The notes beneath the pieces are model-generated. The model searched no databases, was not told where the DNA came from, and was given only the letters and a program-made list of their open reading frames with translations. The position numbers were made by a program, and so were the translations under genes. A stretch of DNA of 32,000 nucleotides from Promethearchaeum syntrophicum (lineage in GTDB: Archaea; Asgardarchaeota; Lokiarchaeia; Sigyniarchaeales; Promethearchaeaceae). Where the stretch lies: positions 90,001-122,000 of the forward strand of contig NZ_CP042905.2 of assembly GCF_008000775.2 (NCBI RefSeq). The letters run 5' to 3'. Positions 1-32,000 of this stretch are shown here, in pieces; positions within the stretch are counted from its first letter, which is position 1, and each line of letters begins with the position of its first letter.

Positions 1-286
1 TTTGATTTTCAATGGTTAAATACTCAAGATTGGTCAAATTTCCGATGTTTTCGGGTAACTTATCGATTCTGTTAAAATTATTTTTTAAGTGTCCTCTAAT
101 ACCTAGTGCAACAATGTTATAATCAACAACTCTATAACTCGCAGGTTTTCCTATGAGATGTTCAAGTTCGATAAGGACTTCTACATTGCTTTTAACCAAT
201 GCTTGCCCGTTGTAGTTCATGAGTTCTTCGGATTGGTTTCGATGAATTTTAAGGACAGCGTTCTTTTCTTTGTTCTCCATTCTCAT
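1..286 (-). CDS. Leucine-rich repeat protein, N-terminal part (gene runs off the left edge of the window)
   Basis: Not in the ORF track. My reverse-strand translation from ATG 286..284 is open down to position 2: MRMENKEKNAVLKIHRNQSEELMNYNGQ...NRIDKLPENIGNLTNLEYLTIENQ. It ends in the same LPENIGNLTxL LRR motif as 1140..2519. The track ORF 158..406 (+) is its antisense shadow. Confidence 0.6.
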   Translation of the reverse strand, partial: MRMENKEKNAVLKIHRNQSEELMNYNGQALVKSNVEVLIELEHLIGKPASYRVVDYNIVALGIRGHLKNNFNRIDKLPENIGNLTNLEYLTIENQ

Positions 287-415
287 TTCACGAATTGGTA
301 TGTATTTTTGGACCTTTTACTTTATCATTATATAATATATGGGATTCGGGTTAAAATATTTAACGGATCGACAATTTATCGTGTGAAAATTGTGCGTCCC
401 AGTTAATCGGATGTT

Positions 416-441
416 TTTACCTTAGGTAACTAAAAGTAAAA
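416..441. repeat. Left arm of a 26-bp inverted repeat (TTTACCTTAGGTAACTAAAAGTAAAA); partner at 1005..1030
   Basis: The reverse complement of 1005..1030 is TTTACCTTAGGTCACTGAAAGTAAAA, matching 24 of 26 positions. Weaker similarity continues towards both divergent LRR gene starts (287..415 versus 1031..1139). Confidence 0.8.
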
Positions 442-503
442 AAAGAACGAAAAAAATAAAAATATCGAAAAAATAAAAAAAATTATAGAAAAAAAAAGAC
501 GGA

Positions 504-797
504 TTATGGTGTATATTCGTGATTGCTGTTTCCTTGAACGAAATTAGTTCCATATTCAGAAATAAATATACTATTTACTGAAAAAAAGTTGCCACCGTTT
601 TCATATTTAGATCCCAAGTGCCCGACCATTAGATAATGGAGCATTGCGTTTACAATGAAAACGCCTGAGAGTATCCTATGTGTCTCAATGTCATAAAGTT
701 CCAAGTTGGATTCATAAGCGTTTTCGTAATAGTACCAGTATCCTTGTGTGTCGGCAACAAATAAGTTGGGGTGAGATGTTAGAATATTGACAGACAT
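504..797 (-). CDS. Hypothetical protein (97 aa from ATG 797; the track starts at GTG 800)
   Basis: Track ORF with non-repetitive composition and no recognisable motif. Its first codons overlap the left end of repeat copy 1. Confidence 0.4.
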   Translation of the reverse strand: MSVNILTSHPNLFVADTQGYWYYYENAYESNLELYDIETHRILSGVFIVNAMLHYLMVGHLGSKYENGGNFFSVNSIFISEYGTNFVQGNSNHEYTP

Positions 798-916
798 CAC
801 ATGAACAGAAACAGATTTGAAGAAATTGTAGGTTTGATATAGATAGGGGTAGTAGAAAGATATTGAAGTAATGTTGGTACGGTTTGTAGAGCAAGGCTTT
901 GTCGTGGGCTTTTAAC
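787..916 (+). repeat. Copy 1 of an unclassified ~130-bp G/T-rich dispersed repeat
   Basis: Aligns by eye with 15912..16042, 18199..18325 and 19298..19426. All four share the invariant core GTAATGTTGGTACGGTTT and end in GTCGTGGGC plus a T-run. Confidence 0.9.
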
Positions 917-1004
917 TTCTTTATTTAATTTAAATATTTATATTGTTAATTTGAGTAATATTTGTTAAATTTTAATTACAGTCTTTTTTCTCTCTACATT
1001 TAAT

Positions 1005-1030
1005 TTTTACTTTCAGTGACCTAAGGTAAA
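1005..1030. repeat. Right arm of the 26-bp inverted repeat (partner 416..441)
   Basis: See 416..441. It lies 110-135 nt upstream of the LRR gene start at 1140, while its partner lies 130-155 nt upstream of the divergent LRR gene start at 286. Confidence 0.8.
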
Positions 1031-1139
1031 TCTTTTTGATCGCCAAATTTTTTAGCAATAAATCGCCGATTCGTTAAATTTAATTACTCAAACTTTATAT
1101 AATATACGGAGACAAAAATTAGTAAATGGGATTCAAGGA

Positions 1140-2519
1140 ATGAAAAAACGCACTAAAAAATCTTCTGTAAAAACAACTAGACATCAAAGAAATCCCGTAA
1201 AATACCCAGGTATAGTAATAAAAAATGGACATTTGACGATTCTCCCCGAGAATATCAAAAATCTGAAATTTCTCGAAATTATGAATTTAAGTAATAAACG
1301 GTTAACATCACTCCCAGAAAATATCGGAGATCTAAGATCTCTAAAAAATTTAGATTTATCAGATAATCAGTTAACAAAACTCCCGGAAAGCATCGGAAAT
1401 CTAACATCTCTAAAAATTTTAGATTTATCAGATAACCAGATAACAAAACTCCCGGAAAGCATCGGAAATCTAACATCTCTAAAAATTTTAGATTTATCAG
1501 ATAACCAGATAACAAAACTCCCAGAAAGCATTGGAAATTTGAAATCACTTGAAAAGTTGAATTTACGAGGTTTTCAGATACCGACACTTCCGTATGAGAT
1601 TGAAAATCTGAAAATATCCGAAATGATAAATTTAAGACACAAATGGTTAATATCGCTCCCAGAAAGCATCGGAAATCTAACATCTCTAAAAAATTTAGAT
1701 TTATCTTATAATCAATTAACCAAACTCCCAGAAAGCATCGGAAACCTGAAATCACTTGAAAAGTTGAATTTATATGCTAATCGAATAAAAACACTACCGG
1801 AAAGTATTGGAAATCTATCTTCTCTAAGAGATTTAAATTTATCACTCTTATTTTTTAATTCACTACCGAAAAGCTTAGGAAATTTGAAATTACTCGAAAA
1901 TTTGGAATTATCATCTAATGTATTACCTTTTCTTCCAGAGGAGATCGGAAATCTAACATCTTTACAAAGTTTAGATTTAACATCTAATCAGTTAACAACC
2001 CTCCCAGAGAGTTTCGGTAATCTAACATCATTACAAAATTTAAATTTAATATTTAATCATATAATATCTCTCCCGGAAAGTATTGGAAATCTTAATTCGC
2101 TCCAAAATATGAATTTAGGGGTAAATAAGTTGACTTCTCTCCCGGAAAGTATTGGAAATCTGAAATCACTTAAAAAATTGGAATTAGCAGAAAATAGGTT
2201 GACTTCTCTCCCAGAAAGTATTGGAAATCTTGGATCTCTAACCTATCTTGGATTATCACAAAATCAACTCACTTCACTCCCAGAAAGCATTGGAAATCTA
2301 ACATCTCTAGATTATATTGTATTATCACAGAATCAACTGACTTTACTCCCGGAAAGCATTGGCAATCTAACATCTCTAAATTATTTTGAATTATCCCAAA
2401 ATCAACTAACTTCACTCCCAGAAAGCATTGGCAATCTAACATCTCTAAAAATTTTGGATTTAAACAATAATCAGTTAAATTTTCTTCCTGAAAGTATAGT
2501 TAAATTTGAAGCGCTCTAA
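1140..2519 (+). CDS. Leucine-rich repeat protein (about 18 repeats of 23 residues, LPESIGNLxSLxxLxLSxNQLTx); ends at an in-frame TAA and continues in 2520..2912
   Basis: The translation is almost entirely LPESIGNLTSLKxLDLSxNQ(L/I)TxLPESIGNL units. A TATA-like TTTATATAATA lies about 40 nt upstream of the ATG. Confidence 0.9.
   Translation: MKKRTKKSSVKTTRHQRNPVKYPGIVIKNGHLTILPENIKNLKFLEIMNLSNKRLTSLPENIGDLRSLKNLDLSDNQLTKLPESIGNLTSLKILDLSDNQITKLPESIGNLTSLKILDLSDNQITKLPESIGNLKSLEKLNLRGFQIPTLPYEIENLKISEMINLRHKWLISLPESIGNLTSLKNLDLSYNQLTKLPESIGNLKSLEKLNLYANRIKTLPESIGNLSSLRDLNLSLLFFNSLPKSLGNLKLLENLELSSNVLPFLPEEIGNLTSLQSLDLTSNQLTTLPESFGNLTSLQNLNLIFNHIISLPESIGNLNSLQNMNLGVNKLTSLPESIGNLKSLKKLELAENRLTSLPESIGNLGSLTYLGLSQNQLTSLPESIGNLTSLDYIVLSQNQLTLLPESIGNLTSLNYFELSQNQLTSLPESIGNLTSLKILDLNNNQLNFLPESIVKFEAL
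1377..1514 (+). repeat. Perfect 2 x 69-bp tandem duplication inside the LRR gene (one LRR unit duplicated)
   Basis: AAACTCCCGGAAAGCATCGGAAATCTAACATCTCTAAAAATTTTAGATTTATCAGATAACCAGATAACA occurs twice back to back (1377..1445 and 1446..1514). The next unit diverges. Confidence 0.9.
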
Positions 2520-2597
2520 TATTTATATTTATCAAAAAATCAGATAACTTCTCTACCGAATAGATTCAATAATCTAAGAATACTCAAAAAACTTAGT

Positions 2598-2912
2598 TTG
2601 GAAGAAAATCCAATAGAAACATTATCAAACATATCCATAGATGCTTTGAAATATATTAAAATTTCCGCAGGGTGTTTAACGAAGAAAGGAGGATATTTAT
2701 ATCAACACAGTATATTTGGGAAATTAGCTGAATATTATAAAAAAACTTGTAAATCACTAGCACTACAATATATTTCAGACCCAAAATCTCTTACAGAAGA
2801 TGAACTGGAGAGATTAATTCATGAATCAGGCAGATATGAAGAAATACTTTTTGAAAGTCGATTATCTCTTGAAGATCCGATATTCGTAAAAATAAGGAAA
2901 CGGATTTTTTGA
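2598..2912 (+). CDS. C-terminal remainder of the LRR protein (same frame as 1140..2519; non-LRR tail)
   Basis: 2520..2597 is open in the same frame and still encodes an LRR unit (YLYLSKNQITSLPNRFNNLRILKKLSLEENPIETL). The track start at 2598 is a TTG inside that unit. Confidence 0.6.
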   Translation: MEENPIETLSNISIDALKYIKISAGCLTKKGGYLYQHSIFGKLAEYYKKTCKSLALQYISDPKSLTEDELERLIHESGRYEEILFESRLSLEDPIFVKIRKRIF

Positions 2913-3200
2913 GAACTTTCCTGTGGATTGAAGATATGCTTTTAATTTTTTATATCAAATGTCATTTTATTTTTAACCTACTAAGTGGTTAGTTGGTTTA
3001 AAATAACTTATAATAATAACAAAATTCCTTCCTTAGAGATCAGTTTTTGAATTAGTGAAAAATAGTAGTTAGTTAAATTCTATAAAAAATCTAATAAAAA
3101 TATTTGAAATATGTATAGCCCCCAACTGAAAATTTAACTTCAACAAGAGAAAAAAATATCATCTGTCTTTTTAAGTGAGAAAAAATAAAAATTCATTGTA

Positions 3201-3734
3201 ATGGGATCGTACTGTCCAATTTGCGACAAAAATTTCAAACGTGATGGATATGCCAAAAGTGTTTCGCATATAGAAAGTCAGGCACATCAAACGGCACTCC
3301 TAAAAAGTAGAAGAACTGGAAAAAGTGAAAATACGCAAATAATATCTCAAAGCTCGACAAAACCTTTTCAGAAAAACAAGATTGCACTTTTTGGGAAAAC
3401 TCAAGATTCTACGAATTTAGAAAAGCGAGTTAAAGAATTGGAAAAACAAGTGGAATTTTTGCTAACAAAATATAGGATTATTGTTAAGAAACTTTCAAAA
3501 AATAATCAGTATGTCAATATGGATAAGCTTAAAGCAAAAATCTACAAAATTATCTCCAATAAAAGGCATATAACCTCTGATCAGCTTCTAGAAAACCGAC
3601 ATCTCAATAATTATTCATTTGAATCAATTGAAGAAGCAGTGCTTGAATTATCAGCTGATGCTATTATTGATTTAGGTGAAGGACCGTCAAAACGCAAATT
3701 CAAAAATCAATATGGTTTAATGGTTCTCCGATGA
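3201..3734 (+). CDS. C2H2 zinc-finger protein with coiled-coil middle and possible winged-helix C-terminus
   Basis: N-terminus CPICDKNFKRDGYAKSVSHIESQAH has the spacing C-x2-C-x14-H-x5-H. The segment LEKRVKELEKQVEFLL looks like coiled coil. The gene ends 45 nt before the next co-directional gene. Confidence 0.6.
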   Translation: MGSYCPICDKNFKRDGYAKSVSHIESQAHQTALLKSRRTGKSENTQIISQSSTKPFQKNKIALFGKTQDSTNLEKRVKELEKQVEFLLTKYRIIVKKLSKNNQYVNMDKLKAKIYKIISNKRHITSDQLLENRHLNNYSFESIEEAVLELSADAIIDLGEGPSKRKFKNQYGLMVLR

Positions 3735-3778
3735 TCCCTTGATCTTACTAAATCTTGTGTAAATGGTGTGTTATATAA

Positions 3779-6328
3779 ATGATTCGTGTATTAAACAATA
3801 ATAAATATAGAGAAGCACTTAGATATTTTAGAAAATTTACACAAAGCCCTTTTATAAGCAGTTCCTATTACGATGGGTATAAATTTGAAGATTTTGTTGG
3901 TCGTGGAGAGGAACTGGATCTTTTCAAGCAAAGAATTTTTGAAATTGTCGATAAAGGAACCAGTTATGCCATTAGATTAAATGGATTTGGTGGAGTTGGA
4001 AAATCGACTCTATTTAACTATCTTAAAAAACGAATAGAAGATGAAAGAGCGAATAATCCCAAAATTTGCGAGTTTCTGGGGCCATCTCATAACATTTTTT
4101 CTCTTTATTTTAAAGATATCGGAAAAATCTCCGATTTTGGGGATATTTTCCGAAAAATTCAAAATGCTTTCGCTCCTCATTTTGATGCAGAATTAGGTCA
4201 TGAAATTTCATTTGTTGAATATGTAGCCTATTGCATGGTGTTTGCTTTAGTAAAAAAGTATCCTGAAAAAATAGTTCATCGTATTTTTGGGAAAAAAAGA
4301 ACAGTTTTCAATCCGTCTACTATAAAATTACCTGATTTAATAGAAAAAATAAAAAATTTAGAAGAAAAATACATTTTGGAGATATCTGAAATTGTAAACG
4401 AGAATGTTAAAGAAATTATTAATGATTTTAAATATCAAACTAATTCCAAATCTTATAAAATAAACAGAAGAGATTTACCTTTATTACGAGGTCTTAGTCA
4501 AATATTTTCATATAATAATGATTATTATGATAAAGTGATGAGGTGTGATCCTTCCCTCTTTCGCTCAGACAATGAAATAATTGATTATTTTAATTCATTA
4601 TTAAGACTTTACAGTTGTTTCACACAACGTCAACCTATTCTTTTAATAGGAATGGATGAATTTGCCAAGTCACCTGAGATAGAAAAAAGAATTTATTATA
4701 AATCATTAGCAAAACTATTAGTAAAACTCCGGAATAGCTTGGATTACACGCTTTTTGTCTTTATCTCAACAAAAAAAGATTGGAACTCATTTGATCAAGA
4801 ATTACTAGAAGATACAGACCTACTAAGCCAAATTTCTGCATATATGGAAGAAATATCTCTAGTTTCCTTAGAAACTGATGAATTAATTAAAGTTTTTGAA
4901 AAAAGAATGGACCTCTACTGGAAAAAAGGTAGACATAATCGGCCAATAAAATATCCATCGTATCCCTTTTCAAAGGAGTTATTCCGATATGTTTATTTTC
5001 TACATGAACGTGATATGCGGGAATCAATAAAATTTTTAGATAGATTATGGCGAAAATTACAAAGATCTCCAGATATACCTGATTTCCATAATCTTTATGA
5101 TGTTCTTAGATTTGCACGTAGCTCTAAATTCTCCGGACTTGAACTTTCGAAGATCGAGGCGTTTGAACTTAAACTTGTAGGAGATTTTTTTAGTAAATCA
5201 CAAATTTATGCTAATAATAAAAAAAGATCTTCCATCGTGGAGGAAGGTTTAACCCAAGCATTTTTATCACTTAAAACTAAAACTTTTTTTGATGAATTAA
5301 GTTTTGTTCATAATAATTACACTTTTTATATTCAATCTAAAGATGGAACGCAACATAGAAGACTACCTGATGTCCTTTTGACCTTTAATGAAGATATGGG
5401 ACCATCTATGAAACGTTATGTTGAAATTCAAGTAAAGGTATATACTCCTGAAAAACATGTAGAGTTGGATCATATTGAGTCTTCAATAGATTTACTTTCC
5501 AACGGTTGTACGGATGCAGTTCTATTTTTAATGACTGGAGCAGGTTTTAGTCATAAAGCAAAAGAAGCGATTGAGGAACACTTAAAGATTTTTCCAAACA
5601 GAATCAAAATATTTATTGTGTCAACAGAGAGGATAAATGTATTATATTTTCTAGCTTTATTTAATGAAATATATGGAAAGAACTTTCAAGATTATGAAAA
5701 CGGTTCTGAAATTGCTTTATTTCTGCTTGAAAAAATTTTTAGATGTGATATTTCTGATTTATTTCAAGAATTATTGGCACTCCCTCCTTGGGAAATACCG
5801 GTTGATTCTGATCATAAAACAGAGAACTATCGTCCTCCACCCACATTAGCAGAATCACCACCTATTATTCCAAAAATAAGAAAATCTCCAGAATCTTTAC
5901 AGAAAACACCAGTTCAGATTAATTCTTATTTTAGTTCAAATTCTGCTTCTGGTTCAAATCTTAGTCAAGAAGTCACTGATGAGGAAAAAAATGAAATTGA
6001 TACCCAATCTCCTGAAGAAGCTAAATTATCAGAATTTCCGTTCCATTGGCAGAAATTACCTCTTCTTGATTATGTTGACTATCAAGGTGAGCTTATAGCT
6101 CTAGTGGATTATGCTTGGAACCGTCGTCCTAGTTCTCTTTATAAATTTACGAAAACTACCTTTCGAAAAAACTTCTTGAACGATAATGCAGCACTAGGTG
6201 TGAATGAATTTAATGAACTAGTTGATAGGATGATGAGAACAGGTTATTTAAAAAAGGAAAAAACTACATATATCTTTACTCCCGAGGGAAAATTGTTTGT
6301 TCGAGATATAGTAGCAAATCTAGGTTGA
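3779..6328 (+). CDS. Large P-loop NTPase (AAA+/STAND-like) fused to an Mrr-like PD-(D/E)xK nuclease domain, a low-complexity linker and a C-terminal wHTH
   Basis: FVGRGEEL...GFGGVGKSTLF is the Walker A region and ILLIGMDEF the Walker B. HERDMRESIKFLDRLW resembles the Orc/Cdc6 sensor-2 region. RLPDVLL...YVEIQVKVY...AVLFLMTGAGFSHKAKEAIEE fits the Mrr catalytic pattern (D ... Q/ExK ... TTG.F...A). A P/S/E-rich linker follows, then YLKKEKTTYIFTPEGKLFV, a wHTH-like tail. Confidence 0.7.
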   Translation: MIRVLNNNKYREALRYFRKFTQSPFISSSYYDGYKFEDFVGRGEELDLFKQRIFEIVDKGTSYAIRLNGFGGVGKSTLFNYLKKRIEDERANNPKICEFLGPSHNIFSLYFKDIGKISDFGDIFRKIQNAFAPHFDAELGHEISFVEYVAYCMVFALVKKYPEKIVHRIFGKKRTVFNPSTIKLPDLIEKIKNLEEKYILEISEIVNENVKEIINDFKYQTNSKSYKINRRDLPLLRGLSQIFSYNNDYYDKVMRCDPSLFRSDNEIIDYFNSLLRLYSCFTQRQPILLIGMDEFAKSPEIEKRIYYKSLAKLLVKLRNSLDYTLFVFISTKKDWNSFDQELLEDTDLLSQISAYMEEISLVSLETDELIKVFEKRMDLYWKKGRHNRPIKYPSYPFSKELFRYVYFLHERDMRESIKFLDRLWRKLQRSPDIPDFHNLYDVLRFARSSKFSGLELSKIEAFELKLVGDFFSKSQIYANNKKRSSIVEEGLTQAFLSLKTKTFFDELSFVHNNYTFYIQSKDGTQHRRLPDVLLTFNEDMGPSMKRYVEIQVKVYTPEKHVELDHIESSIDLLSNGCTDAVLFLMTGAGFSHKAKEAIEEHLKIFPNRIKIFIVSTERINVLYFLALFNEIYGKNFQDYENGSEIALFLLEKIFRCDISDLFQELLALPPWEIPVDSDHKTENYRPPPTLAESPPIIPKIRKSPESLQKTPVQINSYFSSNSASGSNLSQEVTDEEKNEIDTQSPEEAKLSEFPFHWQKLPLLDYVDYQGELIALVDYAWNRRPSSLYKFTKTTFRKNFLNDNAALGVNEFNELVDRMMRTGYLKKEKTTYIFTPEGKLFVRDIVANLG

Positions 6329-6926
6329 TTATTCACCAACTTTGATATAATAATAGGGATAGATTCGTTGATCTGGATTAGAATTATATTTATCATTTTC
6401 AGGAGTCACTTTTGTTCACACATAAAAAACCCGTATATTCTTTTCACATTTCCAGTAAATATCAGGATATGAGCATAATTCGAGTTTCATGATTAACTGA
6501 TGCAAATTGTTCAATTAAAATTAATTATTAAAATATGAAATTGAAAACAAAGAAATCATGAAATCTCAGCTTCGACAAAAATTTAAATTTCCCCTACTTT
6601 CAAATCGAAGCTATTAAATAATCTAACAAAAGCACTTCATTACTTAAATGAATTCAATCCTCTCCATGAGATCAGAATTCTCTCTTTTTTGTCGTAATAT
6701 ATAAATATCCTTTGAGAGACTTTTTTCAATAATTATTTTTATTGGAATCTCAAAAAAATATTTAATTAATTCAGTTTTTACCTAAATTCTAAAAAATTAT
6801 TAACCAAAAGCTAGCAAGCAATTCGCAAAATTTAAATGCTTAAAAATGATATTCAAAATAATTTTGTAAGAAAAATATAAAAAAAGATATTTTATACAAG
6901 AAAGCAGTTATGAGGAGATAAAAATA

Positions 6927-9143
6927 GTGCAAAAAACTCTAATACCATTAAATGTTTCAAATGAACCTTTGAATTTCTACATCAGCCAAGTAAAAAAACC
7001 TTCAATTAGACCCAGACAAATTTTCAAAGCAGATGAAAAGAAAAAAATTAATAAAATCTCTCAAAAAATTATTCAAAGCTGTAAAACTTCTCCTCTCTCA
7101 AATCTAAGAATGCAAACAAACCGTGTAACTTGGATTAAAAAAATTTTTAAAATATATCCAAAATTAAAAATACCTGAAATTAATTATCTCTTAAATGATT
7201 TTTCTCAACCCATGTTTACAGCAATGAGAAAAAAAGACAGGTATAATATACTAATTTCTAAAAAGAATTGGGTAATATTATGTCATACTCTTCAAGGAGA
7301 AAAAACGATAACACCTAATATAAAAACTGTTGATAGATTAATGGATGTTGACAATATTAGAAAGGTTATTGCATTTGAAAATGCAAAAAGTGGAATTATT
7401 GTTCATTATGTAGAGGATTTTCCAACCAAATTTATCACTGATTATTTAGGTTTATCAGATTCAAAAACATTTTCCTATCTTGGTGGGAAAAACCGTATAG
7501 TGACCAATGTCCATGGAATCTCGATTTCTTTTAATTTTACTGATGAAAAATTTATTGACTTCCTACAAGAAGAAGAAATTTTTTCTTTTAAAAACAATAA
7601 GTTATGTTTTAAAAATCCAATAACCCAATTCCCGATTACTAATATATGGGTAGGGAAAAAACATTTTTCCAAATTCAACAATTTCTATCAAGATTTTAAA
7701 ACTAGAAACTTAGAATTACAGTTTTATATTTCAGAGTATAAAAAAATTTCAAGAATGTTAGAATTACCCAATTACCCAATATATGACGATAAGGATTGTA
7801 TATTAAGAAATGATAAAAAATTATTAGAAAAATCAAATTCTGACTTCGACATTATATTTTGTAATCAAAAAATATTATTAAGAGCCAGTTATTGTGAATT
7901 TATTGTTGAAAAGATCGATAATCACGAAAAAATCAAATTATTCCATGCTGGAACAAAACTCTCAATTGAACCATTAAAAATTGGCACAATTGAAATATAT
8001 AACTCATTTAGAACAACAAAATCACTGGAATTAATCCAAATCTTTAATAAGGGTTTTACTTCAGATTCATTTGAATTGATTCTTTTTGCAATTTTTACTC
8101 TAATGGCACATGAAAATTATAGGAGACCAATCAGTTATTTATTTATAGATTTGGCAAAAAATTTAATCCAAAAAGAAAATTTTCAAAAAAATTTCTCAAA
8201 AATATTTGATTTCGAAACTCCGTATCCAAAATTGAGTAAGATTTATAGAGAAATGTTACAATTAGATATAGGTTCTAATATTCGAGATTTATTTCCTAAA
8301 ATAGAAATTAATGAAAATCTTGAATTTATTGACCAAGATGATTATAATTATTTAAAGAATAAGTTTAAAGGATGTATAAGAAAAGCTCAAATAAATAAAT
8401 GGTTAAATAATTTCCAATTAGAAGAAATTCCTTATATGTTAAAACTTCTAAAACAATTTACTATAATTAACAATCAGGAATTAAAGGAAAGACTTGAAAA
8501 AATACATAAAAAAATGTTAGAAACTTGTAGTGGTTCTTTAAAAGATACAATTTTCTTCAATTTTGGAGAAGAAGGTAAAAGTGCTAATCTAATTCAATAT
8601 CATTATAGTAAATCGAATTCTATTCCTAATTCAATAAATTTTATTGACATTACAAAAATTACGGATTTTGATATTTATGATGGTAAAAACTTCTTCTATG
8701 TGGATGATATTTTAGGTTCGGGTGATCAGTTTATAAAAAATTGGAATAAATTTGAAAATAAACTCAAATCTTCAACAGAAAAACAAGAATTTGAGAAATT
8801 TCTATTAAAAAACTCATTTTATTATTCATCAATAATTATTCAAGAAGAAGCTAAAAAGAAAATTGAAGAAGATACGCCTTTTAAAACAATTATAACTAAA
8901 GAAAATTTATTAAAAAAGCAAGATATCCCCTTTGAAAATCTCGATGGACTATTTTCTAAAGAAGAAGTGTCAGAAATTTTAAATATAAGCACAAAGTATG
9001 GAAAGAAATTAAATAAAACTGCTCCTTTGGGATATGGTAACTTAAAATTATTAATTGCTTTTGAACATAATTTTCCAAATAACACACTTCCTATATTTTG
9101 GATGAAGAATTCTTATTGGAAACCATTAATAGAACGAAATTAA
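6927..9143 (+). CDS. Large uncharacterised protein with a phosphoribosyltransferase (PRTase)-like C-terminal region
   Basis: GTG start 8 nt after GGAGA. FFYVDDILGSGDQF (nt 8691..8729) resembles the PRPP-binding loop VDD(I/V)xxTGxT. The tail is PLGYGNLKLLIAFEHNFPNNTLPIFW...WKPLIERN. I recognise nothing in the N-terminal ~500 aa. Confidence 0.45.
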   Translation: MQKTLIPLNVSNEPLNFYISQVKKPSIRPRQIFKADEKKKINKISQKIIQSCKTSPLSNLRMQTNRVTWIKKIFKIYPKLKIPEINYLLNDFSQPMFTAMRKKDRYNILISKKNWVILCHTLQGEKTITPNIKTVDRLMDVDNIRKVIAFENAKSGIIVHYVEDFPTKFITDYLGLSDSKTFSYLGGKNRIVTNVHGISISFNFTDEKFIDFLQEEEIFSFKNNKLCFKNPITQFPITNIWVGKKHFSKFNNFYQDFKTRNLELQFYISEYKKISRMLELPNYPIYDDKDCILRNDKKLLEKSNSDFDIIFCNQKILLRASYCEFIVEKIDNHEKIKLFHAGTKLSIEPLKIGTIEIYNSFRTTKSLELIQIFNKGFTSDSFELILFAIFTLMAHENYRRPISYLFIDLAKNLIQKENFQKNFSKIFDFETPYPKLSKIYREMLQLDIGSNIRDLFPKIEINENLEFIDQDDYNYLKNKFKGCIRKAQINKWLNNFQLEEIPYMLKLLKQFTIINNQELKERLEKIHKKMLETCSGSLKDTIFFNFGEEGKSANLIQYHYSKSNSIPNSINFIDITKITDFDIYDGKNFFYVDDILGSGDQFIKNWNKFENKLKSSTEKQEFEKFLLKNSFYYSSIIIQEEAKKKIEEDTPFKTIITKENLLKKQDIPFENLDGLFSKEEVSEILNISTKYGKKLNKTAPLGYGNLKLLIAFEHNFPNNTLPIFWMKNSYWKPLIERN

Positions 9144-9437
9144 ACATGATTTATCAAATAACTTTCCTTACTTCTTCGGTTCGTAATCTCTGTAAATCCT
9201 CCGTTTCTGGTATTAATTGACATTCACACTATGAAATTTTGCAGGGAAGTTTAAGTTACAAAAATAAATAAATAATTTTATTTTAAAATCTTGATCCATA
9301 TTGTTTTAGATCTCATTAATTGATCAATTTTAATCAAAAGAAACCACAAAAAGATTCATAATATCAAGTTGAAGAAAAATTGTAGCCGATTATAAAACAA
9401 TCAGACATTTTTAATATGTAAGAATCCTTCTTTCTTT

Positions 9438-10625
9438 ATGGGTCAAAAAGAAGAAATTTATCGCTGGATGAACTTTAAACCTTGTACAATTAAAGAAATT
9501 CATCAAAAATTTTCTCAGTATTCGGAAGCGCATGTCACGCAATTAGTAACACGTTTGGTTCAAGAAGGAAAGCTTAAAAAAGTCGATAATAACGGGAAAA
9601 AAGCACAATATCAAAAAGATAACAGCGTGAAATATGAATTTTATCCTCCCGATGGAAAATCAGAGGTTTATACTGATTTTCATATTGATTCTCAAGCGAT
9701 TACTATGGCCGGCCAGATGTTAGAGAGACAAATATATAAGTTTTTTTCAAAAAAGAAAATGAAATCATGTTATCTTGGTCAAATCAGTGTATTTAGACAA
9801 TTTGGAGAAGAAACTGAAATTGAACAGATTGAGTACAAGGCTTTAGAAATTATCAAATCCCTTTTTGAAGTATCGAAAATGCCTGCAATATCTCTACTTG
9901 TTGAAGAAACAAACGATAGTTCTTTAGATGATTATTATTTTACAAAATTTAGTAATATTTTCTGGTGTAAACAAGGTGCAAACTTTTATCTGACTCGGTT
10001 TGTTCCTAGCATATCATTAGCAACAAATAAAATAGGTTTAGGACCTTTATCTTATGAAGAAGAAAGTAAATCAAAATTTGAGTTTTATACTCCTGAAGAA
10101 TTGAAAAAATATCGAAAAGAAAAAGATGAATTTGAAGAAAAACTAAAAAATTCAAAACCGTCTGAACTGTTATTTAATATTTTTCATTCAGAAATTACCC
10201 CAGAATATCAAAAACATTATAAAATTTTAAGAGATGGAGAATATTGGTATTTTTCCCCATTTAAAGGATTGAAAATTATTGGAAAAGAGATTAGAGTCAT
10301 AGGATATAATCCTAATGATGCAGCATTGTCACGAAGGTATGAAGCAATTTTCTTTGATATTTTCAAATTAGAAAAAATTCCCGGAGATAACTTATTACGA
10401 ATCATTAAGGATCATAAATATCATAAAATCTATGCATTTTATAGTTCCCTTCTAACAGATTTTATTTGGAAAGGATTTCAAATTTCTCCAAAAGAACTGG
10501 ATGAAATGCAAGAAAATAAGAATTATCTCAATTTAATTCTTAAGAAGTACTCCTTACCCGATTACTCGACCATCACAATTGATATAGAACAATATGAGAA
10601 ATGCACTCAATGGGAAGATTACTGA
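9438..10625 (+). CDS. Hypothetical protein with N-terminal winged-helix DNA-binding-like domain
   Basis: N-terminus EEIYRWMNFKPCTIKEIHQKFSQYSEAHVTQLVTRLVQEGKLKKV has a wHTH pattern. The rest has no motif I recognise. Confidence 0.45.
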   Translation: MGQKEEIYRWMNFKPCTIKEIHQKFSQYSEAHVTQLVTRLVQEGKLKKVDNNGKKAQYQKDNSVKYEFYPPDGKSEVYTDFHIDSQAITMAGQMLERQIYKFFSKKKMKSCYLGQISVFRQFGEETEIEQIEYKALEIIKSLFEVSKMPAISLLVEETNDSSLDDYYFTKFSNIFWCKQGANFYLTRFVPSISLATNKIGLGPLSYEEESKSKFEFYTPEELKKYRKEKDEFEEKLKNSKPSELLFNIFHSEITPEYQKHYKILRDGEYWYFSPFKGLKIIGKEIRVIGYNPNDAALSRRYEAIFFDIFKLEKIPGDNLLRIIKDHKYHKIYAFYSSLLTDFIWKGFQISPKELDEMQENKNYLNLILKKYSLPDYSTITIDIEQYEKCTQWEDY

Positions 10626-10678
10626 AGTCATTGAATTGGGTAATTATGAGACACTATTAACTGAAAAGAATCCAGAAT

Positions 10679-12208
10679 CTATGGTTTAAGTTTTTTTTTA
10701 TGGTTTTTCTTAGGTTTCTTTTTTGATCTCTTTTTCTTCTTCTTCTGTTTATTATATGATTTTTTCTTTGATCTTTTTACTTTTATATCTTGAAGAATGT
10801 ATTTTATATGATCAATGATAGCATTTAGTTTAAGAATCTCCTGATCCGAGAATTTAGAAGATGATTTAGGATCATTTAGTAATAGAATCAATTTACTTAA
10901 AATCAATAGTGTGGACATATCGATCACAGGGAGGTTGAAGGATTTAAGGGCTTTAATTTGGTGAAATTTATAACCTTCACTGCCTGTAGATTGACGATAA
11001 TGCCCGAATGTAAAACGGTCTTGATCAAAACGTGCAGAGTTTATACTTTTATGCTTATATCTTTGGTTAATTTGGCTGTTAAGGAGGTTTAATCTAAATT
11101 GAACTCCATCATATTTCAAAAAAATAATTAATGGAGATTTATTTTCTTTTACCAAATCATGTAATTTTTTTGTCGGAAACATCTTATTGGATAAGTTATT
11201 TGATTTTAAGACTAATTGTCCTATTGGTAATGGTCCAAGAAGAAGTAATTTCTCAATGATTATATTCCGATTTTTCTGGTTTATTTTTGTATTTGATGCT
11301 AATAGATTCAATAATTCAACTTCTATTTCCGCAAAGTCTATCATTGTTTTATCGATTTGGGAAAGTTTTATATAATTTGTGGGTAATTTAGTTGCCAACT
11401 TTGGTATCCCATTAGTTTGGACAAATTCAAAAAATTCATTAAATCTAGAAAATTCAATCCTTTCTAATTGATACTGTATAATTTTATTTTTATAATTGTT
11501 TGTGAATTGTTTTTTATTGGATCCGACTATTCCTTTAGCTGGTAAAGAAAGAATTTGCTTTAATCTATTCAATCTTACATAGGTTTTCCTAATAGGATTG
11601 TATTGAGATTGTAGGCGATGTTTCATCTCAAGCATTTCAATATGATCAGTATATATTAGTAAAAAATCATATTCACTAAGCATAAATCCTGAACGATTCA
11701 CTACAATCTCACCTTTTTTTCCTCGAGTTAATCCTTCTTGAGCGCGAGGTTCCTTTTGAATCTCTTGAGGGCAAGAATAACCTTTACATTCTGGGATCTT
11801 TGTATTAATTTGGCTTAAAATCCAATTTGAATAAGCTTCAAAATAATAACCCCGTAAACTTCCCTTAATAAGTTGTATTGGGATATTTTTTGGTTGGTTT
11901 TTTGTTCTTTGGATTATAATCTTATTATATAATTGAATAGAAGAAAAATCCAAGTTGGCTTCAAATTCATCAATTAACGTTTGAAGAATATTCTCTTTAT
12001 GATTCATATTATTAGTCATTTTATCACCGATTTTGTAGTATTTCATAAAAATATTAAGCCATATCTGACCGTACCCACTAAAATCAAGAGGATTGGCAAT
12101 GGATGATAGAGGGATCCCGTTTAGGATTACCTTATTCCCGTCTACCTCAGACATGTGTTGCTCGGTGATAATGGAAATACAATTCTGAAATATTACTGCA
12201 ATAGACAC
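10679..12208 (-). CDS. Hypothetical protein with a central PD-(D/E)xK (Hjc/NERD-like) nuclease motif and a C-terminal poly-lysine tail
   Basis: GKKGEIVVNRSGFMLSEYDFLLIYTDHIEMLEMKH fits E ... D ... ExK. The C-terminus is KRSKKKSYNKQKKKKKRSKKKPKKNHKKKLKP. Confidence 0.45.
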   Translation of the reverse strand: MSIAVIFQNCISIITEQHMSEVDGNKVILNGIPLSSIANPLDFSGYGQIWLNIFMKYYKIGDKMTNNMNHKENILQTLIDEFEANLDFSSIQLYNKIIIQRTKNQPKNIPIQLIKGSLRGYYFEAYSNWILSQINTKIPECKGYSCPQEIQKEPRAQEGLTRGKKGEIVVNRSGFMLSEYDFLLIYTDHIEMLEMKHRLQSQYNPIRKTYVRLNRLKQILSLPAKGIVGSNKKQFTNNYKNKIIQYQLERIEFSRFNEFFEFVQTNGIPKLATKLPTNYIKLSQIDKTMIDFAEIEVELLNLLASNTKINQKNRNIIIEKLLLLGPLPIGQLVLKSNNLSNKMFPTKKLHDLVKENKSPLIIFLKYDGVQFRLNLLNSQINQRYKHKSINSARFDQDRFTFGHYRQSTGSEGYKFHQIKALKSFNLPVIDMSTLLILSKLILLLNDPKSSSKFSDQEILKLNAIIDHIKYILQDIKVKRSKKKSYNKQKKKKKRSKKKPKKNHKKKLKP

Positions 12209-12382
12209 AATTCAATTATTTAAGTTTTTGTAATATTATAAGCAAAAATGATTTGAGGTTTCAAAAACGGAGAATTTAATTTACATTTAGAAGCAATCGA
12301 AGAAAGGGAAAGAATATAATTTTTTTTACTAATTCGTCGATCTATATAGAGTTATAAGGGAGAAACGAATAGAATAAAATAT

Positions 12383-12901
12383 ATGCTTGATCGCAAATTA
12401 TATAGGATTATAATTGACACGTTAGGGAAGGCGCATTTTGAGTATTATCCCGACAATTTTTCCAAGCGAATTTTAGTTCAAAAAGTATTATATCTGCTTA
12501 CTCATGGAAAGGCAAATCCAAAATTACATCTAGCTTATAAGTGGAGTTTTTATTTACATGGGCCATATTCTTCCGAAATAGCTCACATGGTATATTATAT
12601 GAATGATTTCTCAGCATCATTGTTAGATGAAACTCAAGATATTCTGGATAAGCAAGAAATCGAAGCAATTAACCATTTTAAGGAATTTGATAAGGAAACT
12701 ACCCCTTTTCTTGATAAACTCTCGAAAGAGGATTTATATGAAATGTTTGCAACAATTACATACATATCTGAGCAAGTTGACTATAATAAAACAAGTATCG
12801 AACAGAAATTTGGAATTTTTAAACCAGAGCTTAGAGAGAAAATTAATATGGAAGATTTTGATGCGATATTAGAAACAATGACAGAGTTCAATTATATATA
12901 A
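12383..12901 (+). CDS. Panacea/SocA-like (DUF4065-like) domain protein
   Basis: RILVQKVLYLLTHG...LAYKWSFYLHGPYSSEIAHMVY resembles the DUF4065 signature (KLxYL ... f.aW.hGPv...vY). It sits directly upstream of the HD hydrolase gene. Confidence 0.4.
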   Translation: MLDRKLYRIIIDTLGKAHFEYYPDNFSKRILVQKVLYLLTHGKANPKLHLAYKWSFYLHGPYSSEIAHMVYYMNDFSASLLDETQDILDKQEIEAINHFKEFDKETTPFLDKLSKEDLYEMFATITYISEQVDYNKTSIEQKFGIFKPELREKINMEDFDAILETMTEFNYI

Positions 12902-12991
12902 AAATGATAATAATTGAAAGAATTTCGAATTAGGAAGAAATACAATACATGTTATTTATTTAAAGTAAGAAAATTCGGTATATTATTAAAA

Positions 12992-14398
12992 ATGAGAACT
13001 TTAACAGGGCTACAAGCAAAAAAGTACATTCTTGATCCAATTCATAAAGTTATTTCATTAACGCAGATAGAACTTGATATAATTTCAACTCCTTTATTTC
13101 AAAGATTGCGAAAAATTACTCAATTGGGTGTAGCATCATTGGTGTATCCTGGTGCAACTCATAACAGATTTCAACACTGTCTTGGTACTTTACATGTTAC
13201 GGATAAACTATTATATTCGCTTGAGCTTCAAAAAGAATACGAATTATCTGATAAAGATCATAAACGAATAGTTCAATTTATGCGCCTTGCAGCGTTACTC
13301 CATGATTGTGGACATTTACCTTTTTCCCATACATTTGAAAATTTATATGAGAATTTTACTCATGAAGATATTGGAAAGCATGTAATAGAAAAAAGTTCGA
13401 TTGGAGAGATATTAATAAAACATGGTTTTAATCCAAACGACTTAGGTTTGTTTATAACAGGGCAACCTCCAGTTAAAGATAAGAATTTCAATATATTAAC
13501 ACACTTGTTACCACTTTTACATTCTGAAGCAGATGCTGATCGAATGGATTATCTTTTACGAGATGCATATTTTACGGGTGTTCCTTATGGGAAAATTGAT
13601 ATCGATAGGATATGCAATTTTGTAACTTTACATGAAAAAAGAATATGTTTTTCAGAAAAAGCCCAAGATGCGCTTGAAGATTTTTTATATTCGAGATATC
13701 AGATGTATAAAATAGTCTATATTCATAAAACATCACTTTGTTATGATTTAATTCTTCATAAAATCTATGAAAATTATTTAAAAAAGTCAAAAATCAAATT
13801 CTTTGACTCTTTCAAACTCCCTACAAAGAAAGAATTTGAAAAAAAGAATAAAGAATGGTATGAAACAGATTTCTACGAGTTATCAGAAGCCTCCTTCTAT
13901 GAAACTATTCAATACCTTTTAAAATCTAAAGGAAAAAGTCTTACCGATACAGAGAAAGTAGAGCTAAAATATTTATATAATACGATTAAGAAGCGAAAAC
14001 CGATTAAAAATTGTTATAATCATGATTTATTAGCAACAGTCCCAGAAGATATTAAGAAAAAAGGGGAAATATGTGAAAAAGAAAATCAACTTTTTGAAAA
14101 TTTACAGAAAAAATCGAAGATTACTAATCATTGGTCATTTCTACGACATGATCCAGGAAAACCCATAAGAATTTCTCCCCCAATTAATCAAATAATTGAT
14201 GATGATCAAGATTCAAAATCAATTCGGATTTTAAAGGATATTAATGGTAAAAAGGAAATTGTTTTACTCCAAAAAAAACAGAATTCTTTCATCAAAAATT
14301 TAGCCACTCATCATAGGGTTCTTATCAGTTATTATCATAATGACAAAAAAGCCCAAGAAGAAATTCAAAAACAAGCATGCGAAATGTTTGGGTCATAA
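12992..14398 (+). CDS. SAMHD1-type HD-domain phosphohydrolase (COG1078-like, putative dNTP triphosphohydrolase)
   Basis: HNRFQHCLGTLHV (H..H), AALLHDCGHLPFSH (HD) and HSEADADRMDYLLRD (D) are the family motifs. The track ORF starts at TTG 12914. ATG 12992 (MRTLTGLQAKKYILDPIH) looks the likelier start. Confidence 0.85.
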   Translation: MRTLTGLQAKKYILDPIHKVISLTQIELDIISTPLFQRLRKITQLGVASLVYPGATHNRFQHCLGTLHVTDKLLYSLELQKEYELSDKDHKRIVQFMRLAALLHDCGHLPFSHTFENLYENFTHEDIGKHVIEKSSIGEILIKHGFNPNDLGLFITGQPPVKDKNFNILTHLLPLLHSEADADRMDYLLRDAYFTGVPYGKIDIDRICNFVTLHEKRICFSEKAQDALEDFLYSRYQMYKIVYIHKTSLCYDLILHKIYENYLKKSKIKFFDSFKLPTKKEFEKKNKEWYETDFYELSEASFYETIQYLLKSKGKSLTDTEKVELKYLYNTIKKRKPIKNCYNHDLLATVPEDIKKKGEICEKENQLFENLQKKSKITNHWSFLRHDPGKPIRISPPINQIIDDDQDSKSIRILKDINGKKEIVLLQKKQNSFIKNLATHHRVLISYYHNDKKAQEEIQKQACEMFGS

Positions 14399-14452
14399 AA
14401 TTAAATGTGTAATCAAAAATCCTTTAAAAAAGCAAATTACATGTTTAACACT

Positions 14453-15577
14453 TTAATACTCCTTATGACTCATTTTTTTCAGATTTTCTTTCCAAAGCGG
14501 TTTTTCTTTCTTGATAAAGTATCCTATATCCACCATAACCAGAAGGATTAGAATACAAATAATGCTCCAGAGAAGGATATTAGATATTTCTTCTTTTGGA
14601 CTCAAAGGATCGATAATCACTAAACCATCATGAAAATCTAATATGTATACATATGACCCCGAAACAAAAACTCCAACTACATGTCCATCATCATAGAATT
14701 GTCCCACTTTCACCGGAGCGACTGGGTCTGAAATGTCAATAACCTCTAAACCTCTAAGACGCTCCGCCACGTATGCATATGACCCCGAAACATAAACTTC
14801 TACCGCACATCCACCATCATCGAATTGTCCCACTTTTGCAGGTGCGGTCGGGTCTGAAATATCAATAATCTTTAAACCATCGCAACTACCACCCACCACG
14901 TACGCATATGACCCCGAAACAAAAACATCCTCCGCAAGTCTACCATCATTAAATTGTCCCACTTCCACTGGAGTAGTCGGGTCTGAAATGTCAATAATCC
15001 TTAAACCACCGGAACCTTCCACTACGTACAAATATGAACCTGAAACATAATATTCTAATAAACAACCCCATTCAGATGTGCAATAAGTAAATAGACCTAC
15101 TTTTATGGGAGCTGCTGGGTCTGAAATATCAATAATCTCTAATCCATCATCACTATCTTCCACGTATGCATAGGACTCCGAAACAAAAACATCGACCGCA
15201 TATCCACCATCATCCAATTGTCCCACTTTAGTGGGGGTGGTCGGGTCTGAAATATCAATAATCCTTAACCCATGCCCACCATCTGCCACATAAGCATACG
15301 ATCCCGAAACAAATACTTCGTATGCCGTTCCAGCATCATCGAATTGTCCCACTTGTGTGGGGGCGATCGGGTTTGAAATGTCAAAAATCTTTAACCCATC
15401 ATCACCAGCTGCTACGTATAAATATTCCCCCGATATATAAATATCATCTTCATTTTCAATATTATCGAATTTTACGATAATGCTAAAATTATGACTAAGA
15501 AGCATACTTGCTCCGATAATAAGTGCAACTAACCCCGCGAATATTACAGCCAATAACTGATTTTTCTTGAACTTCAT
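14453..15577 (-). CDS. LVIVD-repeat beta-propeller surface protein with N-terminal signal/TM and C-terminal TM anchor
   Basis: About eight repeats of GSYAYVADGGHGLRIIDISDPTTPxKVGQxDD. It has an N-terminal hydrophobic segment and a C-terminal LLWSIICILILLVMV helix. It is visibly more G+C-rich than its neighbours. Confidence 0.85.
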   Translation of the reverse strand: MKFKKNQLLAVIFAGLVALIIGASMLLSHNFSIIVKFDNIENEDDIYISGEYLYVAAGDDGLKIFDISNPIAPTQVGQFDDAGTAYEVFVSGSYAYVADGGHGLRIIDISDPTTPTKVGQLDDGGYAVDVFVSESYAYVEDSDDGLEIIDISDPAAPIKVGLFTYCTSEWGCLLEYYVSGSYLYVVEGSGGLRIIDISDPTTPVEVGQFNDGRLAEDVFVSGSYAYVVGGSCDGLKIIDISDPTAPAKVGQFDDGGCAVEVYVSGSYAYVAERLRGLEVIDISDPVAPVKVGQFYDDGHVVGVFVSGSYVYILDFHDGLVIIDPLSPKEEISNILLWSIICILILLVMVDIGYFIKKEKPLWKENLKKMSHKEY

Positions 15578-15911
15578 TTATAGATACCTCTTGTTATTAT
15601 GCTCAGAGTGAGAATTGCAGTAGTGATGAATATGAATTTGCAGGTTTTTAGTTTTGTATATATTTTTTAATTTTATCTCCTTTGAATTTTGAATATCACA
15701 TTTTGACATATCAATATTCTATCCATATAGAATGAATATTTAACATTTTTGTTTTTGCAACAACTATAAATTTTCCGAATTCTATGGGAAGATAAGATAT
15801 ATTTAGTGTGATAAATTGTTCGCTAAATTATTTAAAATAAATAAAGAGCAAAAGATCTGAGAGTATGCGGTGGTTAGGATTAAGTGGCTAGGGTAAGGTG
15901 TTAGGATATAA

Positions 15912-16042
15912 AAGATATCACATGAACAGAACAGAAGTGAAGAAATGGTAGGTTTGATATAGGTATAGGGAGGGATAGTAAAATGATATTGAAGTAATGT
16001 TGGTACGGTTTGCAGGGCAAGGCTTTGTCGTAGGCTTTTTCC
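15912..16042 (+). repeat. Copy 2 of the ~130-bp G/T-rich repeat (carries a ~6-nt internal insertion)
   Basis: ATCACATGAACAGAACAGAAGTGAAGAAATGGTAGGTTTGATAT...GTAATGTTGGTACGGTTTGCAGGGCAAGGCTTTGTCGTAGGCTTTTT. About 40 nt upstream also resembles the sequence upstream of copy 1. Confidence 0.9.
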
Positions 16043-16387
16043 TTTTTATTCCCGAATTTTTATTGATTATTATTTTTCAAGTTAAGGGTGTTTTAGAGTC
16101 TGGATATGTAATATACATGGGTCAATTACTCGTATCAGTTTTTCGTATAATATCTGGAGAAGATTGTTATGATCTCCTACCCATATCAACATTAATATTG
16201 TATTTTAAATGGATGATTTAGTAATTTCCTTAGTTTTAAACGTTGCAGAAAGTGCTTCCAAGTCTGAATTTATAACCCATTTCTGTAAAAATAGGCTATT
16301 CCATTTAAAATGCTAGAATTCAAATATAATAATTATACCATTAAATCACCAATTATCAAAAAAAGGCGGAAAAAATCAATTTTCTAA

Positions 16388-17239
16388 TTATGTTCGTTTG
16401 ATTACTGCAATTTTTTTTATTAAGCGTTGTTTTGTTTTTTGTAACGATTTCAACATATCTCGATACATAATATAATCTTCTTCTATTTCTTTAACCTTCC
16501 TTTTGAGTAGTCTAATATTTCTGCTGATATTACTTTTTTCTTTTGTATCTTGAGATAATTTTCTTTCTTCTTCTTTATCATTAATTGTTTCTTTAGTTTC
16601 TGAGATTCTTTTTATGCAATGGTCTTGTTTATCTGGCATTCTCCTACTTAATACATCTATCCTTTCGTTGATATACTCAAGTAATTCTGGGTTTTTTGAT
16701 TTTTTTGTTATAATTCGAAATCCTTTTGGTTCCTCACGAGACGACATTCGTTTAACGATCTCCAAAATTGATTTCGATCTATTCGGTTCTTTTTCTCTCA
16801 TAAATAATTTTCTCTCTAATTTCTTATCTAATCGTTTTTCTCCCTCGTGAAGGAAATTTGTAAGCATCAGGAACGGAGATATAATAATATATATGGGGAT
16901 AAAAAATGGAAATTTTATAGAAGAATTCCACAATTGCAAATAAGGATAAATAAAGATATTAGAATTATCTATTCTCCATTGGCTTATTTTATATTGATAA
17001 GCTTTATGCATGTAATTGTTGTAACATTGAATCGGATAATGAAAAACAAAAGTAAAGAGCTTATACAACAAATATATAAGAATGAATAGGATAATCCCTG
17101 GGAGATAAAACGGCAAGAATAATATAAATTTGACTACAGATAAATGCTTGAAGAATTCTTTTAATTTGGCGAAAATTGGAATGGCTTCATAGCTAGTAAC
17201 TTTTTTTCTTACCCGGTTCTCGGACATAATAATTATCAT
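16388..17239 (-). CDS. Membrane protein with charged coiled-coil C-terminal half (hypothetical)
   Basis: Hydrophobic helices in the N-terminal half and a K/E/R-rich C-terminal half. ATG 17227 (MSENRV) is an alternative start, because TTTTTATAA lies only ~10 nt upstream of 17239. Confidence 0.55.
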   Translation of the reverse strand: MIIIMSENRVRKKVTSYEAIPIFAKLKEFFKHLSVVKFILFLPFYLPGIILFILIYLLYKLFTFVFHYPIQCYNNYMHKAYQYKISQWRIDNSNIFIYPYLQLWNSSIKFPFFIPIYIIISPFLMLTNFLHEGEKRLDKKLERKLFMREKEPNRSKSILEIVKRMSSREEPKGFRIITKKSKNPELLEYINERIDVLSRRMPDKQDHCIKRISETKETINDKEEERKLSQDTKEKSNISRNIRLLKRKVKEIEEDYIMYRDMLKSLQKTKQRLIKKIAVIKRT

Positions 17240-17813
17240 TTAATGGATTATAAAAATTTTTTTGTTGGTTGGAAAAATGGGTTAATAATCATTGGTATGA
17301 TGTTGTTTTTGGAGTTTAAAGCTCCCAGTTCCCCCTCGAAAGTCGCCATCTATGACCGACTTGAGTTGGACAAAGGTTTTTTATCCGAAATTTATAAAAA
17401 TTATGTTTAAAAAACAATTTTCATGAAAAATAAATAAAATCCTTAGTTGTTATCACTTAAATAAGTTAATAATTTTTAATTTACAATAATTGTGCTTTTA
17501 TATTTTATCAAGTTAAACTGAATTTATGCATTATTTCTGATTTTACATTTTTTAAAAACGATTGCATCTTATGAAGCATTTTTTGATTTAACATTTTACA
17601 AGTTCTATATATGAAAAATGAATATCATTATAACTATATTTTTGTCTAATCATAGTGTACGTTCATATGACTATAAATAAAAAAGAAACTGAAGAATTAG
17701 CATCCAAGAATAAGAAATTTACATTAAAAATTAAATTATTCTGGGAAAATTGTCAGAAAAATTGAATTTGGATAAATCTCGGGGCGATAATCGCTAGTAC
17801 ACCTTTCCTATGG

Positions 17814-18170
17814 GTGCTATATTACTTCAACATAATTAGTTTGAGGAATGCAATTATCGGGACTATTGTTCCGCCCTTAGGAATCATCCTTATATATAAT
17901 GTAAAAAACATCAAAAACATAAACATTCTTATCTTAATGAATAAAATTATGTTGGTTGGTTGTGTTGGATATGTTATAACTGTAATTATCTGGCTTCCGA
18001 GTGGTTACATCCTTGTTAATGCTTCTTGGGCACCTTTACATAATGTATTGTCACCAAATTTAGAAGTTACCTTTATACTTCTACTTATGGTTGCAATATA
18101 TGGCATTGTCGCGTATATATTGTATAGATTTGGTAAGAAAAGGGAATGGCATATTTCCCCCTATTACTAA
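17814..18170 (+). CDS. Small multi-pass membrane protein (coding potential extends upstream to an in-frame TGA at 17763)
   Basis: Track ORF with hydrophobic helices. The 48 nt upstream of GTG 17814 encode IWINLGAIIASTPFLW in the same frame. Confidence 0.55.
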   Translation: MLYYFNIISLRNAIIGTIVPPLGIILIYNVKNIKNINILILMNKIMLVGCVGYVITVIIWLPSGYILVNASWAPLHNVLSPNLEVTFILLLMVAIYGIVAYILYRFGKKREWHISPYY

Positions 18171-18198
18171 TTTTTTTTTTGAATAAAATATAAAATTA

Positions 18199-18325
18199 TT
18201 GACAGACAGCACATGAACAGAACTAATTTGAAGGTATTGTAGGTTTGGCATAGATAGGTATAGTAGGAAGATATTGAGTAATGTTGGTACGGTTTGTAGG
18301 GCAGGGTGTTGTCGTGGGTTTTAAA
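18199..18325 (+). repeat. Copy 3 of the ~130-bp G/T-rich repeat
   Basis: Starts 29 nt after the stop of 17814..18170. It has the same core and 3' end, with a 1-nt deletion relative to copies 1 and 4 (TTGA-GTAATG). Confidence 0.9.
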
Positions 18326-18436
18326 TATTTTTACCGATTTTCGAGTATACTTCATAAAATGGAATTTAATGCTGAATGATATTTTTTATATCTAATAATC
18401 GTTAAATTTTTTAAAAAGAATGATATAAATTATATC

Positions 18437-18769
18437 ATGAGTCAAATAAATTTCCGCATTAATAATGAGGATATGAAAGTCGCCAAGATGATATCAGAGA
18501 GTACGGGGATATCACTGGCAGAAATTGCAAGAAGGGCATTTCTTAAAAAATTACGACCTGAGAGAGTGGAAATTGCCTTTAATTTATTGAAAGAAGGAAA
18601 ATGCGGATTCAAAAAAGCTTGGAAGATTTCAGGTTTGGGATATAATGAATTTCTATCAGAATGGATAAAAAAAGACGCAAAAGAAGTAATCCCGGAAGAA
18701 ATGATCGAAGCGCATTTAAAATGGGCTTTAGATTATGATATAAAGAAATTAATGAAGAATTCCGAATAG
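18437..18769 (+). CDS. Putative antitoxin (RHH-like N-terminus plus UPF0175-like helix-turn-helix)
   Basis: MSQINFRINNEDMKVAKMISESTGISLAEIARRAF is RHH-like. LLKEGKCGFKKAWKISGLGYNEFLSEW is UPF0175-like. The gene lies 28 nt upstream of a PIN gene. Confidence 0.6.
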   Translation: MSQINFRINNEDMKVAKMISESTGISLAEIARRAFLKKLRPERVEIAFNLLKEGKCGFKKAWKISGLGYNEFLSEWIKKDAKEVIPEEMIEAHLKWALDYDIKKLMKNSE

Positions 18770-18797
18770 ATTGACCAAATTCATTTGAAGGATTATC

Positions 18798-19289
18798 ATG
18801 TTGCTCTCTTTTGACACTTGCTCTTTTTTACGTATACAGCATATCTTTAATACAATTGATATTGACTTACGTTCAATCTTAAAAGAATTTAGACTTGTTA
18901 TTACCGAGGAATTGCGTAAAGAATATTTAAATTATAAACTAGAAAAATTTTTCGCATTCAATTATATCTTTATACCACTCTCTGCAGAAGAACGGAAAAC
19001 CTATATTTCAAAGTATTTGTTAGAATCTTTCGATTCTGCTGACCAAGATCTAATTATTGTTGGTCTTAGAGACAAATTAACAATTGTTACTGATGATAGG
19101 GATCTTTTCAATCAATGCTCTATATTAAATATTCCAACATTTCAGTTATGGTCATTTTGTATAAGCTTGGTTAAGGATGGACAGTTATCTAAAAATCAAA
19201 TCCATAAATGCTGGAAATTATGGGAAGAAGAGAAAAGATATTCAAAAACAACATTAAAGTTGATAAAAAAAACTCTTGGTTTATTATAA
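18798..19289 (+). CDS. PIN-domain toxin (DUF3368-like)
   Basis: Acidic residues sit in the PIN pattern: LLSFDTCSF, ITEELRKE, DQDLIIVGL and IVTDDRDL. Confidence 0.75.
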   Translation: MLLSFDTCSFLRIQHIFNTIDIDLRSILKEFRLVITEELRKEYLNYKLEKFFAFNYIFIPLSAEERKTYISKYLLESFDSADQDLIIVGLRDKLTIVTDDRDLFNQCSILNIPTFQLWSFCISLVKDGQLSKNQIHKCWKLWEEEKRYSKTTLKLIKKTLGLL

Positions 19290-19297
19290 ACAACAAA

Positions 19298-19426
19298 ATG
19301 ACAACATCACATGAAGTGAAACAGAATGGAAGAAATTGTAGGTTTGATATAGGTAGGGGTAATAGAAAGATATTGAAGTAATGTTGGTACGGTTTACAGG
19401 GTAGGGCTTTGTAGTGGGTTTTTAAC
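19298..19426 (+). repeat. Copy 4 of the ~130-bp G/T-rich repeat
   Basis: Starts 9 nt after the PIN gene stop. Its 3' end lies about 5 nt from the start of the racemase-fragment homology. Confidence 0.9.
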
Positions 19427-19430
19427 TTTT

Positions 19431-19585
19431 TTTCTTAGTTTGGGATAATCTATTCGATTTAATACTTATCCCGCAATCGTTTTTGTAGGAATTTTCTTCC
19501 ATTATAAAATTGGCTCCCAGGAGACCTACTTTTTTCAAGCCGAGTTCTTTGATCTTAGAAGCCGCAGCCATTTTTCTATGATGAA
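19431..19585 (-). pseudogene. Internal fragment of an Asp/Glu-racemase-family gene (paralogous to 20871..21026)
   Basis: The reverse strand translates to AASKIKELGLKKVGLLGANFIMEENSYKNDCG. The intact gene has ATASKIKELGLKKVGLLGTMFTMEEDFYRKRLL. A 36-of-37-nt identical stretch links 19527..19563 to 20967..21004. Confidence 0.8.
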
Positions 19586-20469
19586 TAACCCAGAGATGTC
19601 ATGGTTTTTTTGATATAGGTGATGTATCGGGGAAAGAACCACGAAATAAAATGCATTTCATTCTCTTTCATATTTGATCGTTCTAATGCATTATAGTAAG
19701 CTTTTCTGTATTTAGCATCAAGATCATATAACGGAAAATCTTCCCAATAGAGGATATAGTTTGTGAGTAGACGCGTAATTCGTCCATTTCCATCTTCAAA
19801 AGGATGGATAGACACAAATCGAAGATGAAAAATTGCTGCTAAAAAGACCGGATTAAATATTTTTTTCTTGGAAAAGTACCATTCCATTAATTCTCTAAAC
19901 AGTAAATCCACTTCAAAACGAGAAGGAGGGGGAGTATAATCACTTCCACTAATTGTCACCGGACCATTTCGAAACGACCCAGCATGATTTGGTTTGGTTA
20001 GTTGGAAAATTTGCTTATGGTACTTCAAAATGAGATCGTATGAAAGAGTCTCTTGGTTTGATACCATTTGTTCATATGTTTGCATGTGTGCTTTTGTCTC
20101 GATGACATCATTGGCATTGGAATTTGCTGGAATTATTCCATCTTCTAAAATAATTCGAGTATCTCCTTTTGAAAGCGTAGACCCTTCAATTTTATTTGTA
20201 TTGTGAGTAAATCGAATCCCAAAGGAACGAAGATTTTTCTTTTGTAAAAAATCAGATAATCCGTTCTTTTTTGAAGCATAAATTGTTTGCAATTCATTAA
20301 TCTCTTTTAACCATCGATGGTTTACATACTCATAGATAAATTTTTCTTTATCTTGTAGAGAGGGTTTGGTTTTTCCTATATATTTTTCAAAGTTTTTAAC
20401 CCCATCATCGCGGTATGTATGGATCAGATAGTAAAATCCTTTTTTTTGTTTGATTTGCACTGAGATCAC
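19576..20469 (-). CDS. Fic/DOC family protein (putative AMPylase)
   Basis: Canonical Fic motif HPFEDGNGRITRLL. The start is GTG at 20469. Confidence 0.9.
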   Translation of the reverse strand: MISVQIKQKKGFYYLIHTYRDDGVKNFEKYIGKTKPSLQDKEKFIYEYVNHRWLKEINELQTIYASKKNGLSDFLQKKNLRSFGIRFTHNTNKIEGSTLSKGDTRIILEDGIIPANSNANDVIETKAHMQTYEQMVSNQETLSYDLILKYHKQIFQLTKPNHAGSFRNGPVTISGSDYTPPPSRFEVDLLFRELMEWYFSKKKIFNPVFLAAIFHLRFVSIHPFEDGNGRITRLLTNYILYWEDFPLYDLDAKYRKAYYNALERSNMKENEMHFISWFFPRYITYIKKTMTSLGYSS

Positions 20470-20596
20470 CCTTACATTTTGAATGAAAATATGCTATAAT
20501 AAAATATTGTAAGGGGAACTTTATATATTTTACCCTTACATTTCGAATGAAAATATGCTAAAATAACATAATGTAAGGAGAACTTTATGATAGTCG
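20469..20596. promoter_or_regulatory. 2 x 64-bp tandem repeat, each unit holding an 8-9-bp inverted repeat, immediately upstream of the Fic start
   Basis: Unit 1 is 20469..20532 and unit 2 is 20533..20596, about 85% identical. The arms are CCCTTACA ... TGTAAGGG in unit 1 and CCTTACATT ... AATGTAAGG in unit 2. On the Fic strand each unit begins with a TATA-like AAATATATAAAG or a degenerate CATAAAG. Confidence 0.7.
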
Positions 20597-20631
20597 GTGA
20601 TATATAGGTTTCTATCTGGATTTCTCTTGAC

Positions 20632-21348
20632 TTATTTTTCCAATGCTTTTTCAATTGCATATTCAACATGTAACTGCGTAGTATCAAAAATAGGAATTGG
20701 AGAATCATCCGGTTTGATTAATAGGGGAATTTCAGTGCATCCTAGAATGACCCCTTCAGCGCCATTTTTCTGGAGATTTAAAATGGTTTGTTTATATATT
20801 TCTCGTGATGAATCGGTGATTTTTCCCAAAATCAATTCATTAAAGATGATTCGATCTACTTCCTTACGTTCTTCTTGGTTCGGGATAATCAGTTCTATCT
20901 GATGGCAATCTAGCAATCGTTTTCTGTAAAAATCTTCTTCCATTGTAAACATGGTTCCCAAGAGCCCTACTTTTTTCAAACCGAGTTCTTTGATCTTAGA
21001 AGCAGTAGCGTCTGCAATATGATAGATAGGAATTTGTATGTGGGATTGAATTGAGGGGAGTAATTTATGCATAGTGTTTGTGCAAATAAGGATAAAATCA
21101 GCACCTGCATGTTCTAATTTTTGAGCGATAATGGTTAATTGGTTTGTAATTTCATCCCACTTATTGTTGTGCATCCAAAATTCAATTGGTTTAAAATCGA
21201 CAGAATAGAGGAGGCACTGTGCAGAGCTCAATCCCCCTAATTTTTCTTTAATCATTTCATTGAGAATGCGGTAATATTCTAAGGATGATTCCCAGCTCAT
21301 TCCACCAATTAATCCGATAGTTTTCATCTTGGTTAATTTAGAGGTCAA
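20632..21348 (-). CDS. Aspartate/glutamate racemase family protein (RacX/YgeA-like)
   Basis: KTIGLIGGMSWESSLEYYRILN, ICTNTMH and GCTEIPLL carry the two catalytic Cys motifs. The N-terminus is very close to E. coli YgeA as I remember it. Confidence 0.9.
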   Translation of the reverse strand: MTSKLTKMKTIGLIGGMSWESSLEYYRILNEMIKEKLGGLSSAQCLLYSVDFKPIEFWMHNNKWDEITNQLTIIAQKLEHAGADFILICTNTMHKLLPSIQSHIQIPIYHIADATASKIKELGLKKVGLLGTMFTMEEDFYRKRLLDCHQIELIIPNQEERKEVDRIIFNELILGKITDSSREIYKQTILNLQKNGAEGVILGCTEIPLLIKPDDSPIPIFDTTQLHVEYAIEKALEK

Positions 21349-21370
21349 AATTTTTTAAATCTATCGAGTT

Positions 21371-22057
21371 ATGTTTCTACTGGATTCTAAAGAGATGATG
21401 AATTTTAGATTATTATTGAGAATGGTTATTAAAGCATATAAAATCCAGTTTGATCAAATTGTTTTTGCATCAGATGAAGCGGAAGTTCAGAAGAATTGCC
21501 AAACTCCATATAAAAATCATCCAAATGGGTGCCCAAATTATAAAAATAATTGGAGCTGCCCACCTTATGCTCCAACAGTTCAAAAGACTCAACAATCCTT
21601 AGAAAATTATCGCTTTTTTTGGATGTTGGTTTTAAAAACCCCGATCCCAAAGATTAACACTAAATTTTTAAAGAAATGGAAAATAAAGCGTGTAAATATG
21701 AGGATTACAAAAACATTGAATAATTATTTAAGTTATCTTCAATCTAACCATCGAGATTGGAAATTCTATTATTGTTCCGAATGTAATTTGTGTTCAGAAA
21801 AAAATTATTCCAAATGCACTTGCCCCACAGATCCTTGCAGGTTTCCAAACAAATTTCGGATATCTCCCGAAGCAGCAGGAATTGATGTTTTTGCCAGCTT
21901 AAAAAAAATTAATATTCTGATTGAAATGGATCCAATTACCAATCTGCAACGGATAGGAATGTGTGCTACTGATGAAAATGTTGATTTTGCAGTAGAATAT
22001 AAAAAATTTGAAAATCAATTATCCATCTTGAATAAAATCGATAGTCTTGGAACGTAG
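21371..22057 (+). CDS. DUF2284-like predicted metal-binding protein
   Basis: Cys-rich CQTPYKNHPNGCPNYKNNWSCPPYAP plus a later CSECNLC...CTCPTDPC. The true start may be an internal Met, because 21371 is only 22 nt from the divergent racemase start. Confidence 0.55.
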   Translation: MFLLDSKEMMNFRLLLRMVIKAYKIQFDQIVFASDEAEVQKNCQTPYKNHPNGCPNYKNNWSCPPYAPTVQKTQQSLENYRFFWMLVLKTPIPKINTKFLKKWKIKRVNMRITKTLNNYLSYLQSNHRDWKFYYCSECNLCSEKNYSKCTCPTDPCRFPNKFRISPEAAGIDVFASLKKINILIEMDPITNLQRIGMCATDENVDFAVEYKKFENQLSILNKIDSLGT

Positions 22058-22067
22058 GGGGTTTCTT

Positions 22068-22577
22068 TCATGGTTTTTCGTCTCTTAATTTCAATATTTC
22101 AATTTTCTCCTTGGGTCTTCGATGAGAAATAGTATTTGCTATCAATTGGATGATCCACAACACCAATAATACTATCCCCCAAGGTTGACTTTCTGCCCAG
22201 ATCATCATAACAATTCCATAATTTACTGCATAATACAAGATCAGATAAGGAACTAGTAGATACCAGATATTTCGGAATTCTATTTTTAGGATAAAATCAA
22301 ATATTGCTTCTAATCCAATATATAGTAGAAAAATTGCGCAAAATATACCGTTACTTGATGGACGTTCGTTTAAAACTGATAAAATCCAAACTATTATTGC
22401 AAATGGTGTTAAACCTAAATAAAAATACCCAATTTTTTGAATAATATCTTTATTTTTCTCAAATCCTTTAAACCTTAAGAAGAAAATAAGAATTAGTAGA
22501 AGATTATGGAGTAAACCCCAGATGATAAGTAAGATCTTAAGCATGTTTCTATGTGAGAATTTGGAATTATTATACAT
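22068..22577 (-). CDS. Multi-pass membrane protein (hypothetical)
   Basis: I take the start at ATG 22577 (MYNNSKFSHRNMLKILLIIWG), which forms an ATGTATAA start/stop overlap with the upstream gene. The longer track ORF to 22769 would overlap that gene by 200 nt. Confidence 0.6.
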   Translation of the reverse strand: MYNNSKFSHRNMLKILLIIWGLLHNLLLILIFFLRFKGFEKNKDIIQKIGYFYLGLTPFAIIVWILSVLNERPSSNGIFCAIFLLYIGLEAIFDFILKIEFRNIWYLLVPYLILYYAVNYGIVMMIWAESQPWGIVLLVLWIIQLIANTISHRRPKEKIEILKLRDEKP

Positions 22578-23124
22578 TATGGAAATTCTTTGAAAACTGT
22601 TTTTCCCAAATTTGAAACGGGATAACTCTATAATGGGGTTTATAGTTTTTTTTATAGGTTTCTGAGTGATGAACGGTTGGAAAGTCGAGTTTTTTAACGT
22701 TTTTAATGAATTCTTCAAGATATTGTTCGTTAAAATTAAAGGGTTGTTTTTTGAGTTCCTTAGCAGCAAAATTCAGATAAGTTTCAAACTTAGTAGCAGG
22801 AATTTTTGAATCTATTTTAGCACCATCAAAAAATGCTTGAGAGATTTTGTGATGGTCGATGTTTTCTGCCTTGCATTTTAATAAGTTAACCCTAATCAAC
22901 GGGAGAGATAAAGTAATATCACTATAAAGCGGACAATTAATATCTGCTTCAATTTGTGACATTTCATTTTCTAACGCCTTCAAACAATCATTGTAGGTTG
23001 TAATCATATGTTCCGCACCATATACAGCTTGAAATAGAAGTTTATAATAATCTTGAAGCTCAGAATTTGGGAAACTTGTGAATTCGTTAGCAAGCAAGTT
23101 ATGAATTTTCTTTTCAATCATCAT
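22570..23124 (-). CDS. Hypothetical protein
   Basis: Track ORF, apparently translationally coupled to 22068..22577. No motif recognised. Confidence 0.55.
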   Translation of the reverse strand: MMIEKKIHNLLANEFTSFPNSELQDYYKLLFQAVYGAEHMITTYNDCLKALENEMSQIEADINCPLYSDITLSLPLIRVNLLKCKAENIDHHKISQAFFDGAKIDSKIPATKFETYLNFAAKELKKQPFNFNEQYLEEFIKNVKKLDFPTVHHSETYKKNYKPHYRVIPFQIWEKQFSKNFHNV

Positions 23125-23205
23125 GAACAGAAAGGATAAGCTAATAAAAAAGATTTCAATATAATCAATCCAATCATATAAATTCCTTTCTATTATGGTT
23201 TAATT

Positions 23206-23847
23206 TTGAATTTTTTAATATTTCAAGAAAATAAATTTAAATTACCGAGATATTATGAAATTACAGTGGTTAAGAAGATAAAAAAACGTGAAGAAGATAA
23301 AAATCAATTTATAATAGAGACTGAAAGGTTAATTCTGCGAAACATTGATCTCAAAGATACAGAGACATTTTTAGAATATCGAAATGATCCACTTGTAGCT
23401 AAATATCAGAGCTGGGAGCCACCATTAATTCGAGAGCAAGTAAGTGATTTCATAAATAATTTACAAACTCACAAAATAGGTGAACCGGGAAAGTGGAATC
23501 AAATAGTATGGATTTTAAAGAAAAATTTGGTGCATATTGGAGATTGTGCTTTAAAAGTTCAAGAAGATACCATGCAAGCGGAATTAGGATTTACCTTATC
23601 TCGAAATTATCAGGGGAAAGGATATGCCTATGAAGCTACAAGAGCTTTAATTAATTATGCATTTGAAGAACTCGGTTTACATCGAATATTTTCGATTACT
23701 GATTGTAAAAATACAACTGCGATAAAATTATTAAAAAGCTTGGGAATGAGGCAAGAGGGTCATTTTATTGAAAATATTTTCTTTAAAGGAGCGTGGGGAG
23801 ATGAATTTTTATATGCAATTTTACAAAAGGAATGGAATTATCCATGA
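23206..23847 (+). CDS. GNAT family N-acetyltransferase (RimJ/RimL-like)
   Basis: ETERLILRNIDLKD...NYQGKGYAYEATRALINYAFEELGLHRIFSITDCKNTTAIKLLKSLGMRQEG. The start codon is uncertain (TTG at 23206). Confidence 0.85.
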   Translation: MNFLIFQENKFKLPRYYEITVVKKIKKREEDKNQFIIETERLILRNIDLKDTETFLEYRNDPLVAKYQSWEPPLIREQVSDFINNLQTHKIGEPGKWNQIVWILKKNLVHIGDCALKVQEDTMQAELGFTLSRNYQGKGYAYEATRALINYAFEELGLHRIFSITDCKNTTAIKLLKSLGMRQEGHFIENIFFKGAWGDEFLYAILQKEWNYP

Positions 23848-23973
23848 AAAATTAGTGGATTTACCTAATTTTTAACTATGAATTTAACAGATATCGAGAA
23901 AGGATCAAATTTTTATGATCTGAAAAGAAACTATTGTAAAACATATCAATGTTTTTAACTTATTTTTAAAAAA

Positions 23974-24582
23974 GTGAGTTTAACCATGCCAAATATATTT
24001 AAATTATCAAAAACAATTGTGAAAGTTATTGCGGGGATTATAACTGTTGCATTTATATTTAATTCTGTTAGTGGGTTGATGGGTTCATTAGATTTTCTTG
24101 ATGGAGAAAGTATAACTCCACAGGATCTTGAACCTGGTGATTTTAAAATCAACTTTAATGAATTAGCTATTGAAATAGGAATAGATATTGAAAATAAAGG
24201 AATATATGACTTTGAAGGGATAATCATCGGTTTAACTTTCGAGATAAAATCCAATATTTCTGAGGTTTGGAATGTGATTCTTAACACTACCTCCGATCAA
24301 TTAAATACTTCTATTTCTTCGGATGGTCAAAGAATTGAACCAGGAGAAAAGGAAAGTATTCTTTTGAATGCGACAATCGATGATTTCGCTTTGGATCCTA
24401 ATCAAATTGCTATATTATTTGGATTAAATGCATCTTCTTGGGATATAGTAGAACTTTTTGAAGTGGATTTTGAAATACGTATGAACTTAAGATTTAGTAT
24501 TGATTACGCCTTTGATCAATATCAATTGGATTTCGATTTATCCTTAGATAATGACGTACTAAAAGGAGGATTTGTGCTATGA
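23974..24582 (+). CDS. Membrane-anchored protein (N-terminal TM, extracytoplasmic domain), hypothetical
   Basis: N-terminal helix IVKVIAGIITVAFIF. Alternative start at ATG 23986. First gene of three overlapping membrane-protein genes. Confidence 0.6.
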   Translation: MSLTMPNIFKLSKTIVKVIAGIITVAFIFNSVSGLMGSLDFLDGESITPQDLEPGDFKINFNELAIEIGIDIENKGIYDFEGIIIGLTFEIKSNISEVWNVILNTTSDQLNTSISSDGQRIEPGEKESILLNATIDDFALDPNQIAILFGLNASSWDIVELFEVDFEIRMNLRFSIDYAFDQYQLDFDLSLDNDVLKGGFVL

Positions 24583-25100
24583 AAATCTGGTTACGTTCAA
24601 TATTAGCGGTGTTATCCTCAGCGGTTTCTTGGGTGTTATATATATATTTACCAGAATATCTGCTAAAATTTGTTAGTGGTAATGGAATAACACTTCCTAT
24701 TGCAACTATTGATATCGGAAGTTTTGATCAATTAGTATTTTATGTTAAATCTATTGGTTATATGATTGTGGGTATTACTTTTGCCCATTCAATGGCTGAA
24801 AAAGACACTAAAATCAAACCAATATGGCATCTAATTCGCGTATTTTTCAAAATCCTTTTTTGGGGATTATTTATTTTTGTTGATTTTAGCACGATAGATG
24901 TAAACGCGCTTCTATCCCCAGGAATTGAGCTGGGAATGACAATAAATCTAACTGTATTATTCTGGTTTATGATGGGCGGTATAATTTTTGATATAATAGC
25001 CACAATTTTTGATTTCTTAGCAGCATTTATTCCTGAGAAAGAAAAAAAGGAAAAAATCCCGAAAAATAGAGAAATAGAAAATGAGATGGAGGAGATTTAA
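24579..25100 (+). CDS. Multi-pass membrane protein, hypothetical
   Basis: ATGA start/stop overlap with the previous gene. It has several hydrophobic helices and an acidic/basic tail. Confidence 0.65.
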   Translation: MKIWLRSILAVLSSAVSWVLYIYLPEYLLKFVSGNGITLPIATIDIGSFDQLVFYVKSIGYMIVGITFAHSMAEKDTKIKPIWHLIRVFFKILFWGLFIFVDFSTIDVNALLSPGIELGMTINLTVLFWFMMGGIIFDIIATIFDFLAAFIPEKEKKEKIPKNREIENEMEEI

Positions 25101-25101
25101 A

Positions 25102-25368
25102 ATGGTTTCACCAAGTGATATTTCAAAATTCTTTGAACCTATTGTACCGTATATTAATTGGATAATTTTATTCATTACGCCAATTTATATTGCGATAGGT
25201 GAATTTTTCTCGAAGATTGCTATAGCTTTTATTTCAGTCTTACCGTCAGACTCATTAGTCCTTCCTATCATCGTAATGATTATTTTTATTGGATTAGGTA
25301 TATTATTTGGAATAAAACCTGATATATTGGAAGGTATATTCAAGAAGAAATCAGATAATGAAAACTAA
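25102..25368 (+). CDS. Small membrane protein, hypothetical
   Basis: GGAGGAG lies 7 nt upstream of ATG 25102 (MVSPSDISKF). The track start at 25081 lies inside the previous gene. Confidence 0.6.
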   Translation: MVSPSDISKFFEPIVPYINWIILFITPIYIAIGEFFSKIAIAFISVLPSDSLVLPIIVMIIFIGLGILFGIKPDILEGIFKKKSDNEN

Positions 25369-25416
25369 TGTTATTTTCGTTAATTTTTTTTGTTTATTTT
25401 AATTTCTAACTATTAT

Positions 25417-25815
25417 ATGTTAGATTTTATTAAGATTGCAATAGGTGTGGGAGAGCAAGATGAAATTTTTAACAAAGGGCATTTTGGTGAATCGAAGAAA
25501 TTTTTTGTTTACCAATACAATATACACAGTAAGAAACTCGAATTATTAAATTCGTATACAAATACATCCCCCGAAGAAAAAAAACATGCGGATCCAGACA
25601 AAGCGAGAAATGTTTCATCTATTATTGGGGAGGTTGATTGCATACTCGCCCATGCTTTAGGACAGAATATTATTAGAATGAGGAAGAAATATCTAATTTT
25701 AATATCTCGATCTCTATATATTAAAGAAGCTCTCAACAAATTTCCTGAAAACATTGAATTAATCCTACAAGAAATGGCTAAAAAAAATGAAGAGCGAAAA
25801 GTTCTCAAAATCTAA
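25417..25815 (+). CDS. NifX/NifB-C-terminal-like (dinitrogenase FeMo-cofactor biosynthesis family) domain protein
   Basis: IAIGVGEQDEIFNKGHFGESKKFFVYQY fits the family pattern (kiAv ... HFG ... f.iy). ATG 25417 is preferred over the track TTG at 25390. Confidence 0.5.
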   Translation: MLDFIKIAIGVGEQDEIFNKGHFGESKKFFVYQYNIHSKKLELLNSYTNTSPEEKKHADPDKARNVSSIIGEVDCILAHALGQNIIRMRKKYLILISRSLYIKEALNKFPENIELILQEMAKKNEERKVLKI

Positions 25816-25846
25816 TATATAAATAAAGATAATTAGGTGAGGAAAA

Positions 25847-26332
25847 ATTATTTTTCAACCAATTGGAACTATTCATACACCCTATATTGATGAAGCCCCA
25901 TATCAACCACTAAAGGATGATAAAGGAGAATTCTATATAGTTCTCCAAGAAACACTTACTCCAGCGTTAGAAGGTTTAAATCATTTTAAATATATTTATA
26001 TTATTTATTTTATTGACAAATTACCAAAAACAGAAGTTAATCTTAATATAAATCCACCTTGGATAGAAAACATAGAAATTGGACTATTTGCATCTAGAGC
26101 ACCTAATCGACCAAATCCAATAGGATTAAGTATAGTAAAAATAAAAAAAATTGAGAAAAATATAATTTATACTTCAGGGTTGGATGTTCTTGATAATACA
26201 CCATTACTGGATATCAAACCTTATATTCGAGAGTTAGATTCAAAATCAGATGCCAACTATGGATGGTTGAATTTTGAAAATGAAGAAGATAAAGGTCATT
26301 TATTACTGCATATTAAAGGAATTCCACATTAA
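25847..26332 (+). CDS. trmO: TrmO/TsaA-family protein (tRNA m6t6A37 methyltransferase-like); no canonical start codon
   Basis: Absent from the ORF track. My translation of this frame: (K)IIFQPIGTIHTPYIDEAPYQP...GLFASRAPNRPNPIGLSIVKI...LDVLDNTPLLDIKPYI...HIKGIPH, stop TAA 26330..26332. The frame is closed by TGA 25838..25840 and has no ATG, GTG or TTG until near the 3' end. Confidence 0.8.
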   Translation: MIFQPIGTIHTPYIDEAPYQPLKDDKGEFYIVLQETLTPALEGLNHFKYIYIIYFIDKLPKTEVNLNINPPWIENIEIGLFASRAPNRPNPIGLSIVKIKKIEKNIIYTSGLDVLDNTPLLDIKPYIRELDSKSDANYGWLNFENEEDKGHLLLHIKGIPH

Positions 26333-26471
26333 ATTTCAAATCCCTAATATTTAATTAGAATATTTAAATTTGTATAATTAAATGTTTTTAACAAATAATA
26401 AAAGCAGAAATCTCAATAAAATTAATAAAATATGCTTAAATTTTAATATAAATAAAAAATGTGAATAAATT

Positions 26472-26849
26472 ATGGCTTCCTCCGTTTTAATCGATGAATT
26501 ATGGATAATTAAACCAGATGGTACTACGATTTTAAACGAACGAAAAGACTTAACGATAGATGAACAATTGTTTGGAGGATTACTTGTAGCAATTAATTCT
26601 TTTTTAATTGAGATTGGGTTAGAGCAATGCCAAACAATTATTACAGAAAACGCAAAATTAACAATTCTTTATTCAACAAGTCCTTCATTAATTTTTATTG
26701 CTCGATCTAGCCCAATTGCCTCTGAAAAAGATATGAATGCAAAATTACATGCAATTCGATCAACATTTATGACTCATTTTAAGAATTGGGCAAAAGACCA
26801 ATATATAATTGATAAGAAAACAAAAGCATTATTTATTTCATTACTATAA
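26472..26849 (+). CDS. Small alpha/beta protein, possibly longin/roadblock-like fold
   Basis: LWIIKPDGTTILNERKD...DEQLFGGLLVAINSFLIE is a pattern I associate with longin/roadblock-like regulatory domains. This is weak. Confidence 0.35.
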   Translation: MASSVLIDELWIIKPDGTTILNERKDLTIDEQLFGGLLVAINSFLIEIGLEQCQTIITENAKLTILYSTSPSLIFIARSSPIASEKDMNAKLHAIRSTFMTHFKNWAKDQYIIDKKTKALFISLL

Positions 26850-27073
26850 TTCTAAAATTTCTCTTTTCATGATCTTTCGGATTTTAAATATATTACTGAA
26901 TTTAAATTTCAAAGGTGTATGTAAAAATTCACGGGTTTTTTCGGAAATTCAGACAGGAAAATAATTAACAAATCAGCATAATTATAAAAAAATCTTTCAA
27001 AATGATGAAATTTAAACTTATTATTAAGGAACTTCTAAATTAGAAAAATAAATATTTGATGTGAGAAGAAGAT

Positions 27074-27337
27074 ATGAGGAAAATTCATTTAGTTTGTCCA
27101 ATTTGCCAAAGAAATAAGAGAATCAAAATTCCTGATAAAATTTTTAATAAAGATGAAGGTTCTCTGTTAAGATTACCAATTGAAAAATTTGAAATATGCC
27201 CCCACCAATTTATCGCTGTTATTGATTATAATTTTTCTGTAAGAGATTATGAAATTGTTGATAATGATGAATTATTCCAATACTATTTGGAAAAAACTCA
27301 TAATCAAATTTCTAATTATGATTTTTCTTATTTTTAA
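27074..27337 (+). CDS. Small zinc-ribbon-like protein
   Basis: CPICQ ... 30 residues ... CPHQF. Confidence 0.45.
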   Translation: MRKIHLVCPICQRNKRIKIPDKIFNKDEGSLLRLPIEKFEICPHQFIAVIDYNFSVRDYEIVDNDELFQYYLEKTHNQISNYDFSYF

Positions 27338-27375
27338 CTTAAATTATATAATATCTCGTTTGATGAAGGGGATTT

Positions 27376-28542
27376 TTACATATTAAATTCAATTGAAACC
27401 TCAAATTCATCCAATTGTTTATTTTTTAAAACATGAAATACCGCACGAGTGTGAGCAAGTCTGAATCTTTTCAAGCTAATACAGACAAAGTGAACTTTAA
27501 AATTTCCTACTTTTAATGGGATTTTTAAATTAAATTTTAACAAGAATGGAATTTGAGGTTTTAATAAAATTCCATTAATTTTTTGCTTTTCACCCGTAGA
27601 AGGGGAAAATAATTCAAAAGAAATTTGAATTGGAGAAGAATCAGGATTAAATAAAGACATTTGGAGTTCACATTCTTTAACAAGTTCTTCTTTTTCCATT
27701 TTAAATAGAGCAATATTTTGATATATTTCATTTGTTTCTGTAAAAATCAAATTGTGGCACTCAATCTTAGGAAGAATGCTAAATTCTTTGAAAAATTCTT
27801 TCTTTTCTAAAACAGGGGTTTTTCGTTCATCTTTAATTAAATTAATAATTTTTTGAATCGTAATATCTTTATTTTTATTAATTTCCGGTAGTTCAGTAAA
27901 GTATAAAGGTCCAAAAATTACGCCCCCAAAATTAACTATCTCGAGATTTTTAGTCTGTTTTATAATTTGAAATATATTTTGAAAATTTGGATGATTCATT
28001 ATTAAAGGTGCAACTAGAATCCCATTTATTGAAAGTTGATCAATTAAGGAATATGGTATAAAAGGAATCGCCCCTGTTATTAATATTTTTGAATAAGGCC
28101 CATTCTTAGGTAAACCAAATAGAGGATTTTGGCGTTGAACCCAGAGATTTTTTATTCCTAATTTTATAAATGCTTCTTCGGTTATTGAAGCAACTTCATC
28201 ATGTTGTTCAACTATAGTAACTTTTTCTACTGCTTGTGAAATTGTAGCTTCAATTATACCACCTTTGGAACCCAAAATTAAAACATTATCTGAGGAATCC
28301 AGTTCCATCATTGAAGTCATCATACTAATCATATGAGGAGCTGAAACGGTTCTGATATTCTTTTTGTCTTTATAGTAAAAAAGAACAGGGCTGTCTGCTA
28401 ATATAAACCTTTTCAATTGATCTTCTGTAAGTAATCTTTCTAAAGGTAAGTTTCCAAGAATTTCTTTAATACGAATATCACGTAGATATCCCATTTTAAT
28501 ATGTTTAGCTAATAAAATTTGAAATAATTTTTGAAAATTCAT
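27376..28542 (-). CDS. Protein-L-isoaspartate O-methyltransferase (PIMT)-like protein with degenerate SAM motif and ~170-aa C-terminal extension
   Basis: VSAPHMISMMTSMMELDSSDNVLILGSKGGIIEATISQAVEKVTIVEQ aligns to the PIMT region (isaPhm ... VLEIGTGSGY). GxGxG is replaced by GSKGG. Confidence 0.65.
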   Translation of the reverse strand: MNFQKLFQILLAKHIKMGYLRDIRIKEILGNLPLERLLTEDQLKRFILADSPVLFYYKDKKNIRTVSAPHMISMMTSMMELDSSDNVLILGSKGGIIEATISQAVEKVTIVEQHDEVASITEEAFIKLGIKNLWVQRQNPLFGLPKNGPYSKILITGAIPFIPYSLIDQLSINGILVAPLIMNHPNFQNIFQIIKQTKNLEIVNFGGVIFGPLYFTELPEINKNKDITIQKIINLIKDERKTPVLEKKEFFKEFSILPKIECHNLIFTETNEIYQNIALFKMEKEELVKECELQMSLFNPDSSPIQISFELFSPSTGEKQKINGILLKPQIPFLLKFNLKIPLKVGNFKVHFVCISLKRFRLAHTRAVFHVLKNKQLDEFEVSIEFNM

Positions 28543-28736
28543 AAGATAATATTCCTTCGAATCCTAGTATTCCCTAAAAAAAACAAATACTTAATTGTTA
28601 TCAGAATTAAGCTGTTTAGAAGAAATTCTTCTAAAATTGTAAAAATAAATATTTAAGAATGTATTTTATTTAAGTAGTAGGAAAAAATGTATACCTTTTC
28701 TGATAATATATAAGCTAAAAGTGGAGTATAAATTTA

Positions 28737-29954
28737 ATGGCTGTTGAGAAAGATAGAGATTCAAATCAAACTATTGAAAAAGAAAAAGATTCGAACTATT
28801 TGATTACATATACCCGACATTTAGAACGAAGATTGCGTAATTTGGAATCTACAAAATCAAAACTAGAAAGAGAATTATTATCTAGTCAACGAGATCTCAC
28901 AAATCTGCGACAAGAACTAGATCGATTACGACAACCACCTTTAATATCAGCAACAGTAACAGATAATTTACCTGATAATAGGGCAATTGTTAAATCTAGT
29001 TCAGGACCGTCATTCGTTGTAAATATTGCGCGTAAAGTAGACTCAAAAAAATTGAAGGTTAATGATCGCGTTGCACTAAATCAAAGAACTTTTTCAATAA
29101 TGGAAGCTTTGCCATCTATTGTTGATCCTTTTGTTCAAGTTATGGAAATTAGTGAAAAACCAACAGAATATTCGTATGAAGATATTGGTGGTTTAGAAGA
29201 GCAATTACAAGAAGTACGAGAAACAGTTGAGTTACCATTATTACGTCCAGAACTTTTCGAAAAAGTTGGAATCAATCCTCCAAAAGGAATACTATTATTT
29301 GGAAGCCCTGGAACAGGGAAAACTTTGGTTGCTAAAGCCGTTGCAAATGCGACTAATGCAACATTTATTCGTATTATCGGTAGTGAATTAGTACAGAAAT
29401 TTATTGGGGAAGGAGCTAGAATGGTTCGTGAACTATTTGAGATGGCACGAAATAAAACTCCTGCGATAATATTTATAGATGAACTAGATGCAATCGGCTC
29501 TAAAAGATTGCAAGTTGCCACATCTGGTGATCGTGAGGTTCAACGCACATTAATGCAATTATTAAGTGAATTAGACGGATTTAACAATCGAGGGGATGTA
29601 CGTATTATTGGAGCAACTAACAGACCAGATATATTGGATCCGGCATTATTGAGACCAGGACGCTTTGATCGCTTAATAGAATTTCCCCCTCCAAACGAAG
29701 AGGCAAGAATTAAGATTTTTGAAATTCATACAAAATCGATGAATTTAGATAAAAAAGCAAAGAACTTTAAAAATTATATATCCTCAACAGAAGGTGCAAC
29801 TGGAGCAGAAATTAATGCAATAGTAATGGAAGCAGGTATGTTTGCAATTCGTAGAGAATCGGATATTATTTCCTTTGCAGATTTTCAAAAAGCGATTACG
29901 AAAGTGATTAAAGGATCCAAAAAATCTCACGCAAGATTTGAACTTTATGCTTAA
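28737..29954 (+). CDS. pan: Proteasome-activating nucleotidase (PAN, AAA+ ATPase)
   Basis: N-terminal coiled coil and an OB region. Walker A GSPGTGKT, Walker B IIFIDELD and second region of homology ATNRPDILDPALLRPGRFD. The C-terminal LYA is an HbYX motif. Confidence 0.95.
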   Translation: MAVEKDRDSNQTIEKEKDSNYLITYTRHLERRLRNLESTKSKLERELLSSQRDLTNLRQELDRLRQPPLISATVTDNLPDNRAIVKSSSGPSFVVNIARKVDSKKLKVNDRVALNQRTFSIMEALPSIVDPFVQVMEISEKPTEYSYEDIGGLEEQLQEVRETVELPLLRPELFEKVGINPPKGILLFGSPGTGKTLVAKAVANATNATFIRIIGSELVQKFIGEGARMVRELFEMARNKTPAIIFIDELDAIGSKRLQVATSGDREVQRTLMQLLSELDGFNNRGDVRIIGATNRPDILDPALLRPGRFDRLIEFPPPNEEARIKIFEIHTKSMNLDKKAKNFKNYISSTEGATGAEINAIVMEAGMFAIRRESDIISFADFQKAITKVIKGSKKSHARFELYA

Positions 29955-29992
29955 ATTTTTTAAGGTTATTTACCTTAATTGAGTGATTTTAC

Positions 29993-30502
29993 ATGAAAAT
30001 GAACTCATTTTCAAAAAAAGAATTATTTCTCCATATTTTTTCAATTTTGAGTTATCAATTTAACGAAAATTTTGCTACTGAATTTTTAAGTCTTTATGAA
30101 AAAATGACCTTTAAATTTTCGAAAAACACAGGAAAATTGAAACATATATATGCTAATAATATTTTACAAGCAAATTATAGAGCTTCTTTGGGAACTTTTT
30201 CTTTAACAATTGATGCTGCAAAAAGAGTCCTAAATAAGATTAAGTTCCCTACTTTTCGAGTTCAAGTTCAATCTGATGTGTCAGAATTTATAGCAGATGG
30301 AAAATCTGTATTCGCAAAACATGTTAAAACAGTAGATCCGAACTTAAGACTTGGAAATGAAGTATTTATCGTTGATGAACAAGATAACTTATTAGCTGTT
30401 GGTAAATTATCTTTACCTCCAAATTATATCCCTTATTTTCAGTTTGGAAGTGCAGTTAATGTAAGACAAGGAATCAACTCAAAAAAAGCAAAAAAATCTT
30501 AA
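29993..30502 (+). CDS. PUA-domain RNA-binding protein (archaeosine-TGT C-terminal-like)
   Basis: DVSEFIADGKSVFAKHVKTVDPNLRLGNEVFIVDEQDNLLAVGKLSLP...GSAVNVRQG is a typical PUA pattern. Confidence 0.7.
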   Translation: MKMNSFSKKELFLHIFSILSYQFNENFATEFLSLYEKMTFKFSKNTGKLKHIYANNILQANYRASLGTFSLTIDAAKRVLNKIKFPTFRVQVQSDVSEFIADGKSVFAKHVKTVDPNLRLGNEVFIVDEQDNLLAVGKLSLPPNYIPYFQFGSAVNVRQGINSKKAKKS

Positions 30503-30526
30503 ATCTAGTATTTGTTTTAAATAATT

Positions 30527-31048
30527 ATGGGAAAATTACCTAAAAGTATGCAAGAAAAAAAAAGAAAAGCTAAAGCTTTACGAACTCAAGGTTCGGCTCC
30601 ATCTAATAAATCTAATGTTTCAAACAAATCCATGAATCGTCAAATGCGAAGACGAATGCAACAACAAGGTGTTGATGGAATGGAACCAATAGAAGCATAC
30701 AGAGTTATTATCCAAACCGAAAATGAAGATTTAGTTATTGATGATCCTCAAGTTATAAAAGTAAAACAACAGGGAATGGAAGTTTTTCAAGTAATTGGAT
30801 CTCCTAAGAAACAACCAGCCTCATCCTATAAAACTGGTCAAATTGATAATAATCTTGAGACTTCTGCAGATTCTGAAGAAATACAAGAAGAATTTGATGA
30901 TGATAGTAATTTAAATGTCGAAATCACAGAGCAAGACATACAACTTGTTTCAATGCAAACCGGAGTTACTCCTAAAGAAGCAGAAAGGGCACTAAAGGAA
31001 ACTAATGGAGATTTAGCTCGTGCTATTATTAATTTAAAAACAAAATAA
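30527..31048 (+). CDS. nac: Nascent polypeptide-associated complex protein (NAC) with C-terminal UBA domain
   Basis: MNRQMRRRMQQQG followed by the NAC beta-barrel (VIIQTENEDLVIDDPQVIKVKQQGMEVFQVIG), then a UBA-like ITEQDIQLVSMQTGVTPKEAERALKETNGDLARAIINL. Alternative start at ATG 30632. Confidence 0.85.
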   Translation: MGKLPKSMQEKKRKAKALRTQGSAPSNKSNVSNKSMNRQMRRRMQQQGVDGMEPIEAYRVIIQTENEDLVIDDPQVIKVKQQGMEVFQVIGSPKKQPASSYKTGQIDNNLETSADSEEIQEEFDDDSNLNVEITEQDIQLVSMQTGVTPKEAERALKETNGDLARAIINLKTK

Positions 31049-31099
31049 TCTATAGTAAAGCATTGTATAGTAATTTTTTTTTAACGTATTTAATTTGGT

Positions 31100-31417
31100 A
31101 TGATTGAAATGTCTGTTATTGCAGCGAAAAAAGCAGAGCAAAAAAAAGGTCCAGAAGCAATTTTCCTTTATATGGGACTAACTTTTGGTGTGGTAATAAT
31201 TCTTGAATTATTCCTATATCTGGTCTTTAGTTGGGAATTATCACAATCTTTTATGGTAAGTATAATGTATTTTCTAATGTTAGGGGCTTTATGTATTGGA
31301 ATAACATCATTTATTCGTGAGCACTCATTGCAATATTCAAATTTTAAAAATTGGTTTTATAGCTTTCTTTTTATAAGTATATTAGTAGGAGCAGTTTTAG
31401 GGGCATATATGTGGTAA
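31100..31417 (+). CDS. Small three-helix membrane protein, hypothetical
   Basis: Track ORF with three hydrophobic segments. Confidence 0.55.
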   Translation: MIEMSVIAAKKAEQKKGPEAIFLYMGLTFGVVIILELFLYLVFSWELSQSFMVSIMYFLMLGALCIGITSFIREHSLQYSNFKNWFYSFLFISILVGAVLGAYMW

Positions 31418-31459
31418 TTTTCTGTTTTTTTTATTAAAACTCAGAAAAAATCAAGTTTA

Positions 31460-31813
31460 TTAATTTCTCTTTAAGATTTTAATTCTCTCATCAATTGTTT
31501 CCAAGAAGTGTAAATTCGGAGACCCTTGAGCAATATTAGCAGCAATGTTATAAGTACGAAGCGCATCTTGTTGATATCCACATTGTTCTAATAAAAACCC
31601 TTTTTCTGCAATTGTTTTTGCTAATCCAAGTTTATTTGGTAATTGTTGTTTAATAGCGATAACTTGATTAAATAAACTTAATGCAAGATTATATTGACCT
31701 TGAAATTTAGCTTTGTGAATTTCCTGCTCGAGTTTAAAGAGATTTACAATTTTTTTCATTGGCGATAAGTTACCCATATAAAGCTGATTAAAAATAAATA
31801 ATTTGAAATTCAT
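31460..31813 (-). CDS. TPR-like repeat protein
   Basis: YNLALSLFNQVIAIKQQL...AKTIAEKGFLLEQCGYQQDALRTYNIAANIA are helical-repeat (TPR-like) units. Confidence 0.5.
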   Translation of the reverse strand: MNFKLFIFNQLYMGNLSPMKKIVNLFKLEQEIHKAKFQGQYNLALSLFNQVIAIKQQLPNKLGLAKTIAEKGFLLEQCGYQQDALRTYNIAANIAQGSPNLHFLETIDERIKILKRN

Positions 31814-31881
31814 TGATATTGAGAAAACATGTGTATATTACATAATCAAAATTTTAATTTTAAAACCATTTATAATATTTA

Positions 31882-32000
31882 ATGAGTATGAGAAATACTG
31901 ATTCAAACCATTCAAAAGTATCTGTTGAAATTAAATGCTCAATTGAAGGTGATTTGTCAAATCTAATCTTAATTTTCAGTTTAGATAAAGGAAATACATG
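31882..32000 (+). CDS. Start of an uncharacterised ORF running off the right edge
   Basis: ATG 31882 and an open frame to the window end (MSMRNTDSNHSKVSVEIKCSIEGDLSNLILIFSLDKGNT). Too short to judge. Confidence 0.3.
   Translation, partial: MSMRNTDSNHSKVSVEIKCSIEGDLSNLILIFSLDKGNT

Follow-up and report, generated by a model that had tools for sequence, protein, structure and literature searches.

Orphan copies of the 23S rRNA 3' trailer bound gene segments in Promethearchaeum syntrophicum MK-D1 and suggest a docking site for acquired DNA

The 32-kb stretch of the Promethearchaeum syntrophicum MK-D1 genome analysed here (the window) contains exactly four copies of a repeat, all on the plus strand, and a profile search of both strands revealed no further fragments. 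The copies separate three gene segments. Their extents are approximate and were set by homology with rRNA-linked sequence (see below).

764..927, plus strand: orphan trailer copy 1 (nhmmer E=2e-55; alignment to rRNA-linked trailers)
928..15853: segment 1, between copies 1 and 2 (Pfam, PADLOC, PHROGs)
15854..16062, plus strand: orphan trailer copy 2 (nhmmer E=2e-50; alignment)
16063..18195: segment 2, with ORF 16388-17239 (minus) and membrane-protein ORF 17814-18170 (plus)
18196..18345, plus strand: orphan trailer copy 3 (nhmmer E=3e-45)
18346..19299: segment 3, with the two-gene pair 18437-18769 and 18798-19289
19300..19430, plus strand: orphan trailer copy 4 (nhmmer E=1e-42)
19426..19586, minus strand: decayed racemase remnant (aa 108-161), interrupted by stops and a frameshift, adjoining the 3' end of copy 4
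868..885, 15994-16011, 18278-18295 and 19378-19395, plus strand: invariant 18-nt core (exact match)

The four copies have variable 5' ends and a common 3' end. Copy 2 is the longest; it begins with GATCTGAGAGTATGCGGTGG, at the identical point as the copy in the related L004, and carries a 6-nt insertion. Copies 1, 3 and 4 are 5'-truncated and start at AGTTGGGGTGAG, TTATTGACAG and GACAACATCACATG, respectively. Two divergent LRR genes enclose copy 1, and the inverted repeat around this copy is the duplicated 5' region of these two LRR paralogues and no part of the repeat. Copy 2 is flanked by an LVIVD gene and ORF 16388-17239, both on the minus strand. Copy 3 is located ~26 nt 3' of the stop codon of the membrane-protein ORF and copy 4 11 nt past the stop of ORF 18798-19289. 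Beyond copy 4 lie the remnant of the racemase pseudogene and a Fic gene, which is reached at its 3' end.

A previous sequence-only reading of this DNA had described four copies in one orientation with an invariant 18-nt core, and had taken the stop codons at 18170 and 19289 as reference positions for copies 3 and 4. All of this is correct: the core GTAATGTTGGTACGGTTT has four exact matches in the window, compared to 0.03 expected, and 0 of 100 shuffles got to four. The identity of 80-90%, estimated by eye, has to be lowered to a pairwise identity of 74-85%, and the copies are longer than the ~130 bp assumed, as judged by their homology with rRNA-linked sequence. The postulated common 3' end holds for the end position, but the motif itself varies, with GTCGTGGG shared by copies 1 and 3, and GTCGTAGG and GTAGTGGG found in copies 2 and 4, respectively; T-runs (T4-T6) are present at the 3' end of all copies. 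The predicted lack of a strong hairpin was also found, as neither strand of the copies folds better than shuffled sequence (MFE z-scores of -0.9 to +1.5) and no inverted repeats were detected inside the copies. An integron attC site was rejected, since neither strand forms the hairpin of imperfect inverted repeats typical of such sites, and so was a MITE or IS element, since the repeat lacks terminal inverted repeats of its own and all copies are direct. The covariance models of Rfam 15 gave no match in the window at the gathering score and none to copy 1 at E<=10.

Segment 1 encodes an LRR protein, an AAA_16/Mrr-like protein, a PRTase-CE protein (PADLOC PRTase_III-A), a DarG-like and an HD/dGTPase-like protein, the LVIVD protein and several unknowns. 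The membrane protein of segment 2 has a shorter N-terminus than its 173-aa homolog in L004. In segment 3, ORF 18437-18769 shows a weak, antitoxin-like match to DUF6290, and ORF 18798-19289 has no family match. Pfam, PADLOC and PHROGs identified no recombinase, integrase or transposase among the window ORFs, in agreement with the sequence-only reading.

The four repeats are paralogs of the 3' trailer that belongs to the LSU rRNA transcription unit of Promethearchaeum-type Lokiarchaeia; as they lack a 23S gene, we call them "orphan" copies. The element is thus no longer without a described RNA, as had been stated. A homolog of the repeat lies 3' of the 23S rRNA gene and shares its strand in contigs of seven relatives (L078, L079, L080, L081, L082, L083 and L086). 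This linked trailer starts about 60-75 nt past the mature 23S 3' end; Rfam places the latter 72-77 nt before the repeat homolog on the same strand in all of these contigs except L083, where the contig stops 9 nt past the 23S end. In six of the seven contigs the linked trailer reaches oligo-T terminators, and in L081 it is cut by the contig end. Its length in the rRNA context is roughly 215 nt. Contig L078 was found via a spurious ORF spanning the repeat, and Rfam at E<=1 detects only the LSU rRNA there, with no match to the trailer itself. Rfam finds no rRNA in the window, and alignment revealed neither 23S nor proximal-stem sequence upstream of any window copy. Without contiguity to a 23S gene, the copies are therefore orphan paralogs and not functional trailers. 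Among 185,579 species genomes there was a single genuine match, a Promethearchaeum MAG, and none was found in metagenome and viral collections.

The linked trailer is the G/U-rich 3' strand of nested helices formed with an A/C/U-rich 5' leader, comprising about 350 nt with many G-U pairs. This explains why the strand is C-poor and the hairpin missing, since the repeat supplies just one side of the long helix between leader and trailer. Cofolding of leader and linked trailer yielded -203.6 and -196.6 kcal/mol, compared to -158.6 (sd 5.0) and -156.3 (sd 6.3) with shuffled trailers, a gain of about 40-45 kcal/mol. The helices are colinear, include every conserved block and were also recovered by RNAalifold. 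The 18-nt core is the 3' strand of one helix (alignment columns 50-64 paired with 637-651), and it pairs with ATGCAAATTGTACCAACATT in the leader, about 330 nt before the 23S gene. Against the leader, the orphan cores reach ungapped scores of 37-44 (450-nt target), compared to a maximum of 31-40 in the 32-kb window, where no leader-like cis partner of the orphans was found. With the heterologous leader of L080, the window orphans are 84-92% pair-compatible (copy 1 at 92% of helix positions), and heterologous genuine trailers 87-91%. Paired columns are slightly more conserved among the orphans than unpaired ones (0.915 vs 0.850).

The orphans also form a sequence lineage of their own. At one diagnostic column a G is present in all nine orphan copies or fragments (from four genomes) and an A in all six linked trailers, and two further columns separate both groups; in L086 the orphan is type B-like and the linked trailer is of type A. 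Whatever their 5' truncation, eight of these nine copies or fragments retain the 3' end with its T-runs. All seven orientation comparisons are direct, and the orphans of the four genomes all point the same way. Identity between the L004 orphan and those of the window is 77-85%, compared to only 40-58% at four-fold sites between these genomes. This difference requires recent import, mobility or selection, since neutral scars should have decayed more.

Comparison of the relatives locates the break in synteny. The 1.8 kb upstream of the 23S gene are 81-99% identical among four contigs, synteny is lost at the trailer 3' end, and the downstream region is different in every contig. The downstream flanks of six linked and five orphan copies are unrelated, with the exception of 53 nt common to L083 and L086. 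In L083, the closest relative (Fic 92% and racemase 87% identical at the amino acid level), the 23S and Fic genes are separated by about 1.8 kb, and the linked trailer is accompanied by a mini-copy that retains part of the 23S-proximal stem region. In MK-D1, where the 23S position is deduced from these relatives, these two genes would be more than 19.4 kb apart, with four orphans in between; the array is thus presumably situated downstream of the 23S gene. In L078, 30 nt starting about 100 nt past the linked trailer match window positions 19572-19601 (Fic 3' end). In L086, the linked trailer is followed after 7.6 kb by an orphan 3' fragment as a direct repeat, and Pfam detected no recombinase among the ORFs of this segment. 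Nothing but the repeats and the membrane-protein gene is common to L004 and the window, and trailer copies follow this gene in L004, too. Presence/absence breakpoints at the repeat ends, a check proposed by the sequence-only reading, were found between the window and the fragmentary contigs L083, L078, L004 and L086. Its suggestion of recombination scars or cassette boundaries agrees with the synteny breaks, the direct repeats and the cargo genes in between; the mechanism is something we can only infer. Of its small-RNA or terminator module, the terminator part stands at the sequence level, as the oligo-T runs ending the 23S unit occur in each copy.

These observations suggest that acquired DNA docks or recombines at the tail of the 23S rRNA gene. 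We consider it probable, though by no means certain, that the orphan trailers represent joints left by recombination, either att-like sites or portable homology, within a hot spot of insertion 3' of the unlinked 23S gene. The trailer 3' end would be the edge of a hypervariable region, and DNA segments with a trailer-like sequence might be gained, lost and shuffled through recombination within the trailer. A possible route is Campbell-type integration of circular DNA, either by a putative site-specific recombinase or through homologous recombination at the conserved core, and every event would deposit a direct-repeat trailer copy at the joint. If the copies are joints of such events, this accounts for the natural 3' end in common, the differing 5' truncations, the single orientation and the bounded cargo of defence, toxin-antitoxin-like and membrane-protein genes. 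As a by-product, the joints would carry rRNA terminators and may insulate neighboring segments. Several points argue against joints: there is no recombinase in the window or the L086 segment, the copies, at only 74-85% identity, are ill suited to homologous recombination except at the 18-28-nt core, the orphans are better conserved than plain neutral scars should be, and two of the four copies are not 3' of a same-strand gene.

Archaeal rRNA spacer helices were reportedly treated by Kjems and Garrett in 1990. These helices, the 3' external transcribed spacer (ETS) and the LSU processing stem have been reviewed (PMC8997704 and its supplement). The trailer resembles an archaeal 3' ETS, as its homolog follows the 23S gene in seven relatives, is complementary to the 5' leader and has an oligo-T end. 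In contrast, the window copies are detached from 23S and leader, are four in number, 5'-truncated and carry their own substitutions, and the helix is of unusual length and continues for about 350 nt past the canonical proximal stem. Similar to the att sites of genomic islands and integrative elements at tRNA or tmRNA gene 3' ends, direct partial copies of the 3' part of a stable-RNA unit are found at island boundaries, with tandem accretion arrays, defence- or toxin-type cargo and a conserved far side of the RNA gene. Direct repeats flank the insert in the window (copies 1-4), in L086 (the pair 7.6 kb apart) and in L083. However, the target is here the non-coding 23S trailer, the repeats measure 130-210 nt at only 74-85% identity, and no integrase adjoins any copy; a tyrosine or serine recombinase beside the site is absent from the window and L086 island ORFs. 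Tn7 and CAST-type elements home downstream of conserved genes (glmS, tRNA, ffs). They share with the hot spot the insertion just past the 3' end of a highly conserved, intact gene and the possibility of stacking, but Tn7-like ends, TnsABC/D genes and short target-site duplications are missing here.

Archaeal integrons are said to have been described by Ghaly et al. in 2022. As in integron arrays (attI plus attC), same-orientation, site-like repeats separate cassettes next to one fixed anchoring platform. Unlike in integrons, there is no attC-type imperfect palindrome and no IntI, and the segments span 1 to 15 kb with genes on both strands. It is conceivable, though rather improbable, that the orphans are cassette-borne partner sites of an undescribed archaeal gene-capture platform, an integron-like system on an rRNA processing-helix strand. 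The single unlinked 23S trailer would be its fixed, attI-like dock, and a self-propagating lineage of trailer mimics, with shared substitutions in at least four genomes, would accompany defence and toxin cassettes from one Promethearchaeum genome to another; the mimics, when transcribed, might in addition titrate the 23S leader.

Alternatively, the copies might be terminator or insulator modules under selection, whose oligo-T runs, derived from the terminator of a very heavily transcribed unit, block read-through between neighboring cassettes, with recombination being only their origin. The T-runs kept irrespective of 5' truncation and the conservation above four-fold sites speak for this, as does the position of window copies 3 and 4 and of the two L004 fragments, which begin ~10-50 nt past same-strand stop codons. 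However, a short T-run suffices as an archaeal terminator, and yet the 130-200 nt upstream are conserved, too. Since copies 1 and 2 lie antisense to neighboring genes or upstream of them, and the orphan-specific substitutions common to several genomes are left unexplained, we regard such modules as an unlikely explanation. Somewhat less likely still are separately transcribed, trans-acting pseudo-trailer RNAs that would pair with the 23S precursor leader in competition with the true trailer and thereby modulate the processing or circularisation of rRNA. Their pair-compatibility with the L080 leader is as high as that of genuine trailers, and the core helix scores, the missing cis partner, the conservation above neutral expectation and the better conserved paired columns fit as well. 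However, these are candidate transcripts predicted from sequence, scored on the L080 leader and not on MK-D1's own, and the compatibility is about what 75-82% identity yields by chance. Moreover, the orphan-specific A-to-G exchange turns an A-U pair into a weaker G-U pair, and the fragmentary copies in L004, L086 and L083 resemble decay, not genes.

Two other origins appear very unlikely. The orphans could be relics of extra 23S rRNA gene copies, whose gene bodies were deleted and whose trailers were left; the L083 mini-copy with its part of the proximal stem region and the two rRNA sets of a related lokiarchaeon (PMC8813620) would be in line with this. Yet Rfam detects no 23S remnant upstream of any orphan, the 5' boundaries lie at differing points within the trailer, the common substitutions are missing from linked trailers and the intervening DNA is unrelated cargo. 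A SINE- or MITE-like repeat, derived from released trailer RNA or DNA and spread by retroposition or transposition, would explain the common 3' end with variable 5' truncation, like in retroposed copies, and the distinct orphan lineage. It is hardly more credible than the relics, because the copies all have one orientation and cluster beside the 23S region, lack terminal inverted repeats, visible target-site duplications at the joints and an A-tail, have no reverse transcriptase or transposase nearby, and are confined to a single Promethearchaeum MAG among the searched species genomes, with none in the metagenome and viral collections.

Recombination joints behind the 23S gene would be of special interest, since MK-D1 is the reference cultured Asgard archaeon and its uptake of accessory and defence genes bears on archaeal-eukaryotic gene flow. 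Asgard mobile elements described so far use tRNA genes as docks, among them the tRNA-targeting aloposons and HeimV/HeimM (PMC8813620); a 23S-trailer hot spot, if true, would be a different target class. The unusually long leader-trailer helix around an unlinked 23S gene matters for how archaeal rRNA is processed and circularised. The trailer profile can serve as a simple sequence marker for variable regions in Lokiarchaeial genomes and MAGs. It is also of use for annotation: the start of the annotated ORF 504-797 (minus strand) falls within copy 1, and DSAG12_00606, with its start inside a trailer copy, is a doubtful gene.

The four plus-strand copies that the sequence-only reading had picked out as a repeat family are indeed present, with a mean column identity of 78% in a MAFFT alignment. 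With up to three mismatches allowed, the window contains four matches, and no more, to their 18-nt core, GTAATGTTGGTACGGTTT (0.03 expected), and a profile HMM made from the four sequences matches exactly these four places and nothing further when both strands are scanned. The copies and the segments between them are:

764-927, plus strand: copy 1
928-15853: segment 1, with PRTase-CE (PADLOC PRTase_III-A), a DarG-like domain, HD/dGTPase-like, AAA_16/Mrr-like, LRR and LVIVD proteins
15854-16062, plus strand: copy 2
16063-18195: segment 2
18196-18345, plus strand: copy 3
18346-19299: segment 3, with a small pair of genes and a weak DUF6290 match in one of them
19300-19430, plus strand: copy 4

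The same reading had argued that the repeat cannot form a strong hairpin, and rightly so: the folding of either strand is no better than that of dinucleotide shuffles (z -0.9 to +1.5), which rules out a hairpin RNA, an attC site and an intrinsic-terminator stem. The repeat is not a coding sequence, since indels break every reading frame between the copies, nor are the copies tRNA-fragment att sites, because a tRNA scan found no tRNA in the window or in the loci scanned. Rfam gave no match to the repeat at gathering score in the window, and none at E ≤ 10 for copy 1.

The repeat had been considered an unrecognised element, a view that does not hold, since it is homologous to the trailer, that is, the sequence 3' of the 23S rRNA gene, in relatives (by alignment, with 23S ends placed by Rfam). 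Scans for the exact core in 185,579 GTDB species genomes, JGI metagenomes and IMG/VR gave match counts at chance level, with a single genuine case, the Promethearchaeum MAG contig L004, which carries one full repeat copy and two fragments; such scans under-count because the core varies among relatives. The minus strand of the repeat is G-poor and open in all frames, and its conceptual translation was therefore used as a protein query. This search led to a spurious ORF, P0001, on the ENA contig L078, where Rfam identifies the opposite strand as archaeal LSU rRNA gene sequence (3' end), and spurious ORFs related to P0001 led to further contigs. A repeat homologue lies on the rRNA strand 72-77 nt 3' of the 23S end in six contigs of relatives (L078, L079, L080, L081, L082 and L086); in a seventh, L083, the contig end lies 9 nt past the 23S end and runs directly into the same homologue. 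In the alignment, the full trailer unit extends from GATCTGAGAGTATGCGGTGG to GGGCTTTTAACTTTT..(C)CGATTTTT, a series of oligo-T runs, two or three in number. The start of the unit is intact in copy 2 and in the L004 copy, and copies 1, 3 and 4 start inside it, at AGTTGGGG, TTATTGACAG and GACAACATCACATG, respectively. Each repeat of the window is an orphan paralogue of the 23S 3' trailer, which unites a processing-helix strand and terminators; we call copies beside a 23S gene linked and those without 23S or leader orphans.

Archaeal rRNA spacers contain conserved helices as well as processing stems, with cleavage at bulge-helix-bulge motifs, and the 16S and 23S genes of MK-D1, the cultured Lokiarchaeon from which the window comes, are unlinked (PMC8997704, supplement). 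When the 23S leaders (5', 450 nt) and trailers (300 nt) of L080 and L082 were cofolded, the energies were -203.6 and -196.6 kcal/mol, compared to -158.6 (sd 5.0) and -156.3 (sd 6.3) with shuffled trailers. The predicted intermolecular helices are nested and colinear and span every conserved block of the repeat, the predicted partner of the 18-nt core being ATGCAAATTGTACCAACATT in the leader, about 330 nt before the 23S gene. The same helices came out of RNAalifold with three pairs of leader and trailer, which also gave a hairpin inside the trailer that shows one compensatory change. Since there are only three full pairs, with nearly invariant leaders, and covariation in the leader-trailer helix amounts to 2 double-sided changes, the case for the helix comes from energy and colinearity. 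On this model, the repeat is the 3' strand, rich in G and U, of a very long helix between leader and trailer that contains many G-U pairs, and being one strand of such a helix explains its near absence of C and its lack of self-structure. In Promethearchaeum-type genomes, an unusually long system of at least five nested helices, reaching out from the mature ends by about 350 nt, is predicted to bracket the unlinked 23S gene; we found no description of such a helix around 23S in the literature searched. Its positions in three contigs are:

L080: 779-1065 and 4192-4640
L082: 366-646 and 3773-4220
L086: 9680-9961 and 13088-13540

In a comparison limited to short contigs of relatives, synteny breaks at the repeat ends. 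The 1.8 kb upstream of 23S are 81-99% identical across L080, L081, L082 and L086, and the downstream flanks of six linked trailers and of five orphans show no relation to one another except for 53 nt common to L083 and L086. The closest relative is L083 (amino acid identity 91.5% for Fic and 86.9% for the racemase), which is syntenic with window positions 19578-23649 and has the order 23S, full trailer, 122-aa ORF, LRR gene, Fic, internally deleted mini-trailer, racemase. Its 23S gene lies about 1.8 kb from Fic; in MK-D1, Fic is preceded by at least 19.4 kb that contain four orphans. In L078, the 3' end of Fic lies about 100 nt past the linked trailer, and in L086 the linked trailer is followed by 7.6 kb of genes without known function and then by an orphan reduced to a 3' fragment, which is directly oriented. 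The membrane-protein gene and its flanking trailer copies are all that L004 has in common with the window, and two further contigs (L084 and L085) possess Fic and lack a trailer. In agreement with the sequence-only reading, Pfam, PADLOC and PHROGs searches gave no integrase or transposase in the window, nor any viral hallmark in its cargo, and Pfam gave none of these in the 7.6-kb L086 segment.

The orphans form a lineage of their own. Those of the window are 74-85% identical to each other, 75-82% identical to type B linked trailers (L080, L083) and 67-73% to type A (L078, L079, L082). At one diagnostic column, all nine orphan copies or fragments, from four genomes, have G (TACGGTTTG) and all six linked trailers have A (TAYGATTTG), and two further columns are diagnostic as well. 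The orphan in L086 is type B-like, its own linked trailer type A. Between MK-D1 and the L004/L084 genome, four-fold degenerate sites are 40-58% identical and the orphans 77-85%. Because of the diagnostic columns, the type mismatch in L086 and an identity above that of four-fold degenerate sites, we reject an origin of the orphans as old scars that the resident trailer left and that evolved neutrally. The orphans would rather reflect recent import or duplication, movement together with the segments, or constraint.

We infer that the trailer serves as a site of recombination or docking that borders a hypervariable region, where every insertion or rearrangement would leave one trailer copy as a direct repeat, by a crossover in the trailer that could be site-specific or homologous. 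All seven possible comparisons of orientation are direct (three in the window, two in L004, one each in L083 and L086), with a chance probability of about 0.008. A SINE/MITE-like spread of the repeat fits poorly, as does an origin of the orphans as relics of lost rRNA genes. Neither rRNA (Rfam) nor leader-like sequence (nhmmer) was found in the window. Two alternatives do not exclude a recombination site. One is selection for terminator function of the copies, all four of which reach the common 3' end of the trailer unit. The other is pairing of the orphans in trans with the 23S leader: the window copies score 37-44 against a 450-nt heterologous leader, and a G-U-tolerant diagonal scan of the window found no same-strand partner above shuffle (best 31-40 vs shuffled maxima of 39-45).

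Several minor observations concern the trailers and their surroundings. The 53-nt flank 3' of the linked trailer (L083 7920-7975, L086 9625-9680) adjoins a type B trailer in one contig and a type A trailer in the other, a mosaic that suggests recombination inside the trailer. The L083 mini-trailer (4990-5106, minus strand) retains a portion of the stem region next to 23S, which is joined at GGTGG/TACGG to the distal end; between Fic and the racemase gene of MK-D1, no remnant of a trailer is present. Copy 1 overlaps a hypothetical gene, DSAG12_00606 (504-797, minus strand), whose first approximately 12 codons are antisense to the copy and which has no Pfam match; it is a doubtful gene call. Copy 1 also lies between the arms of an inverted repeat (47 nt with a core of 27 nt; arms at 416-462 and 984-1030, reaching to about 290 and about 1140), which does not represent MITE or transposon ends, being a duplicated 5' region common to two divergent LRR paralogues, the left of which (<1-290, minus strand) extends past the window start.

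The window has a G+C content of about 29% and encodes archaeal markers (PAN ATPase, PUA/TGT_C2 protein) besides its LRR and LVIVD proteins. A candidate defence cluster at 6927-14398 comprises the PRTase-CE (PADLOC PRTase_III-A, E=3e-48), the DarG-like C-terminal domain (E=4e-7), the HD/dGTPase-like protein and the AAA_16/Mrr-like ATPase, next to several large ORFs (395 and 509 aa) without family. The membrane-protein ORF at 17814-18170 (plus strand) has 118 aa and a GTG start, and its L004 homologue (1932-2453, minus strand) has 173 aa; the shorter length in MK-D1 may reflect an N-terminal truncation of the gene or a miscalled start. Decayed remains of an Asp/Glu racemase paralogue (19426-19586, minus strand; a fragment of aa 108-161, with stops and a frameshift) adjoin copy 4 at its 3' end and overlap with the end of Fic; they are absent from the equivalent positions in L083 and L078. 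Between Fic and the racemase gene lie two tandem 57-nt units (20468-20524 and 20532-20588) that share 91% identity and each contain an inverted repeat, CCCTTACA...TGTAAGGG; they are kept in L083 (about 5160-5270) and could be a regulatory or small-RNA element.

Follow-up and report, generated by a model that had tools for sequence, protein, structure and literature searches.

The PD-(D/E)xK nucleases Mrr and MspJI carry glutamine at the middle position of a D...(Q/E)xK motif. In Avs proteins of the STAND class, an Mrr-like nuclease is joined to a P-loop NTPase, and in type IV restriction systems of the CoCoNuT/McrBC kind a PD-(D/E)xK nuclease works with an AAA+ motor, in some cases with coiled-coil partners (PMC11090510). 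A predicted role like that of the locus considered here has been given to a family of single archaeal proteins that combine AAA+, HTH, and PD-(D/E)xK domains (PMC4158269). Here, we analyze a pair of genes from Promethearchaeum syntrophicum MK-D1 that shares elements with each of these systems and that we regard as a candidate ATP-gated DNA-cleaving conflict system.

The pair lies in a stretch of 32,000 nucleotides, hereafter the window. Gene 1 (DSAG12_00609; 177 aa), the small partner, occupies 3201–3734, and gene 2 (DSAG12_00610; 849 aa), an ATPase–nuclease–winged-helix fusion, occupies 3779–6328. Both are ORF calls on the plus strand, as are all features given below unless noted. These coordinates are exactly those of the initial annotation, and every motif quoted in it was found at its expected position. 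It had further described the genes as co-directional and 45 nt apart; they do share a strand, but the spacer measures 44 nt. Among the relatives are 31 full-length homologues of gene 2, and at 18 of 18 loci a small co-directional gene, orthologous to gene 1 in every case, sits 6–94 nt upstream of the gene 2 homologue. The distant Helarchaeota branch is included. The proposed two-gene module is thereby borne out, with adjacency kept at all 18 loci. The identity matrices of the two proteins correlate (Mantel r 0.94; reached in 0 of 2000 permutations): the genes are strictly paired and co-diverging.

Comparison with an 87%-identical relative, locus L015, delimits the unit. Specifically, the DNA shared between the two loci is window 3133–6856 only, and the flanks beyond are unrelated. 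None of the other ORFs in window 1–16000 recurs beside homologues of the pair, the exception being an LRR-repeat match to one L015 ORF. The shared block opens with a non-coding stretch (3133–3200), where DNA similarity to L015 starts; it travels with the module and is probably the promoter region. The block closes with a second non-coding stretch (6329–6856, no strand assigned) that is co-inherited with the pair and 77% identical to L015, which is about the neutral level. In this stretch we detected no ORF, no Rfam match, no conservation at other loci, and no function.

Gene 2 begins with an AAA+ ATPase module (aa 39–450; 3893–5128) that matches Pfam AAA_16 in 31 of 31 members (best E 2.5e-7) and ATPase_2 in four. 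Its AAA+ hallmarks are invariant: GxxGVGKST, hhhGxDE, the sensor 1 strand FVFISTT, and R411/R414 at lid helix 3. Specifically, an FVGRGEEL lead-in (aa 39–46) is followed by Walker A, GFGGVGKST (aa 69–77; 3983–4009), in which G69, G72, V73, G74, K75, S76, and T77 are invariant even in the distant branches. Walker B, LLIGMDEF (aa 288–295; 4640–4663), has invariant I290, G291, and D293, the residue after D293 being mostly E, with D in a few sequences. The sensor-2-like lid motif RDMRESIKFL (aa 411–420; 5009–5038; R411, R414, and I417 invariant) is placed by the AF2 model where the third lid helix (H413–429) begins, and we take it to resemble the GDARxAI motif of Cdc6/Orc1.

Foldseek matches to the whole-chain AF2 model (pLDDT 78.6) are BrxC, ORC/Cdc6, RdrA, and Clp, with ORC/Cdc6 and the BREX protein BrxC the best. 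Common to these two and gene 2 are the FVGRxxEL lead-in, Walker A and B, the RDxRxxI lid, and a C-terminal winged helix. The modeled ATPase thus resembles an ORC/Cdc6- and BrxC-like AAA+ protein in fold, and AAA_16/ATPase_2 in sequence. Unlike ORC/Cdc6 and BrxC, gene 2 is modeled with about 190 aa of inserted helices separating Walker A from Walker B, and the protein has a nuclease and an 85-aa disordered linker inserted ahead of the winged helix. It also has no evident box VII arginine: alignment A1 contains no invariant R or K at aa 332–360, its invariant arginines being R318, R376, R411, and R414. With no canonical box VII arginine finger to be seen in A1, ATP-driven oligomerization is uncertain. 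Membership in the Orc1/Cdc6 family proper (NCBIfam TIGR02928) was rejected, the match scoring 16.8 bits where the cut-off is 181.3 and covering aa 33–92 only. Unlike in BREX, no BREX genes lie near the pair.

The P-loop had initially been read as NB-ARC/STAND-like, an assignment that the ORC/Cdc6 and BrxC fold matches, the AAA_16/ATPase_2 matches, and the absence of a repeat sensor do not support. The STAND NTPase layout of an NBD-HD-WHD module ahead of a repeat or other sensor domain was rejected: what follows the lid is no repeat region but the nuclease, the disordered linker, and the winged helix. Pfam matches to NB-ARC, NACHT, and nSTAND5 are weak and confined to two to five of the 31 members, those to NB-ARC and NACHT at E 0.009 or weaker. 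Avs proteins do share with gene 2 the pairing of a P-loop NTPase with an Mrr-like nuclease, and one fold match is to the nuclease domain of Avs3. However, the order in gene 2 is reversed, with the NTPase N-terminal and the nuclease C-terminal, TPR or other repeat sensors are lacking, a separate partner gene is required, and the lid has an AAA+-type sensor-2 arginine.

The nuclease domain (aa 474–672; 5198–5794) has a PD-(D/E)xK superfamily fold of the Mrr/MspJI kind and is predicted to cleave DNA. Its AF2 model (pLDDT 91.4, pTM 0.89) contains the alpha–beta–beta–beta–alpha–beta core of that superfamily: helix 480–498; strands 525–528, 532–536, and 546–553; helix 567–574; and strand 580–585. 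Foldseek against the PDB places AF1548 (1y88), MspJI, and AspBHI on top, with probabilities of 0.99–1.0 and modest TM-scores of 0.34–0.44; FokI, LlaBIII, and EndoMS are also matched. The catalytic core (5369–5437), invariant in the 31 sequences, consists of D531 (codon 5369–5371) and E549-I-Q551-V-K553 (5423–5437), and helix-1 E488 (5240–5242) is likewise invariant. In the models, D531 falls just before strand 2, and E549, Q551, and K553 fall within strand 3. PDVLL spans aa 530–534, EIQVK aa 549–553, and LFLMTGAG aa 582–589. In the main branch, the motif is PD...ExQVK; the distant branches have PD...xIEVK instead, Q551 becoming E in the classic (D/E/Q)xK alternation. The Mrr-like core that had been proposed at 5230–5620 is thus corroborated by fold, and the searches left gene 2 in no characterized non-defense family devoid of a nuclease there.

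With the restriction enzymes Mrr, MspJI, and AspBHI (type IV, IIM), gene 2 has in common the PD-(D/E)xK fold and the D...(Q/E)xK motif, the main branch having Q at the middle position. As modeled, the likeness to the Mrr family is at the level of fold only: with 19.8 bits (E 7.9e-4), the Pfam Mrr_cat_2 match stays below the cut-off of 22, and only four of 31 members match it at E up to 0.1. In contrast to these enzymes, gene 2 has no SRA-like or other modified-base reader domain, and its nuclease is embedded between the AAA+ module and a tethered winged helix. The tether is the P/S/E-rich linker noted initially (aa 675–759; 5801–6055), which is disordered (pLDDT below 50) and conserved in neither length nor sequence. 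The tail beyond it, initially called winged-helix-like, is a C-terminal winged helix (aa 760–849; 6056–6325) that matches Pfam HTH_45 in 29 of 31 members (best E 9.5e-7) and NCBIfam Sso10a_fam (E 0.007), and that is modeled as three helices plus a beta hairpin.

McrBC/CoCoNuT systems follow a common logic with the pair: an NTP-driven AAA+ protein, a restriction-fold nuclease, and a coiled coil, with no methyltransferase (PMC11090510). In gene 2, however, motor and nuclease are fused and the ATPase is ORC-like rather than McrB-like, with no AAA_5 or McrB match among the best 25 of 29 families. Moreover, the gene 1 coiled coil is about 28 residues long rather than extensive, and the pair is found in Asgard archaea only. 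Set against the archaeal single-protein family, gene 2 appears to differ in order, its nuclease preceding the HTH; only four of the 31 members touch ATPase_2, and neither DUF234 nor DUF4143 is among the best 25 of 29 families. No obligatory coiled-coil partner is described for that family (PMC4158269).

Gene 1 of the window starts with a C2H2 zinc finger (aa 5–29; 3213–3287), read from the sequence as C5-x2-C8-x14-H23-x5-H29. The spacing of these four ligands is kept in relatives of 82–84% identity and in the 28%-identical L011 orthologue. The finger had been likened to the U1/matrin type. The C-x2-C...H-x5-H pattern is indeed conserved, but U1/JAZ-class fingers usually have an x12 spacer, whereas that of the window's gene 1 is x14 (x10 in L020), and the Pfam matches lie below their gathering scores (zf-C2H2_jaz, 14.5 bits against 22.6; zf-met, 14.2 against 21.2; E 0.04–0.06). 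Nor does the finger, after which the protein had been named, define the partner family. The N-terminus varies among orthologues: most have SAP/HeH there, C2H2 fingers occur in two separate branches (the window, L011, and L020), and L009 and L021 carry a basic tail. Partners at two loci exceed the Pfam cut-offs, L005 for SAP (25.4 bits against 23.9) and L018 for Rho_N (28.6 against 24.9), and five to six of 15 have subthreshold SAP/Rho_N matches there. No SAP/HeH domain is present in gene 1 of the window.

The coiled coil and the C-terminal domain alone stay constant across orthologues. The short coiled coil (aa 73–100, LEKRVKELEKQVEFLLTKY...; 3417–3500), which the initial annotation had correctly placed after the finger, contains an LEKQVKF motif conserved in alignment A2, and in the PDB the family profile matches it to zippers of the GCN4 type (E 8e-6 to 1e-3). 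Conservation within the partner family is highest in the C-terminal domain (aa 107–177; 3519–3731), where D127, L150, and S163 are invariant. Matches to PCI, MCM5_C, and DUF6432 in a few members hint weakly that it is winged-helix-like. Judged by its sequence, the partner is predicted to be a generic DNA binder.

Both genes are under purifying selection relative to the 86%-identical orthologue, with dN/dS at 0.22 in gene 1, 0.23 in gene 2, and 0.13 in the zinc finger. Values of 0.47–0.70 are found in linkers only, the P/S/E-rich linker of gene 2 reaching 0.70; selection is relaxed there, and the domains are constrained. The gene 2 motifs are invariant across 31 homologues of 31–35% identity. 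Because these motifs are invariant and both genes are under purifying selection, the features described here are not due to chance.

An exhaustive search of 1.84 billion protein representatives returned 115 relatives only, and all that are named come from Promethearchaeota, Helarchaeota, or marine sediment. The pair is confined to Asgard archaea of the Loki type, and its scarcity and narrow range are the behavior of accessory genes. PADLOC-DB 2.0.0 holds no family that matches either protein at E up to 0.1, in keeping with the initial view that the pair fits no named defense system, and neither has a sequence match in the PDB. Flanks are unrelated from locus to locus, with defense or toxin–antitoxin genes frequent, although not universal. 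In the window, the neighbors are a PRTase-CE effector and a DarG-like plus HD pair. Elsewhere they include TIR/ThsB (L002), Ppl (L018; E 2e-57), a HerA-like gene (L020), NERD-UvrD (PADLOC C3a187), PIN-MazE, and HEPN/MNT, and UvrD-type helicases recur. By contrast, L005, L009, and part of L007 have ordinary metabolic or surface-protein gene flanks. Context points toward defense at roughly half of the loci; at others it is ordinary. A methyltransferase is absent from every locus, and no component for self/non-self discrimination is evident.

On our reading, to which we give about even odds, the two genes make up a self-contained nucleic-acid conflict (immune) module that only Loki-type Asgard archaea possess. 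The notion is that the ORC/Cdc6-like AAA+ module of gene 2 would bind and hydrolyze ATP and may oligomerize on DNA, which the winged helix would grip from its long flexible tether. The Mrr/MspJI-type PD-(E/Q)xK domain would then cleave the DNA, ATP-driven assembly pairing nuclease domains to yield double-strand breaks. Gene 1 would act as an oligomeric coiled-coil adaptor. Its N-terminal module, exchangeable among SAP/HeH, C2H2, and basic-tail forms, would bind nucleic acid of any sequence, and its conserved C-terminal domain might contact gene 2 or DNA and so load, direct, or restrain the nuclease. The immune role is a prediction, as are DNA as the substrate, a need for ATP in cleavage, and contact of the two gene products with each other. 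Given that no methyltransferase accompanies the pair, such a module would work like type IV restriction or abortive infection rather than classical restriction–modification. We speculate, more tentatively, that this is an undescribed Asgard immune system in which a chromatin-style adaptor scans or marks DNA and licenses an ORC-like ATPase to assemble and to fire its fused Mrr-type nuclease. Equally tentative is the corresponding picture of the adaptor as a coiled coil bearing interchangeable SAP/HeH, U1/matrin-like C2H2, or histone-tail-like basic arms.

Other readings account for parts of these data. Gene 2 alone could be the effector, for defense or as a toxin, with gene 1 only a transcriptional repressor or antitoxin that binds the promoter of its own operon and not the DNA under attack. 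Gene 1 is small, lies upstream, and has a wHTH-like end, reminiscent of the small wHTH regulators of defense operons; the 6–94 nt spacing suggests a single operon, and co-divergence is equally expected of a cognate repressor or antitoxin. However, the N-terminal binder is swapped while the rest stays constant, which favors non-specific tethering over operator recognition, and a search upstream of the pair for a conserved operator-like repeat found none. We think this arrangement rather unlikely.

Still less probable, in our estimation, is a lineage-specific chromosome maintenance or DNA-repair factor, in which the SAP or zinc-finger adaptor would recruit the ORC-like ATPase–nuclease to chromatin, there to process damaged or stalled DNA structures. 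The ORC/Cdc6-like fold, SAP and C2H2 as typical chromatin and nucleic-acid binding modules, the recurring UvrD-type helicases, EndoMS/NucS among the fold matches, purifying selection, and the ordinary neighbors at some loci would all suit such a factor. Against it, even relatives that are 87% identical have unrelated flanks, the number of genes is very low given the diversity sampled, the top nuclease matches are restriction enzymes rather than repair nucleases, and defense and toxin–antitoxin genes neighbor many copies. We also judge it improbable, slightly more so, that the pair is the maintenance module of an integrated mobile element, serving in Orc/Cdc6-like replication initiation, partition, addiction, or exclusion. 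Orc/Cdc6-related ATPases are listed as virus-associated in archaeal dark-matter islands (PMC4158269); the 3.7-kb block occurs in differing contexts, and TniB, HNH, and RNase_H/RVT_3 genes lie near some copies. Nonetheless, a search around the pair for an integrase, tRNA, or flanking repeats found none, the pair has no match in IMG/VR viral contigs, GenBank phages, PLSDB plasmids, or PHROG, and nothing beyond the pair is co-inherited.

If the pair is a defense system, it would be a lineage-restricted addition to the so far short list of Asgard immune systems. Its ORC/Cdc6-like ATPase, fused to a restriction-type nuclease, would be unusual in standing where other systems use a McrB, ABC, or STAND motor. 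The system would also rely on a small adaptor with a DNA-binding head that has switched repeatedly among SAP/HeH, C2H2, and basic-tail forms. Such switching amounts to a natural experiment on what the adaptor must recognize, and the pair is compact (3.1 kb), so heterologous testing is easy. If the pair instead serves in repair or on chromatin, gene 2 would be a new ORC-derived nuclease. Finally, of relevance to eukaryogenesis, SAP/HeH domains and H-x5-H C2H2 fingers are interchangeable in these Loki-type archaea.

The source of this DNA is the Asgard archaeon Promethearchaeum syntrophicum MK-D1, and its base composition is AT-rich (about 30% GC). Two of its open reading frames (ORFs) concern us here. 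Gene 1, at 3201-3734 (+), encodes a 177-aa protein that is 100% identical to DSAG12_00609. Gene 2, at 3779-6328 (+), encodes an 849-aa protein that is 100% identical to DSAG12_00610. The initial annotation read these genes as a candidate defense pair: a C2H2 zinc-finger protein and a fusion of a P-loop ATPase, an Mrr-like nuclease, and a winged helix. Both ORFs are indeed present on one strand, with a 44-nt spacer, and each motif quoted for them was located at its stated position. The proposed anatomy is largely right, save for the zinc finger and the ATPase class, and the defense interpretation is plausible but unproven. Literature searches turned up no match to the locus tags or to the domain combination.

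Gene 2 belongs to a family that is isolated at the sequence level, with fold the only informative comparison. Sub-threshold hints from the single protein are Pfam AAA_16 (E 3.6e-4), Mrr_cat_2 (E 7.9e-4), and weak matches to winged-helix models. PADLOC produced no match, in agreement with the earlier view that no named system could be assigned, and PDB sequences produced none that was significant. Sequence searches of solved structures with gene 2 alone, with its family profile, and with a nuclease-domain profile gave chance-level matches only. A word-indexed search of 5.8 billion proteins with gene 2 revealed 31 full-length relatives (802-864 aa; 30 at 31-35% identity, one at 86%), hosted by Promethearchaeota and Harpocratesius. 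An exhaustive HMM search, in which the alignment of 31 gene-2 homologs was run against 1.84 billion cluster representatives, returned 115 proteins at E ≤1e-3 and 48 at E ≤1e-30. Named members among the 115 come from Promethearchaeota, Helarchaeota, or marine-sediment metagenomes.

Domain architecture emerges from this alignment and from structure prediction. Invariant across the alignment are Walker A (G69, then G72-V-G-K-S-T77), Walker B (I290-G-x-D293, with the next residue usually E), the FVFISTT sensor-1 strand, and R376 together with the motif R411-D-x-R414-x-x-I417. Scanned member by member against Pfam, all 31 proteins match AAA_16, 29/31 match HTH_45, and 4/31 match each of ATPase_2 and Mrr_cat_2. 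The AlphaFold2 model built on the alignment has a mean pLDDT of 78.6, and disorder is confined to residues 1-4 and the linker at 675-759. Whole-chain fold matches in the PDB are BrxC of BREX, ORC and Cdc6 subunits, RdrA, and Clp ATPases, and the C-terminal part of the model matches MspJI. Gene 2 possesses an intact P-loop AAA+ module with an ORC/BrxC-like fold. The P-loop described at the outset stands; its STAND-like class does not, as gene 2 differs from STAND NTPases in having no STAND sensor. The C-terminal winged helix, tethered by the linker, is the wHTH-like tail noticed originally, and HTH_45 is a winged-helix family.

The second half of the alignment harbors a further set of invariant residues: R483, S484, E488, R528-x-P530-D531, E549-x-Q551-x-K553, and T586-G587. 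A separate model of residues 474-672 (pLDDT 91.4, pTM 0.89) has only restriction-fold nucleases as its best PDB fold matches: AF1548 (1y88), MspJI, AspBHI, the Avs3 nuclease, FokI, LlaBIII, EndoMS, and EcoT38I. Match probabilities reach 1.0, with modest TM-scores of 0.34-0.44. In the model, D531 lies before strand 2, and E549, Q551, and K553 lie within strand 3, a placement that matches the canonical geometry. Fold and motif therefore support the nuclease assignment, and the Mrr-like reading is borne out at the fold level; by sequence, gene 2 falls outside Pfam's Mrr families, below their cut-off. Walker A, Walker B, and the nuclease motif are retained in long, distant members aligned to the family model. 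Q occupies the middle catalytic position in the main branch (ExQVK), and distant branches have E there (xIEVK), an exchange that is the classic PD-(D/E/Q)xK alternation and furnishes independent evolutionary evidence for the predicted catalytic role of the position. The predicted restriction-type catalytic center of gene 2 is intact.

Used as the sole query, gene 1 retrieves just two close relatives. The neighborhoods of gene-2 homologs provide the decisive evidence. An initial set of loci, from one complete genome, MAGs, and metagenome contigs, has a co-directional 166-205-aa ORF that stops 12-113 nt upstream of the gene-2 homolog, and a like arrangement exists in three more main-family loci and in four loci of distant homologs. 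In total, 18/18 loci with complete genes have the co-directional upstream partner, at a gap of 6-94 nt, so the adjacency holds in other genomes. At these 18 loci, pairwise identities among the partners correlate strongly with those among the ATPase-nucleases (Mantel r 0.94, reached by 0/2000 permutations), which shows co-inheritance of the two genes and is consistent with physical partnership.

Two partner segments are conserved. One is a short coiled coil (LEKQVKF...), foreseen in the initial annotation, whose family profile retrieves GCN4-type zippers. The other is a C-terminal domain of ~70 aa ending in ...DVSEGxSKxKIxGxIGRIIRR. Weak matches to PCI and MCM5_C, together with a helix-helix-helix-hairpin pattern, suggest that this domain adopts a winged-helix fold. 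Homology between the wHTH-like domains of gene 1 and gene 2 was considered and rejected (profile-profile probability 0.2%). Conservation does not extend to the partner N-terminus, which in most cases is a SAP/HeH-type domain; SAP exceeds the Pfam cut-off at locus L005 and Rho_N at L018, a distant branch, and other members are sub-threshold. A C-x2-C-x14-H-x5-H finger is present in partners from L011 and from the window and its close relatives, a different one (C-x2-C-x10-H-x5-H) in that of the distant branch L020, and basic tails rich in lysine in those of L009 and L021. The gene-1 finger is real: its ligands persist where identity is down to 28%, and dN/dS across it is 0.13. It is one among several interchangeable nucleic-acid-binding heads, and not the partner's hallmark. 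The partner is an obligatory, co-diverging, coiled-coil protein with a generic nucleic-acid-binding head.

The pair is the only constant unit among the loci. Nucleotide similarity between the window and L015, its 87%-identical relative, is restricted to 3133-6856, with a short unrelated match at 764-925 the sole exception. Within 1-16000, no other ORF has a homolog in the flanks of other loci, bar a repeat match between the window's leucine-rich repeat protein and one L015 ORF. That protein, at 1140-2519 (+) directly upstream of the pair, comprises 459 aa of near-identical 23-residue repeats (LRR_8 1.5e-74); in L015, a 6557-aa giant protein replaces it. The 528 nt 3' of gene 2 share 77% identity with L015 and evolve at about the neutral rate (dS ~0.3); they contain no conserved ORF and no Rfam match and are not conserved at other loci. 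No small conserved ORFs occur near the pair, and no Rfam match exists within 2500-7200. A third conserved component was rejected, the downstream regions having nothing in common beyond close relatives. Mobile-element boundaries were likewise rejected: there is no tRNA, and the repeats are AT-rich chance ones, none convincing as flanking. Finally, carriage by viruses, plasmids, or phages was rejected: IMG/VR viral contigs yielded no locus with the pair, tblastn of PLSDB plasmids and GenBank phages gave no match, PHROG gave none, and BFVD offered no meaningful fold match.

Neighbors vary by locus, and conflict-system genes are frequent among them: ThsB-TIR and TIR_2 (L002); SNF2, HNH and DUF6884, and ThiF-JAB (L001); HEPN plus nucleotidyltransferase (L003); PIN-MazE and NERD-UvrD (L016); and a HerA-like ATPase (L020). 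Directly downstream of the Helarchaeota homolog, L018 8464-11091 (+) encodes an 876-aa PHP and AAA_15/23 protein with a full-length match to the PADLOC Ppl defense model (E 2.3e-57). In the window, 6927-9143 (+) encodes 738 aa, of which the C-terminal 250 form a PRTase-CE domain (Pfam 1.5e-46; PADLOC PRTase_III-A 3.3e-48) and the 470-aa N-terminus has no match; Pfam scans of neighboring ORFs revealed no reverse transcriptase gene. This protein is probably an independent conflict-system effector adjoining the pair. Ordinary flanks (NosD/beta-helix, epimerase, hydrolase, LOG-like protein) occur at L005, L009, and part of L007. By raw counts, 111 neighboring ORFs in 17 loci include seven UvrD-type helicases, four ORFs with NERD, six with topoisomerase-type zinc ribbons, and three small RNase H proteins, families that vary in position and strand and of which the window has none. 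The mixed neighbors, as a raw tally, therefore fit an accessory module, often but not always in defense islands.

Several other neighbors merit description. Roughly one locus in three has, ≤6 kb from the pair, an SF1 helicase of the UvrD type, in several cases as a fusion with NERD or topoisomerase-type zinc ribbons (L002 12874-15534; L007 3115-4884; L008 8481-10433; L010 3417-5186; L016 9450-11402; L019 10488-12290). Absent from the window, and elsewhere variable in both side and strand, the UvrD/NERD helicase was rejected as a fixed third gene; it may be an accessory with loose linkage to the pair, or just one more defense gene. Several Promethearchaeota loci have, close to the pair, stand-alone proteins of at least four repeated Zn_ribbon_Top1-type C4 zinc ribbons (L003 618-1292; L010 2337-3017; L012 130-840; L007 1919-2965), and a 145-aa RNase_H/RVT_3 protein recurs close to it in three loci of two independent lineages (L003 1339-1773; L008 10892-11344; L016 11861-12301). 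In the window, 12383-12901 (+) encodes 172 aa like the C-terminal part of antitoxin DarG (PADLOC 3.7e-7; NCBIfam 1.6e-5), and 13 nt beyond it, 12914-14398 (+) encodes an HD and HD_assoc_2 protein with weak dGTPase similarity; the two may form a toxin-antitoxin or dNTP-depletion defense pair. At 18437-19289 (+), a small DUF6290-like (ribbon-helix-helix type) protein and an adjoining 163-aa ORF look like a toxin-antitoxin pair; 19576-20469 (-) encodes a Fic/DOC protein (2.2e-18). Genes of the addiction and conflict types are thus plentiful across the wider region. At 14453-15577 (-), in a locally GC-richer stretch (34% versus about 29%), lies a beta-propeller of seven LVIVD repeats (3.7e-75) that is secreted or membrane-anchored.

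The pair, judged from its genes, would work in the manner of the broad NTPase-plus-PD-(D/E)xK class, which includes McrBC, CoCoNuTs, and Avs proteins with Mrr-like effectors. Compared through Pfam, NCBIfam, and PADLOC, it is a demonstrable member of none of these systems: it matches no PADLOC system, and gene 2 scores below the Orc1/Cdc6 family cut-off (NCBIfam, 16.8 bits against 181). Gene 2 is set apart by its ORC-like ATPase, into which ~190 aa of helical sequence are inserted, and by the order ATPase, nuclease, disordered tether, winged helix. The pair as a whole is set apart by its obligatory adaptor, whose SAP/HeH, C2H2, or basic heads are exchangeable, and by the confinement of the pair to Loki-type Asgard archaea.

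We give a conflict-system role about an even chance. ATP binding would drive assembly of gene 2 on DNA, and assembly would unite nuclease domains for cleavage, as in nucleases obliged to pair for double-strand cutting. Gene 1, as a dimer or trimer, would tether to nucleic acid, and its conserved C-terminal domain would load, direct, or restrain gene 2. The main variant, in which gene 1 is a regulator or antitoxin only, strikes us as unlikely. The pair could instead serve a lineage-specific repair or chromatin role, which we judge improbable, or maintain a mobile element, which is slightly more improbable still. Returning to the conflict-system model, no methyltransferase accompanies the pair at any locus. 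We therefore propose that self/non-self discrimination would follow type IV or abortive-infection logic, or would be set by how gene 1 reads DNA.
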